A DNA stretch of 60,472 nt from assembly GCA_021813555.1 (NCBI GenBank), contig JAKAKG010000222.1, positions 1 to 60,472 of the forward strand. The letters run 5' to 3'. This DNA comes from Acidobacteriota bacterium (GTDB taxonomy: Bacteria > Acidobacteriota > UBA4820 > DSQY01). Below the pieces are notes generated by a model. The model did not search any database, was not told the DNA's origin, and saw only the letters and a program-made list of their open reading frames with translations. Shown here in pieces: positions 1 through 60,472 of the stretch (within the stretch, counting starts at the first letter, position 1; every line of letters begins with the position of its first letter). The translations under genes were made by a program, and so were the position numbers.

Positions 1-103
1 CAAGGGTGAGGTCAAGTCCTCCTCCAAGCTCACCTCCGTCAAGATCAACCCCGGCTTCAGCGAGGACCTCTTCAAGAAACCGAGCGGGGAAGAGAAGAAG
101 TGA
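1..103 (+). CDS. 3' end of a truncated CDS, possibly a LolA-like/outer-membrane lipoprotein-sorting protein
   Basis: Frame 2 reads KGEVKSSSKLTSVKINPGFSEDLFKKPSGEEKK* with high-GC3 codons and TGA at 101-103. 'KINPGxSEDLF' resembles LolA-like C-termini. Confidence 0.45.
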   Translation, partial: KGEVKSSSKLTSVKINPGFSEDLFKKPSGEEKK

Positions 104-139
104 AAGGTGAAAAGTGAAAAGTGAAAAGTAAAAAGTAAA
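98..139 (+). repeat. Heptamer tandem repeat (AAGTGAA)x6, degenerate
   Basis: aagtgaa aggtgaa aagtgaa aagtgaa aagtaaa aagtaaa; the first unit contains the upstream TGA stop. Confidence 0.9.
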
Positions 140-424
140 AGAGAGGGCGCCGCGCCCTCCCTGCCGATCGCCGACGCCCCCGTCCGCTATCAAGGGCCGG
201 GGGCGTTGGTGTGTCTGTCCCCCTCCAGGCGACGATCCGCCTCGCGCGGCGACCTTGCTGCACTTCGCGTTCCGGCACATGGGCGTTCTGTCTTTACGCC
301 TCTTCCCCATCCTCAACTCGCCATTGCCCGTTCCCCCCGGATTTTGGCATCTGGGCCCGGTTGGGCTACAATTCCTGATTAGCCCGCGCCGCGAGGACGC
401 GGCGGGGCTCAGCGGAGCCGCCCT

Positions 425-1627
425 TTGGAGAAGCGCAAGCGCACCCTTCTGACCGTGTTTCTTATCGTTTTTATCGACCTCATGGGATTCGGGATCGTCA
501 TCCCGCTCCTTCCCCTTTATGGTGACCGGTACAACCCTTCCCCGGCGGTCTTCGGCCTCCTCATGGCGGCCTACTCGCTTATGCAGTTCATCTTCGCCCC
601 GATTTTGGGGCGCTTCTCGGACGCCGTGGGGCGCAGGCCCATCCTCATCCTGTCCCTGGCGGGGACCGTCATTGGCTATTTTCTCTTCGCCATGCAGGAT
701 TCTCTGTGGCTCCTGTTTCTGGCGAGGGCCGTGAACGGCATTGCCGGAGCCAACGTGGCCACGGCGCAGGCGGTCATCGCCGACGTGACGAAGCCCGAAG
801 AGCGGGCCAAGGGCATGGGACTCATCGGCGCGGCCTTCGGGCTGGGCTTCATCTTGGGGCCGGCCATCGGCGGCGCCGCCAACGAGTATTTCGGCGCCCG
901 GGCCCCGGGTTTCTTCGCCGCGGCCCTCTCCGCCGGCGCTCTCCTCATGACCGCCTTCGCCCTGCCCGAAACGTGGCCCGCCGAGCGGCGCGCCCAGGCC
1001 GCTCCCAACCGCGTCCGCCACGGCTGGTTCTCCGTCACCCGGCTCATGGAAGCGCTCCGCCATCCCCAGATCGGGCTCGTGCTCGTGATCTTCTTCCTCA
1101 CCACCTTCGCCTTCGCCAACTTCGAATCCACGTTTGCCCTGTTTCTGAATGAGACGATGCACCTCGACACCGCCCACGTCATGTACTTCTTCGTCTTCGT
1201 CGGCGTGCTGGCGGCGTTCATCCAAGGGGGGCTCATCGGCCGCCTCGTGAAGCGCTTCGGCGAGAGGAATCTCATCCTCACGGGGGCCGTCCTCCTGGTG
1301 CCCGGCTACCTGCTCATCCTCACCGCCACGTCCATAGGGCACCTCATGGCGTTCCTCGTCCTGCTGGCGCTCGGCGCGGGCTTCACGTCGCCGACGCTAT
1401 CGTCGCTCGTGTCGCGGCTGTCCACGGCCGAGGAGCAGGGCGGCATCCTTGGCATTTTTCAGTCCATGGCGTCCTTGGCGCGCATCACGGGGCCCTTCTG
1501 GGGAGTCTTCGCCTTCAAGGAGTTCGGGGTGTCCGTGCCCTACCTCACGGCGGGGTCGGTGTCCACCGTGGTGGTGGTCCTGGCGTGGCTGATGCTCGTC
1601 CGGGCCAGGCGACAGGAACAGCGGTAA
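425..1627 (+). CDS. MFS transporter, TetA/DHA1-like
   Basis: ~12 hydrophobic segments, N-terminal 'IDLMGFGIVIPLLP', motif A 'GRFSDAVGRRP', motif C 'GFILGPAIGG'; TTG start. Confidence 0.9.
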   Translation: MEKRKRTLLTVFLIVFIDLMGFGIVIPLLPLYGDRYNPSPAVFGLLMAAYSLMQFIFAPILGRFSDAVGRRPILILSLAGTVIGYFLFAMQDSLWLLFLARAVNGIAGANVATAQAVIADVTKPEERAKGMGLIGAAFGLGFILGPAIGGAANEYFGARAPGFFAAALSAGALLMTAFALPETWPAERRAQAAPNRVRHGWFSVTRLMEALRHPQIGLVLVIFFLTTFAFANFESTFALFLNETMHLDTAHVMYFFVFVGVLAAFIQGGLIGRLVKRFGERNLILTGAVLLVPGYLLILTATSIGHLMAFLVLLALGAGFTSPTLSSLVSRLSTAEEQGGILGIFQSMASLARITGPFWGVFAFKEFGVSVPYLTAGSVSTVVVVLAWLMLVRARRQEQR

Positions 1628-1632
1628 AGCGG

Positions 1633-1784
1633 AAGACGGGAGACGCCAGACGCGAGACGCGAGACGCAAGACGCGAGACGCAAGACGCTAGACGCGAGAC
1701 CGGAGACGTTGAGGGGACCGGAGGCCATCCCAGCGGCCCCCGGTCCCTTCCTGTTCTGCCTATTGCCTACTGCCTACTGCCTAT
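1633..1784. repeat. Bipartite intergenic repeat: (GAGACGC)x~11, central hairpin, (CTGCCTA)x4
   Basis: Heptamers at 1633-1709, inverted repeat GGGGACCGG..CCGGTCCCT at ~1712-1748, heptamers at 1756-1783 that include the TAG of the convergent gene. Confidence 0.9.
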
Positions 1785-2290
1785 TCCTCTAAATTAAATT
1801 CCTGAAATTCGTAGAAATAGCCCGTGCGGGTGAGGACGTCCACCTCGGCCTGGACGATGGCCGTGTGCCCGTCCTCGATCTCGAGGAACCGGCCGAACAT
1901 GGCCTTGGCGTCGGGGTCCGACAGGGTTTCCACGAGCCCTTTGTAGTAGGTGCTCACCTCTTCTTCGAGCTTGAGGGCCGTGAAGAGGCGCTTGTAGTCG
2001 TCGCTGTAGTCCCGCTTCTCCTGGGAGGCCTTGATCATCTCCAGCCCCTTCTGAAGAAAATCGGGGGCGGGAATGACCGTCCCGATGGGATCGGCGGAAA
2101 TTTTCCCCTCGGCGCGCCACTGCTTGAGGCGCGACTCAAGGTAGTCCACGTGGCCCTGTTCTTCCTTGGCCAAAACCTCAAAGAACACTTTGCCCTTGGG
2201 GTCGTCGGACTTGGTCGCGGCCCAGATATAGTGGTCTCGCACCTTGTTTTCGTAGTGCAGGGCTGTGACGATGGCTTCATCAACGGTCAT
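1781..2290 (-). CDS. Rubrerythrin/ferritin-like diiron protein
   Basis: Two helix-pair repeats with ExxH motifs (LAKEEQGH, LEIEDGH) and E..Y partners. Confidence 0.85.
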   Translation of the reverse strand: MTVDEAIVTALHYENKVRDHYIWAATKSDDPKGKVFFEVLAKEEQGHVDYLESRLKQWRAEGKISADPIGTVIPAPDFLQKGLEMIKASQEKRDYSDDYKRLFTALKLEEEVSTYYKGLVETLSDPDAKAMFGRFLEIEDGHTAIVQAEVDVLTRTGYFYEFQEFNLEE

Positions 2291-2312
2291 GGTTTTCCCC
2301 TTTTCCTGCGAG

Positions 2313-3041
2313 TCAGGCCTTACCGGCGGGGCCGAAGGGGTCCCGCGAGGGCATGAGGTGGATCTCGTCCACGTTGGCTTCCGCCGGCTGGGAGAGGGCG
2401 TAGGACACGGCCTCGGCCACGGTTTGGGCAGCCATCATTGATTCCCTGGGAAGTTTGCCGCCGAAGGTGTTCCACGCCGGGGTGAGGGTCGCCCCGGGGA
2501 GGATGGCCGTGACCTTGACGCCTTTCGGAGCCGCCTCCAGACGCAGGGCCGCCAGGAAGCCCATGAGGCCCCACTTGCTGGCGCAGTAGGCGGTTTCCTG
2601 GGGGAACCCGATTTTGCCTGCGATGGAGGACAGGGCGATGACGTGGCCCGCGCCCTGCTTGTAGAAGTGGGGCAGAAGGTACTTGATCAAGAAGTAGGTG
2701 GACGTGAGGTTCGTGTCCAGGACCTGCCGCCACTCCTCCGTGGGGGTGGCCTCCAGCCGGTTCATGCGGAACACGCCGGCGCTGTGCACCACCGCGTTCA
2801 CGGCCCCGAAGGTCTTGAGGGACTCGGCCACGATGGCCCGGACGTCTTCCTCGACGGTCATGTCTCCGGGGATCGCCACCACCCGCTGTCCCCTGCTGGC
2901 CATCTCCCGGGCCGCCGCTTCGATCTTCTTGCGGTTCCGTCCCGTGAGCACGACCGTGTGATGCTCCCGTGCGAGTTGATCGGCCACGGCCTCGCCGATG
3001 CCCGAACTCGCCCCCGTCACCAGGATGATCTTCTTGTCCAT
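2313..3041 (-). CDS. Short-chain dehydrogenase/reductase
   Basis: TGASSGIG nucleotide-binding motif, HSAG, YCASK catalytic motif. Confidence 0.92.
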   Translation of the reverse strand: MDKKIILVTGASSGIGEAVADQLAREHHTVVLTGRNRKKIEAAAREMASRGQRVVAIPGDMTVEEDVRAIVAESLKTFGAVNAVVHSAGVFRMNRLEATPTEEWRQVLDTNLTSTYFLIKYLLPHFYKQGAGHVIALSSIAGKIGFPQETAYCASKWGLMGFLAALRLEAAPKGVKVTAILPGATLTPAWNTFGGKLPRESMMAAQTVAEAVSYALSQPAEANVDEIHLMPSRDPFGPAGKA

Positions 3042-3099
3042 GAACGCTCCAGAACCAGCTGTAAGTATAAACGAAGGGCCGAACGAGGGGAAGGGGAAA

Positions 3100-3332
3100 G
3101 GAGGATTCGGAAAGCGGAATTCGGAAAGCGGAAAGCGGAAAGGAGGGGGAGGAAGGCGGAAGGGGCGAATTCGGATTTGGGATTTTGGAAGGGGGCCCTT
3201 GTAGGCGAGGGTTGGGTTAATTCCTCACCGCTCACCGCTCACTGCTCACGTCCCTTGGGAAAAAGATCGCGCTCTGGAGAGCGCTCCTACAGCGGGCGAA
3301 TGGTGCCCCCTCCCCGCGTCTCGCGTCTCGCG
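3100..3332. repeat. Bipartite intergenic heptamer repeats: (GGAAAGC/GGAATTC)n and (GGATTTG)n, then (GCTCACC)n and (CGCGTCT)n
   Basis: Read directly: purine-rich tracts at ~3100-3190, pyrimidine-rich tracts at ~3222-3250 and ~3315-3332. Confidence 0.8.
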
Positions 3333-3347
3333 CTTTTCCGCGCGGGC

Positions 3348-3379
3348 AAAAAAAGAGCGGGCCCGCGGGCCCGCTCTTT
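3348..3379 (-). terminator. Rho-independent terminator of the fadL-GDSL operon
   Basis: Minus strand AAAGAGCGGGCC-CGCG-GGCCCGCTCTTTTTTT, just downstream of the stop at 3402. Confidence 0.85.
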
Positions 3380-3401
3380 CGTAACGTCTCGACGCCTGCC
3401 G

Positions 3402-4646
3402 CTACTTCTGCAGCGACGGACTTGAAGTGAGCTCCGAGTAAGCCGAAGAGGGGACGCTGATGGGCAGCGCGCCGGGAGACATGCGGAACCCCTGGGGATC
3501 GTTCAGGTTCACGTTCTGGACGTTCACCAGAGGCAGGGAGGTTCCGTAGTAGCTGTTGATCGCCTTGGTGGCCTCGCGGGCGATGACGGCCTGTCCCGTT
3601 ACGGTGGGATGGACGCCGTCCAATCCGAAGAGGCCGCCCAGGTATTCGGTGGTGAGCTTGACGCCGTTGGGCAGCATGTAGCCGTGCTTCTTGACCTTCG
3701 CCAGGAAGGAGTTGAAATCGAAGACAGGGCAGTGGAACTGGGCGGCCACGGCGTTGATGACGGCGTTGTCCGCGTCCACGATGGCCTGAATCTTGGGCAC
3801 GTCCGCGGCGTGGAGGATTTCGCCGGGGCCCAGGGGGCCCGGGTCCTTGCCCTCGAGGATGAGCTTGATGTGCTCGTGGGAGTAAGGCGTGGCGTAATCC
3901 TTCTTGGTCATGCCGAACTTGGCGATGGGCATGCCTTGGGCCGCGAGGGTGGAACCTTTGCTCAGGGCGGGGATCATGGTCACGTCGGGGATGTTGACCA
4001 GAAGCATCTTGGCGCCCGTCTGGGCCATGGAGCCCACGATGGCGGGATAGACCTGGGCGAAGACGGCCGCGGGCACGGTGTAGTTGGGGTTGCCGGTGGC
4101 GGCGCCACCGAGCACGTCGTTGCTGCCGATCCAGATGATCGCGAAGGTGGGCTGGAGGGTCGCCGCGAGGCCCACCTGGCTGGCCGGAGCGTGGCCCTGG
4201 AGGTAGACGCCGGGGAAGCCCAGGATGAGGTCAGTGAGGCTCGCCGGCGGAATGGCGGGCTTCAGGGTGAGGCAGTCCACCGACGTCTGGCCGGGGACGG
4301 CCAGATTCGTGGGCTGGCTCGCGGGATTCATCAGGGAGCCCATCTCGGTGGCGACGGGGACCAGAATGGGGAAGCCCGTCACCGGGTCAAAGCCCTGGAG
4401 CCTCTCTTGGATGGGGATGCCGGGGTAGCTGATGAGGGGCAGGGTGAGGGGATGGCCCGCCTTCTCAGAGATGAGGTTGGCGTAGCTCTTGGGTTGCCCG
4501 TATTCATTGAGCGACAGGCCGTAATAGCCCGCCGAGAGGCTATCGCCGAGCACCACGATCTTGCTGAAGTCGGGGGCCTGGGCGAAGGCGGCGGACGCCA
4601 CCAGGAGGCCCGCCGCGAGGATGAGCAGGGACTTTCTCAGGTTCAT
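3402..4646 (-). CDS. Secreted SGNH/GDSL hydrolase (lipase/esterase)
   Basis: Signal peptide, block I GDSLSAG, block II NLAVPG, block III IGSND, block V DGVHP. Confidence 0.9.
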   Translation of the reverse strand: MNLRKSLLILAAGLLVASAAFAQAPDFSKIVVLGDSLSAGYYGLSLNEYGQPKSYANLISEKAGHPLTLPLISYPGIPIQERLQGFDPVTGFPILVPVATEMGSLMNPASQPTNLAVPGQTSVDCLTLKPAIPPASLTDLILGFPGVYLQGHAPASQVGLAATLQPTFAIIWIGSNDVLGGAATGNPNYTVPAAVFAQVYPAIVGSMAQTGAKMLLVNIPDVTMIPALSKGSTLAAQGMPIAKFGMTKKDYATPYSHEHIKLILEGKDPGPLGPGEILHAADVPKIQAIVDADNAVINAVAAQFHCPVFDFNSFLAKVKKHGYMLPNGVKLTTEYLGGLFGLDGVHPTVTGQAVIAREATKAINSYYGTSLPLVNVQNVNLNDPQGFRMSPGALPISVPSSAYSELTSSPSLQK

Positions 4647-4661
4647 CTCAGGGCTCCTCCC

Positions 4662-5912
4662 TTAGAACTTGTAGGTGACGGAAACGCCGCCCAGGTAAGC
4701 GTAGGCTTTGTAGGTTCCGGGGACGAAAGGCGTGGTGACGGGCACGTTTTTGTTCTGGAAAGGCAGGTACATGAGGTAGCTGTCCACGCCCCAGTGCTTG
4801 GTGTGGTACATGAGGCCGCCCGTGAAGCCGTTGCGGTTCGAGTCGGGGAGGATGGGGGAGGCGTATTTGTCGGGCACGGGGCTCTGGTCATAGAAGTACC
4901 CGAGGCCGTAGCTCCAGCGGTCCGACAGTCTATACTCGAAGCCGATCTTGTATTTGTAGATGTCTTTCCAGTTCTGGGGCACCACCGAATCGCGGACCTG
5001 CCCCTGATTGGGCGTGAAGTGCATGGCCAGGGTCTTGAAGCAGCTCCACTCCTGCCGGGTGGCGTCCACGTCGATGGACCACTTGTCGGCCATGTAGGCG
5101 ACGCCGAGGGTGTAGACCCGGGGCAGCGTGAGATCGCCCGCCGCGAGGGTCCTCGGGAACATGGGCGTGAAGTTGGGGTCCGTGGGGATGCGGAAGAACT
5201 TCACGTCTCCCGTGTATTTCAGATGGACTTTGTCGCGGAAATTGAGGCCCACCTGCCAGTGCTTGGTCGGCTTGCCCAACACGCCCAGGCCCCAGCCCAC
5301 GCCGTTGGCGGTGCCGTTCAGGACGCCCATCCCAGGTTCAGGTGTGCGGGTGAGGGGCGGGGTGGGATAGGGAATGGCGGGGAAAAAGATTCCCTGGCGG
5401 AGGTAGATGGTGGAGTGGACGAAGTTGGCGGCGAGGGCCATGGCCCATTTGTCGCCGAAGCGCCACGCGATGGTGGGCGTGGTGTAGATGGCCTTCTGCA
5501 AGGTCCGCTCGGAGATGGCGGCGCCCGCCCAGTTGCTGGGCCACTCGGTGGCGAGGTCGTGGGGAGAGTTGACGCCGATGCCGAAGGAAACGGAGCCGGG
5601 CGTGCGGTACGTGAGGTACATGTACAGGGGCCAGTAGGTTTTTTCGGGGCCCTGGATGTTGCCGGCGGGCCCGTTGTATTTCATGTGTTCGTTGACGAAG
5701 TCGAAGCCGGCCATGAAGGCGCTGCCCTGAAAGGCGATGCCTGCCGGGTTGTAAAAGATGGCGCTCGGGTCGTTCGCCCGTGCCGCGAAAGCGCCGCCTT
5801 CGGCCGACGCGCGGGCTCCCTGCTCTTCCACCAGGGTCCCCGAGGCCCAGACGCCGAGCGCCGCCGCGAGGATCACCCACGCCAAAACTGCTCTTCTGAC
5901 CCGCTGCTTCAT
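4662..5912 (-). CDS. FadL/OmpP1-family outer-membrane transporter
   Basis: Start at ATG 5912 after GAGGAGGA. 'NDPSAIFYNPAG' hatch motif, 'SPILPDSNR', C-terminal YKF. Confidence 0.88.
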   Translation of the reverse strand: MKQRVRRAVLAWVILAAALGVWASGTLVEEQGARASAEGGAFAARANDPSAIFYNPAGIAFQGSAFMAGFDFVNEHMKYNGPAGNIQGPEKTYWPLYMYLTYRTPGSVSFGIGVNSPHDLATEWPSNWAGAAISERTLQKAIYTTPTIAWRFGDKWAMALAANFVHSTIYLRQGIFFPAIPYPTPPLTRTPEPGMGVLNGTANGVGWGLGVLGKPTKHWQVGLNFRDKVHLKYTGDVKFFRIPTDPNFTPMFPRTLAAGDLTLPRVYTLGVAYMADKWSIDVDATRQEWSCFKTLAMHFTPNQGQVRDSVVPQNWKDIYKYKIGFEYRLSDRWSYGLGYFYDQSPVPDKYASPILPDSNRNGFTGGLMYHTKHWGVDSYLMYLPFQNKNVPVTTPFVPGTYKAYAYLGGVSVTYKF

Positions 5913-6227
5913 CGCGTCCTCCTCACAATGTCTCATCCCTTGGCCGACTCGCCGCCTCGCGTCCCCCCAGCAGGACGGGACCGGCTCCGGCATCCACCGA
6001 CGACACTTACCCGCGGCGTTCTCTCGACGTTCTAACGCAACGTCCAAACCCGCACAACCCATATTCTTGCCAGTGGGATGCCCTCGGTCCGCGCGGTGCC
6101 AGGCCCCAGCCTGGCCGCGTTCTAGGACGGAGAGTCATGACGGTGTGCTCCTGGCGCCGATGCACGTCTCCGGTCCCAGGTTCCTTCTCATTCCCCCTGG
6201 CCTCCTTACTCTGTTCCTACTGAGGCA

Positions 6228-6256
6228 AGGTTATCTGGATGCGGAGGGCGTGTCAA
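6228..6256 (-). promoter_or_regulatory. Putative sigma70 promoter for the fadL-like operon
   Basis: Minus strand TTGACA-17 nt-TAACCT. Confidence 0.5.
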
Positions 6257-6354
6257 GTGACGGGGGTTATCGTTTCCCCGTCAAGAAGGCAGGCTCCGCC
6301 ACTAAAGGCGGGACCGGAGGAAATGGGAACACAGTTCCCGAAAGGCCTGTGCCA

Positions 6355-6500
6355 CGCGGAGATGGGAGATGGGGGAACACGGAATTCGGAAGGGAAAGAG
6401 GTTGGGATTTGGGATTTGGGATTGCGGAAAAGAGACCACCCTGGGCGGGGGTTGTCTTACTCCTCACCGCTCACCGCTTACGGCTCACTCCTCACTTCGC
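6355..6500. repeat. Bipartite intergenic heptamer repeats (GGAGATG, GGGATTT ... CTCACCG)
   Basis: gggatttgggatttgggatt at ~6404-6423; ctcctcaccgctcaccgcttacggctcactcctcac at ~6460-6495. Confidence 0.8.
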
Positions 6501-6576
6501 CAAGCGGACAGGGACCAACGCCGTCTGCCCAAAGGCGCCGCGCGCAAGCTGGTTTTATGGTGCTCGTCAGCAAAAT

Positions 6577-6590
6577 GGAACAAGTGTTCC
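6577..6590. promoter_or_regulatory. Palindrome GGAACA-AG-TGTTCC, candidate activator (UAS) site
   Basis: Perfect 6-bp inverted repeat ~145 bp upstream of a sigma54-like promoter, separated from it by an AT-rich tract. Confidence 0.35.
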
Positions 6591-6732
6591 TGGCGCTCCC
6601 TGCGAAATTCACTCAAGTAGTTTATATATAAGTAGATAGCTCTGAAAGTGGCGCTGGCGTGAAACACTTACTCCCAAACGTTCCACTTCGCGCGCATGCG
6701 GCTTAATACCTCTAAAATAACAATGTTGCAAG

Positions 6733-6749
6733 TTGGCACGAGTCTTTCA
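6733..6749 (+). promoter_or_regulatory. Probable sigma54 -24/-12 promoter for the cytochrome c-porin-psr operon
   Basis: TTGGCACG-AGTC-TTTCA versus consensus YTGGCACG-N4-TTGCW (one mismatch in the -12 box), ~30 nt before the ATG. Confidence 0.55.
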
Positions 6750-6780
6750 TTGGCAGTCCCTGTTTGAAAGGAGGTGTTTC

Positions 6781-7113
6781 ATGGTGGTTTCCAAGTGGAT
6801 CAAGACGGCGGTTATCGCGGCGGGTCTCAGCTCCATGGTCATCGCAGTGGTGGCCGGCGGCAGCGAGACCAAGGGGAAATTCTTTTACAAGAAGGACTGC
6901 AAGACCTGCCACGCCAAGGGCGGGGCGGGCGGCGAAGTGACGCCTCTGACCAAGACCCAGGCGCAGTGGAAGGCCTATTTCCAGGCCGGCAAGCACAACA
7001 AGGGCAAGGAAGATCTGAGCAAGTACCTCACGCCCGACAAGATCCAAGACGTGCAGACCTTCCTCACGGCCCACGCGTCCGATTCACCTCAGCCCGAGAC
7101 GTGCGGCGGCTGA
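6781..7113 (+). CDS. Small exported monohaem cytochrome c with C-terminal ETCGG
   Basis: RBS AAGGAGGT, signal peptide, CKTCH, C-terminus HASDSPQPETCGG. Confidence 0.88.
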   Translation: MVVSKWIKTAVIAAGLSSMVIAVVAGGSETKGKFFYKKDCKTCHAKGGAGGEVTPLTKTQAQWKAYFQAGKHNKGKEDLSKYLTPDKIQDVQTFLTAHASDSPQPETCGG

Positions 7114-7188
7114 GCAAGGGCCCGCGCCCCGCGCGGGGATAACACCAGCGTTTCCATCAGGCGCCGGATGGGCGCCAAGGAGGGATAG

Positions 7189-8775
7189 ATGAGGAAGATT
7201 GGACTAGGGGTCGTTCTTGCCGTGCTCCTCGTGCCCATGGGCCTCATGGCCCAAAGCAACGAGGAACTCATGAAGCAGATCGAGCAGCTCAAGCAGCAGC
7301 TCCAGAGCCTCGAGCAGAAGGTTTCGTCCCAGCAGGCCGCGCCCGCTCCCGAGGAGCAGGTGAAGGATCTGGACAACCGCCTCACCAAGGTGGAGATCAA
7401 GACCGCCGGCGACAACATCTCGTGGGGCGGCGACATGCGCGTCCGCTTCGACAACCAGAGCTGGAAAATCAACCCCTACCAGCAGGTCATGGGCTTCGAT
7501 CCGCACACGGGCATGCCCATCACCCACCAGGTACCCGCGCAGAACTGGTCCAACCCCATGCAGTGGTCCATGCGCCTGCGCCTCAAGATGAACGCCAACG
7601 TGACGGACAACCTCAAGTTCATGGGCCGCCTCTCCATGTACAAGCTCTACGGCGGCGCCGACGTGCCCATCTTCAACGGCCAGCCCAACACCGTTTACAA
7701 TGGCTCCGTTTCGGCTCGCGTGCCCAGCAATGATGTCCTCCACGTGGAGCGCGCCCTGCTTCGTTACGATTTTCCCAACGCCCCCTTCACCCTGGCCTTC
7801 GGCCGCATGAACACCAGCGACGGCCCTCCCTTGGAAATCCGTGAAGGGACCGAGCGCCAGGCGACCCCCATGGCCATCATGGTGAACGCCGAGGTGGACG
7901 GGGTCCACATGGACTACCACATGGATAAGCTGGGCCTGCCCGAGGGTACCACCTTCGGTATCTGCGCCGGTGTGGGTTACGAGTCGGGTTTTGGAGGGGG
8001 TGGCCAGGTAAGCAGTTCCTACACCATGACCCCCTTCGGCATGGGTTCCATCAACGGCATGAAGGACACGACAGTAGCGGGCTTCATTTATGACATGCCC
8101 CTGCTCTTTGAGGTAGGCAACACGGTCAACAGCGCGCGCTTTATCCTCGGCTATAACCGGTTTACCAACATGGGCGACATCCCCTTCGGGTCCCTCATCA
8201 ACTTCCCCATTCCCGGCCCCTACGCCCAGCCCTCTCCCCAGTACGTGACGGCCACCAACAACCTGGGCGACATGGACCAGTGGGGCATCACCTGGGAGCA
8301 CAACATCGGCGACACCTTCACCTACTTCCTGGCGGGCGGCTACATCAAGAGCCATCCCAACGGCAAGGTGAGCCAGTACGGCTTCGGCGGCCTCCTCGGC
8401 GATCCCACCCACAGCAAGACCGGCACCGCCTACTACGCCGGCATCAAGTGGACCCCCGTGCCCATGTTCGACCTGGGCGTCGAGTTCAACCACGGCTCGC
8501 CCCGCTGGTACACCTACACCCCCAGCTCCGGCGAAGTGGGCGACAAGCTCGCGGCCCGCGGCGACGTGTGGGAAGGCTACATGCACATCAACTTCAACAA
8601 GCACGCCTCCATGCGCATCGGCTACACCTACTACGACTACTCCACGGCCTTCAGCGGCTGGCACATCGCCCCCGGCGACCTGAACTACTACAACCTGAAC
8701 AACAATGCCGTGAACTTCTACGCGTTCCCCAAGACCGTGAAGAACGCGTATCTGCTCTTCGACGCGACCTTCTAG
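7189..8775 (+). CDS. DUF3373-like outer-membrane beta-barrel protein
   Basis: Signal peptide, N-terminal coiled coil, 'WGGDMRVRFD' and 'RLRLKMNA' strands, C-terminal Phe. Confidence 0.75.
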   Translation: MRKIGLGVVLAVLLVPMGLMAQSNEELMKQIEQLKQQLQSLEQKVSSQQAAPAPEEQVKDLDNRLTKVEIKTAGDNISWGGDMRVRFDNQSWKINPYQQVMGFDPHTGMPITHQVPAQNWSNPMQWSMRLRLKMNANVTDNLKFMGRLSMYKLYGGADVPIFNGQPNTVYNGSVSARVPSNDVLHVERALLRYDFPNAPFTLAFGRMNTSDGPPLEIREGTERQATPMAIMVNAEVDGVHMDYHMDKLGLPEGTTFGICAGVGYESGFGGGGQVSSSYTMTPFGMGSINGMKDTTVAGFIYDMPLLFEVGNTVNSARFILGYNRFTNMGDIPFGSLINFPIPGPYAQPSPQYVTATNNLGDMDQWGITWEHNIGDTFTYFLAGGYIKSHPNGKVSQYGFGGLLGDPTHSKTGTAYYAGIKWTPVPMFDLGVEFNHGSPRWYTYTPSSGEVGDKLAARGDVWEGYMHINFNKHASMRIGYTYYDYSTAFSGWHIAPGDLNYYNLNNNAVNFYAFPKTVKNAYLLFDATF

Positions 8776-8793
8776 AACCCTCCATACCCTTAT

Positions 8794-8826
8794 GGCCGGG
8801 GGGCTCCGAGCCCCCCGGCCTCTTTC
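8794..8826 (+). terminator. Intra-operon hairpin/weak terminator
   Basis: GGCCGGGGGGCT-CCG-AGCCCCCCGGCC-TCTTT (12-bp stem). Confidence 0.7.
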
Positions 8827-8861
8827 AACCGGTGGGGGAGAGAGCGATGGGAGCGAATCCA

Positions 8862-11036
8862 ATGGACCGTAGAACGTTCATGCAAGTGACCGGCGCAGGC
8901 GCGGCCGCCACGGCCCTGATCACCCAGACTGGATGCCTAAAATACTTTGAGAAGGGCACGGCGCAGGAGGCCGCGCCCACGGTGGTTCCCACCACCTGCG
9001 AGGTGTGCCCGAACAAATGTTCCGTGCTGGCGGTGGCGGAGGGCGGCGTGGTTCACAAGCTCAACCCGAACGCCGAGAGCCCGCGATCGAGAGGCATGCT
9101 CTGTGCCCGAGGGAACGCCGCCATCAAACAGGTGTATGACCCCGATCGTATCAAGCAGCCATTGATTCGCGCCGGCGCCAGGGGCGAAGGAAAGTGGCGC
9201 GCGGTTTCCTGGGATGAAGCCTGGGACTACGCCGCCAAGAAGCTTTCTGAGATCAAATCGAAGTACGGCCCCGAAGGGACCCTGTGGTCCTCCACCGAGG
9301 GGTTTCAAGAGGTCTTCTTCAAGAATCTCGGCTTGGCCCTGGGCTCTCCCAACATCGTCCGCCACCCCACCTTGTGCCTCGCCTCCGTGAACCTGGCCTA
9401 CTCGGCCACCTTCGGCACGGTCCCGGCCTTCGACATGGAGAACGCGGACTACGTCATCATGTCCGGCGCCAACCGCTTCGAGGCCATCATCATCCCCGAC
9501 ACCATGGACCTCATCGGCTCGGTCATGCTCAAGAAGGCCAAGCTCGTTTATCTGGACCCGCGCTTTACGGTGACGGCCGCCAAGGCCGACCACTGGTATC
9601 CCATCCGGCCCGGGACGGACCTGGCCTTCATTCTCGCCATGATCAACGTCATCGTGGGCGAGGGCCGGTATGACAAGGACTTCGTGGCCACCTACACCAC
9701 GGGCTTCGACAAGCTCTCCGACCACGTGCGCCAATACACGCCCGACTGGGCCGAGAAGGAAACGGAGATCGCCGCCCGGGACATCGTCCGTACGGCCCGG
9801 GAGTTCGCTGACGCCGCGCCGCGCGCCGTCTACTACGCGGGCCGCCGCAGCTCCTGGTACACCAACGACTTCCAGATGCGGCGCGCCCAGGCCATCCTCA
9901 ACGCCATCGTGGGCAACTGGGACCGCGAGGGAGGCATGGTGCCCAACGCCAAGATCTCCATGGGCGAATATCTTTTCCTCCCGTGGGACGATCCCAAGGC
10001 GGGGCGCGTGGACGAGATCGACAAGAATTTCCCCCTCTCCGCCAAGGGCGACGGTGCCTATCTCAAACTTCGGGAGAACGTGCTCTCGGGGCAGCCCTAT
10101 CCGGTGAAGGGCTGGATGGTCTACAAGCAGGATCCCATGAACGCCCTGCCGGAGCAGGCCAAGACCATCAAGATGCTCGAGCAGATGGACTTCGTGGGCG
10201 TCATCGACTTCCAGATGAGCGATACGGCCTGGTACGCGGACGTGGTCTTCCCCGAATCTCACTACCTGGAGCGCACGGACCCCATGGAGATGATGCCGGG
10301 CATCTGGCCCGCCGTCGTCTACCGGCAGCAGGTTGTGAAGCCCATCCACGACACCAAGCCCAACCTGGAGATCATTCAAGGTCTGGCCAAGCGCCTCAAC
10401 GTCTCGGACTATTTCGACTACACCATGAAGGACTGGGTCGAGGCGCAGGCGAAGGACGTGCCCGTGGAGAACGCCTTCGACTACCTTCAGAAGCACGGCG
10501 TGGTCACCACCGGCGGCTTCCCGAAATACGGTACGACGCTCAAGCCGGACCACCGGTTCATCACCAAGAGCGGGAAAATCGAACTCTTCTCCGACCGGCT
10601 CCAGGAAAGCGGCTACGATCCGCTTCCCGTCTACAAGCCCCCCGTGGAGCCCCAGCCGGGGCAGTTCCGCGTGGTCCTGGGCAGGCGGGCTTACTACACC
10701 CACGCGAACAACACGAACAATCCGTGGCTTCACGAGTTCGCCCCCGAAAACCACCTCTGGATCAATCCCGACCCGGCGCAGCGGATGGGGATCCAGACGG
10801 GGGACCTCCTGGAGGTCTCCAGCAAGGTGGGGACCGTGCGGATCAAGGCGCGCGTCACCGACGAGATCCGTCCCGACTGCGTGTTCATGCTCCACGGGTT
10901 TGGCAAGCGGTCGCAGTGGCAGAAGCTGGCCTACGACAACGGCGCCAGCGACGCCCAGATTCTCGAAACGGCGTGGGACCAGGTCTCGGGCAACGCGGCG
11001 TTCCACGAAACCTTCGTGAACATCCGCAAGGTCTGA
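8862..11036 (+). CDS. psrA: Polysulfide/thiosulfate reductase catalytic subunit (PsrA/PhsA-like Mo-bisPGD enzyme)
   Basis: Tat motif DRRTFM, possible lipobox TGC, [4Fe-4S] CEVCPNKC..C, likely Mo-ligand Cys in HPTLCLAS, 'TKSGKIEL', C-terminal MPT dinucleotide domain. An alternative start exists at 8847. Confidence 0.82.
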   Translation: MDRRTFMQVTGAGAAATALITQTGCLKYFEKGTAQEAAPTVVPTTCEVCPNKCSVLAVAEGGVVHKLNPNAESPRSRGMLCARGNAAIKQVYDPDRIKQPLIRAGARGEGKWRAVSWDEAWDYAAKKLSEIKSKYGPEGTLWSSTEGFQEVFFKNLGLALGSPNIVRHPTLCLASVNLAYSATFGTVPAFDMENADYVIMSGANRFEAIIIPDTMDLIGSVMLKKAKLVYLDPRFTVTAAKADHWYPIRPGTDLAFILAMINVIVGEGRYDKDFVATYTTGFDKLSDHVRQYTPDWAEKETEIAARDIVRTAREFADAAPRAVYYAGRRSSWYTNDFQMRRAQAILNAIVGNWDREGGMVPNAKISMGEYLFLPWDDPKAGRVDEIDKNFPLSAKGDGAYLKLRENVLSGQPYPVKGWMVYKQDPMNALPEQAKTIKMLEQMDFVGVIDFQMSDTAWYADVVFPESHYLERTDPMEMMPGIWPAVVYRQQVVKPIHDTKPNLEIIQGLAKRLNVSDYFDYTMKDWVEAQAKDVPVENAFDYLQKHGVVTTGGFPKYGTTLKPDHRFITKSGKIELFSDRLQESGYDPLPVYKPPVEPQPGQFRVVLGRRAYYTHANNTNNPWLHEFAPENHLWINPDPAQRMGIQTGDLLEVSSKVGTVRIKARVTDEIRPDCVFMLHGFGKRSQWQKLAYDNGASDAQILETAWDQVSGNAAFHETFVNIRKV

Positions 11037-11046
11037 GGGGACGACG

Positions 11047-11604
11047 ATGGCTGACCAAAAGAAAAAGAAGCGCTACGCGCTCGTGCTCGACTCGAAGAAG
11101 TGCATCAACTGCAAGGCCTGCGTGGTGGCGTGCAAGGCTGAAAACGGCGTCCCCGTGGGCAAGTTCCGGAACTGGATCGACGAGGAGAAGCGGGGCTCCT
11201 ACCCCAAGCTCCTCATGACCTTCGATCCCGGCCAGTGCATGCACTGCGAGAACCCCTCCTGCGTCAGGGTTTGCCCCACGGGAGCTTCGTGGCAGAGAGC
11301 GGACGGCATCGTTCTGGTGAACTACTCGGACTGCATCGGCTGCCGCTATTGCATGATCGCCTGTCCCTACAACGCCCGCTACTTCCGGGAGGACCTGGGG
11401 GTGGTGGACAAGTGCACCTTCTGCGTGCAGAGGGTGGACAAGGGCCAGCCGCCGGCGTGCGTGGAGACCTGCCCCTCCAAGGTGCGGGTCTTCGGAGACC
11501 TGGACGACCCGCAGGGAGAGCTCCACGATCTCCTCTCCACGCGGCGCTACCTGGTCAAGAAAGCGGAAACGGGCAACGGCCCGCAGTTGTATTACCTGCT
11601 GTAG
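11047..11604 (+). CDS. psrB: 4x[4Fe-4S] electron-transfer subunit (PsrB/NrfC-like)
   Basis: CINCKACVVAC, CMHCENPSCVRVCP, CIGCRYCMIACP, KCTFC..PACVETCP. Confidence 0.85.
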   Translation: MADQKKKKRYALVLDSKKCINCKACVVACKAENGVPVGKFRNWIDEEKRGSYPKLLMTFDPGQCMHCENPSCVRVCPTGASWQRADGIVLVNYSDCIGCRYCMIACPYNARYFREDLGVVDKCTFCVQRVDKGQPPACVETCPSKVRVFGDLDDPQGELHDLLSTRRYLVKKAETGNGPQLYYLL

Positions 11605-11614
11605 GGAGAGAGCC

Positions 11615-12574
11615 ATGCAGACCATCGAATGGGGTTTCCTGATCGTCAATTACCTATTCCTGGGCGGGCTTTCGGCGGGCATCTTTTTCGTCTCGGCCCT
11701 CGCCACCTACCTTCAGGAGAACGGCCAGCCGGCCTATCCGCGCATCGCCAAGTACGGAGCCATGATGGCCCCCTGGCCCGTGGCCTTCGGGTCGTTCCTG
11801 CTGATCTTCGACCTGGGCAACTGGTACCGGTTCTACAAGCTCTTCGTCACCTTTCGCTGGGAGAGCCCCATGTCCATCGGCTCCTGGCTGCTCATGATCT
11901 TCACGACCCTCACGTTCCTTTACTTCTGGTCGTGGCTGCCCGCCGAGTTCCGCCAGAAGCTCTTCGCCCTGGTCCCCAAACGCCTGGCCTTCCTCAACCG
12001 CCTGAACGTGGATCTCTCCGGGTGGAGCCGTCCCCTGGCCATGGCGGGATTTCCCTTCGCCGTGGGCGTGGGCATTTACACGGGCGTGCTCCTGGGAGCC
12101 GTCCAGGCCCGGCCCTTCTGGAACACCAACCTGGTGGCCCAGATGTTTCTCTTCTCGGCCCTCTCCACGGGCACGGCGGCTCTCATCCTGGCCCTTTCCT
12201 TCAACAAGAAGAGCCTCGATTTCAAGCAGGTGCGGTTCCTCTACACGCTGGACATCTGCTTCATCATCCTGGAGTTCTTCATCGTCCTGCCCTACCTCAT
12301 CCACGGGAAGCTCTCGGTCCTGGCCGTGCAGGAGGCGCTGAAACTCATTCTGGGAGGCCCGTACACGCTCGCCTTCTGGCTCTTCTTCCTGGGGCTGGGG
12401 CTCCTGCTCCCGCTGGCCATCGAACTGTGGGAGATGGCCCCCGTCTTCCGGCAGAAGAGCACGATCCATCACAACAAACCCTTGGCCTCCGCGGCCGCGC
12501 TCCTGGTTCTGGCGGGCGGCTACCTGTTGAGGTTCATCTTCGTCTATGCCGGCCAAATCAGCGCGTTCAAGTGA
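11615..12574 (+). CDS. psrC: NrfD/PsrC membrane anchor
   Basis: 'WGFLIVNYLFLGGLSAG', 'DLG', 'SPMSIGSW', 'YTGVLL', ~8 TM helices. Confidence 0.85.
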   Translation: MQTIEWGFLIVNYLFLGGLSAGIFFVSALATYLQENGQPAYPRIAKYGAMMAPWPVAFGSFLLIFDLGNWYRFYKLFVTFRWESPMSIGSWLLMIFTTLTFLYFWSWLPAEFRQKLFALVPKRLAFLNRLNVDLSGWSRPLAMAGFPFAVGVGIYTGVLLGAVQARPFWNTNLVAQMFLFSALSTGTAALILALSFNKKSLDFKQVRFLYTLDICFIILEFFIVLPYLIHGKLSVLAVQEALKLILGGPYTLAFWLFFLGLGLLLPLAIELWEMAPVFRQKSTIHHNKPLASAAALLVLAGGYLLRFIFVYAGQISAFK

Positions 12575-12593
12575 GGGAGGAGGCTTGGGAACG

Positions 12594-13247
12594 ATGGACA
12601 ACAGCGGCAGAGAGGATCTGATAGGCGCCCTCTCGGAGGTCTTCAGCATCCTGTCCGAGGTGTTCCTTGAGCCCGAGGCGGACGTGAAGGTGCGGCTCGC
12701 GGGCGTGATCGGGCGCTGTCCCGAGAGGTGCCCCGGGCTGGACGGCCTTCCCGGGGCCTTGGCCTCCATGGTCGAGCACTGCGGCAAGCCTCAGCACCAA
12801 GCCGTGGAGTACGTCCGCCTCTTTCTCCACGGGAACGGGAACGCCACCGTGCATCCTTACGAGTCGGTGTTCACCTACAACCGGCTCATGGCCCCCGAGT
12901 GCCTCGGCGACCTGAAGGCCCTGCATGAATCCGCGGGCATTCGGCCCCGCAAGGGGCTCACCCTGCCGCAGGATCACCTGGGGCTCGAGCTGGAATTCCT
13001 TTCGTATATCCTCGCCGGGTTCGCGCAGGCGGAGGACGCGGAGGAGCAGGAGCGGTGGCGGGAGACGGCCGGGGTCCTCCTGCGCCGCCACCTGGTCCCC
13101 TTCGGGCGCCAGTTCGTGAGGAAGCTGGGGGATGCGCAGCCCAACCCCTACTTCGCCAGCGCGGGGGACGCCCTCGTGGAAGGGCTCCACGCCTGCACCC
13201 TCCTTCTGGGCATCGACATGGAAGCGCCTGCGGGTTCCGATCACTAG
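12594..13247 (+). CDS. TorD/DmsD-family molybdoenzyme chaperone
   Basis: 'YVRLF', 'PYESVF', 'PQDHLGLELEFL', 'HL'. Confidence 0.85.
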   Translation: MDNSGREDLIGALSEVFSILSEVFLEPEADVKVRLAGVIGRCPERCPGLDGLPGALASMVEHCGKPQHQAVEYVRLFLHGNGNATVHPYESVFTYNRLMAPECLGDLKALHESAGIRPRKGLTLPQDHLGLELEFLSYILAGFAQAEDAEEQERWRETAGVLLRRHLVPFGRQFVRKLGDAQPNPYFASAGDALVEGLHACTLLLGIDMEAPAGSDH

Positions 13248-13519
13248 CAGGCTGCTGAGAAACTCCCGTGGGTCGCGTTGCCAGCGCCACGGGCCCGGAT
13301 GCAAGGCGCCGCGACGCCGTCGATGCCTTGCACATCGTCTAGGAGCGGCAACACGGCAGGCGGGCCCGTGCCGCGGCAACCCTTCGGGCGCAAGGGATTG
13401 GGGGCCATCTGCGTTGTTGCGGCTCCTAGGAAGGGGGCCCACCCTGCCGTCGTCGCCGCGCCTAGCCTATGGCCCCCAAGCCTCTTGCGCGCGGCCCATG
13501 CGAGTTTTTCAGCAGCCTG
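13248..13519. mobile_element. 272-bp MITE-like non-autonomous element with terminal inverted repeats and flanking CTAG
   Basis: Left end CAGGCTGCTGAGAAACTC, right end GAGTTTTTCAGCAGCCTG (17/18 complementary). CTAG at 13244-13247 and 13520-13523. No transposase ORF. Confidence 0.8.
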
Positions 13520-13527
13520 CTAGACGT

Positions 13528-13574
13528 TTAGGGGCGGGCCTTTGGCGGGCCCGCCCCCTTTCCCCCTAAAAAAA
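13528..13574. terminator. Terminator-like hairpin between convergent operons
   Basis: AGGGGCGGGCC-TTTGGCG-GGCCCGCCCCT followed by TT, plus an A7 tract (U-tract on the minus strand). Confidence 0.65.
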
Positions 13575-13591
13575 CACAGCGGCTCTCACCG

Positions 13592-14107
13592 TCAGGATTG
13601 CTCCTCCTGCCACCAGCCCAGCCTGGGCGACTCGGCGCAGTCGTGGGAGGGCAGATAAGGCTTGATGTCCAGAAGCGGAGTGTGGTCGCAGAGGTCCGCG
13701 CCCAGGACATGGAGGTCTCCCCCCTCGCGCTTCACCAGCTCCACCAGAGTAAGGCCGAGGGGATTGGGCCGCCTCGGCGACCGGGTGGCGAAGACCCCAT
13801 GTTCCATGTCCCGCTCCTTGGGCTTCACCAGAAGGTCGAAGCCGTCACTCCTGTGAAGGAGAACGATCAGCCACAGGTGGCTGAACCCCTCCAGGTCCTT
13901 GAGCCCCGACACGTAGTCGGGAAAGACGTGGACCGTAGATCTCCCGATGCGCTTGAAGTGGCGCGGCGCTTCCACGGGCGTCGAAAAGGGGGCGCGTATG
14001 ACCCCGATGGGCCGCACGCGCCAGCTCAGGCTCGGCCCGCCCCCTTCGGGGCATGGGGCCTCCAGTGCGGCCGCGTGTTCAAGGTCTGGCGGCTTGGGCC
14101 GGCTCAT
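13592..14107 (-). CDS. tsaA: TsaA/TrmO-like SAM-binding protein (tRNA m6t6A37 methyltransferase family, single domain)
   Basis: 'RPIGVIR', 'GLKDLEGFSHLW', 'GVFATRSPRRPNPLGLT', 'TPLLDIKPY'. Confidence 0.85.
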   Translation of the reverse strand: MSRPKPPDLEHAAALEAPCPEGGGPSLSWRVRPIGVIRAPFSTPVEAPRHFKRIGRSTVHVFPDYVSGLKDLEGFSHLWLIVLLHRSDGFDLLVKPKERDMEHGVFATRSPRRPNPLGLTLVELVKREGGDLHVLGADLCDHTPLLDIKPYLPSHDCAESPRLGWWQEEQS

Positions 14108-14732
14108 GGCCTTCCCCCTTCCCCGTTTCATAGCCCGTGATCATCGCTCTCAGCAGGCTCCACGGCGTCGTTCCCGTGGTGGCGAGGTAGATGTGGCCGA
14201 TGAGGAAGGCGAGGAACAGGTAGGCGCCCAGGGTGTGGGCGGGGCCCAGAACTCTCAGTCCGCCGACGCGTTCGAAGGTGGCCGGCCAGCGGTTGGCTCC
14301 CCACATGAGGACGCCCGTGATGATCTGGAAGGGCAGCAGGATGTTCAGGAGCGCCAGGTAGGTGACCTTCTGAAGGGGATTGAGCTTGTGCCTGGGGTCC
14401 GTCTCGTAGGGGTGCGGCTCGCCCTTGAAGATGCCGTACAGGTAGAAGCGCGCTTGCCGGACTGCTCCCCCGGTGAAGTCGTCCATCTCGGGCAGGAAGT
14501 GGTGATACTTGTTCGCCGTCAAATGGTAGAAGAGGCCGAGGAAGGCGTTCAGGATCAGGGCGAATCCGATCCATGAGTGCCAGCTCACGGCGTGGGCCAT
14601 GGACCCGAGGATGCCGAAGCGGTCGGGGTAATGGATGGCGAAGCCGCTGAGGATCAGCATGATCATGGCCGCCGCCTGGAGCCAGTGCCAGATCCGCTCG
14701 TGAAGGGCGTAGAGGGGTTTGGACGCGCTCAT
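14079..14732 (-). CDS. Dihaem cytochrome b (PhsC/FdnI-like) membrane subunit
   Basis: 'ERIWHW', 'WHSWIG', 'KLNPLQK', 'AHTL..GHIYL', 4 TM helices; ATGA overlap with the upstream multihaem gene. Confidence 0.85.
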   Translation of the reverse strand: MSASKPLYALHERIWHWLQAAAMIMLILSGFAIHYPDRFGILGSMAHAVSWHSWIGFALILNAFLGLFYHLTANKYHHFLPEMDDFTGGAVRQARFYLYGIFKGEPHPYETDPRHKLNPLQKVTYLALLNILLPFQIITGVLMWGANRWPATFERVGGLRVLGPAHTLGAYLFLAFLIGHIYLATTGTTPWSLLRAMITGYETGKGEGHEPAQAARP

Positions 14733-16861
14733 GACCTGCCTCCAAAGAGACGGATGGCTCCGTGAATGAGGGCGAAGAGCAGGGCTCCCGCCACGCTCAG
14801 CCAGCCCAGCCACTCGATCCACGTGGCCCTGCTGTTGCCGATGATGTAGAAGGAACTCAGAAGGGGCCTGTTGTTGAAGGTGGGCATCTTTCCTTTGTAG
14901 TTGACCACGTTTACGGGCTTGCCGCCGTAGATGACGGGCACGTCCTTGGGCAGGGCGTCGTCCAGGTCCAGGGGGCGGTGGAGGATGCTGTTCTTGGCGT
15001 GGCAGGCGGTGCAGTCCTTGGTGGCCTGTTCCTTCCCCACGATGCTGTGGCTCATGGCCCACGGAACGATCTCGATGCGCAGCTCGGGGTCGGTGATGCC
15101 CGCGTATTTCTGCAGGAGGCCCTTCACTAGGGCGATCTTTTCGGGCGTGGTGTAGAGGGCCTGGGCTCGGTCGATGATGCCGTCCTTGTCCCCGAACTCC
15201 TTCACGATCTCGGGGCGGTAGGTCCAGCCGTTGGACTTGTCCCAACTTTCGAAGAAGGCCTTCTGAACCTGCCAGGTGAACACGGGCCGGCCCTTGGCCT
15301 TGTCAAACCAGTAGACGCCCGTAATGAGGTTGGTGGGCCGGATTTGGAGATGGCCGTCCTTGGCGGGCGTGGGGACGTAGGCCGGCTGGAAGCCCGTGAC
15401 CTTGGAGTCGGGATCCACGATATCGCCGTCGATGCCGCGGAAGGTGATCCGGCTCGTGCCCGTATCCATCAGGAAGCCCCACTCATCGCTGCGGTAGGCC
15501 CAGAAATGGATGGCGGGGATGTGGCAGGTCTGGCAGGCCAGGGCCTTGAAGTGGAGGCTCTTGTAGGGCAAGAAGGCGTGGGTTTTCTCCGCGTCGTGGC
15601 AGTCGGCACATCCCCGCATGGTGTTGTGACGGCTCATGTTCACGGTCTCGGGCGGGATGTTGCCCCGGGCGAAGTTGTGGTCGGGGCGCTTGAGGTAGAT
15701 GGCGATGTCCTCGCTCACGGGCTTGTACTTCAACTGCTTTTCGGGATCCTCCTGGATCTTGCGGCCGGGGTTGTTGGGCGAGAAGTGGCAATCGATGCAG
15801 ATAAGCCCCTTGGCGGCGTGCACGTCCCAGGGAAAATTCATCTTGTCCTTGCCCACGATGTGGGGGGAGACGGTGTCGCTGATCTTGGCGCCGTTGTAGA
15901 TCCATCCTGCCTTCTCCGTGCCCCTCATGATGTCGGCGTGCTGGATGGGCTGGATGGTGGTGGCATCCCGCGCGGTGAAGCCGTGGCACTTGGCGCAGTT
16001 TTCGAGGGTGGGATCGGACAGGTTGAGGACCTCCTGCTTCACCGTTCCGTCGGCGTTGAACGCGGCGCGGTCATAGAGAAAGGCGCCTTTGGCGTCCTTG
16101 GTCACGATGCCCGTCTGGGAGAGGGTGGCGTTGTTGGCCCACCTGAAGTTCCCCGCGCTCATCTCCTCCCGCCGCGCCCCTCGGCTGGCCTTGGGCACGT
16201 GGCAGATGAAGCAGTCGCCTTCGGCCGTGCCGCTCTTCTCCCAGTCCCAGGGGATGACTTTGCCAGACTCGCGGTCCCGGATGGTGTAGCTCGGGTCCAG
16301 CGGCCCCTTGGCCTTGGCGTCCGGCGACAGAAATTTGCGGCCGTAGAGGTCGTACTCGGAAATGCCTCCGCCCGTGTGGCATACGCCGCATTTGGTGAGC
16401 CACTCGGGCTGGCTCATGTCCGCGTCCGCCGCGTCCGTGATGCCCGCGTGGGTGAGCTGGCGGTTGGGGATGATGGAGAACTTTCCGAACATGCCGGGGG
16501 ACGAGTTGAAGGGAGCGATTCCGTGGGCTTTCAGGAGGGCCGGATCCATCTCGGTCTTACCCTGCTGAAAGTGGAAGCTGTTGGTGATGAAGTCGTAGTC
16601 GTGGCAGTCCCCCCCGCACGTCTGGCGGGTGCTGATGGGGTTGCCCGTGTCCAGCACGTTCTTCCCCGCCGCGTCCTTCAGCACCAGGGCTGGATGGAGC
16701 AGCTTGGGGGGAGCGGGCTGATCGCCTGCTTGCTTCATTCCTGGGTCCTGCCCCGCCATGGTGGCGATGCCCAGCACCGCCGCCAGGACCAGGAGGGCGG
16801 GAGACACACCTACCCTGTCGTCCCGCCGCCCGTGGAGGCGGGACCCTGCGTCACGAATCAT
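14729..16861 (-). CDS. Octahaem c-type cytochrome, Otr (tetrathionate reductase)-like, with C-terminal membrane anchor
   Basis: 7 CxxCH plus one CxxxCH (CGGDCH); Otr-like context motifs 'DVH..CIDCH', 'ACQTCHIP', 'SH.I..K..A..CTACH'. Confidence 0.78.
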   Translation of the reverse strand: MIRDAGSRLHGRRDDRVGVSPALLVLAAVLGIATMAGQDPGMKQAGDQPAPPKLLHPALVLKDAAGKNVLDTGNPISTRQTCGGDCHDYDFITNSFHFQQGKTEMDPALLKAHGIAPFNSSPGMFGKFSIIPNRQLTHAGITDAADADMSQPEWLTKCGVCHTGGGISEYDLYGRKFLSPDAKAKGPLDPSYTIRDRESGKVIPWDWEKSGTAEGDCFICHVPKASRGARREEMSAGNFRWANNATLSQTGIVTKDAKGAFLYDRAAFNADGTVKQEVLNLSDPTLENCAKCHGFTARDATTIQPIQHADIMRGTEKAGWIYNGAKISDTVSPHIVGKDKMNFPWDVHAAKGLICIDCHFSPNNPGRKIQEDPEKQLKYKPVSEDIAIYLKRPDHNFARGNIPPETVNMSRHNTMRGCADCHDAEKTHAFLPYKSLHFKALACQTCHIPAIHFWAYRSDEWGFLMDTGTSRITFRGIDGDIVDPDSKVTGFQPAYVPTPAKDGHLQIRPTNLITGVYWFDKAKGRPVFTWQVQKAFFESWDKSNGWTYRPEIVKEFGDKDGIIDRAQALYTTPEKIALVKGLLQKYAGITDPELRIEIVPWAMSHSIVGKEQATKDCTACHAKNSILHRPLDLDDALPKDVPVIYGGKPVNVVNYKGKMPTFNNRPLLSSFYIIGNSRATWIEWLGWLSVAGALLFALIHGAIRLFGGRS

Positions 16862-16902
16862 GAGTTTTCTCCTTGGCTCTGTTCAGCCCCTAGTGGTTCG
16901 CG

Positions 16903-17832
16903 TCAGTGGGCCGCCTCTTGAAGGGCCTTGATGAGGTTGTCGAAGAGCGCGGTGTAGGACTTGGCTCCAGGGATTCCCTCGATGGAGGAGGCCACCTCGA
17001 TAACCTTCAGGCCCGGCTCCTGCCGGAACGCCTTGCCGTATTCGGGGGGCGTGCTGGGATCCACGATGACGATCTGGGCCTTCATCTCCTTCACGTGGTC
17101 AAGAAGGAGCTTGGGCGTGGGGAGGACGCCAGGGGTTCCCTTGCACACCACGAAGGTGGGCCCGCCGAGCTTGGAAAAATTCTGCCAGCCGCACTGGGCG
17201 CTGAAGATGCGCAGATTCGAGAGGGGCTCCAGTTCCTTCTTCCAGCGGGCGATGTCTCCGGCCACGGCCTTCTGGAAGGCCTCGGCGTTGGCGAGGAAGT
17301 AGGCCCTCTTGTCGGGCCTCAAGTCGCCCAGGCCCTCCGCCGCCGCCCGGGCGATGGTGGCTCCGTTCTGGGGGTTGAGCCAGAAGAAGGGGTCCCCTTC
17401 CATCTGGGAGGGGTCCACGTACCCGAAGCACGTGGAGGTGGGGACGTTGACCCTCGTTGCGCCTTTGGAGACGTCGATCCAGCCCGCGCTGGCTTCCTTC
17501 GAGGATGCCGCTGGTGTGCCCTTGTCGAGGGCCGCGTTGATGGCCGCCGACTCGTTGAAGAATCCCGTCCAAACCACCGCGTCGGCCTTGGCCAGCCTCG
17601 CGCGCACGGCGGACTCCACGGCCAGGTTCTTTCTGAGGATGCACCCCTTGAACAGGCTGAAGGTGTCCACCTGGTTGCCGCCCACGACTTTGACGATGGC
17701 CTCGATGTCCGGCTCCGTCACGGCCACCTGTAGTTTCCCTCCCGGCCCGGCCAGCACGGCCGAGGTCCCCAGGACCCATGTCGCCGCCGCGCAGAGGGCC
17801 AGCCGGCCCCATGAACTCCGTGTCGTTGTCAT
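16903..17832 (-). CDS. Orphan ZnuA/TroA-fold periplasmic binding protein lacking the canonical His ligands
   Basis: Signal peptide, 'IVKVVGG..V', 'LAKADAVVWTG', 'GDPFFWLNP', 'YFLANAEAF', 'PGVLPTP'; GGAGG RBS and TGATG overlap. Confidence 0.75.
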   Translation of the reverse strand: MTTTRSSWGRLALCAAATWVLGTSAVLAGPGGKLQVAVTEPDIEAIVKVVGGNQVDTFSLFKGCILRKNLAVESAVRARLAKADAVVWTGFFNESAAINAALDKGTPAASSKEASAGWIDVSKGATRVNVPTSTCFGYVDPSQMEGDPFFWLNPQNGATIARAAAEGLGDLRPDKRAYFLANAEAFQKAVAGDIARWKKELEPLSNLRIFSAQCGWQNFSKLGGPTFVVCKGTPGVLPTPKLLLDHVKEMKAQIVIVDPSTPPEYGKAFRQEPGLKVIEVASSIEGIPGAKSYTALFDNLIKALQEAAH

Positions 17833-18200
17833 CACACACCTCCAGGGGCACAAGGCCCTGCATTTCCATCCACGCCGGGCAGCCTGAAGCGCGGCTCCCC
17901 CAGCGCTCCGCACCGGTACGCCGAAATCACTTCCATCACCTCGCCCGCCAGGCCTTGAACCACGTCCATGCCCCGGGACCGAATATCCTCTTCCATATCC
18001 TTGCCGATGGCTCCGCAGAGGAGGACGTCTACGCCCATGGCTTGAAGCTTGGGCGCCCGCTCGCTGAATCCGAGGCCGCGGCACGTCCGCTGGCCGGCGG
18101 ATTTGACCCCCCGCTCGTCCACCCGCCAGAGGGTCACCCTGTGGCAAAAGTCGAAGGTCGGAGCAACCCTTCCGTGAAATTCCGGGACCGCCAGAAGCAT
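17832..18200 (-). CDS. NifB/NifX-family (FeMo-co binding fold) protein
   Basis: 'AVP.F.GRVAP.FD', 'GVDVLLCGAIG', 'G..V..G..GEV.EV..AY'. Confidence 0.8.
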   Translation of the reverse strand: MLLAVPEFHGRVAPTFDFCHRVTLWRVDERGVKSAGQRTCRGLGFSERAPKLQAMGVDVLLCGAIGKDMEEDIRSRGMDVVQGLAGEVMEVISAYRCGALGEPRFRLPGVDGNAGPCAPGGV

Positions 18201-18221
18201 GGCACCCTCCGCCCCTGCTAA

Positions 18222-18237
18222 AGCAAGGGCCGTACCA
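18222..18237 (-). promoter_or_regulatory. sigma54 -24/-12 promoter of the nifX-like/SBP/otr/cytb/tsaA operon
   Basis: Minus strand TGGTACGGCCCTTGCT, ~20 nt before the ATG at 18200. Confidence 0.85.
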
Positions 18238-18316
18238 CTAGTCGATTACATTTCTAGCGTATGGCTGATGTTTTGAGAAGAAGGGATCGAGGGGTGAGGA
18301 AGGATTCGTAAAGTGG

Positions 18317-18360
18317 TGCACAGTGCATCGGTCTGAAAGGCGAAAATTGCAAAGTGCAAT
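18317..18360. promoter_or_regulatory. Tandem TGCA-N3-TGCA palindromes, candidate bEBP upstream activating sites
   Basis: TGCACAGTGCA (18317-18327) and ATTGCAAAGTGCAAT (18346-18360), 31 bp centre to centre, 80-120 bp upstream of the -24 box. Confidence 0.65.
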
Positions 18361-18373
18361 AGTGCGTCGGAGG

Positions 18374-19765
18374 TTAGCTCGAGTGTGGAGGTTCGCCCTT
18401 CTTCAGCCGCCGCCAGAGGGTGGTCTTGTGGATCCCCAATTCGCGCGCCGCGGCGCTTCTGTTGCCCTTGTGGCGCTCAAGGACGGAGAGCATGTGCGCG
18501 CTCTCCACCTGCCGGAGGTTGCCGGCCCCGAGGGGCGCTTCTCCCGGGGCCGGCGGGCCGGAGTCGGCGCACACGGCCGCGGGCAGGTGCTCGGGGAGGA
18601 CCAGGCCTTGGCGGCACAGGATGAAGGCGTGCTCGATGGAGTTTTCAAGTTCGCGGATGTTGCCCGGCCACGGGTAGCGTAGGAGGCATCGCATGGCTTC
18701 CGGCGTGAAGCCCTGAATGTCGCGGCCCCGAAGATGGTTGAGCTTGTCCAAGACGTGCATGGCCAGGAGGGAAATATCCTCGCGCCGGTCGCGCAAGGGA
18801 GGAATTGCAATTTGCACCACATTGAGCCGGTAGTACAGATCCTCCCTGAAACGCCCCGCCCGCACTTCGGCCAGAAGGTTCTTGTTGGTGGCCGCCAGGA
18901 AGCGCACGTCGGCGTGCAAGGTTCGGTTGGAGCCCAGGGGCTCGAAGGTCTTTTCTTGCAGGACCCGAAGGAGGCGCACCTGCATGGCGGGGGAGACGTC
19001 CCCGACCTCATCCAAGAAAAGGGTGCCGCCCTGGGCCGCGGAAAGGCGCCCGAGCTTGTCCCGTTTGGCGTCGGTGAAGGCCCCGGCCCGATAGCCGAAG
19101 AGTTCCGATTCCAGCAAGGCGTCGGGCAGGGCTCCGCAGTTGACCACTACCAGGGGTCCGGAAGCGCGGGGGCTGAGGTGGTGCAGGGCGCGGGCCATGA
19201 GCTCCTTGCCCGTGCCGCTCTCCCCCGTGATGAGGACCGTGCAGTCGCTCTCCGCCACCTGCGGGAGCAGCTCGAAGATCTCCCGCATCTTGTGGTGCGC
19301 CGAGAGCATGTCCTGGAAGGCGAACCGCTTTTCCACCTGCCGCCGCAAGTCCTCCACCAGGGAAAGGTCCCGAAAGGTTTCCACCCCGCCCACCACGTGG
19401 CCCTTCGCGTCCTTGAGCAGCGCCGTGCTCACGCTGATGGGGACCTTCTGGGCTTTGGAGTTGAGGATGCGCACCGACTGGTTGATGACGGGGCGGCCCG
19501 TGGCAAGGGTCCTCTTCAGCGCGCACGAGCCTTCGCAGATATCGGCCTTGAAAACCTCCCAGCATGGGCGCCCCACGGCTTCCTCTTCGCTCGTGCCGGT
19601 GATGGTGGCGGCGGCCCTGTTGAAGGAGGTGACCTTGAACTCGCTGTCCACCGTAAAGACGCCGTCGTTGATGGAGTCGAGGATGGTGCGAAGGCCCCGG
19701 TCCCAGGCCAGGCCGACCTTGCGTTCTCTGGCGGATTCACGGGATGGGACAGCCTTATCGGTCAT
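18374..19765 (-). CDS. sigma54-dependent activator (PAS-AAA+-Fis HTH)
   Basis: PAS domain, GESGTGKE, ESELFG..GAFTDA, LFLDE, FREDLYYRL, WPGNIREL, C-terminal HTH. Confidence 0.93.
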   Translation of the reverse strand: MTDKAVPSRESARERKVGLAWDRGLRTILDSINDGVFTVDSEFKVTSFNRAAATITGTSEEEAVGRPCWEVFKADICEGSCALKRTLATGRPVINQSVRILNSKAQKVPISVSTALLKDAKGHVVGGVETFRDLSLVEDLRRQVEKRFAFQDMLSAHHKMREIFELLPQVAESDCTVLITGESGTGKELMARALHHLSPRASGPLVVVNCGALPDALLESELFGYRAGAFTDAKRDKLGRLSAAQGGTLFLDEVGDVSPAMQVRLLRVLQEKTFEPLGSNRTLHADVRFLAATNKNLLAEVRAGRFREDLYYRLNVVQIAIPPLRDRREDISLLAMHVLDKLNHLRGRDIQGFTPEAMRCLLRYPWPGNIRELENSIEHAFILCRQGLVLPEHLPAAVCADSGPPAPGEAPLGAGNLRQVESAHMLSVLERHKGNRSAAARELGIHKTTLWRRLKKGEPPHSS

Positions 19766-19768
19766 GGT

Positions 19769-19779
19769 TGCATTATGCA
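19769..19779. promoter_or_regulatory. Third TGCA-N3-TGCA box immediately upstream of the activator ATG (candidate autoregulatory site)
   Basis: TGCATTATGCA lies 3 nt upstream of the ATG at 19765. Confidence 0.5.
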
Positions 19780-19838
19780 CCTATTCAGGTGCCGGGTAAA
19801 GGGGAAGGACGAGAGCGGCAAGCGGAGAGGAGGTGGTC

Positions 19839-19920
19839 GGATTTGGGATTTGGGATTTGGGAAAAGAGGCGGCCGAGGGGGAGGATTTCCCTACCACCTC
19901 ACGGCGCACTGCTTGCTCCG
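19839..19920. repeat. Intergenic (GGATTTG)x3 with a degenerate CTCAC-type right arm
   Basis: ggatttgggatttgggatttgggaaaaga..ctaccacctcacggcgcactgct; same layout as the ~3170 and ~6400 copies. Confidence 0.7.
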
Positions 19921-20045
19921 ATTGAGGGGACAGGGGACAAGCTCAAAGGGAGGTGAATGGGGCTTGTTCCCTCGCCTCCCCGCTCCGGCGCCCCGCGTGC
20001 TGATCCATTGCGGCACCAAGGCTGGCGCGATTCATGGCCTGCGCT

Positions 20046-21860
<1,815 letters not shown>

Positions 21861-21927
21861 CACGCGCACCTCAGATTCACACAGTAGATTCCCGTGCGGG
21901 GTGAGTCAAGGCAAACTCAAGATGTAC

Positions 21928-22272
21928 TCAAGGCCGGGGGGCCGCTTCACCCCCGCTGAGCCGGACGATGAAGGCCACGAGATGGCGCCGGGCATCACCA
22001 CGGATGTGCGGGAAGGGAGGCATGCCCTTGGCCCCATGGTCGAGCCGCTCCTCCACCGCGGAGGCGCTCAAGTGGCGTCCCGCCAGGGACGGGCCCGTCG
22101 TTCCCCCCTGGTGGCAGGGAAGGCAGGCCTCCATGTAGACGGTGGCCGCGTCGTCGGTGGCGGGCTTGTAAGGGCTGCCCGTGCACGCCAGGGCCAAGGC
22201 GATGCCCGCCACGGCAAGGGCGGCGGGGGAGAAGAAGGAAGGCTGGCGTCGGGCCCCGTTTTCGGTCACCAT
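21928..22272 (-). CDS. Small monohaem cytochrome c lipoprotein
   Basis: Lipobox ALAC, CLPCH, 'GPSL', likely distal Met in 'KGMPPF'. Confidence 0.8.
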   Translation of the reverse strand: MVTENGARRQPSFFSPAALAVAGIALALACTGSPYKPATDDAATVYMEACLPCHQGGTTGPSLAGRHLSASAVEERLDHGAKGMPPFPHIRGDARRHLVAFIVRLSGGEAAPRP

Positions 22273-22567
22273 GAGGATGGACTGTACGGCCTTCCAGGGC
22301 CCACGGGAAGGCAGGGCAGCGGGCCTCGCCAAAGTTGGGGCATATGCCCCTCGCCATGGCGGCACGGGATTGTCCTTTCAACCTTTTGAACCCCGGAGCA
22401 TCTTAGAGGGTGTTCGGATCAAAGGCCGGACGAAGGTGGTGGCGGACAACGGATGGCAAAGGAGCAGAGGACTGGAAGCTGGTGAAGTTCGGGCCGCGCA
22501 GCGTCTCGCGTCTCGCGCCCCGAACAGATCGTTCCCGGCAATGCACGTCCTCCAAGGAGCAGCGACC

Positions 22568-23029
22568 ATGAACGGTCCCGAACTCATCGCGGTAAACCTT
22601 TCCGAAGGCGGCATCCCCAAACTGCCCGTTCAGCGGGCTCAGGTCTTGGAGCGGGGGCTTGAGGGTGACGGACAGGCCCACGCCAAGCACACCAAGCCCA
22701 ACCGCGCCCTCTCCCTGCTCCATCAGGAGGTCATCGCGCAACTGGCGGCGGAAGGATACGCCGTAGGGCCGGGCGCCTTGGGTGAGAACCTCACGGTTCA
22801 GGGCTTGTACGATCTTCCGCTCGCCGTGGGCACCCGGTTGGCCTTTGCGGGAGGCGTGGAAATCGAGCTGAGCGAGGCCAGGAAGCCGTGTTTCGTCCTG
22901 GATGCGGTGGATCCCAAGCTCAAGGAAGTGACGGTGGGCCGCCTGGGATGGATGGCGCGGGTGGTAAAGCCGGGGTGGATCGGTCCCGGCGAGGCCATTC
23001 GTGTTTCCTACCCCGCGCCTACGGTCTGA
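22568..23029 (+). CDS. MOSC-domain protein
   Basis: RBS AAGGAG; 'GGIPKLPV', 'GLEGD', 'GALGENLT', 'RKPC'. Confidence 0.88.
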   Translation: MNGPELIAVNLSEGGIPKLPVQRAQVLERGLEGDGQAHAKHTKPNRALSLLHQEVIAQLAAEGYAVGPGALGENLTVQGLYDLPLAVGTRLAFAGGVEIELSEARKPCFVLDAVDPKLKEVTVGRLGWMARVVKPGWIGPGEAIRVSYPAPTV

Positions 23030-23047
23030 CAACGAAAGGGTATCCCC

Positions 23048-23659
23048 TTGGCCGGTCCGAACGCAGGGATCATTCTGGGCGCCGTCCTGGCCGGCGGCGA
23101 AAGCCGCAGGATGGGGAGGCCCAAGGAGGGCGTCCTCCTCCCCGGAGGGAGGCCCATGATCGAACCCATTCTGGATGCCATGCGCGAGGCCTTCGGATCG
23201 GTGATCGTGGCGGGCGCCTGCGCGGGGTACGAATGCGCGGGGCGGCCGGGGGTCCTGCACATCCGGGACGGCCAGCCGGGCCTTGGGCCGCTGGCCGGAC
23301 TGGAAGCCCTCCTCGCCTCGGGCGCCGCGGAGGGCTATGTGGTGGCCGCCTGCGACCAGCCCATGGTGACGGCGGTCCTCCTTCGCCGTCTCGCGCAAGA
23401 GGCGGGGCCGCGGGGGCGGTTTTTCAGGGCGGCCCGGAGCGGTGAGCACCTCGACCCCCTTCCCGGCTATTTTCCGTCCTGCTGGCTGACGTCCGTCACG
23501 ACAGCCCTGGCGGAAGGAAGGCGTTCGCTGAGGGCGCTGGTGCGGTCAGCGATGGTGGAGTGGGTGCCCCTGGAGGACTCGGATGCGGGCAAGCTGGCCA
23601 GCATCAACGCCCCCGAAGACCTCAGACTCCTCCCAGAGGGATCGGGTGTGAGACCATGA
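23048..23659 (+). CDS. mobA: Molybdenum cofactor guanylyltransferase
   Basis: 'LAGGESRRMGRPK', 'GPLAGL', 'ACDQP', 'SINAPEDL'. Confidence 0.9.
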   Translation: MAGPNAGIILGAVLAGGESRRMGRPKEGVLLPGGRPMIEPILDAMREAFGSVIVAGACAGYECAGRPGVLHIRDGQPGLGPLAGLEALLASGAAEGYVVAACDQPMVTAVLLRRLAQEAGPRGRFFRAARSGEHLDPLPGYFPSCWLTSVTTALAEGRRSLRALVRSAMVEWVPLEDSDAGKLASINAPEDLRLLPEGSGVRP

Positions 23660-24642
23660 GCGCTATGATCGATCCCTTCGGCCGCCGGCACGTCTACCTA
23701 AGGCTCGCCTTAACCCACCGGTGCAACCTTAACTGCACCTACTGCCGCCCGTCCGGGTGCGGCACGGTCACCACCGGCCCCATCCTTCCTTCCGGCAGCA
23801 TTCTCCGCCTGGTCCGCATCTTCGCGGCCCTTGGCATCTGCAAAGTGCGCCTCACGGGCGGAGAGCCCACCCTGAGGCCCGACCTCCCGGATCTGGTGTC
23901 GAGGATCGCCGCGGTGCAAGGCATCGGGACCCTCGCCCTCACCACGAACGGGGTCACCCTCGGAAGCCTCGCCGCCCCCCTCCGGCGGGCCGGGGTCGAG
24001 AACCTGAACGTGAGCCTGGACAGCCTCCGCCGGGAACGGTTTCTGAAGATCACGGGCCGGGACCTCCTCCCCGCGGTCCTCAAGGGCATCGGCGCGGCGC
24101 TGGAGGCGGGATTCGAACCCCTCAAGCTCAACACGGTCGTCATGGGCGGCGTGAACGACGACGAACTGCTGGAGTTCGTGGAGCTTGCGCGGAGCAAGCC
24201 CGTGAACATCCGCTTCATCGAGTACATGCCGTTCCGGGAGAACGGGTGGAGCCGGGAGGGCTTCGTGTCCCACGAGCGCATGCGCGAGCGCATCGAACGG
24301 GTTCACCGGCTCGTCCCCGTGGGCCAAGGCGAGCATACGGGCGGCGTGGCGAAGGACTTTTCCGTGGAGGGCTTCCGGGGCCAGATCAGCTTTATCACGC
24401 CCCTCTCCGACGTCTTCTGCGACCGCTGCAACCGGCTGAGGGTGACCGCCGACGGCAAACTGAAAACGTGCCTTTTCGCACCCGCCGGGCTCGACCTCGC
24501 GAAGGCGCTCGCGCGCGAGGCGAGCGATGCCGCCGTGGCGCGCCTCATTCTCGAAGCCCTCGCCTCCAAACCCGAGAAGCACCCCGAGGCGGAGGAGCTG
24601 AGGGCCGGCCAGGATCTGCCCATGAACGAAATAGGAGGCTGA
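23656..24642 (+). CDS. moaA: GTP 3',8-cyclase
   Basis: CNLNCTYC, 'RLTGGEP', 'FCDRCNRLR..CL', C-terminal IGG. Confidence 0.95.
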   Translation: MSAMIDPFGRRHVYLRLALTHRCNLNCTYCRPSGCGTVTTGPILPSGSILRLVRIFAALGICKVRLTGGEPTLRPDLPDLVSRIAAVQGIGTLALTTNGVTLGSLAAPLRRAGVENLNVSLDSLRRERFLKITGRDLLPAVLKGIGAALEAGFEPLKLNTVVMGGVNDDELLEFVELARSKPVNIRFIEYMPFRENGWSREGFVSHERMRERIERVHRLVPVGQGEHTGGVAKDFSVEGFRGQISFITPLSDVFCDRCNRLRVTADGKLKTCLFAPAGLDLAKALAREASDAAVARLILEALASKPEKHPEAEELRAGQDLPMNEIGG

Positions 24643-24644
24643 AG

Positions 24645-25589
24645 GTGCTGGACGTCTCACACAAGACGAGGACCCGCCGGACGGCGCGCGCCCAGGCGAT
24701 TCTGCGGGCCGACCCCGGGACGGTGGACCGCATCCGCCGCCGCGAGGTGCCCAAGGGCGACCCGCTGGAAGTGGCCAAGGTGGCGGCCGTGCAGGCGGCC
24801 AAGGAGACACCCCGCATCATCCCCTACTGCCACCCCCTGCCGGTGGATTTCGTGGGGGTGGAGTTCGAGCTGGGGGAAGCCACGGTCACGGTCACCACCA
24901 CGGTGACGGCCACCTACAAGACGGGCGTCGAGATGGAGGCCCTTACGGCCGCGAGCGTGGCGGCCCTGACCCTCTATGACATGCTCAAGATGTTCGACGA
25001 GGCCATGGTCATCGAGTCCGTCCGGCTCCTGGAGAAACGGGGCGGCAAGTCGGACTTCAGGGAGGCGTTTCCCGAGCCGCCCAGGGCCGCGGTCCTCGTC
25101 CTCTCCGATTCCTCCGCCGCGGGAACCAAGGGAGATCTCTCCGGCCGCCTCATCGTGGAGCGGCTCCAGGCGGTGGGCGTCGAGGTGGCGGACTACGCGA
25201 TTCTCCCCGACGAGCCGGACCAGATCTCCGCGGCCTTGCGGGCCTACGCCGACGTGCTGAAGCTGGACCTGGTGATCACCACGGGCGGCACGGGCCTCGG
25301 GCCCAGGGACAGGACGCCCGAGGCCATGGAGGGCATCATCGAGCGGGAGGTTCCCGGCATCGCTGAGGCCTTGCGCTCCCACGGCCTCGAACATACGCCT
25401 TACGCCATGCTGGGCCGCGGCCGGGCGGGGGTTCGCGGCGCGACGCTGATGGCCAACTTCCCGGGATCACCCTCCGCCGCAGGGGACGCCATGGACGCTG
25501 CGCTGCCGGCCCTCCTACACGCCCTTACCATGCTCAGGGGGGGCGGCCATCCCGAGGGCGACGCCCGTCGTCGGAAGGAGGCCCCGTGA
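24645..25589 (+). CDS. moaC: Bifunctional MoaC/MoaB(MogA) fusion
   Basis: GTG after AGGAGG; 'IIPYCHPLP', 'TGVEMEALT', 'YDMLK', then 'DLVITTGGTGLGPRDRTPEA' and 'NFPGSP'. Confidence 0.92.
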   Translation: MLDVSHKTRTRRTARAQAILRADPGTVDRIRRREVPKGDPLEVAKVAAVQAAKETPRIIPYCHPLPVDFVGVEFELGEATVTVTTTVTATYKTGVEMEALTAASVAALTLYDMLKMFDEAMVIESVRLLEKRGGKSDFREAFPEPPRAAVLVLSDSSAAGTKGDLSGRLIVERLQAVGVEVADYAILPDEPDQISAALRAYADVLKLDLVITTGGTGLGPRDRTPEAMEGIIEREVPGIAEALRSHGLEHTPYAMLGRGRAGVRGATLMANFPGSPSAAGDAMDAALPALLHALTMLRGGGHPEGDARRRKEAP

Positions 25590-26809
25590 TTCCTTTTTCC
25601 GAGGCCCTGGACGAGGTTCTGGCGCGGGTTGCGGCGATGGAGCGCGAGGACGTGGCCTTAGGTTCGGCCCTGGGGCGCTTTCTGGCGAGCAACGTGAAGG
25701 CCCTCTCCGCCATGCCCCGCTTCGACAACTCTTCCGTGGATGGTTTCGGCGTCCGGGTGTCCGACTTGGAAGGAGCCTCCAGCGAGCATCCCGTGCGCCT
25801 CCCCGTGGCGGGCACCGTGCCCGCCGGCAGTCTCTGGAACGGTTCTCTCCCCCCGCGGGCGGCCCTCAAACTCATGACCGGGGCTCCCGTGCCCCCGGAG
25901 GTGGAGGCCGTGGTCATGCGCGAGGACGTGGACGAGGCGAGCGGCGCCGCCGCCTTCCGCGGGCCGGCGGAGCACGGCCAGAACATCCGGCGCCGGGGCG
26001 GCGAGTACGGTGTTGGTGCTCTTCTTCTCCGGGAGGGCACCAAGCTCACTCCGCCCGCGGTGGCGGTCCTGGCCTCCCAGGGCATGGCGCGGGTTTCCGT
26101 GCACGGCCGGCCCCGGGTGCAGCTGGTGGTGACGGGCAGCGAACTCGCCCTCCAGGGCGGGCTCGCGGCCGCGCAGATCTACGATTCCAATGGCTGGGGC
26201 CTGGAGGCCGCCATACGTTGCCTCGGCATCGAGGACGTCCGCGTGACGACGTGCCGGGACGACCCCGGCGAAGTCCGTTCGGCCCTCGCGGCGGCCATTG
26301 AGGAAGGGGACGTGGTGATCACCTCCGGAGGTGTCTCCGTGGGCGATTTCGATTTCGTACCTTCGGCCTTCGAATCCCTCGGCGGCCGCCGACGCTTCTG
26401 GCGCGTCGCCATCAAACCCGGCAAGCCCAACTACTTCGGCGAGTGGGAGGGCGCATCGGGACGCCGGACCTTCCTCTTCGGCCTGCCGGGCAACCCCGTG
26501 GGCGCCCTGCTGTCCTTCGAGCGCCTCGTGCGCCCCGCCCTCCTCAAGCTCATGGGAGCACGCGAACTCCGGCCCGCCGCCCTTCAAGCCCGCCTTACGC
26601 AGGCCATCCACAAGGCCGGAGGGCGCCTGGAGTTCGTCCGGGGCATCCTGGCCAACACCGCGGAGGGGGCTGAGGTAGAGCCCATCGCGGCACGGGAATC
26701 GCACATGCTGGTGGGCCTGGCCTCCGCCAACTGCCTCATCGCCTTTCCGCGGGACGCCACGCGCCTTGAGGCGGGAAGCCTCGTGGACGTGGAGCTTCTG
26801 GCATGGTGA
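25586..26809 (+). CDS. moeA: Molybdopterin molybdotransferase
   Basis: 'PRFDNSSVDG', 'MTGAPVP', 'TGSEL', 'SGGVSVGDFD', 'KPGKP', 'GLPGNP'. Confidence 0.95.
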   Translation: MIPFSEALDEVLARVAAMEREDVALGSALGRFLASNVKALSAMPRFDNSSVDGFGVRVSDLEGASSEHPVRLPVAGTVPAGSLWNGSLPPRAALKLMTGAPVPPEVEAVVMREDVDEASGAAAFRGPAEHGQNIRRRGGEYGVGALLLREGTKLTPPAVAVLASQGMARVSVHGRPRVQLVVTGSELALQGGLAAAQIYDSNGWGLEAAIRCLGIEDVRVTTCRDDPGEVRSALAAAIEEGDVVITSGGVSVGDFDFVPSAFESLGGRRRFWRVAIKPGKPNYFGEWEGASGRRTFLFGLPGNPVGALLSFERLVRPALLKLMGARELRPAALQARLTQAIHKAGGRLEFVRGILANTAEGAEVEPIAARESHMLVGLASANCLIAFPRDATRLEAGSLVDVELLAW

Positions 26810-26826
26810 TCTGAAGGGAGAGCGTC

Positions 26827-27282
26827 ATGGAGACGACAACGGGAACACTGGTGGCCGTTTCGGCCAGCGAGACCAAGGGCGTGAGGAAGCACAACCTGGA
26901 ACGCGCCCTGCTCAAGGCCGGCTGGGGAATCGAAGGGGACGCGCATGCCGGAGAGTGGCACCGCCAGATAAGCCTGCTTGCCCAGGAGAGCATCGACAAG
27001 ATGCGGGCCCTCGGCCTGGATGTATCCTCGGGTGACTTCGCCGAAAACCTCACCACGCTGGGCATCGACGTCCCCCACCTTCACATCGGCGACCGCCTCC
27101 GCGTGGGCGAGGCCGAGCTCGAGGTGACCCAGATCGGCAAGGAGTGCCACACGCGCTGCGCCATCTACCAGCAGGCGGGCGACTGCGTCATGCCCAAAGA
27201 AGGGGTCTTCGCCCGCGTGCTCAAGGGCGGCACCGTCCGCCCCGGCGACGCCGTCGTTCACCAGCCGGAGTGTGCGAACTAA
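26827..27282 (+). CDS. MOSC-domain protein (moa-cluster type)
   Basis: 'GIEGDAHAGEWHRQISLL', 'GDFAENLT', 'TQIGKECH..C.I...GDCVMPKEGVF'. Confidence 0.9.
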   Translation: METTTGTLVAVSASETKGVRKHNLERALLKAGWGIEGDAHAGEWHRQISLLAQESIDKMRALGLDVSSGDFAENLTTLGIDVPHLHIGDRLRVGEAELEVTQIGKECHTRCAIYQQAGDCVMPKEGVFARVLKGGTVRPGDAVVHQPECAN

Positions 27283-27471
27283 CAGTCCGCTTTCTCGGCT
27301 TCCCTCGCCCATAACCATGGTGCGAAACGGGCGCGCCTCCTGAGGCGCGGCGCTCGCGCCCTCCCTCCGCGGCCGGTCGGCATGTCCGGCGCGCCGAAAA
27401 ACTTTCGGGGCCGCCGGGCGTATGAAGGTTCATGAGGCGGCTGAGCCGCCGGGACGAAGGAGAGTAAGACC

Positions 27472-28578
27472 ATGAAGAAGCTGTTTCGGATGCTTTTGAT
27501 CCTGGCGGTGGTGGGCGTGGCGGCGGTGGCCATGTATGCGTGGGTTCGCGGGCGCGGAAAGAACGACAAGGCCGTCACCCTCGTGGAAGTTCAAATGGGC
27601 TCCATCACGGACAAAGCCCTGGCCGTGGGCCAGATCGAGCCGAGGCAGAAGTTTCAGGTGAAATCCAAGGTCTCGGGCCTGGTGAAGACGTGCGTTGTCC
27701 AGGTGGGCGACACGGTGAAGCCCGGCGATCCCCTCTTCGAAATCCAGCCCGACCCTACGCCGCAGGACCTCATTGATGTGGACCGGAACGTGGAGTCGAG
27801 CCGGGCCTCCTTCGACCGCGCCAAAGCCGACTACGACCGCTACAAGCAGCTCTACGCCGAGAGCGTCGTGGCCAAAGGAGACCTGGACGCCAAACGCGAG
27901 CAGTTCGAGCTGGCGCAGGTGGCCTACCAGCGGGCCAGGGAGAACCGCGAGCTCACCATCAAGGGCCGCGTCTCCGGCGGCGGCGCTTCCATGGAGACCA
28001 TCATCCGCGCGCCGGCGGCGGGGACCATCCTCACACGCGCCGTGAACCCCGGCGACCCCATCGTGCCCCTGACCTCCTTTCAGCCCGGAACGGAAATGGC
28101 CACCATCGCGGACATGCGGGATCTCATCTTCAAGGGGACCGTGGACGAGATCGACGTGGGCAAGATGAAGGTGGGCCTCCCCGTGCGCATCAAGGTTGGG
28201 GCCCTGCCCACCGACGTGGTGACGGGCAAGGTTTCCCGCATCGCGCCCCAGGCGCAGAAGAAGGAGGGCTCGACCCTCTTCGACGTGGAGATCGAGCTCG
28301 ATCCCAACGCCGCCGTCACGCTACGGGCGGGCTACTCGGCCAACGCCGACGTGGTGATCCGGGAGAAGAAGGACATCCTCACCATTCCCGAACGGCTGGT
28401 CCTCTTCGAAGACGGCGGCAAGAAGTCCTTCGTGGAGGTTCCCGGTAATAAACCCGAGGACGAGCCCAAGAAGGTGGAGATCAAGACGGGCCTCTCCGAC
28501 GGCTTGAACATCGAAGTGGTCTCGGGTTTGAAGGCGGGTGACAAGGTCGTGCAGCGGCCGCCGAAGGAAATAGCGTGA
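27472..28578 (+). CDS. Periplasmic adaptor (MacA/YknX-like membrane fusion protein), copy 1
   Basis: N-terminal TM, lipoyl halves 'VKSKVSG..V.VGD.VK.GD.L' and 'IRAP..G', 'VDEIDVG', 'GLKAGDKV'. Confidence 0.9.
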   Translation: MKKLFRMLLILAVVGVAAVAMYAWVRGRGKNDKAVTLVEVQMGSITDKALAVGQIEPRQKFQVKSKVSGLVKTCVVQVGDTVKPGDPLFEIQPDPTPQDLIDVDRNVESSRASFDRAKADYDRYKQLYAESVVAKGDLDAKREQFELAQVAYQRARENRELTIKGRVSGGGASMETIIRAPAAGTILTRAVNPGDPIVPLTSFQPGTEMATIADMRDLIFKGTVDEIDVGKMKVGLPVRIKVGALPTDVVTGKVSRIAPQAQKKEGSTLFDVEIELDPNAAVTLRAGYSANADVVIREKKDILTIPERLVLFEDGGKKSFVEVPGNKPEDEPKKVEIKTGLSDGLNIEVVSGLKAGDKVVQRPPKEIA

Positions 28579-28582
28579 GGAC

Positions 28583-28675
28583 GGGGAGCAGGGAGCTGGT
28601 AGCAGGGAGCAGGAGGCAAGAATTGGCGAGCGCTATTCCCTACGGCTCCCGGCTCCCGTTCTCCCCGCTTCCGCC
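28583..28675. repeat. Bipartite (GGGAGCA)n ... (GCTCCCG)n element
   Basis: Complementary heptamer arms separated by ~25 nt. Confidence 0.8.
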
Positions 28676-28689
28676 TGTGTGAGGATTCC

Positions 28690-29919
28690 ATGCTCGCGAT
28701 CGTAGACGTCGGACGCCAGCTTTTCCGGGACCTGCGCAGCCAGAAGCTCAGGACCTTCCTGACGGTCTTCGGGATCGTCTGGGGAACGGTGGCCGTGAGC
28801 CTGCTGCTCGCCTTCGGCCAAGGCCTGCACAAGCAGCTCATCAAGAGCGTCGCCGGCCTGGGCGACCGAATCGTCATCGCCTTCCCGGCCCGAACGTCTC
28901 TCCCTTACGAGGGGCTGGGCAAGGGCCGGCCGATCATCGTCCACGAAGAAGACATCCAGGCCGTGGCCCAGGAGGCCTCGGGGCTGGATGCCATCTCGAG
29001 CGAATACACCGGCAGCTTCAAGGTACACCAGGGTGACAAGACCATGGCGGTGGACGTTTCGGGGGTCTTTCCCATCTTCGGCTCCATGCGCAACCTCATT
29101 CCCCAAGAGGGCGGCCGCTTCATCGACGACGTGGATATCGAAGCCCGGCGCCGCGTGGCCTTCCTCGGCGACCAGTTCGCCAAGGATCTCTTCGGCAAGG
29201 AAGATCCCGTCGGCAAGGTCTTCATCGCCCAAGGGTCTCCCTTCCTCGTGGTGGGCGTGCTCAAGGAGAAGGACCAGGACAGCAGCTACAGCGGGCGCGA
29301 CAAGGACAAGATGTTCATCCCGGCCACCACCTTCAAGGCCGTCACCGGACAGAAATACTTGGACCTCTTTATCTACAAGGCCACCACGCCCGAGGGCAAC
29401 AAGGCCCTGACCAAGGACGTGAACAGGATCCTGGGCCGGCGCCTCCATTACGATCCTAGCGACACGGAAGCCTTGAAGGTCTGGGACACGACGGACATGT
29501 TCTCCTTCATGGACGCCTTCATGCTTGGCTTCCAGCTCTTTCTCGGCATCATCGGATGCCTGACCCTCGTGGTGGGCGGTATCGGGGTTTCCAACATCAT
29601 GAACGTGGTGGTGGAGGAGCGGACGCGGGAAATCGGCATCAAGATGGCCCTAGGCGCCAAGAGCGGGTCCATCCTGAAGCAGTTCATCATGGAGACCATG
29701 GTCCTCACGGGCAGCGGGGGACTCCTGGGCCTGCTCCTGTCCGTGGCGATCTGCGCCGCGTTCCCCAGCAGCCTCGTGGAGTACGTAGGTCTACCCGTCG
29801 TGTCGCCATCGGTCGCGGCGTTGACCGCGTCCGCCCTGGGGCTGGTGGGCCTCCTGGCCGGCTATTTCCCCGCCAGGGACGCCAGCAGGCTCGACCCCGT
29901 CGTCGCGATGAAGCTATGA
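28690..29919 (+). CDS. MacB/FtsX-type ABC permease A1
   Basis: 'LRTFLTVFGIVWG', periplasmic domain, 'GGIGVSNIM..V.ERTREIGIKMALGA'. Confidence 0.92.
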   Translation: MLAIVDVGRQLFRDLRSQKLRTFLTVFGIVWGTVAVSLLLAFGQGLHKQLIKSVAGLGDRIVIAFPARTSLPYEGLGKGRPIIVHEEDIQAVAQEASGLDAISSEYTGSFKVHQGDKTMAVDVSGVFPIFGSMRNLIPQEGGRFIDDVDIEARRRVAFLGDQFAKDLFGKEDPVGKVFIAQGSPFLVVGVLKEKDQDSSYSGRDKDKMFIPATTFKAVTGQKYLDLFIYKATTPEGNKALTKDVNRILGRRLHYDPSDTEALKVWDTTDMFSFMDAFMLGFQLFLGIIGCLTLVVGGIGVSNIMNVVVEERTREIGIKMALGAKSGSILKQFIMETMVLTGSGGLLGLLLSVAICAAFPSSLVEYVGLPVVSPSVAALTASALGLVGLLAGYFPARDASRLDPVVAMKL

Positions 29920-29921
29920 AA

Positions 29922-30012
29922 CCGGGAGCGGGGAGCGGGGAGCAGGGAGCGGAGAAATAGATGCGCAAGGAATTCCTTTCGGCTACCTGCTCCCGTTCTA
30001 CCGGCTCCCGCC
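29922..30012. repeat. Bipartite (GGGAGCG)n ... GCTACCTGCTCCC element
   Basis: Heptamer arms; homologous to 33905-33992 and to the reverse complement of 59176-59263. Confidence 0.8.
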
Positions 30013-30022
30013 GGAGGCCCCC

Positions 30023-31273
30023 ATGCGCATGAAACTGATCTTCCAGCTTTTCATCAGGGCTTCCCAGCTTCAGAAGAAGCGGGCCGTCCTCACGGTGGCG
30101 GCCATCGCGTGGGGCACGGTGGCCATCCTCCTCCTGCTGTCCTTCGGCGAAGGATTGAAGAATCAGATGATGCGGGGCCGCAGAGGCATGGGCGAGAACC
30201 TGGCCGTGATCTGGCCCGGTGAGACGTCCATGGCCTGGAAAGGCCTGCCCGCGGGGCGCCCCGTCCGCCCCATCGCGGACGACGTGGACTACCTGCGCAA
30301 GAAGCTTCCGGACCTGGAGGCCGTCCTGGGCGAGATCCACAACTGGGGCGTCGTCATGACCAACGGGCGCACGACCATCACGGGCCATCTCATCGGCACG
30401 AACTGGATTTACGGCGAGGTGCGGAACCACATCCCCCAGCCCGGCGGCCGCTTTTTCAATCCCCTGGACGAGGCGGAGAAAACGCGCGTCATCTTCCTGG
30501 GTGACAAGCTCTCGGAGAAGCTCTACGGGAAGGAGAACCCCGTGGGCAAGACCCTCCTGGTGGACAGCTCTCCCTATCTCGTCATCGGCGTCATGAAGCC
30601 CAAGCTTCAGATGGGCAACTACGCGGGCATGGAGAACGACCACGCCGTGATCCCCATCACGACCTACGTGGGCCAGTACAGCCAACAGCGCCTCAACAAT
30701 CTCGTCCTCAAGGTCAAAAACCCCAAGGACATGCCCCGGGCCCTCAAGGAATTCAAGGAGGCCCTGGGGACGAAATACCGGTTCAACCCCGAGGACCCGA
30801 AAGTTTTCGGCATCTGGGACACGGTGAAGAACTCCATGACCATGAACAACATCATGGTCGGCCTCCAGCTCTTCCTGGGTATCATCGGTGCCCTGACCCT
30901 CCTCATCGGCGGCATCGGCGTGGCCAACATCATGTACGCCGTGGTCAAGGAGAAAACCAGGGAAATCGGCATTCAGATGGCCATGGGGGCCCGGTCTTCA
31001 TGGATTACGGGACCCTTCGTTCTCCAGGGACTGTTGTACACATTGCTGGGCGGGGTTCTGGGCCTGGTCATCTCGGTGGTCATCGTGACCCTCCTGTCCC
31101 TGGTGCCCACCGAGGGCAACCAGGCTCTGGAGCTCATGGGCAAGCCCGCCCTCTCCTGGCAAATCGGCTTCGCTACGGCGGCCATCCTCGGGCTCATCGG
31201 GATCCTCGCCGGCTACTTCCCGGCGCGGCGGGCCGCGGCCGTGGATCCGGCCGAAACCTTGAGGTACGAGTAG
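30023..31273 (+). CDS. MacB/FtsX-type ABC permease B1
   Basis: 'GGIGVANIM..V.EKTREIGI.MAMGA', C-terminal 'PARRAA.VDP.E.LRYE'. Confidence 0.92.
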   Translation: MRMKLIFQLFIRASQLQKKRAVLTVAAIAWGTVAILLLLSFGEGLKNQMMRGRRGMGENLAVIWPGETSMAWKGLPAGRPVRPIADDVDYLRKKLPDLEAVLGEIHNWGVVMTNGRTTITGHLIGTNWIYGEVRNHIPQPGGRFFNPLDEAEKTRVIFLGDKLSEKLYGKENPVGKTLLVDSSPYLVIGVMKPKLQMGNYAGMENDHAVIPITTYVGQYSQQRLNNLVLKVKNPKDMPRALKEFKEALGTKYRFNPEDPKVFGIWDTVKNSMTMNNIMVGLQLFLGIIGALTLLIGGIGVANIMYAVVKEKTREIGIQMAMGARSSWITGPFVLQGLLYTLLGGVLGLVISVVIVTLLSLVPTEGNQALELMGKPALSWQIGFATAAILGLIGILAGYFPARRAAAVDPAETLRYE

Positions 31274-31429
31274 GGCGGTGATTGGCGATGAGCTGAAAGC
31301 TGATCACTTTTGGCTGTTGGCTGTGGGTTGAGGGACGGTAGACAAAAAGGACCACGAACCGTCTGTAGTATAAAATGGTCACCGGCGCCCCCTCCGCCTG
31401 AATCAAGGCGGCCAGGGGCTTAGAGGCTT

Positions 31430-32551
31430 ATGGGGGGTTCTGTGAATCGGACAATAAAAATCGGGATATTCGCCGTCGCCGTGTGCGGCGCCGCCGCAGG
31501 GATTTACGCCCTTCTCGCCAACAGCAAAAAGGGCGAGGGTGGCCCTAAGGCGGTTGAGGTGAAGCTGGGGTCCATCACCGACAAGGCCCAGGCCGTGGGC
31601 GACATCGAACCCAAGCAGCGGTTCTCGGTGAAATCCAAAATCCCTGGCATCGTGAAGAACTGCTTCGTGGAGGTTGGCGACCAGGTCAAGACCGGAGACC
31701 CGCTCTTCGAGATCGGCCCCGATCCCACCCCTTCCGAGCGCACGGGTGTGGACAGGGCCACCGACCGCGCCCAAGCTTCCTACAATCGGTCCAAGGCCAA
31801 GTACGAGCGATACAAAGGGCTCCAGACCAGCGGCATCATCTCCAAGCAGGACTACGAGGACACCAAGGAGGAGTACGAGCTCGCCAAGGTGGCCCTCGCC
31901 GAGGCGCAAGAGAACCGCGACATCGCCCTCAAGGGGCGGATCGAGACGGGCAGCGCCAAAGTGGAGTCGATCATCCGGGCTCCCGCCGACGGAACCGTCC
32001 TCACGCGCGCCGTCAACCCCGGTGACCCCATCGTTCCCCTCACCTCCTTCCAGCCCGGAACGGAGCTGGCGGCCGTGGCCGACATGCGCGAGCTCCTCTT
32101 CCGCGGTACGGTGGACGAGATCGACGTGGGGCGTCTCGCCATGGGCCTCCCGGCGCGCATCAAGGTGGGGGCCATCGCCTCAGGCGAGGTGACGGGAAAG
32201 CTCACGCGCATCGCGCCCCAATCGCGGGTGAAGGACGGGGCCACCGTGTTCGACGTGGAGATCACCCTCGATCCAGGCCAGAAGGCCGCCCTCAGAGCAG
32301 GTTACTCCTGCAATGCAGCCATCATCATCCAGGAGAAGAAAGGCGTTCTCCTCATTCCCGAACGAGTCGTCTCCTACGAGAAGGCGAAGGAGAAAGCCTC
32401 CGTGGAAGTCCCCGGACCCGACGCGGACGGACCACCCAGGAAGGTGAACATCACCGTGGGCATCTCCGACGGGCTCGACGTCGAAATCCTGTCCGGTCTC
32501 AAGGCTGGAGACAAGGTGCTTGAGAAGGTAGCGAAGGAGAGCAAGGGCTAG
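31430..32551 (+). CDS. Periplasmic adaptor (MacA/YknX-like), copy 2
   Basis: Paralog of 27472..28578 (shared 'LTRAVNPGDPIVPLTSFQPGTE'). Confidence 0.9.
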   Translation: MGGSVNRTIKIGIFAVAVCGAAAGIYALLANSKKGEGGPKAVEVKLGSITDKAQAVGDIEPKQRFSVKSKIPGIVKNCFVEVGDQVKTGDPLFEIGPDPTPSERTGVDRATDRAQASYNRSKAKYERYKGLQTSGIISKQDYEDTKEEYELAKVALAEAQENRDIALKGRIETGSAKVESIIRAPADGTVLTRAVNPGDPIVPLTSFQPGTELAAVADMRELLFRGTVDEIDVGRLAMGLPARIKVGAIASGEVTGKLTRIAPQSRVKDGATVFDVEITLDPGQKAALRAGYSCNAAIIIQEKKGVLLIPERVVSYEKAKEKASVEVPGPDADGPPRKVNITVGISDGLDVEILSGLKAGDKVLEKVAKESKG

Positions 32552-32656
32552 CGAAGCGCGAGACGCAAGGGGCGAAACGCGAGACGCGAGATGGCTTCGC
32601 CGGTTTGATGGTGTCCCGCTCAATCGCTTGATCGCTCAAACGCTTAATAGCCCATA
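32552..32656. repeat. Bipartite repeat: (GCGAGAC)n then octamer (CGCTYAAT)x~5
   Basis: gcgaagc gcgagac gcaaggg gcgaaac gcgagac gcgagat; cgctcaat cgcttgat cgctcaaa cgcttaat. Confidence 0.75.
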
Positions 32657-32666
32657 CGAGGACTTC

Positions 32667-33902
32667 ATGCTCGCTCTCAAGATAGCCATCCAGCAGCTTC
32701 TCGTGGACGTGCGCAGCCAGCGGCTGCGGACGCTCCTCACGGTGCTGGGCATCACATGGGGGACGGTGGCCCTGGGCTTGCTTCTGGCTTTCGGCCGGGG
32801 CCTCCATCAGAACATGAGGTCCCAGCTGGCGCGGGCCGGCGAGAACGTCGTCTTCGCCTGGACGGGCAGCACCTACAAATCCTGGGAGGGCTTCAAAAAG
32901 GGCCGGCCGCTCCAGCTTACGGACGAGGACCTGGAGGCGGTCAGGAATCAAGCCGTCAACCTGGGTGCCATATCCACGGGCCAGCACTGGAACATGATGG
33001 CGACCTGCGGCACCCAGTCCATCGAGTCGGATGTCACCGGCGTGACGGCGCCTGACTATTTCGCCATCCGCCGCCTGCCCATCCTTCCCGGCGGCCGGGC
33101 CCTCGTCCCCAGGGATATCGAGGAGAGCCGGCGCGTGGCCTTCGTGGGGTACCGCATCGCCGAGCAGCTCACGGGGGATAAGAACCCGGTGGGCAAGGAG
33201 ATCCTCCTTCAGAACTTCTCCTTCATCATCGTGGGAGTCCTTGACCCCGAGGACCAGCCCGGGGGCGACGAAGGATGGGACTCGGACGCCGTGGTCATCC
33301 CCATCACCACCTTCCGGTCTCTCACGGGCCAGCAAAAATTCAGGTTTTTCCTGTTCAAGCCGGCCGATCCCACCCGGAACAAGGAGACCGTTGAGAGCGT
33401 CCGTGGCGTGTTGGCGCGGCGTCTCCAGTTCGATCCAACCGACAAGGGGGCCCTCGACTTCGACGACTTCACGGAGTTCGGGCGCTCCGCCGACGCGTTC
33501 ATGACCGCCATCGCGCTCCTGCTCGGGGTTTCGGGGCTGCTTACCCTGGTGGCCGGCGGGGTAGGCGTCTCCAACATCATGAGGGTCACCGTGGAGGAGC
33601 GCACCCACGAGATCGGCATCAAGATGGCCCTGGGCGCGAGGAGCGGCCTCATCCTCTCCTCGTTCCTCCTGGAAACCATCATCCTCACGGCGGCGGGGGG
33701 CCTCATCGGCCTGCTGGCCGCCTACGGGACCATTGGAGTCTTTCCCCGGTTCGACCTCAAGCAATACGTGGGCACGCCGAACCTGTCCCTGGGGTACTAC
33801 CTGCTCATCGTGACCCTCTTAGGGCTGGTGGGTCTTGCGGCGGGGTACGGGCCCGCCAAACGCGCCAGCAGGATGGACCCCGTTTTCGCCATGAAGCTTT
33901 GA
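32667..33902 (+). CDS. MacB/FtsX-type ABC permease A2
   Basis: Paralog of 28690..29919 (same C-terminal 'DPV.AMKL'); ATG after GAGGA. Confidence 0.9.
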   Translation: MLALKIAIQQLLVDVRSQRLRTLLTVLGITWGTVALGLLLAFGRGLHQNMRSQLARAGENVVFAWTGSTYKSWEGFKKGRPLQLTDEDLEAVRNQAVNLGAISTGQHWNMMATCGTQSIESDVTGVTAPDYFAIRRLPILPGGRALVPRDIEESRRVAFVGYRIAEQLTGDKNPVGKEILLQNFSFIIVGVLDPEDQPGGDEGWDSDAVVIPITTFRSLTGQQKFRFFLFKPADPTRNKETVESVRGVLARRLQFDPTDKGALDFDDFTEFGRSADAFMTAIALLLGVSGLLTLVAGGVGVSNIMRVTVEERTHEIGIKMALGARSGLILSSFLLETIILTAAGGLIGLLAAYGTIGVFPRFDLKQYVGTPNLSLGYYLLIVTLLGLVGLAAGYGPAKRASRMDPVFAMKL

Positions 33903-33904
33903 AG

Positions 33905-33992
33905 TTGGCAGCTGGGAGCGGGGAGCAGGGAGTGGAGAACAAGATGCAGATTGGATCATTTCCGGCTACCTGCTCCCATTCTCCCTGGTCCC
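33905..33992. repeat. Bipartite GGGAGC/GCTCCC element
   Basis: gggagcggggagcagggagtggagaacaagatgc..ttccggctacctgctcccattctcc. Confidence 0.78.
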
Positions 33993-34005
33993 GAAAGGTC
34001 TGTCC

Positions 34006-35259
34006 ATGCGCCTTGGCCTGATCTTCCACCTCCTGAAGACCTCGCTCCTCCACCAGCGCAGGAGGGCGGCCCTGACCATCCTCACGGTGGCCTGGGGCAC
34101 CCTCTCCATGGTCTTTCTCCTGGCCTTCGGGGAAGGGGCGAGGGTGAAGGCGGAAGAGGAATTCAAGGGCTGGGGCGAGGCCTTTGCCATGGTTCACGCG
34201 GGGCGAACGAACAAGGAGTGGCAGGGGTATCCGAAGGGCCGCCAGATCCAGATCTGGTCGAGGGACATCCCGGTGATCCAAGGCCGTCTCGGTGAGGACG
34301 TTCTGATCTCCGGCTGGATTGGAAGGGGAGGCATCCTCCTCGACCACGACGGGACCACCGCCGTGGTGAGCCTCCGCGGCGTGGATGCGCCCTTCGAGCG
34401 GCTCCGGAACATCAAGCCGGTCGAGGGAGGGCGGTTCCTCTCGGCGCGGGACGAGCAGGAGAAGAGGCGCGTGATCTTCCTCGGGGACATGCTCGCCGCG
34501 GAGCTCTTCGGCGAAGAGGAGCCGGTGGGACAGAGCCTCCTCGTGAACGGGCAGCGCTACATGGTCATCGGGGTGCTTCAGCACAAGCTCGCGCAGGGGC
34601 TCGGCGGGGAAAGCCCCGACACCCGCATGGCGGTCATTCCGCGATCCACGCTCCTCTTCCAGTTCGGCGACCGGCCCCTGGGCGTCCTCGTGGTCATGCC
34701 GCCCAACCCGGACCAGATGGACGCGACGCTCGGAAGCCTCAAGGAGACCCTCAGCTCCCTGTACAAGCTGGATCCCGAGGACGAGCAGGCCCTTCACATA
34801 TGGGACAGAGCCAAGAACGCGCAGGACATGCGCAACATGTTCACCGCCATCCTGGCTTTTCTCGCCATCATCGGCGGGCTCACCCTCTTCATCGGCGGAG
34901 TGAGCGTGGCCAACATCATGTTCGCCATCGTCAAAGAGCGGACCCGCGAAATCGGCGTCAAGATGGCCATGGGCGCCCGCCGCAGGCAGATCGTGCTGCC
35001 CATCCTCATGGAGGGGATGCTCTACACCTTGTCGGGAGGGGCCGTGGGGCTGGCCGTGTCGGTGGTGCTCGTGGAGCTCATGGGGGCCCTGCCCACGGAT
35101 AAATACAAAGGCCTCTCCATGATAGGCCATCCGACCATCTCGTGGAGCATCGCGCTCCTCACGGTGGCGATCCTGGCCGTCGTGGGCACTCTGGCCGGCT
35201 ATTTCCCCGCCCGGCGTGCGGCCTCCATCAACCCCGCGGAGACGCTGAGGTATGAGTGA
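34006..35259 (+). CDS. MacB/FtsX-type ABC permease B2
   Basis: Paralog of 30023..31273 (C-terminal 'PAETLRYE'). Confidence 0.9.
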   Translation: MRLGLIFHLLKTSLLHQRRRAALTILTVAWGTLSMVFLLAFGEGARVKAEEEFKGWGEAFAMVHAGRTNKEWQGYPKGRQIQIWSRDIPVIQGRLGEDVLISGWIGRGGILLDHDGTTAVVSLRGVDAPFERLRNIKPVEGGRFLSARDEQEKRRVIFLGDMLAAELFGEEEPVGQSLLVNGQRYMVIGVLQHKLAQGLGGESPDTRMAVIPRSTLLFQFGDRPLGVLVVMPPNPDQMDATLGSLKETLSSLYKLDPEDEQALHIWDRAKNAQDMRNMFTAILAFLAIIGGLTLFIGGVSVANIMFAIVKERTREIGVKMAMGARRRQIVLPILMEGMLYTLSGGAVGLAVSVVLVELMGALPTDKYKGLSMIGHPTISWSIALLTVAILAVVGTLAGYFPARRAASINPAETLRYE

Positions 35260-35261
35260 GT

Positions 35262-35432
35262 GGGACGGGAGCAGGGAGAAGGGGAGCGGGGAGAAGGGGA
35301 CAGAGAACAAGGAACAGAGAACAGGGGGCAGGATGATTGCTGGTTGCGGATTGCACTGGGCAGGAGCGGCGGGAACGATTCCTTGCATCTCGCGTCTTGC
35401 CCCTCTCCCTGCTTCCCGCTCCCCGCTCCCGA
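35262..35432. repeat. Bipartite heptamer repeats (GGGAGMR)n, (AGAGAAC)n ... (CGCTCCC)n
   Basis: Purine arm at 35262-35330, pyrimidine arm at ~35387-35430. Confidence 0.78.
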
Positions 35433-35508
35433 AACCCCAGAGGGCGCTTTTGCGTAAGTCCTCCTAGCTGACGGTGGAGTGCCGGCGGCTTTTCCTCACG
35501 GAGCGCCC

Positions 35509-36246
35509 ATGAATTGGCCCTTGGGAAAAAGAAACGGGAAGAACGGAAACGGCGGCAATGGCGCCATCATCGAGATGGCCTCCATCCGGAAGGTCTACGA
35601 TACGGGCAAGGTCCAGGTGGAGGCCCTTAAGGGCATTAATCTGGCGGTGCACAAGGGCGAATTCGTAGCCATCGTGGGGCCCTCGGGCTCGGGCAAATCC
35701 ACCCTCATGAATCTCATCGGATGCCTGGACACCCCTACGGACGGAACCTACCACCTCGCGGGCGAAGCCGTGGCCGGCCTGGATCGAGACCGCCTCGCGG
35801 ACGTGCGCAACCGCCGCGTCGGCTTCGTCTTCCAGAATTTCAACCTCCTGCCCCAGATCTCCGCCTTCGAGAACGTGGAGCTGCCCATGCTCTTCGGCGG
35901 CGTGGCCAAGGCGGAGCGCAAGAGCCGCGTGGAGGAACTGCTGGGGCGCGTGGGTCTGGCCGAGCGCATGGACCACAAGCCCACGGAGCTCTCAGGCGGC
36001 CAGATGCAACGCGTGGCCATCGCCCGGGCCCTGGCCATGAATCCCGACATCGTCCTCGCTGACGAACCCACGGGCAACCTGGACACGACCTCCGGAGGGG
36101 ACATCATGGGCCTCTTCAAGGAGCTGTGGGCCCAAGGCAGCACCCTCGTCGTGGTGACGCACGACATGGCCCTCGCGGATCGCGCGGGGCGCATCGTCGA
36201 GATCCGCGACGGCCGGGTGACGCGGGACACCGTCGCCGCGGCATAA
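35509..36246 (+). CDS. ABC ATPase (LolD/MacB-type)
   Basis: Walker A GPSGSGKS, LSGGQ, 'LADEPTGNLD', VTHD. Confidence 0.95.
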   Translation: MNWPLGKRNGKNGNGGNGAIIEMASIRKVYDTGKVQVEALKGINLAVHKGEFVAIVGPSGSGKSTLMNLIGCLDTPTDGTYHLAGEAVAGLDRDRLADVRNRRVGFVFQNFNLLPQISAFENVELPMLFGGVAKAERKSRVEELLGRVGLAERMDHKPTELSGGQMQRVAIARALAMNPDIVLADEPTGNLDTTSGGDIMGLFKELWAQGSTLVVVTHDMALADRAGRIVEIRDGRVTRDTVAAA

Positions 36247-36335
36247 GCGCGGGACGCGATGAAGCGACACGCGAGACGCAAGACGCGATTAAGCGAGACG
36301 CGACTAGGCGAGACGCGATTAAGCGAGACGCGAAC
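36247..36335. repeat. Tandem repeat of a ~15-nt unit GCGAGACGCGATTAA (heptamer plus octamer)
   Basis: gcgagacgcaagacgcgattaa gcgagacgcgactag gcgagacgcgattaa gcgagacgcga. Confidence 0.8.
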
Positions 36336-36431
36336 CGCTCCGGGGCAAGCGCTAGGCGCGCGGTGGGATAGGGGCGCTGCGACGACGGCCGGACGAGACC
36401 ATCGCGGCGGCCGTGTGGTATCTTCAGACCC

Positions 36432-37205
36432 ATGAGAATCTATCTGTCACGGTGGCTGTGCTTGGATGTGGCATCGAACCTCGCGAGGCTCCGAGAGGAG
36501 GCGCGGGAGGCGGCGCAGGCCGGGGCGCGCTGGGTGGTTTTCCCGGAGAGCTTCCTCCACGGATACACGCGGCGTGCAGACCCGGCCCAGGTGCGGCGCA
36601 CCTTGGGGGAAGTTTCTTCGGAGCATCCGGCCACCGTTTTCTTTTTCGGCTCATTCTCCGAGGACAGGCGGAACCGGATGACCGTCTGGCTGGGCGGCCG
36701 CGAGCTCGCCCGGTACGACAAGGTGCACCTGTTCGGCCCCAACAACGAGCCGCAGCTTTGGGATCCGGGCGACCGATATTCGGCAGTCGATCTGACAGGC
36801 TGCCCGGTGGGGCTTCTCAACTGCAACGACCTGCGCTTTCCGGAGCAGGCCCGGGCCTTGAAGCTCAAGGCCGGCGTGCAGGCGTACGTGGCGGTTGCCT
36901 GGTGGCCCTGGCGTCGGACCCACGTTTGGGAAACCCTCCTGCGCGCGAGGGCCATCGAGAACGGCGCCTGGGTGTTCGGCTGCTGTGTTGCGGGATCGCG
37001 CTTTCCTGGAGAAGACTTCGCGGGAGCGGGGAACTACGCGTTCGATCCCGCCGGGGAGCCGGTCCGCACGCGGGATGACCGGACCTATGAGTGCGACCTT
37101 TCTTCGCCCCCCGCCCTCGTCGTCGACACGGCGATATCCTCGGTGGATATCGCAACAGTGGAAGTCTTCCAGATCGGAGAAGGGACTAGGGGACTGGGGG
37201 ATTAG
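36432..37205 (+). CDS. Carbon-nitrogen hydrolase (nitrilase/amidase family)
   Basis: Catalytic triad contexts VFPE, YDKVHLF, NCNDLRFPE; 'LLRARAIEN'. Confidence 0.88.
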   Translation: MRIYLSRWLCLDVASNLARLREEAREAAQAGARWVVFPESFLHGYTRRADPAQVRRTLGEVSSEHPATVFFFGSFSEDRRNRMTVWLGGRELARYDKVHLFGPNNEPQLWDPGDRYSAVDLTGCPVGLLNCNDLRFPEQARALKLKAGVQAYVAVAWWPWRRTHVWETLLRARAIENGAWVFGCCVAGSRFPGEDFAGAGNYAFDPAGEPVRTRDDRTYECDLSSPPALVVDTAISSVDIATVEVFQIGEGTRGLGD

Positions 37206-37358
37206 GAGACTAGGGGACTAGGGGACTAGGGGATTAGGGGACTAGGGGACTAGGAAGGGAAACGGCGGGAACTCCCCCGCTGTCTGCTTTTTCCTTAATC
37301 TCCTCACTTCTCACTCCTCACTTCTCACTCCTCACTCTTCACTTCTCACTCCTCATAT
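37182..37358. repeat. Bipartite repeat: octamer (GGGACTAG)x~9, terminator-like hairpin, heptamer (CTCACTY)x~8
   Basis: Octamers at 37182-37254 supply the last codons and stop of the upstream gene; hairpin ACGGCGGG..CCCGCTGT-CTGCTTTTT; heptamers at 37299-37356. Confidence 0.9.
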
Positions 37359-37476
37359 TCCACCGTCTTTCCAATTCCATTTTCCTGGCATGGTGCCTCC
37401 TGGGGTGCATTCTACCGCGGCGGCTTTGTGCTTCGGCAAGGGCCTCTGCTATCCTTCGCGTCTAGGGAGGTGTGCA

Positions 37477-39015
37477 ATGAAGTGGATCAGGCCTCTTCTG
37501 ATTGCATCAGCGCTCGGCTTGCTGGCGCTGGGGGCCTTCGGTGCCGCATCGGCCCCGCCCAAGAGCTACAGCTTCACCATCCTTCATTTCAACGACTTCC
37601 ACGGCCAGGTGGAGCCGGTGTGCGAGGAACCAGGAAAACCCTGCGGCGGTCTGGCGCGCCTGGCGGGCCAAGTGTCGGCCGCCGAGGCGGACGCCGCGGC
37701 GCGCGGGGAGAAGGCCTTCCTGTTCTTTGCGGGGGATCTCTTCACGGGGACCGCCTTCTCGACCCTCTTCCAGGGCGGACCCGAGTTCGACGCCCTCTCC
37801 CGCATGGGCGTCACGGCCATGACCACGGGCAACCACGAGTGGGACTTCGGGCCCGGTGTGCTCGTGGCGAGGGTGCGGAAGGCCTCCTTCCCCGTGGTTC
37901 TGGACAACGTCAAAGCCGCGGACCCCGCTCATGTCTTTTGGGTTCCCTCCCTGGACCTGAAGGCGGGTGATCTGCGCATCGGAGTCCTCGGGGTCACCAC
38001 GCCCGACACGCCCGTCACCACGGCCCCCGGCAATACCCAGGGCTTCTCCTTCTCGGACCCGGTGGCCGCGGTGGGAGCCGAGCTGGCCGTCCATCAAAAG
38101 GATTGGGATTTCGTCATCGTGGTGAGCCACTGCGGATTTGAGGTGGACAAAGCCCTGGCGGACCGGTACCCATCTTTGGGGCTCATCGTGGGGGGCCACG
38201 ACCACAAGGTTCTCGAAGCGCCCTTCGTGGAAAACGGTGTTCCCATCGTGCAGGCGGGTGACCGGGGACGGTTCCTCGGGGAAGTCCGCGTGACGATGGA
38301 GAAGGGGAAGAAGCCCGTCGTCACGGGCCGCCTCCTGCCCATCACTCCCGAGATGCCTGAGAGCCCGGGGGTCAAGAGCCTGCTCGCGCCCTACCTTGCC
38401 AAAGAAGAGAGCGCCCTGGGAGCGGTCATCGGCAAACTGCCCGCCGCTCTTTCTGGGGACAGAGAGATATTGCGGACGCAGGAGGCCCCCATCGGCGACC
38501 TGCTGGCCGACGCCATGCGCTCCGAAGCTAAGGCCGACGTGGCGTTCGTCAACGGCGGGACGATCCGCGCGGGGCTCCCCGCCGGCGATGTGACGGGCCG
38601 CGACCTCTACGCCTGTCTGCCCTTTTTCGATTCCCTCTGCACCGTCCGCCTTACGGGAGCGCAGGTGCAGAGCCTCCTGGACCGCTGCGCGTCCATGCCT
38701 CTCCAGGATGCCCCCGGCGGATTCCTCCAGGTGAGCGGCCTCTCGGTGCGCTATGAAGGGGGAAAGGCGCGCGGTGTTGCCGTGGGCGGTGTTCCCCTGG
38801 ACCCGGCTCGGAGCTATCTCGTAGCGTGCACCCATTTCCTCCTCTCCGGAGGGGACGGGTTGGACGAGTTCAAGGCCGGGACGGACGTGCGGGATTGGGG
38901 CATCAGCCTCCAGGAACTTCTGCGGAGGAAGCTGGAAAGCCCCCGCCTGGCCCTTCCCGAGGCGGGTGAGCGCATCCGCCGAATTGATGCGCCGCCAGCG
39001 CGGAAGGCCGCGTGA
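37477..39015 (+). CDS. Periplasmic 5'-nucleotidase/UDP-sugar hydrolase (UshA family)
   Basis: Signal peptide, 'HFNDFHG', 'AGD', 'GNHEWDFG', 'VSH', 'GGHDH', C-terminal 'NGGTIRA' and 'LQVSGL'. Confidence 0.9.
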   Translation: MKWIRPLLIASALGLLALGAFGAASAPPKSYSFTILHFNDFHGQVEPVCEEPGKPCGGLARLAGQVSAAEADAAARGEKAFLFFAGDLFTGTAFSTLFQGGPEFDALSRMGVTAMTTGNHEWDFGPGVLVARVRKASFPVVLDNVKAADPAHVFWVPSLDLKAGDLRIGVLGVTTPDTPVTTAPGNTQGFSFSDPVAAVGAELAVHQKDWDFVIVVSHCGFEVDKALADRYPSLGLIVGGHDHKVLEAPFVENGVPIVQAGDRGRFLGEVRVTMEKGKKPVVTGRLLPITPEMPESPGVKSLLAPYLAKEESALGAVIGKLPAALSGDREILRTQEAPIGDLLADAMRSEAKADVAFVNGGTIRAGLPAGDVTGRDLYACLPFFDSLCTVRLTGAQVQSLLDRCASMPLQDAPGGFLQVSGLSVRYEGGKARGVAVGGVPLDPARSYLVACTHFLLSGGDGLDEFKAGTDVRDWGISLQELLRRKLESPRLALPEAGERIRRIDAPPARKAA

Positions 39016-39076
39016 AAGAAGCGCGGCGCTTGGGAATCTCTGGGCAGGTTAAGGAGTTACAAAGCATGGGGATACT

Positions 39077-39925
39077 ATGCCACTGACCATCAAGCGGGCA
39101 ACCAAATACGGGTTTTGTTCCGGCGTGCGCATCGCGGACCTGAAGGTCAAGCGCTTCACGGCCAAAGGCGGGCGCGGCGCCATCCTCGGGCAGGTGGTCC
39201 ACAACGAGCGGGTCGTGGAGGAGATGGAAAAGCTGGGCGTGCGAACCGTCCACGCCCTGGAGGAGGTGTCCGAGCCGGTCATCGTCTTCTCCGCGCACGG
39301 GGTTCCCCCCTCTACCCACGAAGCGGCCCGCGACATGGGGCTCGAGATCCTGGACACCACCTGCAAGTTCGTGTACGACATCCACAGGGAGTCTCGCAAG
39401 GCGCTGGCCGAGGGGGCTCACCTGGTGTTCATCGGGGATCCCAGCCACCGGGAAGTCATCGGCTACACCCACGATCTGGATCCCTCCGCCTACCATATCC
39501 TCCACAGTGCCGAGCAGGCCGAGGCCGTGGATTGGCGCGCCTATCGGGCTATCCGCGTCTTCTACCAGACCACCCTGAACGCCGATCAGTACAACGGGGT
39601 GGTCAATGTCATCGAGGCCGCCAACCCCCGAACATCCCGGGCCGACACCGTCTGCTACGCCACCAAGGAGAACCAGGAGGCGGCCCGTGCCTTGGCCAGG
39701 GATCCCGAGGTCCAGATGGTATTGGTCATAGGCGGCAAACACTCGGCCAACACAAGGCACCTCCACGAGATCTGCTCCCAGTTCAAACCCAGCTACTTGA
39801 TTCAAGGAGACTCGGACATCGACGTGGCTTGGCTGCAGGGCGTTTCCGTCGTGGGCATCACCGCGGGCGCTTCTACCCCCGACTACGTGGTGGACGAGGT
39901 GGAGCGGTTCCTCAAGGCGCTGTAA
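39077..39925 (+). CDS. ispH: 4-hydroxy-3-methylbut-2-enyl diphosphate reductase
   Basis: GFCSGV, VHN, SAHG, DTTC, HREV, QTT, TVCYATKENQ, SANT, TAGASTP. Confidence 0.96.
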   Translation: MPLTIKRATKYGFCSGVRIADLKVKRFTAKGGRGAILGQVVHNERVVEEMEKLGVRTVHALEEVSEPVIVFSAHGVPPSTHEAARDMGLEILDTTCKFVYDIHRESRKALAEGAHLVFIGDPSHREVIGYTHDLDPSAYHILHSAEQAEAVDWRAYRAIRVFYQTTLNADQYNGVVNVIEAANPRTSRADTVCYATKENQEAARALARDPEVQMVLVIGGKHSANTRHLHEICSQFKPSYLIQGDSDIDVAWLQGVSVVGITAGASTPDYVVDEVERFLKAL

Positions 39926-39944
39926 GAGCCCGAAGCAGTCTTCC

Positions 39945-40667
39945 TCATCCCTTCAAACCCATGCCGTAATAGAGGGGCAGCCTAACCCGGCGCAGGCCGG
40001 AGAGGATGGCCGCGCGCTCAGCGGCCGCCATGGAGAGGGCCTTTTCGGAGCCGAGCCTGCCTTGGTTCCGGAGGAACGCTACCTCATGCTCGGCCTCGGC
40101 GGGGTCCGTGATGGTGGTCCACTCATGGGAAGCGGCGCGGATGGTGGGGCGAAAGCCGGCCCGTCTCAGTCCCTCTTCCAGCCAAGGGCCCACGTCAAGA
40201 TGGCCTCCTGAGAAGTGCACGGCCCCGGCGATGGCCTTCCCCATACCCGTGTTGGGCTCGTCCACCCGGGCGGACAGGTCGGGCTCGGCCAGGATCATGG
40301 CTACGCCTTGGGGCTTCAAAACCCGCCTCGCTTCGCGCAAGGCCGCGAGAGGATCGGGAAGCCACAGGAGGAGGAAGTGGAAGGCCACGGCGTCGAGGGA
40401 ACCATCGGGGAAGGGCAGGGCGCAGGCGTCCCCAGCCACGGTTCGGACGTTCTCCGGTGGGGGGCTTCCTGGAGCCAAATCGAGCCCGTAGACGGGGCGC
40501 CCTGTTCGTGAGGCCATTTCGGCGGCCACGAGGCCCTCGCCCGAGCCCACATCCAGCACCTTCTCCCGCGTGGAGAGCCTCGCCATGCGGTACACGGCCG
40601 CGCGGATAGGCCGCGTCCGTTCAAACTGGAACCTGGAGGGGAACGCGTGGCCACCGTGTGCGGCGAT
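39945..40667 (-). CDS. Class I SAM-dependent methyltransferase (start uncertain: ATC 40667 or ATG 40586)
   Basis: 'VLDVGSGEG', 'GDACALPFPDGSLD', 'LREARRVLKPQG'. Confidence 0.8.
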   Translation of the reverse strand: MAAHGGHAFPSRFQFERTRPIRAAVYRMARLSTREKVLDVGSGEGLVAAEMASRTGRPVYGLDLAPGSPPPENVRTVAGDACALPFPDGSLDAVAFHFLLLWLPDPLAALREARRVLKPQGVAMILAEPDLSARVDEPNTGMGKAIAGAVHFSGGHLDVGPWLEEGLRRAGFRPTIRAASHEWTTITDPAEAEHEVAFLRNQGRLGSEKALSMAAAERAAILSGLRRVRLPLYYGMGLKG

Positions 40668-40672
40668 GGCGG

Positions 40673-42022
40673 CTAACCTCCGCTGGCCACTTCGCGGCAG
40701 AAGAGCTTCTGGTGCTCCGCCTCGATGGGACAGCCTCCCCCGCAGAGGGCCAGATGCTCGCAGGCCTCGCACTCGTTGAGGGGCTTTTGCGGCTTTCGGA
40801 GCCGTTGGCAAAGGGGGTGGTTCCAGATGGCGTCCCAGGGATCGCGCAGGATGTTGCCCACGCCCTCGTAGTAGGACTGGCAGGGGATCACCGTTCCGTC
40901 GGGCTCCACGGCCATGCTCAGGCGCGCCGCCGTGCACTGCTTCACGCCCACACCCATCTCCACGGGATTCAGCTCGCAGTATCGCGTGGGGGTATACCAC
41001 ACGAGACGAACGCCCTTCTCGCGGGCGCGGGCGGCGAGGCGCTCCAGGATCGGAATGACCTCCCGTGCAGTAAGCTCGGTGCCGCTGGCCTTGCCCTGGC
41101 CCGAGTAGATCATGCCGTTCACCGCGAAGGAGGGGAGGCCCTCCTGGGCTACCAGGTCCACGAGGGCTTCGATGCCATACGCGTTGAGCTGGGTGAGGGT
41201 CGTGTTGGTGAGGGTGTAGATTCCCGCGGCCTTGGCCGCCCGAAGGCCGGCGAGGGTCTCATCGAAGGAGTCGGCCCGGGTCATGACGTTGTGAATGGAA
41301 GGGTCCGCCGACTCCAGGGTGATCTGCACGTGGTCGAGTCCCGCTTCTCGAAGCCTCGCGGCGAACGCGGGGTCGCCCAGGCGGCGCCCGTTGGTGTTCA
41401 GGCCGGTCACGAGGCCCAGCTCCTCGGCATAGGCTATCAGGTCGGGCAGGTCCTCGCGCAGGGTCGGTTCCCCTCCCGTAAAGACCACGTGGGGAATTCC
41501 CGCCTTCTCGCACGCGTCCAGGACCTTGCGCCAGGAGGACGTGTCCATCTCCTCCACGTCCCGTCCCGGCTCGTTGTAGCAGTGCGCGCAGCGGTTCTGG
41601 CACCGGTAGGTGAGGGCCAGATCCATGCGCATGGGCGCCGTGAGGTCGGGGGAGTAGGGTTCGATGAGGTCCACCCCCAGGTCCGTCAGCGGACAGACCT
41701 GGTCCGTGGCGGAGAGGACTTTCACCGTATCGAAAATCCGGTGAATATCATCATGGAGCTGGCCGCGGGTCACGCCGCGGTAGCGCCTGAGCATGGCCTC
41801 CATGGCGCCCTCCTCGCCAAGGCCGTCCAGGAGGTGCTTGACCATCTCCGCGGCCGTGGCGTTGAGGTGGAGGATGCGGCTCGCGTCCAGGGTCACTACG
41901 GCGCCGTGGTCCGGGTTGACTCGCATGTGCACGCGGTGCGTGGCGCCGTCCACCTCCACCGTGCCCGAGTAGAGCCCCGGATCGACGGGCTTCGCTCTCT
42001 TGAACCAATCTTTGATCTTCAT
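40673..42022 (-). CDS. Radical SAM/SPASM enzyme with N-terminal PqqD-like RiPP recognition element
   Basis: 'LNATAAEM..LLDG....RY.V...L..D' (PqqD-like), CQNRCAHC, FTGGEP, NTNG, SPASM C..GTVIPC..GNI..CEACEHLALCGGGCP. Confidence 0.9.
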   Translation of the reverse strand: MKIKDWFKRAKPVDPGLYSGTVEVDGATHRVHMRVNPDHGAVVTLDASRILHLNATAAEMVKHLLDGLGEEGAMEAMLRRYRGVTRGQLHDDIHRIFDTVKVLSATDQVCPLTDLGVDLIEPYSPDLTAPMRMDLALTYRCQNRCAHCYNEPGRDVEEMDTSSWRKVLDACEKAGIPHVVFTGGEPTLREDLPDLIAYAEELGLVTGLNTNGRRLGDPAFAARLREAGLDHVQITLESADPSIHNVMTRADSFDETLAGLRAAKAAGIYTLTNTTLTQLNAYGIEALVDLVAQEGLPSFAVNGMIYSGQGKASGTELTAREVIPILERLAARAREKGVRLVWYTPTRYCELNPVEMGVGVKQCTAARLSMAVEPDGTVIPCQSYYEGVGNILRDPWDAIWNHPLCQRLRKPQKPLNECEACEHLALCGGGCPIEAEHQKLFCREVASGG

Positions 42023-42038
42023 GGCTTCCGCTCTTCCA

Positions 42039-43592
42039 TCATCTTCCCCCTCCCGCGCAGGCGCAGGCGCACCCGGCGCAGGCGCACGCGCAGGCGCATC
42101 CGCCGCCCGAGTGGCCGCCACCCGAAGTGACGGGCATGGGGTTGGTCTTCTGTGTGACGGCCGTGGAAAGGCCCGGCACGGAGTTCACCAGATCGTGGCC
42201 GAAGCTCTCGATGCTTGAGACCACGGTGTTGGCCGCAGCCACGGGGCTTGGGATGGAGCTTCCGCCCGGCGCGGGCAGGCCGGCGCCGGTGGTCCCGGCA
42301 TGAGAGGACCCGTAAAGCGCTCCCCACCACACGGGCAGCGGCATGGGGCGCGTCCCGAACCGCTCCGTGGCCGTCTGGCCGAAGTCCTTGTCCAAAAGGA
42401 GCCATTCAAAGGCCTGGGAGTAATCCTCCTGGCCCGCCTGGTCCCATGCCTTGCGCATGATGTCCTGGTAGTAGAGGAGGGATTTCTTGCGGCTGAATCC
42501 CTTCATTTTTTCCTGGACGCGCTGGACGAGGTCGGTGATGACGCGCGCTGCTTCCCCCTGGCTTATTTTTCCGTCGTCCTGCACCGCCTTGGCGAACTCC
42601 TGCTCGTAGGAGAAGGCAGGCTCCTGCCCCGGCAGAAGCGCCAGCGTGAGAGGACTGCGGGAGAGAACCTTTACCAGGCCCTTGCGCAGCATGCCGAAGA
42701 GGAGGAGAGCCATGACCTTGTCCACGGGCTGCTGCATGAGGACGGCCACTTCGGGGACCGTGAGGCCGCGCCGGACCTCGGTGCCCTCCATGCCCACGGA
42801 GGGCGGGAGGTACTGCATCCTCCTCCTGCGATTCTGGACGATGCCAACTACGAACAAGCCTACGAAGAGGAAGGGACACACGCACGTGAGCGACCCTCCC
42901 AGAAGGCTCGCCACGGCGTCGCCCATGCGCGTGCTCAGGGGCGGCCCCGCGGGCTTCTCCGCGACTCGCTGCATGACGCGGGCGGGGAAGGAGGCGCCGA
43001 AGGTATAGGCCCGGGACGGCGAAGCCTGCGGAATATCCCAGACGTAGTGGACGCGCCCGTCCTCCACCCGCGACGAGGTGAACTGGAGCCCGTGGTAGCG
43101 CGGCTCGTCCGGCCCCACTCCCTCGGGCAGGACGAACTCGCACACGAGGTGGGTGGTGCCGCTCGTGTACTCGGCCCCGTACCACGTGGGGCTGAACACG
43201 AGGCTTGCGTAGCTCTTGTCCTCGTCGTCGGGGAAGACGCGGTCCTTCAGGAGGGCCGTCAGGTGCAACGTGCCGCTCCGGCCCGCGGGAATCGCCCGGT
43301 CCCCCAAGTGCACTTCCACGCCGTGGGCCACGGCCGTCGAGGGGCGTATGTCGCTCATGGGCGTTCCGTCCAGGTCCGCCTTGACGTCGCTGTAGCCGTC
43401 GTCGGGGAGGCCCACGTCGATGACGTCGATGGGCTGGCCTTCGTTGGCGAAGGTGATGGCGTAGCTCACCCACACCGAAGCGTCCCGGTTCACCGCCACG
43501 GTGCACCGGTTCTCCGGAACCTGAAACTTGTAGTCCGCGAATGTGCCCAACGCCGCGCAGAGGGCGAGGCACGCGATGATGAGCTTCTTCAT
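42039..43592 (-). CDS. DUF2207-like membrane protein with C-terminal Cys-Ala repeat tail
   Basis: Signal peptide, exported beta domain, TM segment, cytoplasmic helical region, tail SGGGHSGGGCACACACAGCACACAGGGR. Confidence 0.85.
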   Translation of the reverse strand: MKKLIIACLALCAALGTFADYKFQVPENRCTVAVNRDASVWVSYAITFANEGQPIDVIDVGLPDDGYSDVKADLDGTPMSDIRPSTAVAHGVEVHLGDRAIPAGRSGTLHLTALLKDRVFPDDEDKSYASLVFSPTWYGAEYTSGTTHLVCEFVLPEGVGPDEPRYHGLQFTSSRVEDGRVHYVWDIPQASPSRAYTFGASFPARVMQRVAEKPAGPPLSTRMGDAVASLLGGSLTCVCPFLFVGLFVVGIVQNRRRRMQYLPPSVGMEGTEVRRGLTVPEVAVLMQQPVDKVMALLLFGMLRKGLVKVLSRSPLTLALLPGQEPAFSYEQEFAKAVQDDGKISQGEAARVITDLVQRVQEKMKGFSRKKSLLYYQDIMRKAWDQAGQEDYSQAFEWLLLDKDFGQTATERFGTRPMPLPVWWGALYGSSHAGTTGAGLPAPGGSSIPSPVAAANTVVSSIESFGHDLVNSVPGLSTAVTQKTNPMPVTSGGGHSGGGCACACACAGCACACAGGGR

Positions 43593-43618
43593 GATCGGTC
43601 CCCCATGAGGCGCAAGGT

Positions 43619-43648
43619 CAGGGAGCAGGGAGCAGGGAGCAGGGAGGG
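43619..43648. repeat. (CAGGGAG)x4 heptamer repeat
   Basis: cagggag cagggag cagggag cagggag. Confidence 0.85.
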
Positions 43649-43755
43649 ACCGCGCAACCCCGGTGGTCTGCGAGTTTCTTCCCCATTCATATCAGCACCT
43701 CATCCCCTGCGCGTGCTTCCCGCCTCCCGTTGATCGTCTCTCCCCATCGCGTCCT

Positions 43756-44139
43756 TCACCACTTGGGCTCTTCCTGGATGAGGAATGTTCCCTTGCAATA
43801 GCCGCACGTCACCGTGAGGGTCCCCTCGGGGTTGAGGGTCGCCGTGGAAGCGTCGACCTGTCCGCCGCAGTGAGGGCAGACAATGGGCTTCAGGCTGAGT
43901 TGTCCCGGAGGCTCCTGGCCGCCCGGTCCCGCCGGGGTCCCCTCCTTGAGCGAGGTCCCTCCCTTGGGCCGCCAGGCGAGCACCACCAGCACGAAACCCG
44001 CGAGGATCAGCAGGCCTCCCACCACAAGCCGCGGCAGGACCTTGTGCTGGGCCACCGCGTCGGGGTGGGCGGCGGCCAGCACGAAGATCCCCCCCAGCAG
44101 CCAGAGGAACGCGGAGACGAGAGTCGCCATGATTTTCAT
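43756..44139 (-). CDS. Small two-TM membrane protein with C-terminal zinc ribbon
   Basis: MKIMATLVS..; two hydrophobic helices; CPHCG...CGYC; ends EEPKW. It is the 3' part of track ORF 43756..45294. Confidence 0.8.
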   Translation of the reverse strand: MKIMATLVSAFLWLLGGIFVLAAAHPDAVAQHKVLPRLVVGGLLILAGFVLVVLAWRPKGGTSLKEGTPAGPGGQEPPGQLSLKPIVCPHCGGQVDASTATLNPEGTLTVTCGYCKGTFLIQEEPKW

Positions 44140-44153
44140 GCACGAACCCCGCG

Positions 44154-45344
44154 CTACTGATAGCGCTTTACGTCCATCTTCCAGTTGGATTTGAGCTCGA
44201 TGCGGAAGACGGGGTGGGATCCCGCGTCGAAGGTGTAGTCCCACTCGCCCGCCACGGGTTCCTGGGGAGGACGCCAGACCGCCACCCGGATGTGATGCTG
44301 CCCGGCGGCAACGGTCAGCTCCTTGGTGATGCGCTGCTTGGCCGACGTCGCCACCAGGTCCTGATCGTAGACTTTGGCGCCATCCACTTTCACGACGAGC
44401 TTGGTGCCGGGGGCCTCCGATTCGAGGATGAGGCCCAGCACTGCTTTGGCCTGGACGGGCGCGGGTGCTGCTTCTAGGGGAGCCGGGCCGGAGGAGGGGG
44501 CCGGCGGCTGACCCGCCGCGGCTTCGGCGGGCGGCTCGGGCTGCGGAGGCGTGGAGGAGGCCGTCGACGGCGCACGCTTCGTAGGCCGGGAAGGCGTTGG
44601 CGGCGGCGCCGGGGTCTCCGAGGGCGCCGCCGCGGATGGGGCAGCCTCCTGGGGCGCCGGGGTTGCCGGTGCTTCCGTGGGCGTGGCGGACTCGGAACTC
44701 GGCGGCGCGACAGGCTCGGGCTGGGTCTCGGCCGGAGTCTGGCTTTGCGCCTGCTGGGCCTGATCCTGCGCCTGCTGCGTCGCCTGAGCGAGCTGGTCCA
44801 AGGCCTTGGCTTTCGTCCTCTTCCACCAGACGTACCCGCCAGCACCTAGACCGGCCAGGACGACGAGGCCCACCAAGGCGGCGATGATGATGATCACCAT
44901 AGTGGATGACTTCTTTTTCGGGGGGCTGCCCGCGCCCGCCACCGGGGCCGCCTTGGGAGGAGCCGTCGGTTTGGCCGCCGCGGGAGGAGGCGGCGGCGGG
45001 GCAGCTTTGGCGGCCGCCACCGGAGCCGGGGGTGTCGCCACGGGAGCCGGGGGTGCCGCGGGCGGCGGCGGGGGCGGCGCGGGAGCCTGAGCGGCCTTCG
45101 GCGGCGCTGGAGGGGTCAGGGGCTTGGCGATCTTGGCTCCGCAGAAGCCGCAGAAGGTCGCGCCTGGCTTGGTCAAGGGCTTGCCGCACGTGGGGCAGGC
45201 CGGCGCACCCGCTGGCGCGGCGCTCAGATCCGTCGTCATGGTGGTCTCGGCGGGGTTCGGCGAGACATCCCGCTTGGCTCCGCAGACGCCGCAAAATTTC
45301 GCTTCATCCTTGAGCGTGGTGCCGCAATTCGCGCAGACCGCCAT
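44154..45344 (-). CDS. Double zinc-ribbon, Pro/Ala-rich single-pass membrane protein with C-terminal beta domain
   Basis: CANC..FCGVCG and CPTC..FCGFCG, Pro-rich linkers, one TM, GGAGG RBS. Confidence 0.82.
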   Translation of the reverse strand: MAVCANCGTTLKDEAKFCGVCGAKRDVSPNPAETTMTTDLSAAPAGAPACPTCGKPLTKPGATFCGFCGAKIAKPLTPPAPPKAAQAPAPPPPPPAAPPAPVATPPAPVAAAKAAPPPPPPAAAKPTAPPKAAPVAGAGSPPKKKSSTMVIIIIAALVGLVVLAGLGAGGYVWWKRTKAKALDQLAQATQQAQDQAQQAQSQTPAETQPEPVAPPSSESATPTEAPATPAPQEAAPSAAAPSETPAPPPTPSRPTKRAPSTASSTPPQPEPPAEAAAGQPPAPSSGPAPLEAAPAPVQAKAVLGLILESEAPGTKLVVKVDGAKVYDQDLVATSAKQRITKELTVAAGQHHIRVAVWRPPQEPVAGEWDYTFDAGSHPVFRIELKSNWKMDVKRYQ

Positions 45345-45557
45345 GGCCGACCTCCCCGGGATCCTGTCTTCCTTGCCTTATGCGTTCGGGCGAGCAACCC
45401 GCCGCGGGCACCCAGCTCGCCGCTTCGCCCCTCAATCCGGACCTGACGATCGTATTGTAGCAGGAGTGAGGGCCCGCCGGTCAACACAGCACGGGGGCCG
45501 CCACGACTTACACTGGGACCGCGTCCGAAGCATGGGGAACGCCGTGCCAGGGGCCCT

Positions 45558-46886
45558 TCAGGGAAGATCGCCGGAGCTCCAGCGGAACTGGACTCTGGCC
45601 GCACGGTACTCCCACTGGGCGGTGACTTGGGATGTCTCGGCTTTGGCGAGGGCCGTCTCGGCATCGAGGAGGTCGGTGATGGTTCCCGCGCCCACCTCGT
45701 AGCGGTCCCTGGCGAGCCGCTCGCTCTCCCGCGCGCTCGCCACGAGGGCCTCCGCGGTCTGGATGGCCTCGTAGGAGGCCTGGAGCCCGGAAAAGGCGTC
45801 CCAAACCTGTTCCTGAACGGCCAGGGCCGTCTGCCGGGCGTCCGTCTCCGCCTTGCTCAGGTCCACTTTGGCCTTGGCGAGGTTCTGGACACGCGAGAAT
45901 CCCGTGAAGAGGGGGACGGAGACGGTCACGCCGACGAGCCATGTCTTGTCCTGCGGGTACCAGGAGGCGTCCTCGCGTCCGTAGGAGGCCGCCGCGGAAA
46001 CCTTGGGCGAGAAGGCGCCCCGGGTGGCGTCCACCCCCCGGCGGGCGGCCTCCACGCCCTGCTCCGCCGCGTGGATGGCGGGCCGGTTTTGGAGGGCCGT
46101 GGCTTGGGCGCGGGCGAGTTCCGATTCCTCGGGAGCCTTGGGCGGGTCTACCGGCGGTGCGAGGTTCAAGGGAGTCGAGGCGTTCAATCCCATGGCGGTG
46201 GCCAGGCGGCCTCTGCTCACGCGGACCGCGTCATCGGCGCGGACGAGGGTCAGGCGCGCGTCGGCCGCGTCCGCTTCGGCGCGCTTCACGTCCACGAGGG
46301 GGACCGCTCCAGCTTCCTTGCGGGCTTGGGCGAGGGCCAGATGATCTTCGGACCGCTTGAGGCTCTGGGCCGCCACGTCCCGCCGCGCCTGGGCGGATGC
46401 AAGGGCGAAATAGGCTTGGGCCACGGTCAGGGACAGGTCTTGCCTCACGCGTGCCGCCTCCGCTCCGCTCATCTTCTGCCGCGCGCGGGCGGCGCCCAGT
46501 TGGGCCTTGCGCTCGCCGCCGTCGAAGAGCGTATAGGCGGCGCTCAGGGCGAAGGTGTAGTCGTCCGTGGGGCCCACCAAGGTTGGCACGGGCTTTCCCG
46601 GGAAGGAAAGGCCGTTGGGCAGGAAAATGCGCCGCTGCCACCGGCTGGCGCCCAGGCTGAGGGCGAGGCTGGGGTAGTAGGGCGCCTTGGCCGCCTCAGC
46701 CGTGTGCGAGGCGCTTTCCAATGAGAGGGCTGCGGACGCCTCGATGGGGCTCTCGCCCTGGGCGGCGGCGATGCACTGCTCCAAGGTTAGGGGCGCCGCC
46801 GGGGTCGAGGGCGCGTGCTCGGAAACCGTCTGTGCTCCGAGGGCCAGTCCCGCCATTAACATCAGTCCTATCATCCAGGCCCGCAT
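45558..46886 (-). CDS. TolC-family outer-membrane efflux channel
   Basis: Signal peptide, 'LTLEQCIAAA', two OEP repeats ('Y.LFDGG', 'VPLFTGF', 'RYEVG..T..DLLDA'). Confidence 0.92.
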   Translation of the reverse strand: MRAWMIGLMLMAGLALGAQTVSEHAPSTPAAPLTLEQCIAAAQGESPIEASAALSLESASHTAEAAKAPYYPSLALSLGASRWQRRIFLPNGLSFPGKPVPTLVGPTDDYTFALSAAYTLFDGGERKAQLGAARARQKMSGAEAARVRQDLSLTVAQAYFALASAQARRDVAAQSLKRSEDHLALAQARKEAGAVPLVDVKRAEADAADARLTLVRADDAVRVSRGRLATAMGLNASTPLNLAPPVDPPKAPEESELARAQATALQNRPAIHAAEQGVEAARRGVDATRGAFSPKVSAAASYGREDASWYPQDKTWLVGVTVSVPLFTGFSRVQNLAKAKVDLSKAETDARQTALAVQEQVWDAFSGLQASYEAIQTAEALVASARESERLARDRYEVGAGTITDLLDAETALAKAETSQVTAQWEYRAARVQFRWSSGDLP

Positions 46887-46931
46887 GGCGCGCTCCTTTG
46901 TATTCATCTTCGATCTCGTCCGCATCCCGCC

Positions 46932-46958
46932 TTTAACATCCCACATACCACATCCCCC
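46932..46958. repeat. (CCACATC)-type heptamer repeat
   Basis: taacatc ccacata ccacatc ccc, between the permease stop and the tolC start. Confidence 0.55.
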
Positions 46959-48092
46959 TTATCCAGCGGTTTTCTTGAACCGTCCCGAGGCCAGGGACAG
47001 GAGGACCACGCCCAGGACCGCCAGGGCGGCCATCTGGGGCCAAAGAACTTCCACGCCGACGCCCTTGAGGAAGACCCCCCGGACGATGATCAGAAAATAT
47101 CGCAGGGGATTGACATAGGTGAGCCACCGCACCACGAGGGGCATATTGGCGATGGGGTAGATGAACCCCGAGAGGAGGATGGCGGGCTGCATGAAGAAGA
47201 AGGCCGTCATCATGGCCTGCTGCTGGGTTTTACTGATGGTGGAGATGAGAAGGCCCACCCCGAGGGTGCTCAGGAGGAAGAGCCCCGTGGAGGCGAAGAG
47301 GACGAGGGGGTTCCCCTGGAAGGGCACGCGAAACCAGAACACGGCGATAAGGCTGATGAGGATCACGTCGAAGAAGCCGATGAGGGCGAAGGGGATGGTT
47401 TTGCCCAGGATGAACTCCGCCCTGCCGATGGGGGTCACCATGATCTGCTCCATGGTGCCGATCTCCCGCTCGCGGACGATGGCCATGCTAGAGAGGATGA
47501 CGGAAACCACCATGAGGAGGAGGGCGACGACCCCGGGAACAAAGTAGTCACGGCTGTCCAGGTTGGGGTTGTACCACGCGCGGGAGGCCAAGGTCACGGG
47601 CTGGACGGCCAGGGCAGCGCCGCCGCTTCGGTTCAGCCGCCTGATGAGCAGATCCTGGCCGTAGGCCGAGGCGATTCGGGAGGTGTATCCCAGAACGATG
47701 CTCGCGGTATTGGAATCGGTGCCGTCCAGGATGAGCTGGAGCTGGCCCGTGCGGCCCCCCTCCACGTCGTCTTGGAATCCCCGGTTGATTCGGAAGACGG
47801 CCTTCGCGGAGCCCTTGTCCAGAACGTCCGCCACTTGCGCTTCACTGCCCAGCCGCTGGACGACGTGGAAATACCCCGATCCGTCAAAGGCGTCCATGAG
47901 GCGGCGGCTCTGGGGAGTGTTGTCCAGGTCGAAGAGGGCTACTCGGATGCCGCGCACGTCGGTGGTGACAGCGTACCCGAAGATGATCACCTGAAAAATA
48001 GGCACCACGATGAGCACGGCCCTCATCCGCGGGTCCCTGAGGACCTGGATGAACTCCTTTCGGAGCATGGTGCGCAGGCGCTCGGCTATCAA
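46959..48092 (-). CDS. ABC-2 permease (YbhR-like)
   Basis: TTG start after GAGGTG; 'KEFIQVLRD', 'WYNPNL', 'REREIGTMEQ', 'NPLRYF'. Confidence 0.9.
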   Translation of the reverse strand: MIAERLRTMLRKEFIQVLRDPRMRAVLIVVPIFQVIIFGYAVTTDVRGIRVALFDLDNTPQSRRLMDAFDGSGYFHVVQRLGSEAQVADVLDKGSAKAVFRINRGFQDDVEGGRTGQLQLILDGTDSNTASIVLGYTSRIASAYGQDLLIRRLNRSGGAALAVQPVTLASRAWYNPNLDSRDYFVPGVVALLLMVVSVILSSMAIVREREIGTMEQIMVTPIGRAEFILGKTIPFALIGFFDVILISLIAVFWFRVPFQGNPLVLFASTGLFLLSTLGVGLLISTISKTQQQAMMTAFFFMQPAILLSGFIYPIANMPLVVRWLTYVNPLRYFLIIVRGVFLKGVGVEVLWPQMAALAVLGVVLLSLASGRFKKTAG

Positions 48093-48182
48093 GGATTCAC
48101 CTCTGCGAGACGTGATGAGGGGATGAGGGAACCTTTGCGTTCTGGCGACCCCAGTCCGATAGGTGTGCATTCATCGCTCTCG

Positions 48183-49316
48183 TCACGCCAGCCTCTTTTT
48201 GAAGGTCTTCAGCGCGAGACCCACCATCACGGCGCTGAAGGCGAGAAGGAAGAGGCCCTCTCCGTAAAGGTCCGAGGGCCCCACGCCTTTTAGATACAGC
48301 CCCCTGAGGAGGGCGACGAAATATCGGGCGGGGACGAGGTACGTGACCGCCTGGAGGACCTTGGGCATGTTGCTGATGTCGAACATGAACCCCGACAGAA
48401 GGAAGGCCGGAAGGAAGGTGGCCATGAAGGCTACCTGGCTCGCCAGGAGCTGGTTTTTGGCCACGATGCTGATGAGCATGCCCATGGAGAGGGCGCCCAC
48501 CAGGTAGATCATGGACATGGCCGCCAGCGCCAGGAGGCTTCCGCGCAGGGGCACGTGGAAGAGGAATCGCCCCGCAAGGACCGAGAGGACCATGTCGAGC
48601 GCTCCCACGGCCACGTAGGGCGCAAGCTTGCCCACCACGAGCTCGGAGGCGCGGATGGGGGTGGAGAGGAGCTGTTCCATGGTGCCCGTCTCCCACTCCC
48701 TCGCCACGGTGAGGGACGTGAGTAGGGCGGCGATGAGCATCATGATGACTGCGATGAGCCCGGGGACGATGAAGTCCATAGATTCCATGTCCGTGTTGTA
48801 CCAGACGCGGGGGCGCACCTCCAGCGGAAGGGCCGGGGGCTTCACCCCATGGCGCAAGGCCCGCTTCATCATGGCGCCCTGAGAGAAGTTTTGAACGATG
48901 GATTCGGCGTAGTTCATAGCGATGGTGGCCGTGTTCGCGTCACTGCCGTCCGCGATGACCTGGACTTCCACGGGCCTCCCCGCCGCCACCTGCCGGCCGA
49001 AGTCCAGCGGTATGACCAGGGCCACCAGGGCCTTGCCCCGGTCCAGGGCCTCCGCGATGGCGCCGTAGGTGTCCACTTCGGAGAGGAGGGAGAAATACGG
49101 CGATCCCGTGAAACGGGCCGCCAGCTCTCGGCTCTGGGGCGTCTGGCTCTGGTCCCAAACGAGGAGAGGCACGTGGTCCACGTCCAGGGTGAGGGCGTAG
49201 CCGAAGAGGAGGAGGAGCACCAGGGGCAGAGCGATGCTGACCCCCAGGGCTCTGGGATCCCGCAGGATATGGAGCGACTCCTTCCTCGCCACGGCCCATG
49301 TCCGGCGGAGATTCAT
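48183..49316 (-). CDS. ABC-2 permease (YbhS-like)
   Basis: 'KESLHILRD', 'AREWETGTMEQLL', 'PAFLLSGF', 'PARYF'. Confidence 0.9.
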   Translation of the reverse strand: MNLRRTWAVARKESLHILRDPRALGVSIALPLVLLLLFGYALTLDVDHVPLLVWDQSQTPQSRELAARFTGSPYFSLLSEVDTYGAIAEALDRGKALVALVIPLDFGRQVAAGRPVEVQVIADGSDANTATIAMNYAESIVQNFSQGAMMKRALRHGVKPPALPLEVRPRVWYNTDMESMDFIVPGLIAVIMMLIAALLTSLTVAREWETGTMEQLLSTPIRASELVVGKLAPYVAVGALDMVLSVLAGRFLFHVPLRGSLLALAAMSMIYLVGALSMGMLISIVAKNQLLASQVAFMATFLPAFLLSGFMFDISNMPKVLQAVTYLVPARYFVALLRGLYLKGVGPSDLYGEGLFLLAFSAVMVGLALKTFKKRLA

Positions 49317-50272
49317 CTCGCCACCTCCCGCTGTGTTCCTTCGGCCCTGTCACGTGCTTCGATGAGGGAAACGAACACATCCTCAAGGCTGGGGGTGATG
49401 CGTTCGGCGGGTTCCATCTGCAGTGCCCCCAGAGCGTCTCGGAGTCCCGGTTCCAGGGCTGAGGCATCGGGGGTGACCACGTGGAGGTAGCGGCCGAAGA
49501 TGGCCACGTCTCGCACTCCTGGAAGGGCCGAGATGCGCTCCAGGCCTTCTTGGGGAGATGTACAAGCCACGCGGAGCACCTGATCCTTCATGGCATGTAT
49601 CTTGAGCTCTCCGGGCGTGCCCAGGGCCACCAGTTCGCCTCGGTAAATGAGCCCGAGGCGGTCACAATATTCGGCTTCTTCCATGTAGTGCGTGGTCACG
49701 AAGATGGTGACGCCCCCGGCGGCGGTCTCGTAGATGAGGTCCCAGAAGGCGCGGCGGCTTATGGGGTCCACTCCCGATGTGGGCTCGTCCAGAAAGAGGA
49801 CGGGGGGTTCGTGGAGCAGTGCGCAGCCGAGGGAGAGGCGCTGCTTCCATCCCCCCGGGAGGAGGCCCGTTTTGGCGTGCCGCCGTTCCGCCAGGCCCGA
49901 CATGGCCAGCACCCACTCTTTCCGAGGAGCCTTCTTCTCTGGCGGTATGCGGTAAATGCCCGAGTAAAAGTCGATATTTTCCCCTACGGTCAGGTCTTCG
50001 TAGAGCGAGAACTTCTGGCTCATGTAGCCGATGTTGCGTTTGACGGCCTCGGGCTGGGCCTTGACGTCGAGGCCCGCCACGGTGGCCGTGCCCGACGTGG
50101 GGGAGAGAAGCCCGCAGAGCATCCGGATGGTGGTGGACTTTCCGGCGCCGTTGGGGCCGAGAAAACCGAAGATTTCTCCTGGGGCCACCTCCAGGCTGAT
50201 GGCGTTCACGGCCAGGAAATCGCCGAATCGCTTGGTCAGGTCGCGAAGGATCACGCCATGGTTATTCGTCAT
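49313..50272 (-). CDS. ABC ATPase (YbhF C-half-like)
   Basis: GPNGAGKS, 'GYMSQKFSLY', LPGG, 'LDEPTSGVDP', 'TTHYMEEAE'. Confidence 0.92.
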   Translation of the reverse strand: MTNNHGVILRDLTKRFGDFLAVNAISLEVAPGEIFGFLGPNGAGKSTTIRMLCGLLSPTSGTATVAGLDVKAQPEAVKRNIGYMSQKFSLYEDLTVGENIDFYSGIYRIPPEKKAPRKEWVLAMSGLAERRHAKTGLLPGGWKQRLSLGCALLHEPPVLFLDEPTSGVDPISRRAFWDLIYETAAGGVTIFVTTHYMEEAEYCDRLGLIYRGELVALGTPGELKIHAMKDQVLRVACTSPQEGLERISALPGVRDVAIFGRYLHVVTPDASALEPGLRDALGALQMEPAERITPSLEDVFVSLIEARDRAEGTQREVAR

Positions 50273-50314
50273 AGGCAGTTATCCTGGGGACAGGGGACCA
50301 ACGTTGCCGTGCGT

Positions 50315-51253
50315 TCACGCGGCACCCCCTGCATTGTCTTTCGCGCTCCCTAGCGCCGAGGTGAACACGTCCTCGAGGGACGGTTCGGCGACGCGAACCT
50401 GCTCGCAGGAAAGGCCCGCGGCGCGAAGGGCGGCCTCCACCGTCCGGCGTCCCTCCTCCGCGTTCTCAACCACCACGTGGAGTTTGTCGCCGAAGAGGGC
50501 CACGGAAAGGACGCCTGCGGCGCGCAAGGCGGGCGCCGCCTGGCGAGCCTTGGTGCAGCGCACTTCCAGGAGGGTGCCTTTCATGAGCCGCTTCACGCCG
50601 GCCGGAGTGTCGCAGGCCAGGAGCTTCCCTTGATGCATGAGGCCCACGCGCCCGCAGCGCTCCGCCTCGTCCAGGTAGGCCGTGGAGACGAAGATCGTGA
50701 CCTTCTCCTTAAGGAGGTCGTAGAGAATTCGCCAGAAGTCCCGCCGCGACACGGGGTCCACGCCGTTGGTGGGCTCGTCCAGGAACAGGACGCGAGGCGT
50801 GTGGATGAGGGCGCAGCATAGGCCCAGCTTCTGCTTCATCCCGCCCGAGAGGTTGCCCGCCTGGCGCCGTTTGAAGGGAGCCAGGCCGCTGAACGCCAGG
50901 AGCCGGTCCACCCGCTCAGCGCGATCCGCCCGCGGGACGCCGTAGAGGTCCCCGTAAAACCCGATGTTCTCCATGACGGTGAGGTCCTGGTAGAGGCCGA
51001 AGCGCTGGCTCATGTAGCCGATGTGATCCTTCATGGCTTCGGGGTCCTTCACCACGTCGAACCCCGCGACCTGGGCCTGCCCGGACGTGGGGTCCAGAAT
51101 GCCCGTGAGGAGGCGCATGGTGGTGGTCTTGCCGGCGCCGTCGGGCCCCACCAGGCCGAAAATCTCTCCCTCGGCAACGGAGAGAGTTAGCCCGTCCACC
51201 GCGCGGTTCGCGCCGAAGATTCGGGTCAGCCCATGGGCTCTTATGGCGTCCAT
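50315..51253 (-). CDS. ABC ATPase (YbhF N-half-like)
   Basis: GPDGAGKT, LSGGMKQKL, 'LDEPTNGVDP', 'STAYLDEAE'. Confidence 0.92.
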   Translation of the reverse strand: MDAIRAHGLTRIFGANRAVDGLTLSVAEGEIFGLVGPDGAGKTTTMRLLTGILDPTSGQAQVAGFDVVKDPEAMKDHIGYMSQRFGLYQDLTVMENIGFYGDLYGVPRADRAERVDRLLAFSGLAPFKRRQAGNLSGGMKQKLGLCCALIHTPRVLFLDEPTNGVDPVSRRDFWRILYDLLKEKVTIFVSTAYLDEAERCGRVGLMHQGKLLACDTPAGVKRLMKGTLLEVRCTKARQAAPALRAAGVLSVALFGDKLHVVVENAEEGRRTVEAALRAAGLSCEQVRVAEPSLEDVFTSALGSAKDNAGGAA

Positions 51254-51261
51254 GCGTCCTG

Positions 51262-52233
51262 CTAGCTCCCCGTCTCGATCAGCCCGTTCGCCGGCATGCC
51301 CGGCTTGAGGTCCATGCTGGGGTTGGGAACCGTGATCTTGATGCGGTAGACCAGCTTCACGCGCTCCTTCTCCGTCTGGACCATCTTGGGCGTGAACTCG
51401 GCCTCCTGCGAGATGAAGGTGACACGGCCTTCGAAGCGCTTGCCCGGGTAGGAGTCGGTGGTGATGGCCGCCTTCTGTCCCACCTTGACCCTGCCCAAAT
51501 CCCGCTCGTCGATGTAGGCTCTCAGGTAGACGTCGTTCAAATTTCCGAGGGTCACTACGGGCGTGCCGGGGACCACGTACTCTCCCGGTTCCACGTTTTT
51601 GGAGAGGACCACGCCCGCTTCGGGAGCCGTGAGCGCGGCGTAGCCCAACTGCGTCTTGGCCTGAGCCACGGCCTCGGTGGCTTGGGCCAGGTGGGCGCGG
51701 GCCTGGTCGATGTCCTCCCGGCGCGGCCCGTTGAGCACCAGGTCGTACTGCTGCTGGGCCTGGTTCACCCGGGCTTCGGCGGCGAGAAAAGCGGCGTGGG
51801 AGGCGTCGAACTCGCGAGGGGAAATGACGTTTTTCCTCAACAGCTCCGTGTTGCGCTTGTCGTCGGCCTGGGCGCGGCCCAGGTCCGCCTTAGCCTGATC
51901 GAGCTGGGCCCTGGCGGCGCCGATCTCTTCATGCCTGGAGCCGGCCAGGAGCTTGTCCAGGGCCGCCTTGGCGGCGTCGGCCTCGGCCTGGCGCAGGGCC
52001 ACCTGCTGCCTGAAATCCGTGTCGTCCAGCCTGGCGAGAAGCTGGCCCGCCTGGACGATCTGGCCCTCGTCCGCGGGGCGCTCGGCGACCCTTCCGGGGA
52101 CCTTGAAACTCGCTTCGACCTGGGTGACTTCGACGTTGCCCGAGGTCCGAAGAACCCCTTCTTGCGAGCCGGCGCACCCCATCACCAAGGCGGCGGCCAG
52201 GGCCCCCGCGCTCCAACGGCCGTAAGCTGTCAT
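51262..52233 (-). CDS. HlyD/YbhG-like membrane fusion lipoprotein
   Basis: Lipobox VMGC, 'SGNVE', coiled coil, 'AEFTPKMVQT..ER..LVYR', 'LKPGMP'. Confidence 0.9.
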   Translation of the reverse strand: MTAYGRWSAGALAAALVMGCAGSQEGVLRTSGNVEVTQVEASFKVPGRVAERPADEGQIVQAGQLLARLDDTDFRQQVALRQAEADAAKAALDKLLAGSRHEEIGAARAQLDQAKADLGRAQADDKRNTELLRKNVISPREFDASHAAFLAAEARVNQAQQQYDLVLNGPRREDIDQARAHLAQATEAVAQAKTQLGYAALTAPEAGVVLSKNVEPGEYVVPGTPVVTLGNLNDVYLRAYIDERDLGRVKVGQKAAITTDSYPGKRFEGRVTFISQEAEFTPKMVQTEKERVKLVYRIKITVPNPSMDLKPGMPANGLIETGS

Positions 52234-52967
52234 GCCCGGTCCTCCTTCTTTCGGATCTGTCGCGCGGCGGGCTCGTGGGCGCTCCGCGCGGTTTTGCTTG
52301 AGCCGTGCCGCGTTCTCGGTTCAGCAGAGGCCTCGGGCCTTATGAGAAGGCCTCGGAGGACCAGGTCCGCCACGGCGCGGCCCGGGGCCTCCGGCCAGGC
52401 CGGCAGGGAGGTTCCTGCCGTCTTGGCGATGCGCCCGCTCATGGGCTTGGCCACGATGTGGAGCATGGTTCCCACCACCAGAAGAATGTGTAGGGTGGCG
52501 GGGTGAACCTTCCGGAAACAGCCCTTGGCGGAAGTGCTGCAGATGATGGACTGTTCCAGGGCGATGATCCGCCCCAGGGCTTTGATCATGGGTTCGGTCA
52601 AGTCCTTCCCGCCCGTGGCCAGTTCGCGCAGGATGATGCGCGGCATGTAGGGCCGGACCCGTGCCACGGACTCGAAGGCCTCCGCAATGGCCGCAATCTG
52701 GCCCTCGGGAGTAGCGGCTTTGGCGACGCCCTCCTGAACGGCCGACCACATGGATGCCAAGGCCTCCGAAATGACCATGTCGTAAAGAGCCGCCTTGCCG
52801 CCCACGTGGTAGTAGAGCATGGCTTTGTTCACGCCGGCCCTTCGCGCGATGGCGTCGACCCTGGCGCCGGAGAACCCCCTCGCGCCGAACTCCGCGGCAG
52901 CGGCGCGGAGGATGGCACTCCGCGGGTTTTTGGGGGAAAGCGCGTGGGCGGGGTCGGCCATGATCAT
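52230..52967 (-). CDS. TetR/AcrR-family regulator
   Basis: HTH 'ILRAAAAEF..GFSGARVDAIARRAGVNKAMLYYH..GK'. Confidence 0.93.
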   Translation of the reverse strand: MIMADPAHALSPKNPRSAILRAAAAEFGARGFSGARVDAIARRAGVNKAMLYYHVGGKAALYDMVISEALASMWSAVQEGVAKAATPEGQIAAIAEAFESVARVRPYMPRIILRELATGGKDLTEPMIKALGRIIALEQSIICSTSAKGCFRKVHPATLHILLVVGTMLHIVAKPMSGRIAKTAGTSLPAWPEAPGRAVADLVLRGLLIRPEASAEPRTRHGSSKTARSAHEPAARQIRKKEDRA

Positions 52968-52992
52968 CTCCGTGGGTCAACCATAAGGTTTA

Positions 52993-53035
52993 ACCAACTA
53001 GTTGGTAATATGGGCCGCCTCAAGGCGGCTGTCAA
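52993..53035 (-). promoter_or_regulatory. sigma70 promoter with adjacent palindromic TetR-type operator
   Basis: Minus strand TTGACA (53035-53030)-17 nt-CATATT (53012-53007), followed directly by the perfect palindrome ACCAACTAGTTGGT (52993-53006). Confidence 0.75.
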
Positions 53036-53048
53036 GGGGTCCGGGCAG

Positions 53049-53255
53049 GGGGATTCGAATTCGGAATTCGGAAAGCGGAAAGCGGAATTCGGAAAGCGGA
53101 ATTCGGAAAGGGAGGAGATGGACCACCGAGGACACCAAGAACACCAAGGGAGAGATGGGGACGTGGAATATGCGAGGGGAAAGGCGGCGTCGCAGCTTGC
53201 GTGGCTGTTCTCCTGATCTTTCGATCACCCGATTACCCGCTCACGTCTCGCGCCT
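53049..53255. repeat. Composite intergenic repeat: (GGAATTC/GGAAAGC)x~8, nonamer (ACACCAAGR), octamer (CGATYACC), CGTCTCG
   Basis: Read directly; the heptamer tract closely matches that at ~3100-3140. Confidence 0.8.
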
Positions 53256-53322
53256 GCGCTCTTGACCTGCGCGGCGAGGTGAGCTAGGGTTTCCTCAACG
53301 GGCAGTGCCCGGGGAGGACGTC

Positions 53323-53397
53323 ATGGCTCAGGCTATCCGCAATTCTTTCGCAGACCCTGCGGCCTATTATTACTACGCCCTCTCCCTGCCGCCTTAG
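53323..53397 (+). CDS. Tyrosine-rich leader peptide MAQAIRNSFADPAAYYYYALSLPP (24 aa)
   Basis: RBS GGGGAGGA, ATG 53323, four consecutive Tyr codons TAT TAT TAC TAC (53365-53376), TAG 53395-53397; directly upstream of tyrA. Confidence 0.85.
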   Translation: MAQAIRNSFADPAAYYYYALSLPP

Positions 53398-53455
53398 GCG
53401 CGCCCGACGCGTTGACACGAATGGGGCCCGCCGAGGTGGCGGGCCCTTTGCCTTC
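53390..53455 (+). terminator. Attenuator: terminator hairpin with a mutually exclusive antiterminator
   Basis: Stem GGGCCCGCC (53424-53432)/GGCGGGCCC (53438-53446) plus TTTG. GGCGCGCCC (53397-53405) can pair 8/9 with the 5' arm; CGCC-TTA-GGCG spans the stop codon. Confidence 0.78.
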
Positions 53456-53493
53456 CACCGTGGCGGAATCCATGAAATCTGAGGAGACCCGTC

Positions 53494-54627
53494 ATGGAAA
53501 CCAAATCGGAACGGCCACGTACCCCCCAAAGGAGGCCGGCGGCCTCCGCCCTCGATCGCCACCGCTCCGCCATCGAAGCGCTCGACGGCCGCATTCTCAA
53601 GCTCGTGGCGCGCCGCCTGCGGGTGGCCAAATCCGTCGGCGAACTGAAGGGCTCATGCGGCATCCCCCTCCGAAAATTTGAGGTGGAGGCGCAGGTATGC
53701 GAACGCCTTTCAAGCCTCGCCGAACGTCTGGGGCAAGATCGAACGCTGGGGGGAGATCTGGCCCTTTTCCTCATCGGGCGGTCCCTCGAAACGCAGGCAC
53801 CCATCCTGGAGTCGGCCTACGCCGGGGACCGGCTCAAGGCGCTGGTGGTGGGCGGCATGGGCGGCATGGGGCGCTGGATCGCCGGCTTCCTCTCCAGCCA
53901 GGGCCACGCCGTCAGGGTGCTCGACCCGGCTCAGGGAGAGTGCCGGTGGGGCCGGGCGGAGAACTTGGAATGGGGCGCTTCCTGGGCCGATCTGGTGGTG
54001 GTGTCCGTTCCCATGAGCCGCTGCGCCGGCGTCCTCGAGTCCGTCGGCGCCGCCCATCCCAAGGGCGTGGTAGCGGAACTGTGCAGCCTCAAGGGGCATC
54101 TTCTGCCCACCCTTGAGCGCCTACGATCGGGAGGCACGCGGGTGGTGTCCTTCCACCCCATGTTCGGTCCCGACGTACGGATGCTCAGCGGCCGAACCAT
54201 CGTCGTGTGCTCGGAGGGCCATGAGGCGGACCGTTCTCTGGTGAAGGGCCTTTTCGCCTCCACAAGCGCTCACTTGGTTGAGATGGACGTCCCGGAGCAC
54301 GATCGCAGAATGGGGGCCGTTCTGGGACTGTCTCACCTCGTCAACCTGGCCTTCGCCAGGGCCCTGTCCCTTTCAGGCAGGCCCTTTTCGGATCTCGGGG
54401 CCGCCTCGGGCGTGACCTTCCAGAAGCAGGTCTCCACGGCGCTGGACGTGGTGGGGGAGAACCCCGGCCTCTATTACGAGATCCAGGCCCTCAACGCCGT
54501 GACGCCGGAGACGTTTTCATGGATGGAGCGCGCGCTGTCCGACTATCGCGAGGCGGTGGCGCGGGGAGAGGAAGAGACTTTTGTCGCCCTCATGAAGGAG
54601 AGCGCCGCCTACTTCCAAGGCGGATAA
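53494..54627 (+). CDS. tyrA: Bifunctional chorismate mutase/prephenate dehydrogenase
   Basis: AroQ domain 'R..I..LD..IL.L...R...A..VG..K', Rossmann 'VVGGMGGMG', 'SLK', 'HPMFGP', 'HDRRM..V.GLSH'. Confidence 0.9.
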   Translation: METKSERPRTPQRRPAASALDRHRSAIEALDGRILKLVARRLRVAKSVGELKGSCGIPLRKFEVEAQVCERLSSLAERLGQDRTLGGDLALFLIGRSLETQAPILESAYAGDRLKALVVGGMGGMGRWIAGFLSSQGHAVRVLDPAQGECRWGRAENLEWGASWADLVVVSVPMSRCAGVLESVGAAHPKGVVAELCSLKGHLLPTLERLRSGGTRVVSFHPMFGPDVRMLSGRTIVVCSEGHEADRSLVKGLFASTSAHLVEMDVPEHDRRMGAVLGLSHLVNLAFARALSLSGRPFSDLGAASGVTFQKQVSTALDVVGENPGLYYEIQALNAVTPETFSWMERALSDYREAVARGEEETFVALMKESAAYFQGG

Positions 54628-54682
54628 ACGCTTCCGCTGAGGGAGCCACCGCGCCCCGTCGGTCCGGCGCTTCGCACACTCC

Positions 54683-55636
54683 TCAGCCTTGTCCCTCCGC
54701 CAGCCACCGTTCGCAGTCGAGGGCGGCCATGCATCCGCTGCCCGCGGCGGAAATGGCCTGCCGATACACCTTGTCCTGGACGTCGCCGGCGGCGAAAACT
54801 CCCTCCACCGAAGTCCGCGTCGAACGGCCCAGGGTGACGATATACCCCGTTTCGTCGAGGTCGAGCTGTCCCTGAAAGAGCTTCGTGTTGGGCGTGTGGC
54901 CGATGGCGTAGAAGAGGCCCGCGGCTTCCACCGTGCGCTCCTTCCCATCGGGAAGGTGCCGAATGACCACGCCTCGCAGCCCCGTCTCCCCCACCGCGTC
55001 CACCACGGCCGAATTCCACATGACCATGATCTTCTTGTCCTCGATTACGCGCTTCTGCATGGCCTTGGAGGCGCGGAACTCGCCCCGGCGGTGCACCAGG
55101 ATGACCTTGGAGGCGAAATGGGTGAGGTACATGGCCTCTTCCATGGCGGTGTCGCCCCCGCCCACGACCACCAGGACGCGATCCCGGAAAATGGGCAGGC
55201 CGCCGTCGCACACGGCGCACGCGGAGATCCCCCTGTTCCAGAGGCGCTCCTCGGCGGGGATGGCCAGCCGCTTGGCCGTGGCCCCCGTGGCGATGATGAG
55301 GGCCCGGGCGCTGACAGTTTGGGACCCCGATTTGACCACGAAGGGCCGTGAGGACAGGTCCACCGATTCAACGTCCTCCGTCTCGATGCGGGTTCCGAAG
55401 CGCTCGCTCTGAGCACGCATGCGCTCCATCAGCTCGGGCCCCGTGATGCCTTCGGGAAAGCCGGGGAAGTTCTCCACCTCGGTGGTGGTCATGAGCTGTC
55501 CGCCGGCGACGCCTCCGGAGATGAATCCTTCAAACATGAACGGCCGCAAGTTGGCTCGGGCCGAGTAAATGGCCGCCGCATGCCCGGCGGGCCCCGATCC
55601 TATGATGACGACCTTTTCCATCCTATGCTCGGACAT
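54683..55636 (-). CDS. trxB: Thioredoxin reductase
   Basis: GSGPAG, '[14 protein letters not shown]', CAVCDG, '[10 protein letters not shown]', 'HRR..FRA', 'AAGDV'. Confidence 0.96.
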
Positions 55637-55752
55637 GGTTTCTCTCCTGCCTAAGCCGCAGTATAGCCGATTTAACTGGGAAACTCAGGTGGGGGGGCAC
55701 CTCAGGCGGCAGGACACCGCCGGGGGTGAGCCGGCCGGGCGCGCTCACGTGC

Positions 55753-56472
55753 TCAGTTGGACAGCCGCCGATAGAGAGCCCCGGGCGCCACCCTGGCCGC
55801 CAGCGCCACGAGCGCCCACCGGCGGGGCACATACGCCACCTTCTTCCTGCGGAGGATGGCAGCGTAGATCTGGCGGGCGGCCGCCGACGCCTTCACCACC
55901 CAGAACATACCCTTCTGCCCCTTGGTCATGGGCGTGTCCACGTACCCCGGGCGGATGTCCGTGACGGAGACGCCGTACTTCTCCAGGTTGAACCTCAGGC
56001 CTTCCAGGTAGTGCGACACGAACGCCTTGGACGCATTGTAGGCAGGGACCGTGGGGCTTCCCCTCAGGGAGGCGACCGAGGAGATGCCCACGAGGTGGCC
56101 CGCCTTTTTTTCGAAGAAGTGGTGCGCCGCCCAGGTGGCGCAGGCCGCGAACCCCGCCACGTTGGTGGCGATGGTGGATTCCTCCAGCGCCCATTGCAGC
56201 TTCCGGTTGTAGGGGCTGATTCCCGAGCTGAGCACCACGCAATCAACACTCCCCAGGCCTTCGAGCAGGGCGTCGAGGGACGGGGCCACCGAGTCCGTGC
56301 GCATCACGTCCAGGGGCTGGACGCGGATGCCTGGGCCCAGGTCCGTCCGCAGGGCTTCCAGTGCGCTCATGTTCCGGCCCGCGAGCCCAAGGCGCCATCC
56401 GTCCGCGGCCATGACCCGAGCCAGTTCCAAGCCCAACCCCGAGCTTGCCCCAACGATGATTGCGCTGCGCAT
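55753..56472 (-). CDS. Short-chain dehydrogenase/reductase
   Basis: GASSGLG, 'ISSVA', YNASK, 'RPGYVDTPM'. Confidence 0.9.
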   Translation of the reverse strand: MRSAIIVGASSGLGLELARVMAADGWRLGLAGRNMSALEALRTDLGPGIRVQPLDVMRTDSVAPSLDALLEGLGSVDCVVLSSGISPYNRKLQWALEESTIATNVAGFAACATWAAHHFFEKKAGHLVGISSVASLRGSPTVPAYNASKAFVSHYLEGLRFNLEKYGVSVTDIRPGYVDTPMTKGQKGMFWVVKASAAARQIYAAILRRKKVAYVPRRWALVALAARVAPGALYRRLSN

Positions 56473-56516
56473 GTCTCCTCCCACCGACGAGCCTCGCTGA
56501 GAGTATAATGCCAGAT

Positions 56517-56614
56517 GGAGGTGCTAGGGCGCTGGTGCGTTCCGCGGCCTTCAAAGCCGTTGCACCGGGGTTAACCCCCCGGCGGGTGGGTTCGATTCCC
56601 ATGCACCTCCGCCA
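56517..56614 (+). tRNA. selC: tRNA-Sec (anticodon UCA)
   Basis: 8-bp acceptor GGAGGTGC/GCACCTCC plus G-CCA, 6-bp D stem with a 4-nt loop, CTTCAAA anticodon loop, long variable arm, 5-bp T stem; TATAAT at 56504-56509. Confidence 0.95.
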
Positions 56615-57010
56615 AACCCCCAAGAGGGAGGCTCCGCCCCCCTCTTGGCGCTTCGCTCTGCTTCGCCTCGCTACGCTGAACTCCTCGGGGATAGGTAGCG
56701 CCTAGAGTTCGGGCAAAGCCCGAAACTCGGCGCGCTTTTCTAGAAAGCCTCCTGCAACGGCCTCGCTTGACAGGGGAATCGAAGGGCGGGAAACGCCGCA
56801 GCCCCGCCGCGAGAACGCGAGCGAAGAGCGAGCGTTCGCAGCCTTGCGGGGCAAGGCGAGGGCCCCGCCCCGGGAACGCTAGTGGAGCTTGGGACGGAGC
56901 GAGCGGACTCTGACGCGAGCGAGGCCCCTAGCGACACTTGAGTTCGATTCCCATGCACCTCCGCCAGACCCCCAAGAGGGAGGCTCCGCCCCCCTCTTGG
57001 CGCTTCGCTC
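56590..57010 (+). repeat. 69-bp direct repeat of the selC 3' end (56590-56658 and 56942-57010) enclosing a 283-bp structured segment
   Basis: The copies differ at one base (A/G after CCA) and include the T-loop, acceptor 3' strand and downstream hairpin CCAAGAGG..CCTCTTGG. Confidence 0.9.
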
Positions 57011-57012
57011 GG

Positions 57013-58161
57013 CTAGTCCCGCAGCAGCGACCTGGCGATGACCATGCGCTGGACTTCGCTCGTCCCTTCGTAGATGGTGGTAACTCGGACGTCCCTGTAG
57101 AAGCGCTCCACGGGGTATTCGCGGCTGTAGCCGTAGGCTCCATGGATCTGCACGGCCGTGTCGCACACGGCCTTGGCGCATTCGCTGGCGAAAAGCTTGG
57201 CCATGCTGGAGGCTTGGGACTGTCCCGGCCCTCCCCCGGCCGCTCGCAGGGAGGCGGCGCGATAGGTGAGGAGGCGGGCCGCTTCGATCTGGGTCGCGGC
57301 CTGGGAGATCATGAACTGGATGGCTTCATGATCAGCCAGAGGAACACCAAACGTGTGGCGCTCCCGAGAGTATTTCACCGCCTCCTCGAAGGCCCCTTGG
57401 GCGATGCCCAGGGCTTGGGCGGCGATGCCGATGCGTGAGACTTCCAGGGTGGCGAGGGCGATTTTCATGCCCATGCCTTCCTGCCCGAGAAGGTTCTCCG
57501 CGGGCACCCGGCAGTCTTCAAACACCAGGCCGGAGGTGATGGAGGCCCGCAGCCCCATCTTCTTCTCGTGGGGAAGGAAGTGGAACCCCGGGGTGTCGGA
57601 GGTCACGATGAAGGCCGAGATGCCCTTGGCTCCCGTGCCGGGGGCGGTGACGGCCATAACCACGAAGACCTTGCCCACGTGGGTGTTGGTGATCCAGGCC
57701 TTAGATCCGTTGAGCACGTAGGCGTCCCCGTCCCTGACGGCGCGGGTCTGCAAGGCGCCCGCGTCCGTGCCGGACCCCGGTTCCGTGAGGCAGAAGCCGC
57801 CGAGGTGCTCCCCCTTGGCGAGGTGTGGCAGGAACCTGCGTTTCTGCTCCTCGGTCCCGAAGCGGACGATGGGCTCCTGGCAGACGGAATTGGTGACGGA
57901 CACGGTGACCGCCGTGGAGGGGCAGACGCGCGCCAGTTCTTCGATGGCGATGGCGTAGGAGAGATCGTCCAGCCCCGAACCCCCGTACGCCTCGGGGGTC
58001 ACCATGCCCAGCAGGCCTAGTTCCGCGAGCCCGGGAAGGAGTTCCGCGATGAACTCCTCCTTCTCGTCCCGCCGTGCCACTCCCGGGCGGATCTTCTCCT
58101 CGGCAAAGTCCCGCACCATCTGGCGAACCATTATTTGATCATCGTTGAGTTCGAAATTCAT
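57013..58161 (-). CDS. Acyl-CoA dehydrogenase
   Basis: 'FCLTEPGSGTD', 'LNGSKAWITN', 'KMGLRAS', 'QIHGAYGY', 'IYEGTSEVQR'. Confidence 0.95.
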   Translation of the reverse strand: MNFELNDDQIMVRQMVRDFAEEKIRPGVARRDEKEEFIAELLPGLAELGLLGMVTPEAYGGSGLDDLSYAIAIEELARVCPSTAVTVSVTNSVCQEPIVRFGTEEQKRRFLPHLAKGEHLGGFCLTEPGSGTDAGALQTRAVRDGDAYVLNGSKAWITNTHVGKVFVVMAVTAPGTGAKGISAFIVTSDTPGFHFLPHEKKMGLRASITSGLVFEDCRVPAENLLGQEGMGMKIALATLEVSRIGIAAQALGIAQGAFEEAVKYSRERHTFGVPLADHEAIQFMISQAATQIEAARLLTYRAASLRAAGGGPGQSQASSMAKLFASECAKAVCDTAVQIHGAYGYSREYPVERFYRDVRVTTIYEGTSEVQRMVIARSLLRD

Positions 58162-58248
58162 GGGCCGTCAACCTCCCGGAAGGGCGATTATACAACGCGT
58201 CAGTGGAGTCCGTTCAGGTCCCCCTGCTCCCCGCTCCCCGCTACCACC

Positions 58249-58875
58249 TCAGAACCGCGGCTTCCTCTTTTCAAGGAAAGCGGCGACGCCCTCGGCGGGA
58301 TCGCCGGTCTCGAAGGCGAGGGCGAACGAGGCGCGCTCGAGGGCCTGGGCCGGCCCGACGGGCAGGCCCGCCTGGTGGTGGAGGAGGGGCCTGAGAAGTC
58401 CCAGGGCCTTTAGTGAGAGGCCGTCGAACCGGCTCCGGGCCGCGTCCAGAGCGGCATCGAATCCTTCGGGAACAACCTCGGCCCATCCCGCCCTCCTGGC
58501 CTCGTGGGCGGAGAGCCTCCCGCCGGCGAACCAGACGCGGGAGGCCCCTCCGTGGCCCAGGCGCAAGGCGAGGAGGACCGCTTCTCCTCTCCCCATGGGA
58601 TCGAAGCGAAGGGACGACCTCGGGGCCATCAGCAGGGCGTCGCAGGCGAGGAAGAGGGTGGGGGCGTCCCCTGTCACCGCTCCAGACAGGACCCCCGTGA
58701 CGGGCATGGGGTGGGCGAGCAGCTTCTTCAGATGGGCGGAGATGCCCGGAATGGGTGCCGAGCCGCCCCGGCTGGCGAGGACGATGGGCAACTCCTTTTC
58801 CAACGCCAGGCCGAGGGTTTCCCCGGCATCCGCGGTGCCGAGGCGGACCACCTCCGAGAGAAATCGCCCCTTCAC
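58249..58875 (-). CDS. Degenerate enoyl-CoA hydratase/isomerase-fold protein
   Basis: 'LACD', 'SAHEARRAGW..VV', C-terminal 'DPAEGVAAFLEKRKPRF'. GTGA overlap with the upstream gene; an alternative ATG is at 58887. Confidence 0.7.
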   Translation of the reverse strand: MKGRFLSEVVRLGTADAGETLGLALEKELPIVLASRGGSAPIPGISAHLKKLLAHPMPVTGVLSGAVTGDAPTLFLACDALLMAPRSSLRFDPMGRGEAVLLALRLGHGGASRVWFAGGRLSAHEARRAGWAEVVPEGFDAALDAARSRFDGLSLKALGLLRPLLHHQAGLPVGPAQALERASFALAFETGDPAEGVAAFLEKRKPRF

Positions 58876-59171
58876 CCTTCGCTCCATCCGACCAGGGCGC
58901 GTCGCACTTCGGGGCCGGCCTCGACGATCTCGTCGCCTTCCCTCACCGCCGTCTGGCAGGCGAGGGCTTCGAGCTGGACCCCGTCCCGCATGAGAGTGAG
59001 GGCGCAATGGTGGCAGTCTCCGTTCCAGCAGAAGTCCCCGTAGGGGATCTCCATGGGCTCCAGGAACTGGAAGCAGCGCAGGAGGAGGTTCTTCTGGGGG
59101 ACGCGGACCTCGCGGCCCAGGTACCGGACGGTGACGAGGCGCTCGTAGGGTTCGTATATGTCGTCGGTCAT
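58872..59171 (-). CDS. Small 2Fe-2S ferredoxin-like protein (NuoG/Fer2_4-type Cys spacing)
   Basis: FCWNGDCHHC...LACQT (Cx4Cx2Cx15C). Confidence 0.78.
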   Translation of the reverse strand: MTDDIYEPYERLVTVRYLGREVRVPQKNLLLRCFQFLEPMEIPYGDFCWNGDCHHCALTLMRDGVQLEALACQTAVREGDEIVEAGPEVRRALVGWSEG

Positions 59172-59175
59172 GGAC

Positions 59176-59263
59176 GCGGGAGCTGGGAGCAGGTAGCAGG
59201 AAGCAGGAAGAAATAGGGTGGCATGTTTCTCTCCGCTCCCCGCTCCCGGCTCCCCGCTTCCGC
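59176..59263. repeat. Bipartite GGGAGC/GCTCCC element
   Basis: gggagctgggagcaggtagcaggaagcaggaag ... ctccgctccccgctcccggctccccgcttcc. Confidence 0.82.
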
Positions 59264-59271
59264 CTTTCTCA

Positions 59272-60472
59272 TCAGAAAAACTTCGCCACGTCCATCACGA
59301 GGATGACGGCGAAGAGCAGGATCAGCAGGCCGAATCCCACCTGAAGGATCCGGTCCTTGACCCCCATGGGCATGTCGCGCCTCGCGGCGGCCTCCACCAG
59401 GAGGATGAGGATCTGGCCGCCATCGAGCCCGGGGATGGGGAGGATGTTGAAGAAACCGAGCTGGAGCGAAATGATGGCCATGAGCCAGAGGATGTTATAG
59501 ATCCCCGTCCGGGCCACCTTGCCGGTGATGTAGGCGATGCTCACGGGGCCCGAGAGGGAGCTGAGGGCCACCTTGCGCTCGATGAGGCGCTGGATGGTGC
59601 GCACCGCGAGGGTGGATTGGTCCAGCGTGATGCGCGCGGCTTTGCCGAGGCAGGCGGGGAAGGGGTAGCGCACCCACTGGCTTTCCTTGGGGGCGACGCC
59701 CACGAGGTACCGCTTGTCCTGCTCGTTCCACGCGGGCGTGATGGTGACATCAAAGGTCCGGCCGTCCCTCAGGATGGTGAACCGCTCGGGCTTGTTGCCC
59801 CCCTCCTTGACGGCCCGCTGGAACTGGTCCCAGTAGGCCATGGGAACGCCGTCCATGGCCACGATGCGGTCGTCGGGCCTGAGCCCCGCGGCCTGGGCCG
59901 GCGAGGGGTCGGCCACCCCGCCGATGATGGGCAGGAGGGCGGGGAAGACACCGATGTCCCCCACGGGCTGGCGCAGGATCGTGGCCGTGACGGGCGTCAC
60001 GGTGAAGGTCTCATCCTTGGTGCCCCGAAGGATCTGGATGGGGTAGGGTTTTTGGGAAAGGGAGAAAATCACCTCGCGGGCGCCCTCCCAGTCGGACACG
60101 CGGTTTCCGTCCAGGCTGAGGATGACGTCACCCTCCCGGAGACCGGCCTTGGCCGCCGGCGAATCCGGGGCCACCCAGCCGATGCGCGGCGGCTGGCCTC
60201 GGAGGAGGGATTCCTCCAGACCCACCATGACCAGCCCCGCAAAGAGTACATAGGCCAGGAGCACGTTGAAGACCACGCCCATGACCATGACGATGAGGCG
60301 CTGCCAGCGCGGCTTTTTGAAGAACAGTTCGCCCGGGCCCAAGGCCGTGTCCGACCCCTGCACCGAATCCAGTTCCGTCTCGCCGCGAAATTTCACGAAG
60401 CCGCCGAAGAGGAGCCACCGGATCTGCCAGAGGTTGTAGGCGCCTTTCTTCTCCCACGCCTTGGGTCCGAAC
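59272..60472 (-). CDS. rseP: RIP metalloprotease RseP (5'-truncated by the window edge)
   Basis: Frame open to the window end ('FGP...GGFVK'), 'GVVFN', two PDZ domains, 'SGPV.I', 'NILPIPGLDGG'. Confidence 0.93.
   Translation of the reverse strand, partial: FGPKAWEKKGAYNLWQIRWLLFGGFVKFRGETELDSVQGSDTALGPGELFFKKPRWQRLIVMVMGVVFNVLLAYVLFAGLVMVGLEESLLRGQPPRIGWVAPDSPAAKAGLREGDVILSLDGNRVSDWEGAREVIFSLSQKPYPIQILRGTKDETFTVTPVTATILRQPVGDIGVFPALLPIIGGVADPSPAQAAGLRPDDRIVAMDGVPMAYWDQFQRAVKEGGNKPERFTILRDGRTFDVTITPAWNEQDKRYLVGVAPKESQWVRYPFPACLGKAARITLDQSTLAVRTIQRLIERKVALSSLSGPVSIAYITGKVARTGIYNILWLMAIISLQLGFFNILPIPGLDGGQILILLVEAAARRDMPMGVKDRILQVGFGLLILLFAVILVMDVAKFF

Follow-up and report, generated by a model that had tools for sequence, protein, structure and literature searches.

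The STRR heptamers of heterocystous cyanobacteria form a genome-wide, lineage-specific excess of 7-nt tandem repeats in non-coding DNA, and the long simple-sequence repeats of Mrazek (2007) are reportedly also in lineage-specific excess there. The arrays described here resemble both in being a genome-wide, lineage-specific 7-nt excess in non-coding DNA, and we know of no report on arm polarity or cargo for either kind. MITEs and REPINs are abundant, short, gene-less intergenic elements with inverted repeats, presence/absence polymorphism and a rarer gene-carrying form.

Intergenic tandem heptamers are described in Xanthomonas (GGGAATC) and Nostoc PCC 7120 (GGGGA(C/T)T), and the part of Rehm et al. 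(2015; PMC4692102) used here places their G-rich strand at most 50 bp downstream of a stop codon (sense) or at most 50 bp upstream of an ORF (antisense). In the same part, 70-75 pairs lie on opposite strands in convergent orientation, divergent genes seldom have repeats between them, and both the length and the sequence of the repeats differ widely among close species. By this orientation rule, the polarity seen here has already been published for Xanthomonas and Nostoc. However, that text describes one unit per genome, reads the repeats as G-quadruplexes and notes neither a cause nor a cargo gene (PMC4692102), whereas here there are about 16 recurring units, a polarity that is as strong without G runs, arms that are often not complementary, and a link to cassettes with PF05635 genes. 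The TAACTGA arrays of Beggiatoaceae are likewise intergenic heptamers oriented relative to genes; the part of MacGregor (2015; PMC4679880) used here describes a strong constraint on their orientation with respect to the adjacent start codon and states that stop codons in one orientation restrict their location. They differ in having one AT-rich unit, mostly in single arrays directly upstream of starts, and that part describes one inverted case and no two-arm design (PMC4679880). Finally, the rRNA intervening sequences (IVSs) of Coxiella and Leptospira carry an S23p/PF05635-type ORF between inverted repeats, whose long stem is cut by RNase III, and according to the part of the source used here an old proposal holds them to be selfish or mobile (PMC4990558). 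PF05635 is similar to Avd, as stated in the section used of PMC10053308.

We lean toward the reading that small insert cassettes resembling these IVSs have the arrays as their two inverted arms, which would connect bacterial repeats of a type that has long been puzzling with what may be a mobile element. On either strand, such a cassette would run from purine-rich tandem 7/8-mers through an interior to pyrimidine-rich tandem 7/8-mers. The interior would be a PF05635 gene of about 120 aa in a few copies and mostly a short unique spacer, or else one arm would have decayed. Cassettes would occupy junctions from the stop codon to just ahead of the next ribosome-binding site, so that their arms adjoin the gene ends; since they read alike from both strands, purine would lie on the left and pyrimidine on the right for any direction of the flanking genes. 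The arms would then alter fast through slippage and whole-cassette replacement. Of these elements, the data show architecture, cargo link, placement and turnover. Moreover, the arms may pair in the transcript, so that the insert is tolerated or excised, as RNase III does with rRNA IVSs, and the purine-in design may persist because the outgoing strand is rich in stop-like words and the strand entering a gene is free of SD-like words and start codons. Like MITEs and REPINs, the cassettes are abundant, short, gene-less, intergenic and polymorphic for presence and absence, with a rarer gene-carrying form; unlike them, they have no conserved core, no clear target duplication and arm arrays that vary in unit and length, and no transposase or RAYT for them was identified in this genome. 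The likeness to rRNA IVSs lies in the small PF05635-type ORF bracketed by inverted arms. In contrast, the IVSs of the source section used here are located in helices 25/45 of 23S rRNA, from which RNase III excises them (PMC4990558), whereas the cassettes lie at protein-gene junctions, have tandem 7/8-mer arms and mostly miss the ORF.

Arrays in the window and the genome

Arrays were called with TRF, and genes at all loci with a simple in-house caller. At period 7 or 8 and at least 2.8 copies, the window (the whole analysed stretch of 60,472 nt) holds 25 arrays across 16 gaps and a further one where the contig begins (Table 1). The original prediction had counted about 18 gaps; TRF found the units where they had been placed, and the gap number was revised to 16 plus the contig start at these thresholds. 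All 11 gaps listed as two-armed are purine-rich on the left and pyrimidine-rich on the right. Nine of them were recovered by threshold calling; for the other two, the sequence shows right arms, at 29980 and 33965, that fall short of the TRF threshold. The order holds regardless of gene orientation, as had been claimed, with a convergent gap (1627-1781), a divergent gap (52967-53494) and both tandem orientations among them. With arrays classed as purine (R) or pyrimidine (Y) by purine cut-offs of 0.6 and 0.4, the purine strand is directed away from the nearer gene in 21 of 22 classifiable intergenic window arrays.

Table 1. Repeat arrays and arms of the window and the state of the same positions in relatives
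Position	Strand	Feature	Context or method	Further observation
98..141	.	AAGTGAA array, purine-rich	contig start; TRF	
1634..1783	.	GAGACGC arm 1634-1708; terminator-like hairpin ~1712-1749; CTGCCTA arm 1756-1783	convergent-gap cassette	copy numbers differ in G003 and G001; other units in G005
3095..3332		GGAAAGC/GGAATTC arm 3095-3163; CTCACCG arm 3224-3249; CGCGTCT array 3315-3332	tandem gap, minus-strand genes	
6358..6496		GGAGATG and GGGATTT arrays 6358-6423, then CTCACCG/CTCACTC arm 6459-6496	long divergent gap	
19839..19921	.	GGATTTG arm (19839-19862) and ~60 nt	arm by TRF	entire 80 nt missing from orthologous G003 gap; flanks CGGATT / CCGATT
28579..28675	.	gene-less cassette: GGGAGCA arm 28584-28613; CGGCTCC arm 28643-28675	MacA|MacB junction	GAGACGC/CGCCTAAT cassette instead in G003 and G001
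29920..30012	.	gene-less cassette: GGGAGCG arm 29924-29952; CTGCTCCC/CGGCTCCC arm ~29980-30012	MacB|MacB junction	identical in G003
32552..32648	.	GAGACGC arm 32557-32591; CGCTCAAT arm 32617-32648		
33903..33995	.	GGGAGCR arm 33910-33932; CTGCTCCC/TTCTCCC arm ~33964-33995		
35262..35430	.	GGGAGCA/GGGAGAAG/ACAGAGA arm 35267-35324; CCCCGCT arm 35400-35430		
36248..36333	.	composite GCGAGAC+GCGATTAA array	adjoins stop codon	one contig of run X9 lacks one 15-nt unit
37182..37355	.	GGGACTAG arm 37182-37254; small hairpin; CTCCTCA/CTTCTCA arm 37300-37355		GGGACTAG arm supplies TAG stop of the upstream gene
43619..43646	.	CAGGGAG arm		GCGTCTC arm on the opposite side instead in G001
46936..46956	.	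ACATCCC array	adjoins stop of right-hand minus-strand gene	
48092..48183	.	GATGAGGG x2	90-nt gap	gap only ~10 nt in G001, G002, G005
53053..53244		GGAATTC/GGAAAGC arm 53053-53110; CACCAAGAA 53124-53148; CGATCACC arm 53222-53244	divergent gap	
58222..58242	.	CCCCGCT arm	right edge of gap	GGGAGCG arm on left edge instead in G003 and G001
59188..59262	.	complementary arms AGCAGGA/GGGAGCT 59188-59210 and CTCCCCG 59229-59262		one long hairpin when folded as RNA (z = -5.1)

The 3.3-Mb genome of this uncultured Acidobacteriota bacterium carries 797 merged arrays of period 7/8, of which 712 are intergenic, and TRF rows number 716 for period 7 and 376 for period 8 (5, 17 rows; 10, 135; 11, 112). Single-arm gaps (about 220) are commoner than two-arm gaps. 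Array density is 24 per 100 kb in this genome and goes down to 0-2 in other families.

Polarity at gene edges

A genome-wide scan by period, which had been proposed as a check, revealed strong and non-random polarity. Among 267 neighbour pairs less than 300 bp apart, 144 are RY, 12 YR, 19 RR and 19 YY, and the remainder involve a mixed array. For opposite-class neighbours in the same gap the ratio is RY 113 : YR 6, all six YR pairs lying in gaps of more than 400 nt with RYRY. RY also dominates in relatives (G001, 12:0; G003, 7:0; G002, 3:0), which are not independent of one another. In agreement with the prediction, 471 of 546 arrays, not all independent events, direct the purine strand inward, away from the nearest gene edge (299/347 at 3' ends and 172/199 at 5' ends); with gap orientations from crude gene calls, the counts are 90/101 in convergent, 343/393 in tandem and 38/52 in divergent gaps. 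As controls, purine content is flat across array-free gaps (0.497 left, 0.504 right; n=898), exact duplications are inward in 58% of cases at period 5 and 55% at period 6 versus 84.5% at period 7, and single unit copies divide 358:271.

An explanation without any cassette, which we consider unlikely, is that slippage creates 7/8-nt microsatellites in either orientation, that selection filters them near coding ends and that PF05635 genes merely settle there. The purine-rich strand alone would be tolerated just past a stop codon, owing to its stop-like words and lack of an open frame, and the pyrimidine-rich strand alone ahead of a ribosome-binding site, since it brings no SD-like words or start codons. 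Such filtering agrees with the fall of the inward share with gene distance, from 95% at up to 5 nt (99% of 141 at 3' ends) and 97% at 5-20 nt to 87% at 20-50, 72% at 50-100 and 51% at 100-200 nt, and with the unequal reach of polarity, about 20 nt at 3' ends in tandem gaps versus about 100 nt at 5' ends. Additionally, near neighbour arrays are RY in 102 cases and same-class in none, whereas neighbours separated from the far gene by 60 nt or more are RY in 24 and same-class in 17, so that a gene-boundary effect fits as well as a cassette. The stop codon lies inside 86 of 347 3'-end arrays and 70 begin 1-5 nt past it; about half of the units contain TGA, TAG or TAA in purine orientation, and among the listed units almost none has stop words in the opposite one. 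Isolated 2-copy arrays are less polar (38/51) than longer ones, which also suits filtering. However, it requires two filters with a mirror-image outcome for every unit, even for units without SD, start or stop words, such as GAGACGC (34/36 inward) and GGGATTT (27/30). It also leaves the restricted common vocabulary unexplained: of 96 isolated minimal duplications, 64 already resemble the vocabulary, and the remaining 32 show no polarity (9/21).

The arrays might instead be inherently directional elements that serve host regulation or structure, such as G-quadruplexes, bidirectional terminators, Rho loading pads or Chi-like exonuclease guards before genes, which we regard as improbable. They are commonest in convergent gaps (80/196) and rarest in divergent gaps (39/269; tandem, 293/966), G exceeds C on the inward strand in 83% of 621 arrays, and the CGGATTT unit tracks G>C instead of purine content, all of which would suit such elements. 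Rho is present in this genome; the Nostoc group, to our knowledge, is without it. The Xanthomonas unit forms G4 in vitro, and Nostoc shows equal polarity, which argues against a host element, both in the part of Rehm et al. used here (PMC4692102). Furthermore, units without even GG are still 83% polar (124/149), strong hairpins occur in 5% of RY spacers versus 31% of array-free convergent gaps, and hairpins are rarer in array-bearing than in array-free gaps. Terminators and G-quadruplexes are not supported as the identity of the arrays. In addition, so many different units cannot all be a single protein's site, and unit replacement at the same junction in close relatives argues against a sequence-specific role.

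Arms, spacers and proposed break healing

The arms are often not complementary, as originally noted: complementarity reaches 85% or more in only 19% of cognate arm pairs, versus 10% of random pairings. The units of R arms mirror those of Y arms and have similar counts, and the two arms co-occur in tandem gaps with an odds ratio of 11.2 (7.0 among gaps of 50 nt or longer), which filtered slippage does not explain. The spacer halves extend the skew, with purine at 0.60 on the left and 0.40 on the right and left exceeding right in 84% of 127. Mirrored units, co-occurrence and spacer skew favour the cassette reading, as do the lower array density in other families and the RY excess in relatives. 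A search of 131 spacers for a conserved core found none; the spacers are unique, and the 66 non-self matches come mostly from one octamer family. Target duplications are ambiguous, with one 12-nt direct duplication (C89:3651) and otherwise only 4-7-nt similarities.

The original prediction had offered templated, RT-like extension from both ends of a break as a source of the repeats. Both 3' ends would be extended with purine-rich repeats by an RT, by an enzyme resembling telomerase or by a repair polymerase that stutters, and then joined, a geometry matched by head-to-head telomere fusions and TdT N-regions. The frequent non-complementarity of the arms, their co-occurrence, the skewed spacer halves and the limitation of polarity to periods 7 and 8 and to vocabulary units are all consistent with this route, which we nevertheless judge very improbable. 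A co-occurring reverse transcriptase had been suggested as something to look for, but RVT_1 was found in only 8 of 31 genomes and not in array-rich G001 (98% complete), G002 and G005, and Ku was found in 0 of 19 genomes of the family searched. Polarity close to random at 100-200 nt from genes, and the weak RY excess among far neighbours, also argue against it. Moreover, arrays show no unit-decay gradient, about 16 unit types would require many templates, and a conserved terminator hairpin stands between the arms of gap 1627-1781, which indicates that these arms did not originate at a single break.

PF05635 genes and turnover of the proposed cassettes

In other genera, the MacA|MacB junction spans 12-84 nt (12-28 nt in six genomes) and is free of 7/8-nt arrays in 11 of 12 genomes, the exception being G019 with an AAATTTC array, and the MacB|MacB junction spans 13-25 nt in seven other genomes. 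Blocks of 90-280 nt are inserted here in junctions that measure 10-25 nt in other genera, which filtered slippage leaves unexplained. Orthologous gaps display presence/absence polymorphism, the outcome set against gradual expansion in the prediction, and gradual copy-number change is seen as well. Arrays change rapidly between genomes 90-95% identical; one-unit copy-number steps separate relatives and samples, in keeping with slippage, and in-situ growth from existing sequence is evident for TAGGCAA, which includes the stop codon (C55:5817), and GTGAAAA (C216:16946).

PF05635 (23S_rRNA_IVP, four-helix-bundle, Avd-like) has six copies in this genome and is present in 22 of 31 genomes searched. 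The nearest arrays are R on the left and Y on the right at 11 of 17 PF05635 genes (6 from this genome and 11 from relatives). The other six comprise two with right Y only, one RR that has a Y arm beyond it on the right, one YR and two with mixed arrays; the YR locus (C120:889) is complex, with an uncalled purine array just upstream. In contrast, ordinary genes with arrays on both edges are Y-gene-R in 34 cases, RR in 6 and RY in 0, and selection at coding ends does not explain the reversed order around PF05635 genes. The arms flanking the cargo share units with gene-less cassettes and are complementary (GGGGACTA/TAGTCCCC, GGGAGCG/GCTCCCA, AGTGAGG/CCTCACT and GCGAGAC/TCTCGCG). The four-helix-bundle gene had been named among the genes to look for between the arms; GxxExxY, named with it, has 0 copies in this genome. 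Against the cassette reading, there are only six cargo genes versus about 800 arrays, with none in the window, and G009 combines three PF05635 copies with an array density of only 1 per 100 kb. Mobilising activity is not an obvious role for a helical bundle of 120 aa, and no transposase, nuclease or RT tied to the arms was found in this genome. The mostly non-complementary arms of gene-less pairs, the unique spacers, the ambiguous target duplications, the larger number of single-arm gaps, the loss of polarity at 100-200 nt from genes and the in-situ growth of some arrays also count against it. The cause might also be reversed, with a small gene inserting into hairpins already there.

At two junctions, C41 and C58, close relatives carry different whole cassettes at identical boundaries, which slippage again fails to explain. 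At C41, the order is upstream TGA, 1 nt, R arm, PF05635 gene, Y arm, and SD and ATG of the next gene. This gene-bearing cassette is found in this genome (G000), G002 and G004; G001 probably has it too, divided between two contig ends. In G003, whose flanks are 95-97% identical, a 94-nt gene-less GAGACGC/CGCTTAAT cassette has the same boundaries. Collectively, the R...Y flanks of PF05635 genes, opposite to those of ordinary genes, and the junctions with gene-bearing and gene-less forms indicate that polarity is part of the cassette design, and they support the proposal that the repeats are remnants of a small mobile cassette that has lost its cargo. At C58, the gene-bearing cassette is placed as at C41; the PF05635 gene is present in this genome and G005, and the junction holds an 85-nt gene-less GATGAGGA cassette in G003 and 159 nt in G002.

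Census and polarity of the heptamer arrays

STRR heptamer arrays have been known since 1990, with neither origin nor cause assigned. The window, one entire contig of a 3.30-Mb assembly (235 contigs, 65% G+C), has an ordinary gene content of transporters, molybdenum-cofactor synthesis, oxidoreductases, and a duplicated MacA-MacB-MacB module. Called with TRF at a period of 7 or 8 and at least 2.8 copies, it contains 25 arrays distributed over 16 gaps and a further one where the contig begins; the calls confirm the arrays of the original prediction at the same positions and with the same units. According to that prediction, gaps with two arms carry a purine-rich array (R, read on the forward strand) on the left and a pyrimidine-rich array (Y) on the right, whatever the orientation of the genes. 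This order (RY) holds in all 11 gaps that it named, and genome-wide it is found in 113 opposite-class pairs sharing one gap, against 6 in the reverse order (YR). Two right arms in the window are too degenerate for TRF, yet plain by eye in the sequence. Moreover, the purine strand runs away from the nearer gene, an orientation referred to here as inward, in 21 of the 22 classifiable window arrays.

Across the genome, TRF returned 716 rows at period 7 and 376 at period 8, compared with 17 at period 5. Merging yields 797 arrays with a bimodal purine content, 712 of them intergenic; the gene calls behind the intergenic and polarity counts come from our own simple gene caller. Neighboring arrays less than 300 bp apart are RY 144 times and YR 12 times. 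Relative to the nearest gene, 471 of 546 arrays are inward, both at 3' ends (299/347) and at 5' ends (172/199), and in convergent (90/101), tandem (343/393), and divergent (38/52) gaps. The polarity reaches 95–97% for arrays no more than 20 nt from a gene, falling to approximately 50% at 100–200 nt. As controls, period-5 and period-6 duplications show hardly any polarity, and single unit copies are weakly polar (358:271). A background intergenic purine gradient was rejected as the cause, as none exists in the array-free gaps of the genome. Collectively, the polarity and control results establish that the polarity of the arrays is real and far beyond chance.

G-quadruplexes, which call for four or more G3 runs, were likewise rejected as the cause of polarity: GGG occurs in the unit of only 207 of the 546 arrays, and the polarity is 83–85% without GGG. 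Rho is present nearly everywhere and so does not discriminate. As in the heptamer repeats of the type described by Rehm 2015, 7-nt units are in excess and intergenic here, and the polarity takes the same form, with the G-rich strand on the sense side past stops and on the antisense side before starts, and with convergent pairs. Gene-relative polarity and convergent pairs like those of this genome are also in print for Xanthomonas and Nostoc heptamers (PMC4692102), with no cause given. A preprint on Nostoc recF/recO (10.1101/2022.06.06.494920) reports heptamer repeats with modest promoter effects, but gives neither a mechanism nor a polarity. A literature search on GGGAATC returned primers only.

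Anatomy of arms, spacers, and junctions

We refer to a purine arm, an interior, and a pyrimidine arm together as a cassette, which is gene-less when the interior is a spacer only. Approximately 16 units account for most arrays in the genome. Right-arm units mirror the left-arm units as their reverse complements, and the counts are similar; cognate arms are complementary in 19% of pairs compared with 10% of random pairs, and are thus mostly non-complementary. The spacers are unique and without a conserved core, except in one octamer sub-family that shares them, and their left halves are purine-rich and their right halves pyrimidine-rich. Among the 347 arrays at 3' ends, the stop codon lies inside the array in 86, and the array begins 1–5 nt past it in 70, so that arrays supply or adjoin the stop codons of 156 genes. 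At 5' ends, the arrays end 5–50 nt ahead of the start and leave the ribosome-binding site intact. In tandem gaps, moreover, one arm tends to be accompanied by the other (odds ratio 11).

Several familiar origins do not fit this anatomy. The GC-rich hairpin between A-rich and T-rich flanks of an intrinsic (bidirectional) terminator is rare: a strong hairpin is found in 5% of 115 RY spacers versus 31% of array-free convergent gaps. Hairpins are also fewer in gaps that contain arrays than in those that do not, and the inner array flanks and RY spacers show no hairpin enrichment. A palindromic centre or fold-back origin was rejected because half-wise shuffling yields central spacer stems that are at least as good. 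Gene-flanking inverted repeats pairing the mRNA ends are as frequent as in random pairings (12% vs 13%), and unit decay is equal at both ends of the arrays, giving no sign of polar growth. A MITE or other non-autonomous transposon also fits poorly. Array flanks and spacers show no conservation of the multi-copy kind with terminal inverted repeats, and searches for PF05635 and GxxExxY cargo gave no transposase-bearing partner, the only cargo found being a four-helix bundle. Furthermore, no multi-copy core or donor was found for the inserted spacers, and in 8 inserts the sequence outside the repeats occurs nowhere else in the genome. The check for target-site duplications gave one 12-nt direct duplication; elsewhere, only 4–7-nt similarities occur, and these could be remnants of ribosome-binding motifs (SD).

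Gene-bearing cassettes and turnover among relatives

Another long-standing "selfish" element without an explanation is the rRNA intervening sequence (IVS) that carries a small ORF; the ORF family is related to Avd, the DGR accessory protein. This genome has six copies of the family (PF05635, 23S_rRNA_IVP, an Avd-like four-helix bundle; E down to 3.5e-39), none of them in the window, where every cassette is gene-less. Among 17 PF05635 genes from this genome and its relatives, 11 have R on the left and Y on the right as their nearest arrays, and 3 more do so in part, while ordinary genes show the reverse (Y-gene-R 34, RY 0). The arms at PF05635 genes use units common to gene-less cassettes and are mutually complementary. 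On two contigs, C41 and C58, the cassette spans from the stop codon of one gene to the ribosome-binding site of the next. At the same junctions, the congener G003 (flanks 95–97% identical) carries a gene-less cassette with other arms and unchanged boundaries, and further relatives have a PF05635 gene at one or the other. Genes of the GxxExxY type have no copy in this genome; in relatives they show a similar, weaker tendency toward R...Y flanks.

The closest published relatives of the cassettes are the rRNA IVSs and the Xanthomonas and Nostoc heptamers. In IVSs, an ORF of the PF05635 type is bracketed by inverted repeats, which RNase III cuts (PMC4990558), and complementary arms are found here at 11 of the 17 PF05635 genes. 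In contrast, the known IVS site is helix 25 or 45 of 23S rRNA, whereas all PF05635 copies examined here lie between protein genes. The link between heptamer arrays and PF05635 cassettes was not found in the literature searched, with subscription journals and closed supplements outside it; the polarity itself is already published for other phyla.

Array density per 100 kb is 24 in this genome, 15–21 in the congeners, 1–13 for other genera within the family, and 0–2 in other families, and RY predominates in every genome compared where pairs exist. MacAB operon junctions are approximately 100 nt long here versus 12–25 nt in most other genera. At one of them, this genome carries a GGGAGCA/CGGCTCC cassette, G003 and G001 carry GAGACGC/CGCCTAAT, and G005 carries GGTGATCA/AGATCACC; the flanking proteins are 97–98% identical. 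The comparison with G001 and G003 covered 333 orthologous gaps, 80 of which hold an array in one or more of the genomes. The differences extend from one-unit steps to indels of 160–270 nt; therefore, gradual change and presence/absence both occur. Contigs of four DNA runs differ by a single 15-nt unit deletion and break at arrays. At the MacB|MacB junction of four genomes from other genera (L013, L014, L018, and L022 in G011, G015, G007, and G013), another insert has inverted 8–9-mer arms of the ACACCAAG / GCACAGAG type. These arms are rich in A and C instead of G, and the rule there tracks purine content, not G>C.

The arrays might also have arisen by slippage followed by a filter on orientation, with no cassette involved. 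Six cargo genes are few for approximately 800 arrays, and we know of no enzyme that moves the cassettes. The arms of gene-less cassettes are mostly not complementary, single arms outnumber pairs, and far neighbors complete an RY pair 24 times versus 17. Some arrays have clearly grown from local sequence, including the stop codon. On these counterpoints, slippage with a filter keeps some weight, but we consider it unlikely beside the PF05635 genes found within R...Y arms and the gene-bearing and gene-less alleles of the same junctions.

A candidate cassette, its consequences, and other elements of the window

The same two observations speak for one of the origins offered by the original prediction, scars of a mobile cassette that lost its cargo. 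The other, RT-like extension from both ends of a break, did not hold up. RVT_1 is present in 8 of 31 genomes and was not found in the array-rich congeners G001, G002, and G005, and Ku does not co-occur with arrays; healing of breaks by RT therefore keeps little probability. A diversity-generating retroelement or other RT-dependent element was rejected for the same lack of co-occurrence, and none of the six PF05635 copies is near the RT genes of this genome, which lie on C216 and C180.

A cassette of purine arm, interior, and pyrimidine arm would read identically from either strand, which would explain a polarity indifferent to gene direction. Its arms would abut genes because cassettes fill short junctions, and the polarity would decay with distance because "nearest gene" loses its meaning far from genes. 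The arms may pair in RNA: folding energies of the window cassettes are −43 to −56 kcal/mol, clearly beyond shuffles in one only (z = −5.1). No RNA run was listed among the sequencing runs that contain this DNA. The purine-in design might persist by following the upstream gene with stop-like words and by keeping SD-like words and start codons off the downstream gene. More broadly, we raise as a tentative possibility that the STRR-type heptamer arrays of many phyla, rather than being simple microsatellites, are the ends of a widespread class of IVS-like mobile cassettes with PF05635/Avd-like or GxxExxY cargo. Purine-in arms would be needed for movement, through a hairpin RNA or ssDNA intermediate to which the cargo protein binds, and for residing without harm between a stop and the next start. 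This would account for the polarity in Xanthomonas and Nostoc and for the origin of rRNA IVSs.

If the arrays are cassette arms, the heptamer excess, the polarity, and the Avd-related IVS ORF family merge into one testable system. Through the arrays, operon junctions become tenfold longer. Arrays also differ between 95%-identical genomes, so they are useful as strain markers and are a source of annotation errors. Of the 470 contig ends in the assembly, 52 have an array within 200 nt, approximately 23 being expected. Short-read assemblies thus break at arrays, and the array counts are probably too low. Logan contigs from other samples likewise terminate inside arrays.

Other features of the window and of related contigs are collected in the table. 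The MacA-MacB-MacB module is single in other genera. The 273-bp insertion looks like an active MITE with no relation to the heptamer arrays, and the region behind tRNA-Sec looks like the remnant of an element integrated at that gene.

Features located in the window and in other contigs
Position	Feature	Observation
Window 1627–1781	Gap with arrays	Exception to the lower hairpin frequency of such gaps
Window 13248–13521	273-bp insertion	Terminal inverted repeats CAGGCTGCTGAGAAA...TTTTTCAGCAGCCTG; missing at the orthologous site in G003 and G001; many copies in G001–G005 at 85–100% identity
Window 27472–36246	MacA-MacB-MacB module twice in tandem, then a single ABC ATPase gene	Paralogues 35–60% identical; repeat cassettes in 6 of 7 junctions
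Window 36278	15-nt unit deletion	Difference among contigs of four DNA runs
Window 37356–37519	Minus-strand open frame, mostly deleted in this genome	G001 and G003 longer by 170–250 nt
Window 56517–56614	tRNA-Sec	
Window 56517–57010	tRNA-Sec, then ~380 nt	Tail duplicates the 3' end of the tRNA
Window 56620–56950	Short multi-copy repeats	Many matches in 5 of 5 congeners
G003 C406:758–1378	RVT_1 gene	~500 nt from DNA orthologous to window 56646
C89:3651	12-nt direct duplication	
G000:C102:3429–3743	Sixth PF05635 copy	Flanked by ~52-nt tandem units, purine-rich upstream, not 7/8-mers; unit complement downstream as GACATTG/TTGGCCA arrays; inverted design kept with longer units

Follow-up and report, generated by a model that had tools for sequence, protein, structure and literature searches.

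How the supply of tyrosine might control the gene for its own synthesis is a question raised by the region upstream of tyrA in an uncultured member of the Thermoanaerobaculia (Acidobacteriota), known from a metagenome-assembled genome (MAG). In the window, as we call the whole 60,472-nt stretch of DNA that was analysed, this region carries a short upstream open reading frame (uORF) with a run of tyrosine codons, followed by a hairpin and then by tyrA. The sequence, constrained folding and, above all, the comparison with relatives bear out the core of the model given in the initial annotation. We consider with good confidence that the region acts as a leader-peptide (ribosome-mediated) attenuator of transcription, which responds to charged tRNA-Tyr and governs tyrA. 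The predicted attenuator would be new in its amino-acid specificity, but its mechanism is a known one.

The tyrA gene and its leader

The downstream gene (53494-54627, + strand) encodes a monocistronic, bifunctional chorismate mutase/prephenate dehydrogenase of 377 amino acids with the Pfam domains CM_2, PDH_N and PDH_C, which confirms the identification as tyrA made in the initial annotation. The best NCBIfam match of TyrA, NF008400, covers the full length at 128 bits, below the curated cut-off of 273. The next gene is convergent and encodes a thioredoxin-reductase-like protein (Pfam Pyr_redox_2, 54683-55636, - strand). In this genome (98.6% complete), the chorismate mutase domain of TyrA is the only one found and no prephenate dehydratase was found, so flux through TyrA appears committed to tyrosine.

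A promoter-like site can be read from the + strand, with a -35 element TTGACC (53262-53267), a 17-nt spacer and a -10 element TAGGGT (53285-53290). It was not flagged by a consensus scan because the -10 element matches the consensus at only three of six bases. The pattern TTGAC(C/G/A)-17-TAnnnT is found at an equal distance upstream of the uORF in relatives of the genera g1 (by alignment), g3 and g4. That this candidate promoter pair keeps its position 5' of the uORF in three genera speaks against transcription of tyrA starting beyond the hairpin.

The leader ORF, MAQAIRNSFADPAAYYYYALSLPP, comprises 24 codons and a TAG stop codon (53323-53397, + strand; stop at 53395-53397). Its Shine-Dalgarno sequence GGAGG (53313-53317, + strand) is followed 5 nt downstream by the ATG at 53323; the list of open reading frames begins the same frame at an upstream GTG (53305..53397). 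In the alignment of genus g1, GGGGAGGA is kept 5' of the ATG/GTG start, and both the Shine-Dalgarno sequence and the start are conserved. The predicted uORF is thus, judged by sequence, a short translatable frame with its own ribosome-binding site. It contains four consecutive tyrosine codons, TAT TAT TAC TAC (53365-53376, + strand), as its regulatory codons and ends in LSLPP followed by the stop. The promoter-like sequence, strong ribosome-binding site, 24-residue ORF and tyrosine run, as well as the terminator segments and the TTTG behind them, had all been located in the initial annotation, and their coordinates are borne out base by base.

The frequency of tyrosine codons in the leaders is high, in a frame picked with the positions of these codons already known: tyrosine accounts for 55 of 460 codons (12.0%; last 20 codons of 23 leaders) versus 2.6% of the 714,387 codons of the source genome, TAT represents 51% of the leader tyrosine codons versus 16% genome-wide, where it is rare, and TAY triplets occur 55 times in frame versus 0 and 6 times in the other two frames. 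The tyrosine run in the leader is far from chance.

Predicted antiterminator and terminator hairpins

The predicted terminator hairpin (53423-53450, + strand) has a 10-bp G+C stem (53423-53432/53438-53447) with the loop GAGGU, followed by TTTG and then CCTT. It is located 44 nt upstream of tyrA and, folded alone, has an energy of -21.5 to -23 kcal/mol; a scan for consensus terminators passed over it. Upstream, the antiterminator 5' strand (53386-53405, + strand) covers the last part of the uORF with the stop codon and extends 8 nt further, and its first base is located 12 nt 3' of the beginning of the last tyrosine codon. The full antiterminator pairs 53386-53405 with 53424-53442, and the minimum-free-energy folds resolve it into 53386-53395/53433-53442, 53397-53400/53429-53432 and 53402-53405/53424-53427.

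The initial annotation had divided this region into the four segments of a classical attenuator. The elements GGCGCGCCC (53397-53405), GGGCCCGCC (53424-53432), GGCGGGCCC (53438-53446) and TTTG (53447-53450) are found at the positions given there. The 2:3 antiterminator proposed between the first two of them includes a C-C mismatch and makes up just the inner stretch of a longer helix, to which 53386-53395/53433-53442 must be added. The proposed 1:2 stem of 4 bp (CGCC/GGCG) is not supported, as this hairpin is absent from every fold of the window. The window leader has a three-segment layout without an evident 1:2 stem in these folds, and an untranslated leader should therefore default to readthrough.

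The 211-nt leader folds better than shuffled sequences (z = -3.4), with one of 200 shuffles equally good. Taken alone, the pairing potential of 53377-53410 with the terminator (-38.5 kcal/mol) is only moderately unusual (~1-2% of shuffles): 33 of 2000 dinucleotide shuffles do as well, as do 36 of 2992 34-mers drawn at random from the window.

Proposed mechanism and folding of the ribosome states

Transcription would begin from the promoter-like site at 53262-53290, with a ribosome translating the leader of 24 codons as RNA polymerase proceeds through the following ~120 nt. Under a shortage of Tyr-tRNA, the ribosome would stall within 53365-53376. Since its 3' edge would then reach at most ~53386-53389, the strand 53386-53405 would be left free to pair with 53424-53442 as it emerges. 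The resulting antiterminator would occupy the 5' arm and half of the 3' arm of the terminator, and the polymerase would continue into tyrA. If Tyr-tRNA is plentiful, the ribosome would reach the TAG at 53395-53397 and cover the RNA up to ~53407-53410, which would block the antiterminator; the 10-bp terminator (53423-53447) followed by UUU would then form, and transcription would end before tyrA. Termination at the hairpin, Tyr-dependent readthrough and transcription-translation coupling are predicted steps, such coupling not being known from Acidobacteriota. Among the sequencing runs listed, no RNA run contains this stretch, and three metatranscriptome runs share almost none of its sequence words.

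Constrained folds of the window leader reproduce the switch that had been proposed, in which a ribosome stalled at the tyrosine codons frees segment 2 and one that has reached the stop codon covers it. With the ribosome A site at the first or the fourth tyrosine codon, the antiterminator helix forms from 53386/53387 and no terminator is seen. Moving the A site to the stop codon masks the antiterminator 5' strand, and the terminator 53423-53447 forms instead.

A co-transcriptional scan extended the modelling to 23 leaders and took the place of equilibrium folds that include the terminator 3' arm. In 20 of the 23 leaders, 7-9 of the 9-10 nt of the terminator 5' arm are prepaired upstream when the ribosome is at the codons of the tyrosine cluster (equivalent codons were used for L042, which lacks tyrosine), with fold energies of about -20 to -38 kcal/mol in the stalled state. 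When the ribosome is at the stop codon, 0-4 nt of the arm are paired, and the switch point lies 2-3 codons past the last tyrosine. The remaining three leaders, all from genus g4, have the classical 1:2/2:3/3:4 design, with segment 1 immediately after the tyrosine codons. In equilibrium folds that include the terminator 3' arm, 13 of the 23 leaders switch and 10 form the terminator at every ribosome position; for these 10 leaders, the model needs kinetic, co-transcriptional trapping.

Conservation of the leader in related genomes

The initial annotation suggested looking for uORFs with tyrosine runs upstream of tyrA in related genomes. We assembled a close set of 50 loci with TyrA at least 49% identical, from which two duplicates and three loci without upstream DNA were removed, leaving 45. 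An automated rule detected a tyrosine cluster and hairpin at 25 of these loci, and three others missed by the rule (L098, L102 and L103) were added by eye, which brings the count to 28 of 45. The same combination was found at none of 59 distant tyrA loci (<45% identity) and at none of 47 in a reverse-complement control of the close set. The leaders with a tyrosine cluster fall into three architectures.

The exceptions in the close set are of several kinds. Four uORFs have at most one tyrosine codon: L041, L043 and L096 have one each, and L042 has its single one in an alternative frame, there being none in the frame common to its relatives. Four other loci carry a mixed Phe/Tyr cluster (FGFFY), L037 is frameshifted as assembled, the leader of L002 is disrupted, and seven loci are without any leader. 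Some variants, as assembled, lack a terminator or have a disrupted leader.

Only the tyrosine cluster and the position of the stop codon are kept in the orthologous uORFs, the remaining peptide being variable. The motif GCCGGCG is read in different frames, as Pro-Ala in g3 and as Ser/Cys-Arg-Arg in another subgroup. An otherwise unconserved peptide and a motif that changes frame therefore point to selection on the codons and the RNA rather than on the peptide.

In the alignment of relatives, the core helix of the antiterminator is paired in 98.8% of 161 cells and the terminator stem in 99% of cells. The antiterminator score was reached by none of 500 shuffles, and registers slid along the alignment pair in 24-62% of cells. 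One antiterminator pair shows a compensatory change (G-C in 18 sequences, A-U in 5), with the A-U version confined to a single clade of five sequences, and may represent one evolutionary event. In 35 loci, a similar hairpin is located 55-71 nt 5' of the tyrA start, indicating that the spacing is constrained.

Conservation extends past the terminator. The segment GCCTTCCACCGTGGCGG (53450-53466, + strand) shows complementarity to the loop of the terminator and to its 3' arm, and the pairing of this segment with 53427-53445 is the strongest local hairpin (-27.6 kcal/mol). It is nearly invariant in five g1 sequences, and an analogous segment exists in other subgroups. In all constrained folds, a further hairpin (53458-53497, + strand) forms around the tyrA ribosome-binding site (GAGGAG, 53481-53486), with the tyrA AUG paired.

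Search for further targets and known RNA families

We ran a covariance model built from the 23 leaders against all 29 genomes of the order. Its matches comprised the tyrA leaders and numerous bare terminators, and no second target gene emerged from them: all eight of the inspected full-length matches away from tyrA are ordinary gene-end terminators. A six-frame scan for clusters of W, H, F, Y, C or M codons was too noisy at 65% G+C, even after a crude coding mask. A phenylalanine-rich candidate in the window (~35499-35570, - strand) was dropped, as it overlaps the end of the upstream gene. The three DAHP_synth_1 matches in the genome have no leader. The trpE gene is at a contig edge.

An Rfam search of 52900-53700 gave three sub-threshold, unrelated matches, the best being a small RNA on the other strand (E = 0.12). 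Neither the T-box leader nor the Trp, His, Leu, Thr or Phe leader families matched this interval at E up to 10.

Alternative explanations

The short U-tract and the conserved region behind the terminator are pertinent to an unlikely explanation that retains the tyrosine-sensing uORF but has it act mainly via Rho-dependent termination or polarity, to which early release of the ribosome would expose the transcript, or via control of tyrA translation by a chain of alternative hairpins that reaches the ribosome-binding site. The hairpin is conserved despite a U-tract that is short in the window and all but missing in several relatives (L003, L006, L028, L033, L041 and L043). The ability of 53450-53466 to pair with the terminator loop and 3' arm, the enclosure of the tyrA Shine-Dalgarno sequence and AUG within 53458-53497, and the tight spacing of hairpin and start are likewise in line with this explanation. 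However, the U-tracts of many relatives are good, from TTTT to TTTTTTTT, and gene-end hairpins of the source genome carry similar short T runs; the TTTG tail may be normal for terminators in this genome. Regarding translation, we modelled the accessibility of the tyrA Shine-Dalgarno-AUG region in 26 leaders under three ribosome states and obtained equal means for the tyrosine stall and the stop codon (0.48 vs 0.48), the stall giving the higher value in 4 of 26 leaders and the stop codon in 6 of 26. Given no systematic change in this modelled accessibility, we retain translational attenuation solely within this unlikely explanation.

Three further explanations dispense with stalling at tyrosine codons. 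In the first, the hairpin could be a constitutive terminator, an insulator or an mRNA-stabilising stem-loop, the ORF could encode a micropeptide or be untranslated, and the tyrosine codons could have another cause. G+C hairpins pair readily at 65% G+C, the covariance model mostly matched ordinary gene-end terminators elsewhere, and some relatives have zero or one tyrosine codon. We nevertheless judge the absence of tyrosine sensing very unlikely: the upstream neighbour is a divergent TetR gene and no + strand gene ends there, the tyrosine cluster is the sole conserved part of the peptide and always lies immediately 5' of the point where the ribosome starts to block the antiterminator, and the arrangement, seen at 28 of the 45 close tyrA loci and at none of the 59 distant ones, always precedes a gene for tyrosine synthesis. 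It is also the only intergenic uORF with a tyrosine cluster that survived a crude filter in this genome. A TnaC-like sensor, in which free tyrosine would arrest the nascent peptide near its proline-rich C-terminus, would make use of the Pro-Pro-stop ending of the leader and of the proline-rich tails of many relatives (PAP-stop, PPV-stop); Pro-stop contexts terminate slowly. It is nonetheless highly improbable, as the peptide is unconserved outside the tyrosine cluster, and the proline codons coincide with the C-rich antiterminator strand, the same RNA motif reading Arg-Arg-Arg elsewhere. Moreover, a stall at the stop codon would favour the terminator, so that free tyrosine would repress and no tyrosine codons would be required. 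A T-box, a riboswitch or a protein-binding leader (TRAP/PyrR-like) would operate independently of the ribosome, and T-box regulation of tyrosine genes in Firmicutes is described in PMC1262725. Here such a leader is scarcely credible, with no relevant Rfam match at 52900-53700, a length of only ~160 nt that consists mostly of the uORF and two helices, and no conserved unpaired block besides the tyrosine codons.

Relation to known attenuators

Classical attenuation is textbook knowledge for Trp, His, Phe, Thr, Leu and Ile/Val. The predicted tyrA attenuator shares with trpL, hisL and leuL of Proteobacteria the selection of an antiterminator over a terminator by a ribosome stalled at regulatory codons, and its four consecutive regulatory codons resemble leuL. 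It differs from them in the amino acid, in the lack of homology and in the three-segment layout of the window, while the g4 relatives show the full 1:2/2:3/3:4 layout of classical attenuators. The 1:2 hairpin is a hallmark of the trp type, not of all leader-peptide attenuators.

Full-text searches found no tyrosine-specific leader-peptide attenuator among the papers covered, which fits the suggestion in the initial annotation that the type is rarely if ever documented. In Escherichia coli, the phenylalanine-rich leader pheL is reported in PMC11802643 to regulate pheA by the supply of charged tRNA. As in pheL-pheA, a short uORF rich in codons for the end product is followed by a terminator and by a bifunctional chorismate-mutase gene. 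Unlike pheL-pheA, the codons are for tyrosine, the enzyme is a chorismate mutase-prephenate dehydrogenase rather than a dehydratase, the organism belongs to the Acidobacteriota, the sequence has no similarity or Rfam match, and the window leader lacks a 1:2 stem.

Within the literature searched, the closest known system is aroR of Corynebacterium. The aroR-aroF leader of C. glutamicum (Phe-Tyr-Phe) is likewise a leader-peptide attenuator of aromatic amino acid synthesis with a tyrosine codon, and PMC11802643, citing Neshat 2014, states that it responds to phenylalanine limitation and that tyrosine availability is without effect. It controls a DAHP synthase with a single tyrosine between phenylalanines, whereas tyrA is preceded here by a run of four tyrosine codons. 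A subgroup of the tyrA leader family (FGFFY and AFYF leaders) is closer to aroR than the window leader is.

Elsewhere, Tyr-dependent control of tyrosine synthesis genes is attributed to repression by TyrR (aroF-tyrA of E. coli) and to T-boxes (Firmicutes) in PMC11802643 and PMC1262725. The purpose of control is similar, but uncharged tRNA binds the RNA in T-boxes and TyrR is a DNA-binding protein, unlike the leader-peptide type predicted here, which has no T-box match. According to PMC8632094, a hypothesis of 1980 held that aroF-tyrA of E. coli is under a control of the attenuation type, and the computationally found uORFC-13-1 motif of Acholeplasma places a uORF beside a terminator stem upstream of aroF. 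This motif resembles the tyrA leader in that a uORF and a terminator stem precede a gene of the aromatic pathway; as described there, it has phenylalanine codons, and it differs in gene and phylum and is unrelated in sequence. Predicted attenuators of Acidobacteriota are described in PMC2965389 as almost entirely unannotated.

A possible tyrosine attenuator family in the Thermoanaerobaculia

Beyond the single locus, the comparative data lead us to lean, by a small measure, towards a broader reading in which the window leader would represent the founding example of a tyrosine-specific attenuator family ('tyrL') across the Thermoanaerobaculia. The family would comprise three interconvertible architectures: the three-segment layout, an ORF-embedded GCCGGCG antiterminator and the classical four-segment layout. 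Some lineages would have drifted to mixed Phe/Tyr sensing, and the segment 53450-53466 together with the hairpin at the tyrA ribosome-binding site may form a second layer that couples the transcription decision to translation.

As the mechanism itself is not new, the surprise for specialists would be moderate. In practical terms, the leader would offer a signature for annotating tyrA regulation in Thermoanaerobaculia MAGs and a compact Tyr-responsive part. The relatives would provide a natural series for attenuator evolution, with tyrosine counts falling from four to one (and none in one uORF), mixed Phe/Tyr clusters and broken variants. If the prediction is true, a single regulatory logic can be reconstructed in no fewer than three RNA layouts in one order, and the 'tyrL' family would fill the long-standing gap that leaves tyrosine alone among the aromatic amino acids with no known classical attenuator. 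Classical attenuation would then have been recruited for tyrosine too, and be in use in the Acidobacteriota.

The tyrA locus and its leader

The gene at 53494-54627 (+ strand, 377 codons) encodes CM_2, PDH_N and PDH_C domains. Its product aligns over the full length with the NCBIfam bifunctional chorismate mutase/prephenate dehydrogenase model, at 128 bits and under the curated cut-off of 273; we call it tyrA from the domains and this sub-cut-off match. A spacer of ~525 nt lies between tyrA and a divergent TetR-family gene (52230-52967, - strand). We consider tyrA monocistronic because the next gene, thioredoxin-reductase-like, is convergent.

All the elements described in the initial annotation are present in the last 230 nt of the spacer, where it had placed them. 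These comprise a candidate -35 TTGACC (53262-53267) and, after a 17-nt spacer, a candidate -10 TAGGGT (53285-53290), GGAGG 5 nt 5' of an ATG at 53323, the leader ORF MAQAIRNSFADPAAYYYYALSLPP ending at 53397 with Tyr codons TAT TAT TAC TAC (53365-53376), and the hairpin GGGCCCGCC / GGCGGGCCC (53423-53432 / 53438-53447), followed by TTTG. Consensus scans flagged neither the promoter-like pair at 53262-53290 nor the terminator hairpin, and the sole site called by the promoter scan in the spacer (TTGACA-17-CATATT, 53007-53035, - strand) faces the TetR-family gene. Relatives in genera g1 (that of the window), g3 and g4 have the -35/-10 pair at the matching position 5' of the leader ORF.

The window terminator tail reads TTTGCCTT; those of relatives have TTTT to TTTTTTTT in some cases and hardly any T in others. 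Hairpins at gene ends in the window genome and its relatives carry similar tails (e.g., TTTTCGTT, TTTCTATT and TTGAACGG), so a short U-tract may be normal in these genomes. The distance from hairpin to tyrA is 55-71 nt (35 loci). Just upstream of the candidate leader promoter are about four copies of a tandem repeat (53053-53110, unit GAATTCGGAAAGCG, period 7/14/21). Short tandem heptamer-like repeats also occur upstream of relatives' tyrA leaders and of another gene of the window genome, and may be a lineage-typical intergenic repeat.

Tyr clusters precede tyrA across a clade

A search of 41 genomes gave strong TyrA matches in g1, g3 and g4. The small ORFs upstream of tyrA in these genera share only a Tyr cluster that lies a few codons short of the stop, and a G+C hairpin comes next. 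The leaders end in ..AAYDYYLPTTPA, ..TPVYYCVSPDTA, ..NAAYYYYLPAMPS and ..LSLYDYGSP in g1 and in ..FAYLYYYAPAPPPPAP, ..VAYAYYYAFDPS(C/S)PAP and ..SEYRYYYAPALPPPAP in g3, and they contain ..SAFAYAYRPSG.., ..ASYAYRPQG.. and ..PFLYGYRTEG.. in g4. Wider scans of genomes and metagenome contigs added leaders ending in ..AYYAYTRVEPSRRRSH, ..TYAYIGGPPCRRRSC, ..(G/S)YYYVFNSCQRPPV, ..GYGYY..QRPPV and ..AVYYAVSCRGRRKPV.

A locus was counted if it had a hairpin 35-130 nt 5' of the start and a frame with two or more Tyr within four codons that ends at this hairpin. The close set (TyrA at least 49% identical) held 50 loci, of which 45 were evaluated after removal of 2 duplicates and 3 loci without upstream DNA; the distant set (TyrA less than 45% identical) held 69, of which 59 were evaluated after removal of 2 duplicates and 8 with too little upstream sequence. 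Tyr-run ORFs, which the initial annotation had proposed looking for in relatives, occur with the hairpin at 25 of the 45 close loci by this rule and at 28 after inspection, whereas the rule found none at the 59 distant loci and none among 47 on the reverse complement of the close set. The three added loci (L098, L102 and L103) had been missed through the start estimate or a variant stem. A single Tyr with a hairpin was seen at one of the 59 distant loci. Given that the relatives are not independent, 28 of 45 should be read as a trait of the clade and not as 28 separate events.

Tyr accounts for 55 of the 460 codons (12%) that make up the final 20 positions of 23 leaders, and TAT for 28 of these 55, in counts that pool several genomes and use frames picked with the Tyr positions already known. 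The baseline, a crude set of 2,329 high-GC3 ORFs of the window genome (714,387 codons), has 2.59% Tyr, with TAT making up 16% of Tyr codons. The other two frames of the same leader stretches contain 0 and 6 TAY triplets.

The remaining 17 close loci fall outside this class. Four have a mixed Phe/Tyr cluster, FGFFY (L028, L029, L091 and L032, the last without a hairpin), and four have at most one Tyr (one each in L041, L043 and L096; L042 has none in the frame that its relatives use and one in another frame). At L037, an AYYAY cluster is out of frame through an indel, as assembled. At L002/L022, which lie at a contig end, foreign low-G+C DNA takes the place of everything upstream of the leader stop. 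Seven loci have no leader (L007, L026, L031, L035, L036, L046 and L095), several with tyrA directly behind another gene.

Mixed Phe/Tyr clusters (GFGFFYP.., AFYF) replace the Tyr run in the subgroup of L028, L029, L091, L089 and L032, which suggests that the sensed amino acid may have shifted or broadened; they recall the Phe-Tyr-Phe of Corynebacterium aroR. Compared with L028, L032 lacks about 25 nt, including the terminator hairpin that is otherwise identical in its relatives. Either the assembly has collapsed here or the deletion is natural, in which case tyrA would be constitutive. L002/L022 belong to the closest relative (G003, TyrA 97% identical). Here a low-coverage contig of 3.4 kb begins with the unrelated low-G+C sequence, ~100 nt upstream of the terminator, in place of the promoter and of the complete leader ORF as far as the stop. 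The terminator itself and tyrA remain intact, and either insertion of a mobile element or a chimeric assembly could explain the replacement. In the subgroup ending in ..RRRSH (L027, L030, L037-L045, L090 and L092), a TAnnAT -10-like box lies only ~7-10 nt before the leader GTG/ATG. This leaves no room for a normal SD, and the transcript from which the leader ORF is read may be leaderless or nearly so.

Alternative folds of the leader RNA

Unconstrained, the window leader folds more stably than its shuffles do (z = -3.4), and the fold is dominated by one long helix, which uses up the terminator 5' arm and half of the 3' arm. The inner part of the antiterminator pairing proposed initially is found in this helix (53397-53400 with 53429-53432; 53402-53405 with 53424-53427), but the real helix is longer, adding 53386-53395, the last codons of the leader ORF, with 53433-53442. 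The proposed 4-bp '1:2' stem never formed in folds of the window leader. Refolding under a ribosome mask (A site -18 to +12) gave mutually exclusive structures, in line with the suggested switch between stalling on Tyr and reaching the stop: an A site placed on Tyr codon 1 or 4 gives the antiterminator and no terminator, and one placed on the stop codon gives the 10-bp terminator. Tyr codon 4 starts exactly 12 nt 5' of the antiterminator's first base, so all four Tyr positions permit the antiterminator. The antiterminator complementarity (-38.5 kcal/mol) is equalled by 33 of 2000 shuffles and 36 of 2992 random window 34-mers. It is thus only moderately unusual for such G+C-rich RNA, and a single sequence is insufficient to carry the attenuator claim.

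Across 23 leaders, equilibrium folds with the whole terminator gave the antiterminator at the Tyr positions in 13 and the terminator at all positions in 10. We also used a co-transcriptional measure, in which the transcript stops at the terminator loop and does not yet include the 3' arm; equivalent codons were used for L042, which has no Tyr. By this measure, the 5' arm (9-10 nt) already has 7-9 nt paired upstream when the ribosome is on the Tyr-cluster codons (20 of 23 leaders) and 0-4 nt when it is at the stop codon, and the change-over point falls 2-3 codons past the last Tyr. The g4 leaders (n=3) are built differently: CCGGCCC directly after the Tyr codons pairs with GGGCCGG, whose alternative partner is a CCGGCCC overlapping the terminator 5' arm. 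Such pairings follow the classical 1:2 / 2:3 / 3:4 scheme, in which a stalled ribosome covers segment 1, and the same attenuation logic would therefore occur in three layouts.

Covariation was assessed in 23 aligned leaders with the ORF-embedded layout. Of 161 cells in the antiterminator core (GCCGGCG : CGCCGGC), 98.8% are paired, compared with 24-62% in slid registers, and the covariation score and paired fraction were reached by 0 of 500 shuffles. The covarying stems sought in relatives amount to one compensatory pair in this core (G-C in 18 sequences, A-U in 5), possibly a single event, since all five sequences with A-U together make up one subgroup (..QRPPV). In the terminator, 99% of cells are paired, with one-sided changes only, G-C to G-U. 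The core is read as Pro-Ala in g3 and as Ser/Cys-Arg-Arg in the ..RRRSH group; this reading in different frames points to conservation as RNA rather than as peptide.

The terminator is followed by 17 nt (53450-53466) that hardly vary within g1 and can pair with its loop and 3' arm (-27.6 kcal/mol). In a modelled hairpin (53458-53497), the 3' half of this segment (53458-53466) pairs over 9 bp with the start region of tyrA (53489-53497), so that the SD is enclosed and the AUG paired. Analogous segments are present in other subgroups. Modelling gave no sign of a translational switch at tyrA: SD-AUG accessibility is equal in both ribosome states.

Relation to known attenuators and to aromatic amino acid synthesis

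The proposed mechanism is that of classical attenuation by a leader peptide. In function, its nearest counterpart is E. coli pheL-pheA; in content, it is C. glutamicum aroR-aroF, whose Phe-Tyr-Phe leader, according to a review, responds to Phe and not Tyr (PMC11802643). In a 2005 comparative paper, attenuators are listed for His, Thr and Phe and T-boxes for Tyr (PMC1262725). A 2021 motif survey describes a Phe uORF upstream of aroF and dates the hypothesis of E. coli aroF attenuation to 1980 (PMC8632094). Full-text literature searches, with most subscription journals outside their coverage, returned no description of Tyr-codon or tyrA leader peptides. The initial reading of the tyrA leader as a Tyr-sensing attenuator is supported by strong comparative and consistent in-silico evidence.

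The window genome (235 contigs, 98.6% complete) has the CM_2 domain of TyrA as the sole chorismate mutase found with Pfam models. A Pfam search of this assembly found no prephenate dehydratase (PF00800) or AroH-type mutase (PF07736), although at 98.6% completeness the absence of a dehydratase or second mutase is not proven. On contig C96 (~2550-3650), one of three DAHP_synth_1 genes lies directly behind another gene whose C-terminal part, judged by eye, resembles tryptophan synthase alpha, an adjacency that suggests a trp/aro operon. The trpE gene is at a contig edge (C194), which puts its leader out of view.

Phe may be made through an unrecognised enzyme, or the organism may be auxotrophic for it. 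If the absences hold, prephenate made here would go to Tyr, and sensing Tyr alone would be logical. The predicted tyrA attenuator is a new amino-acid specificity of a well-known mechanism, in a little-studied phylum.
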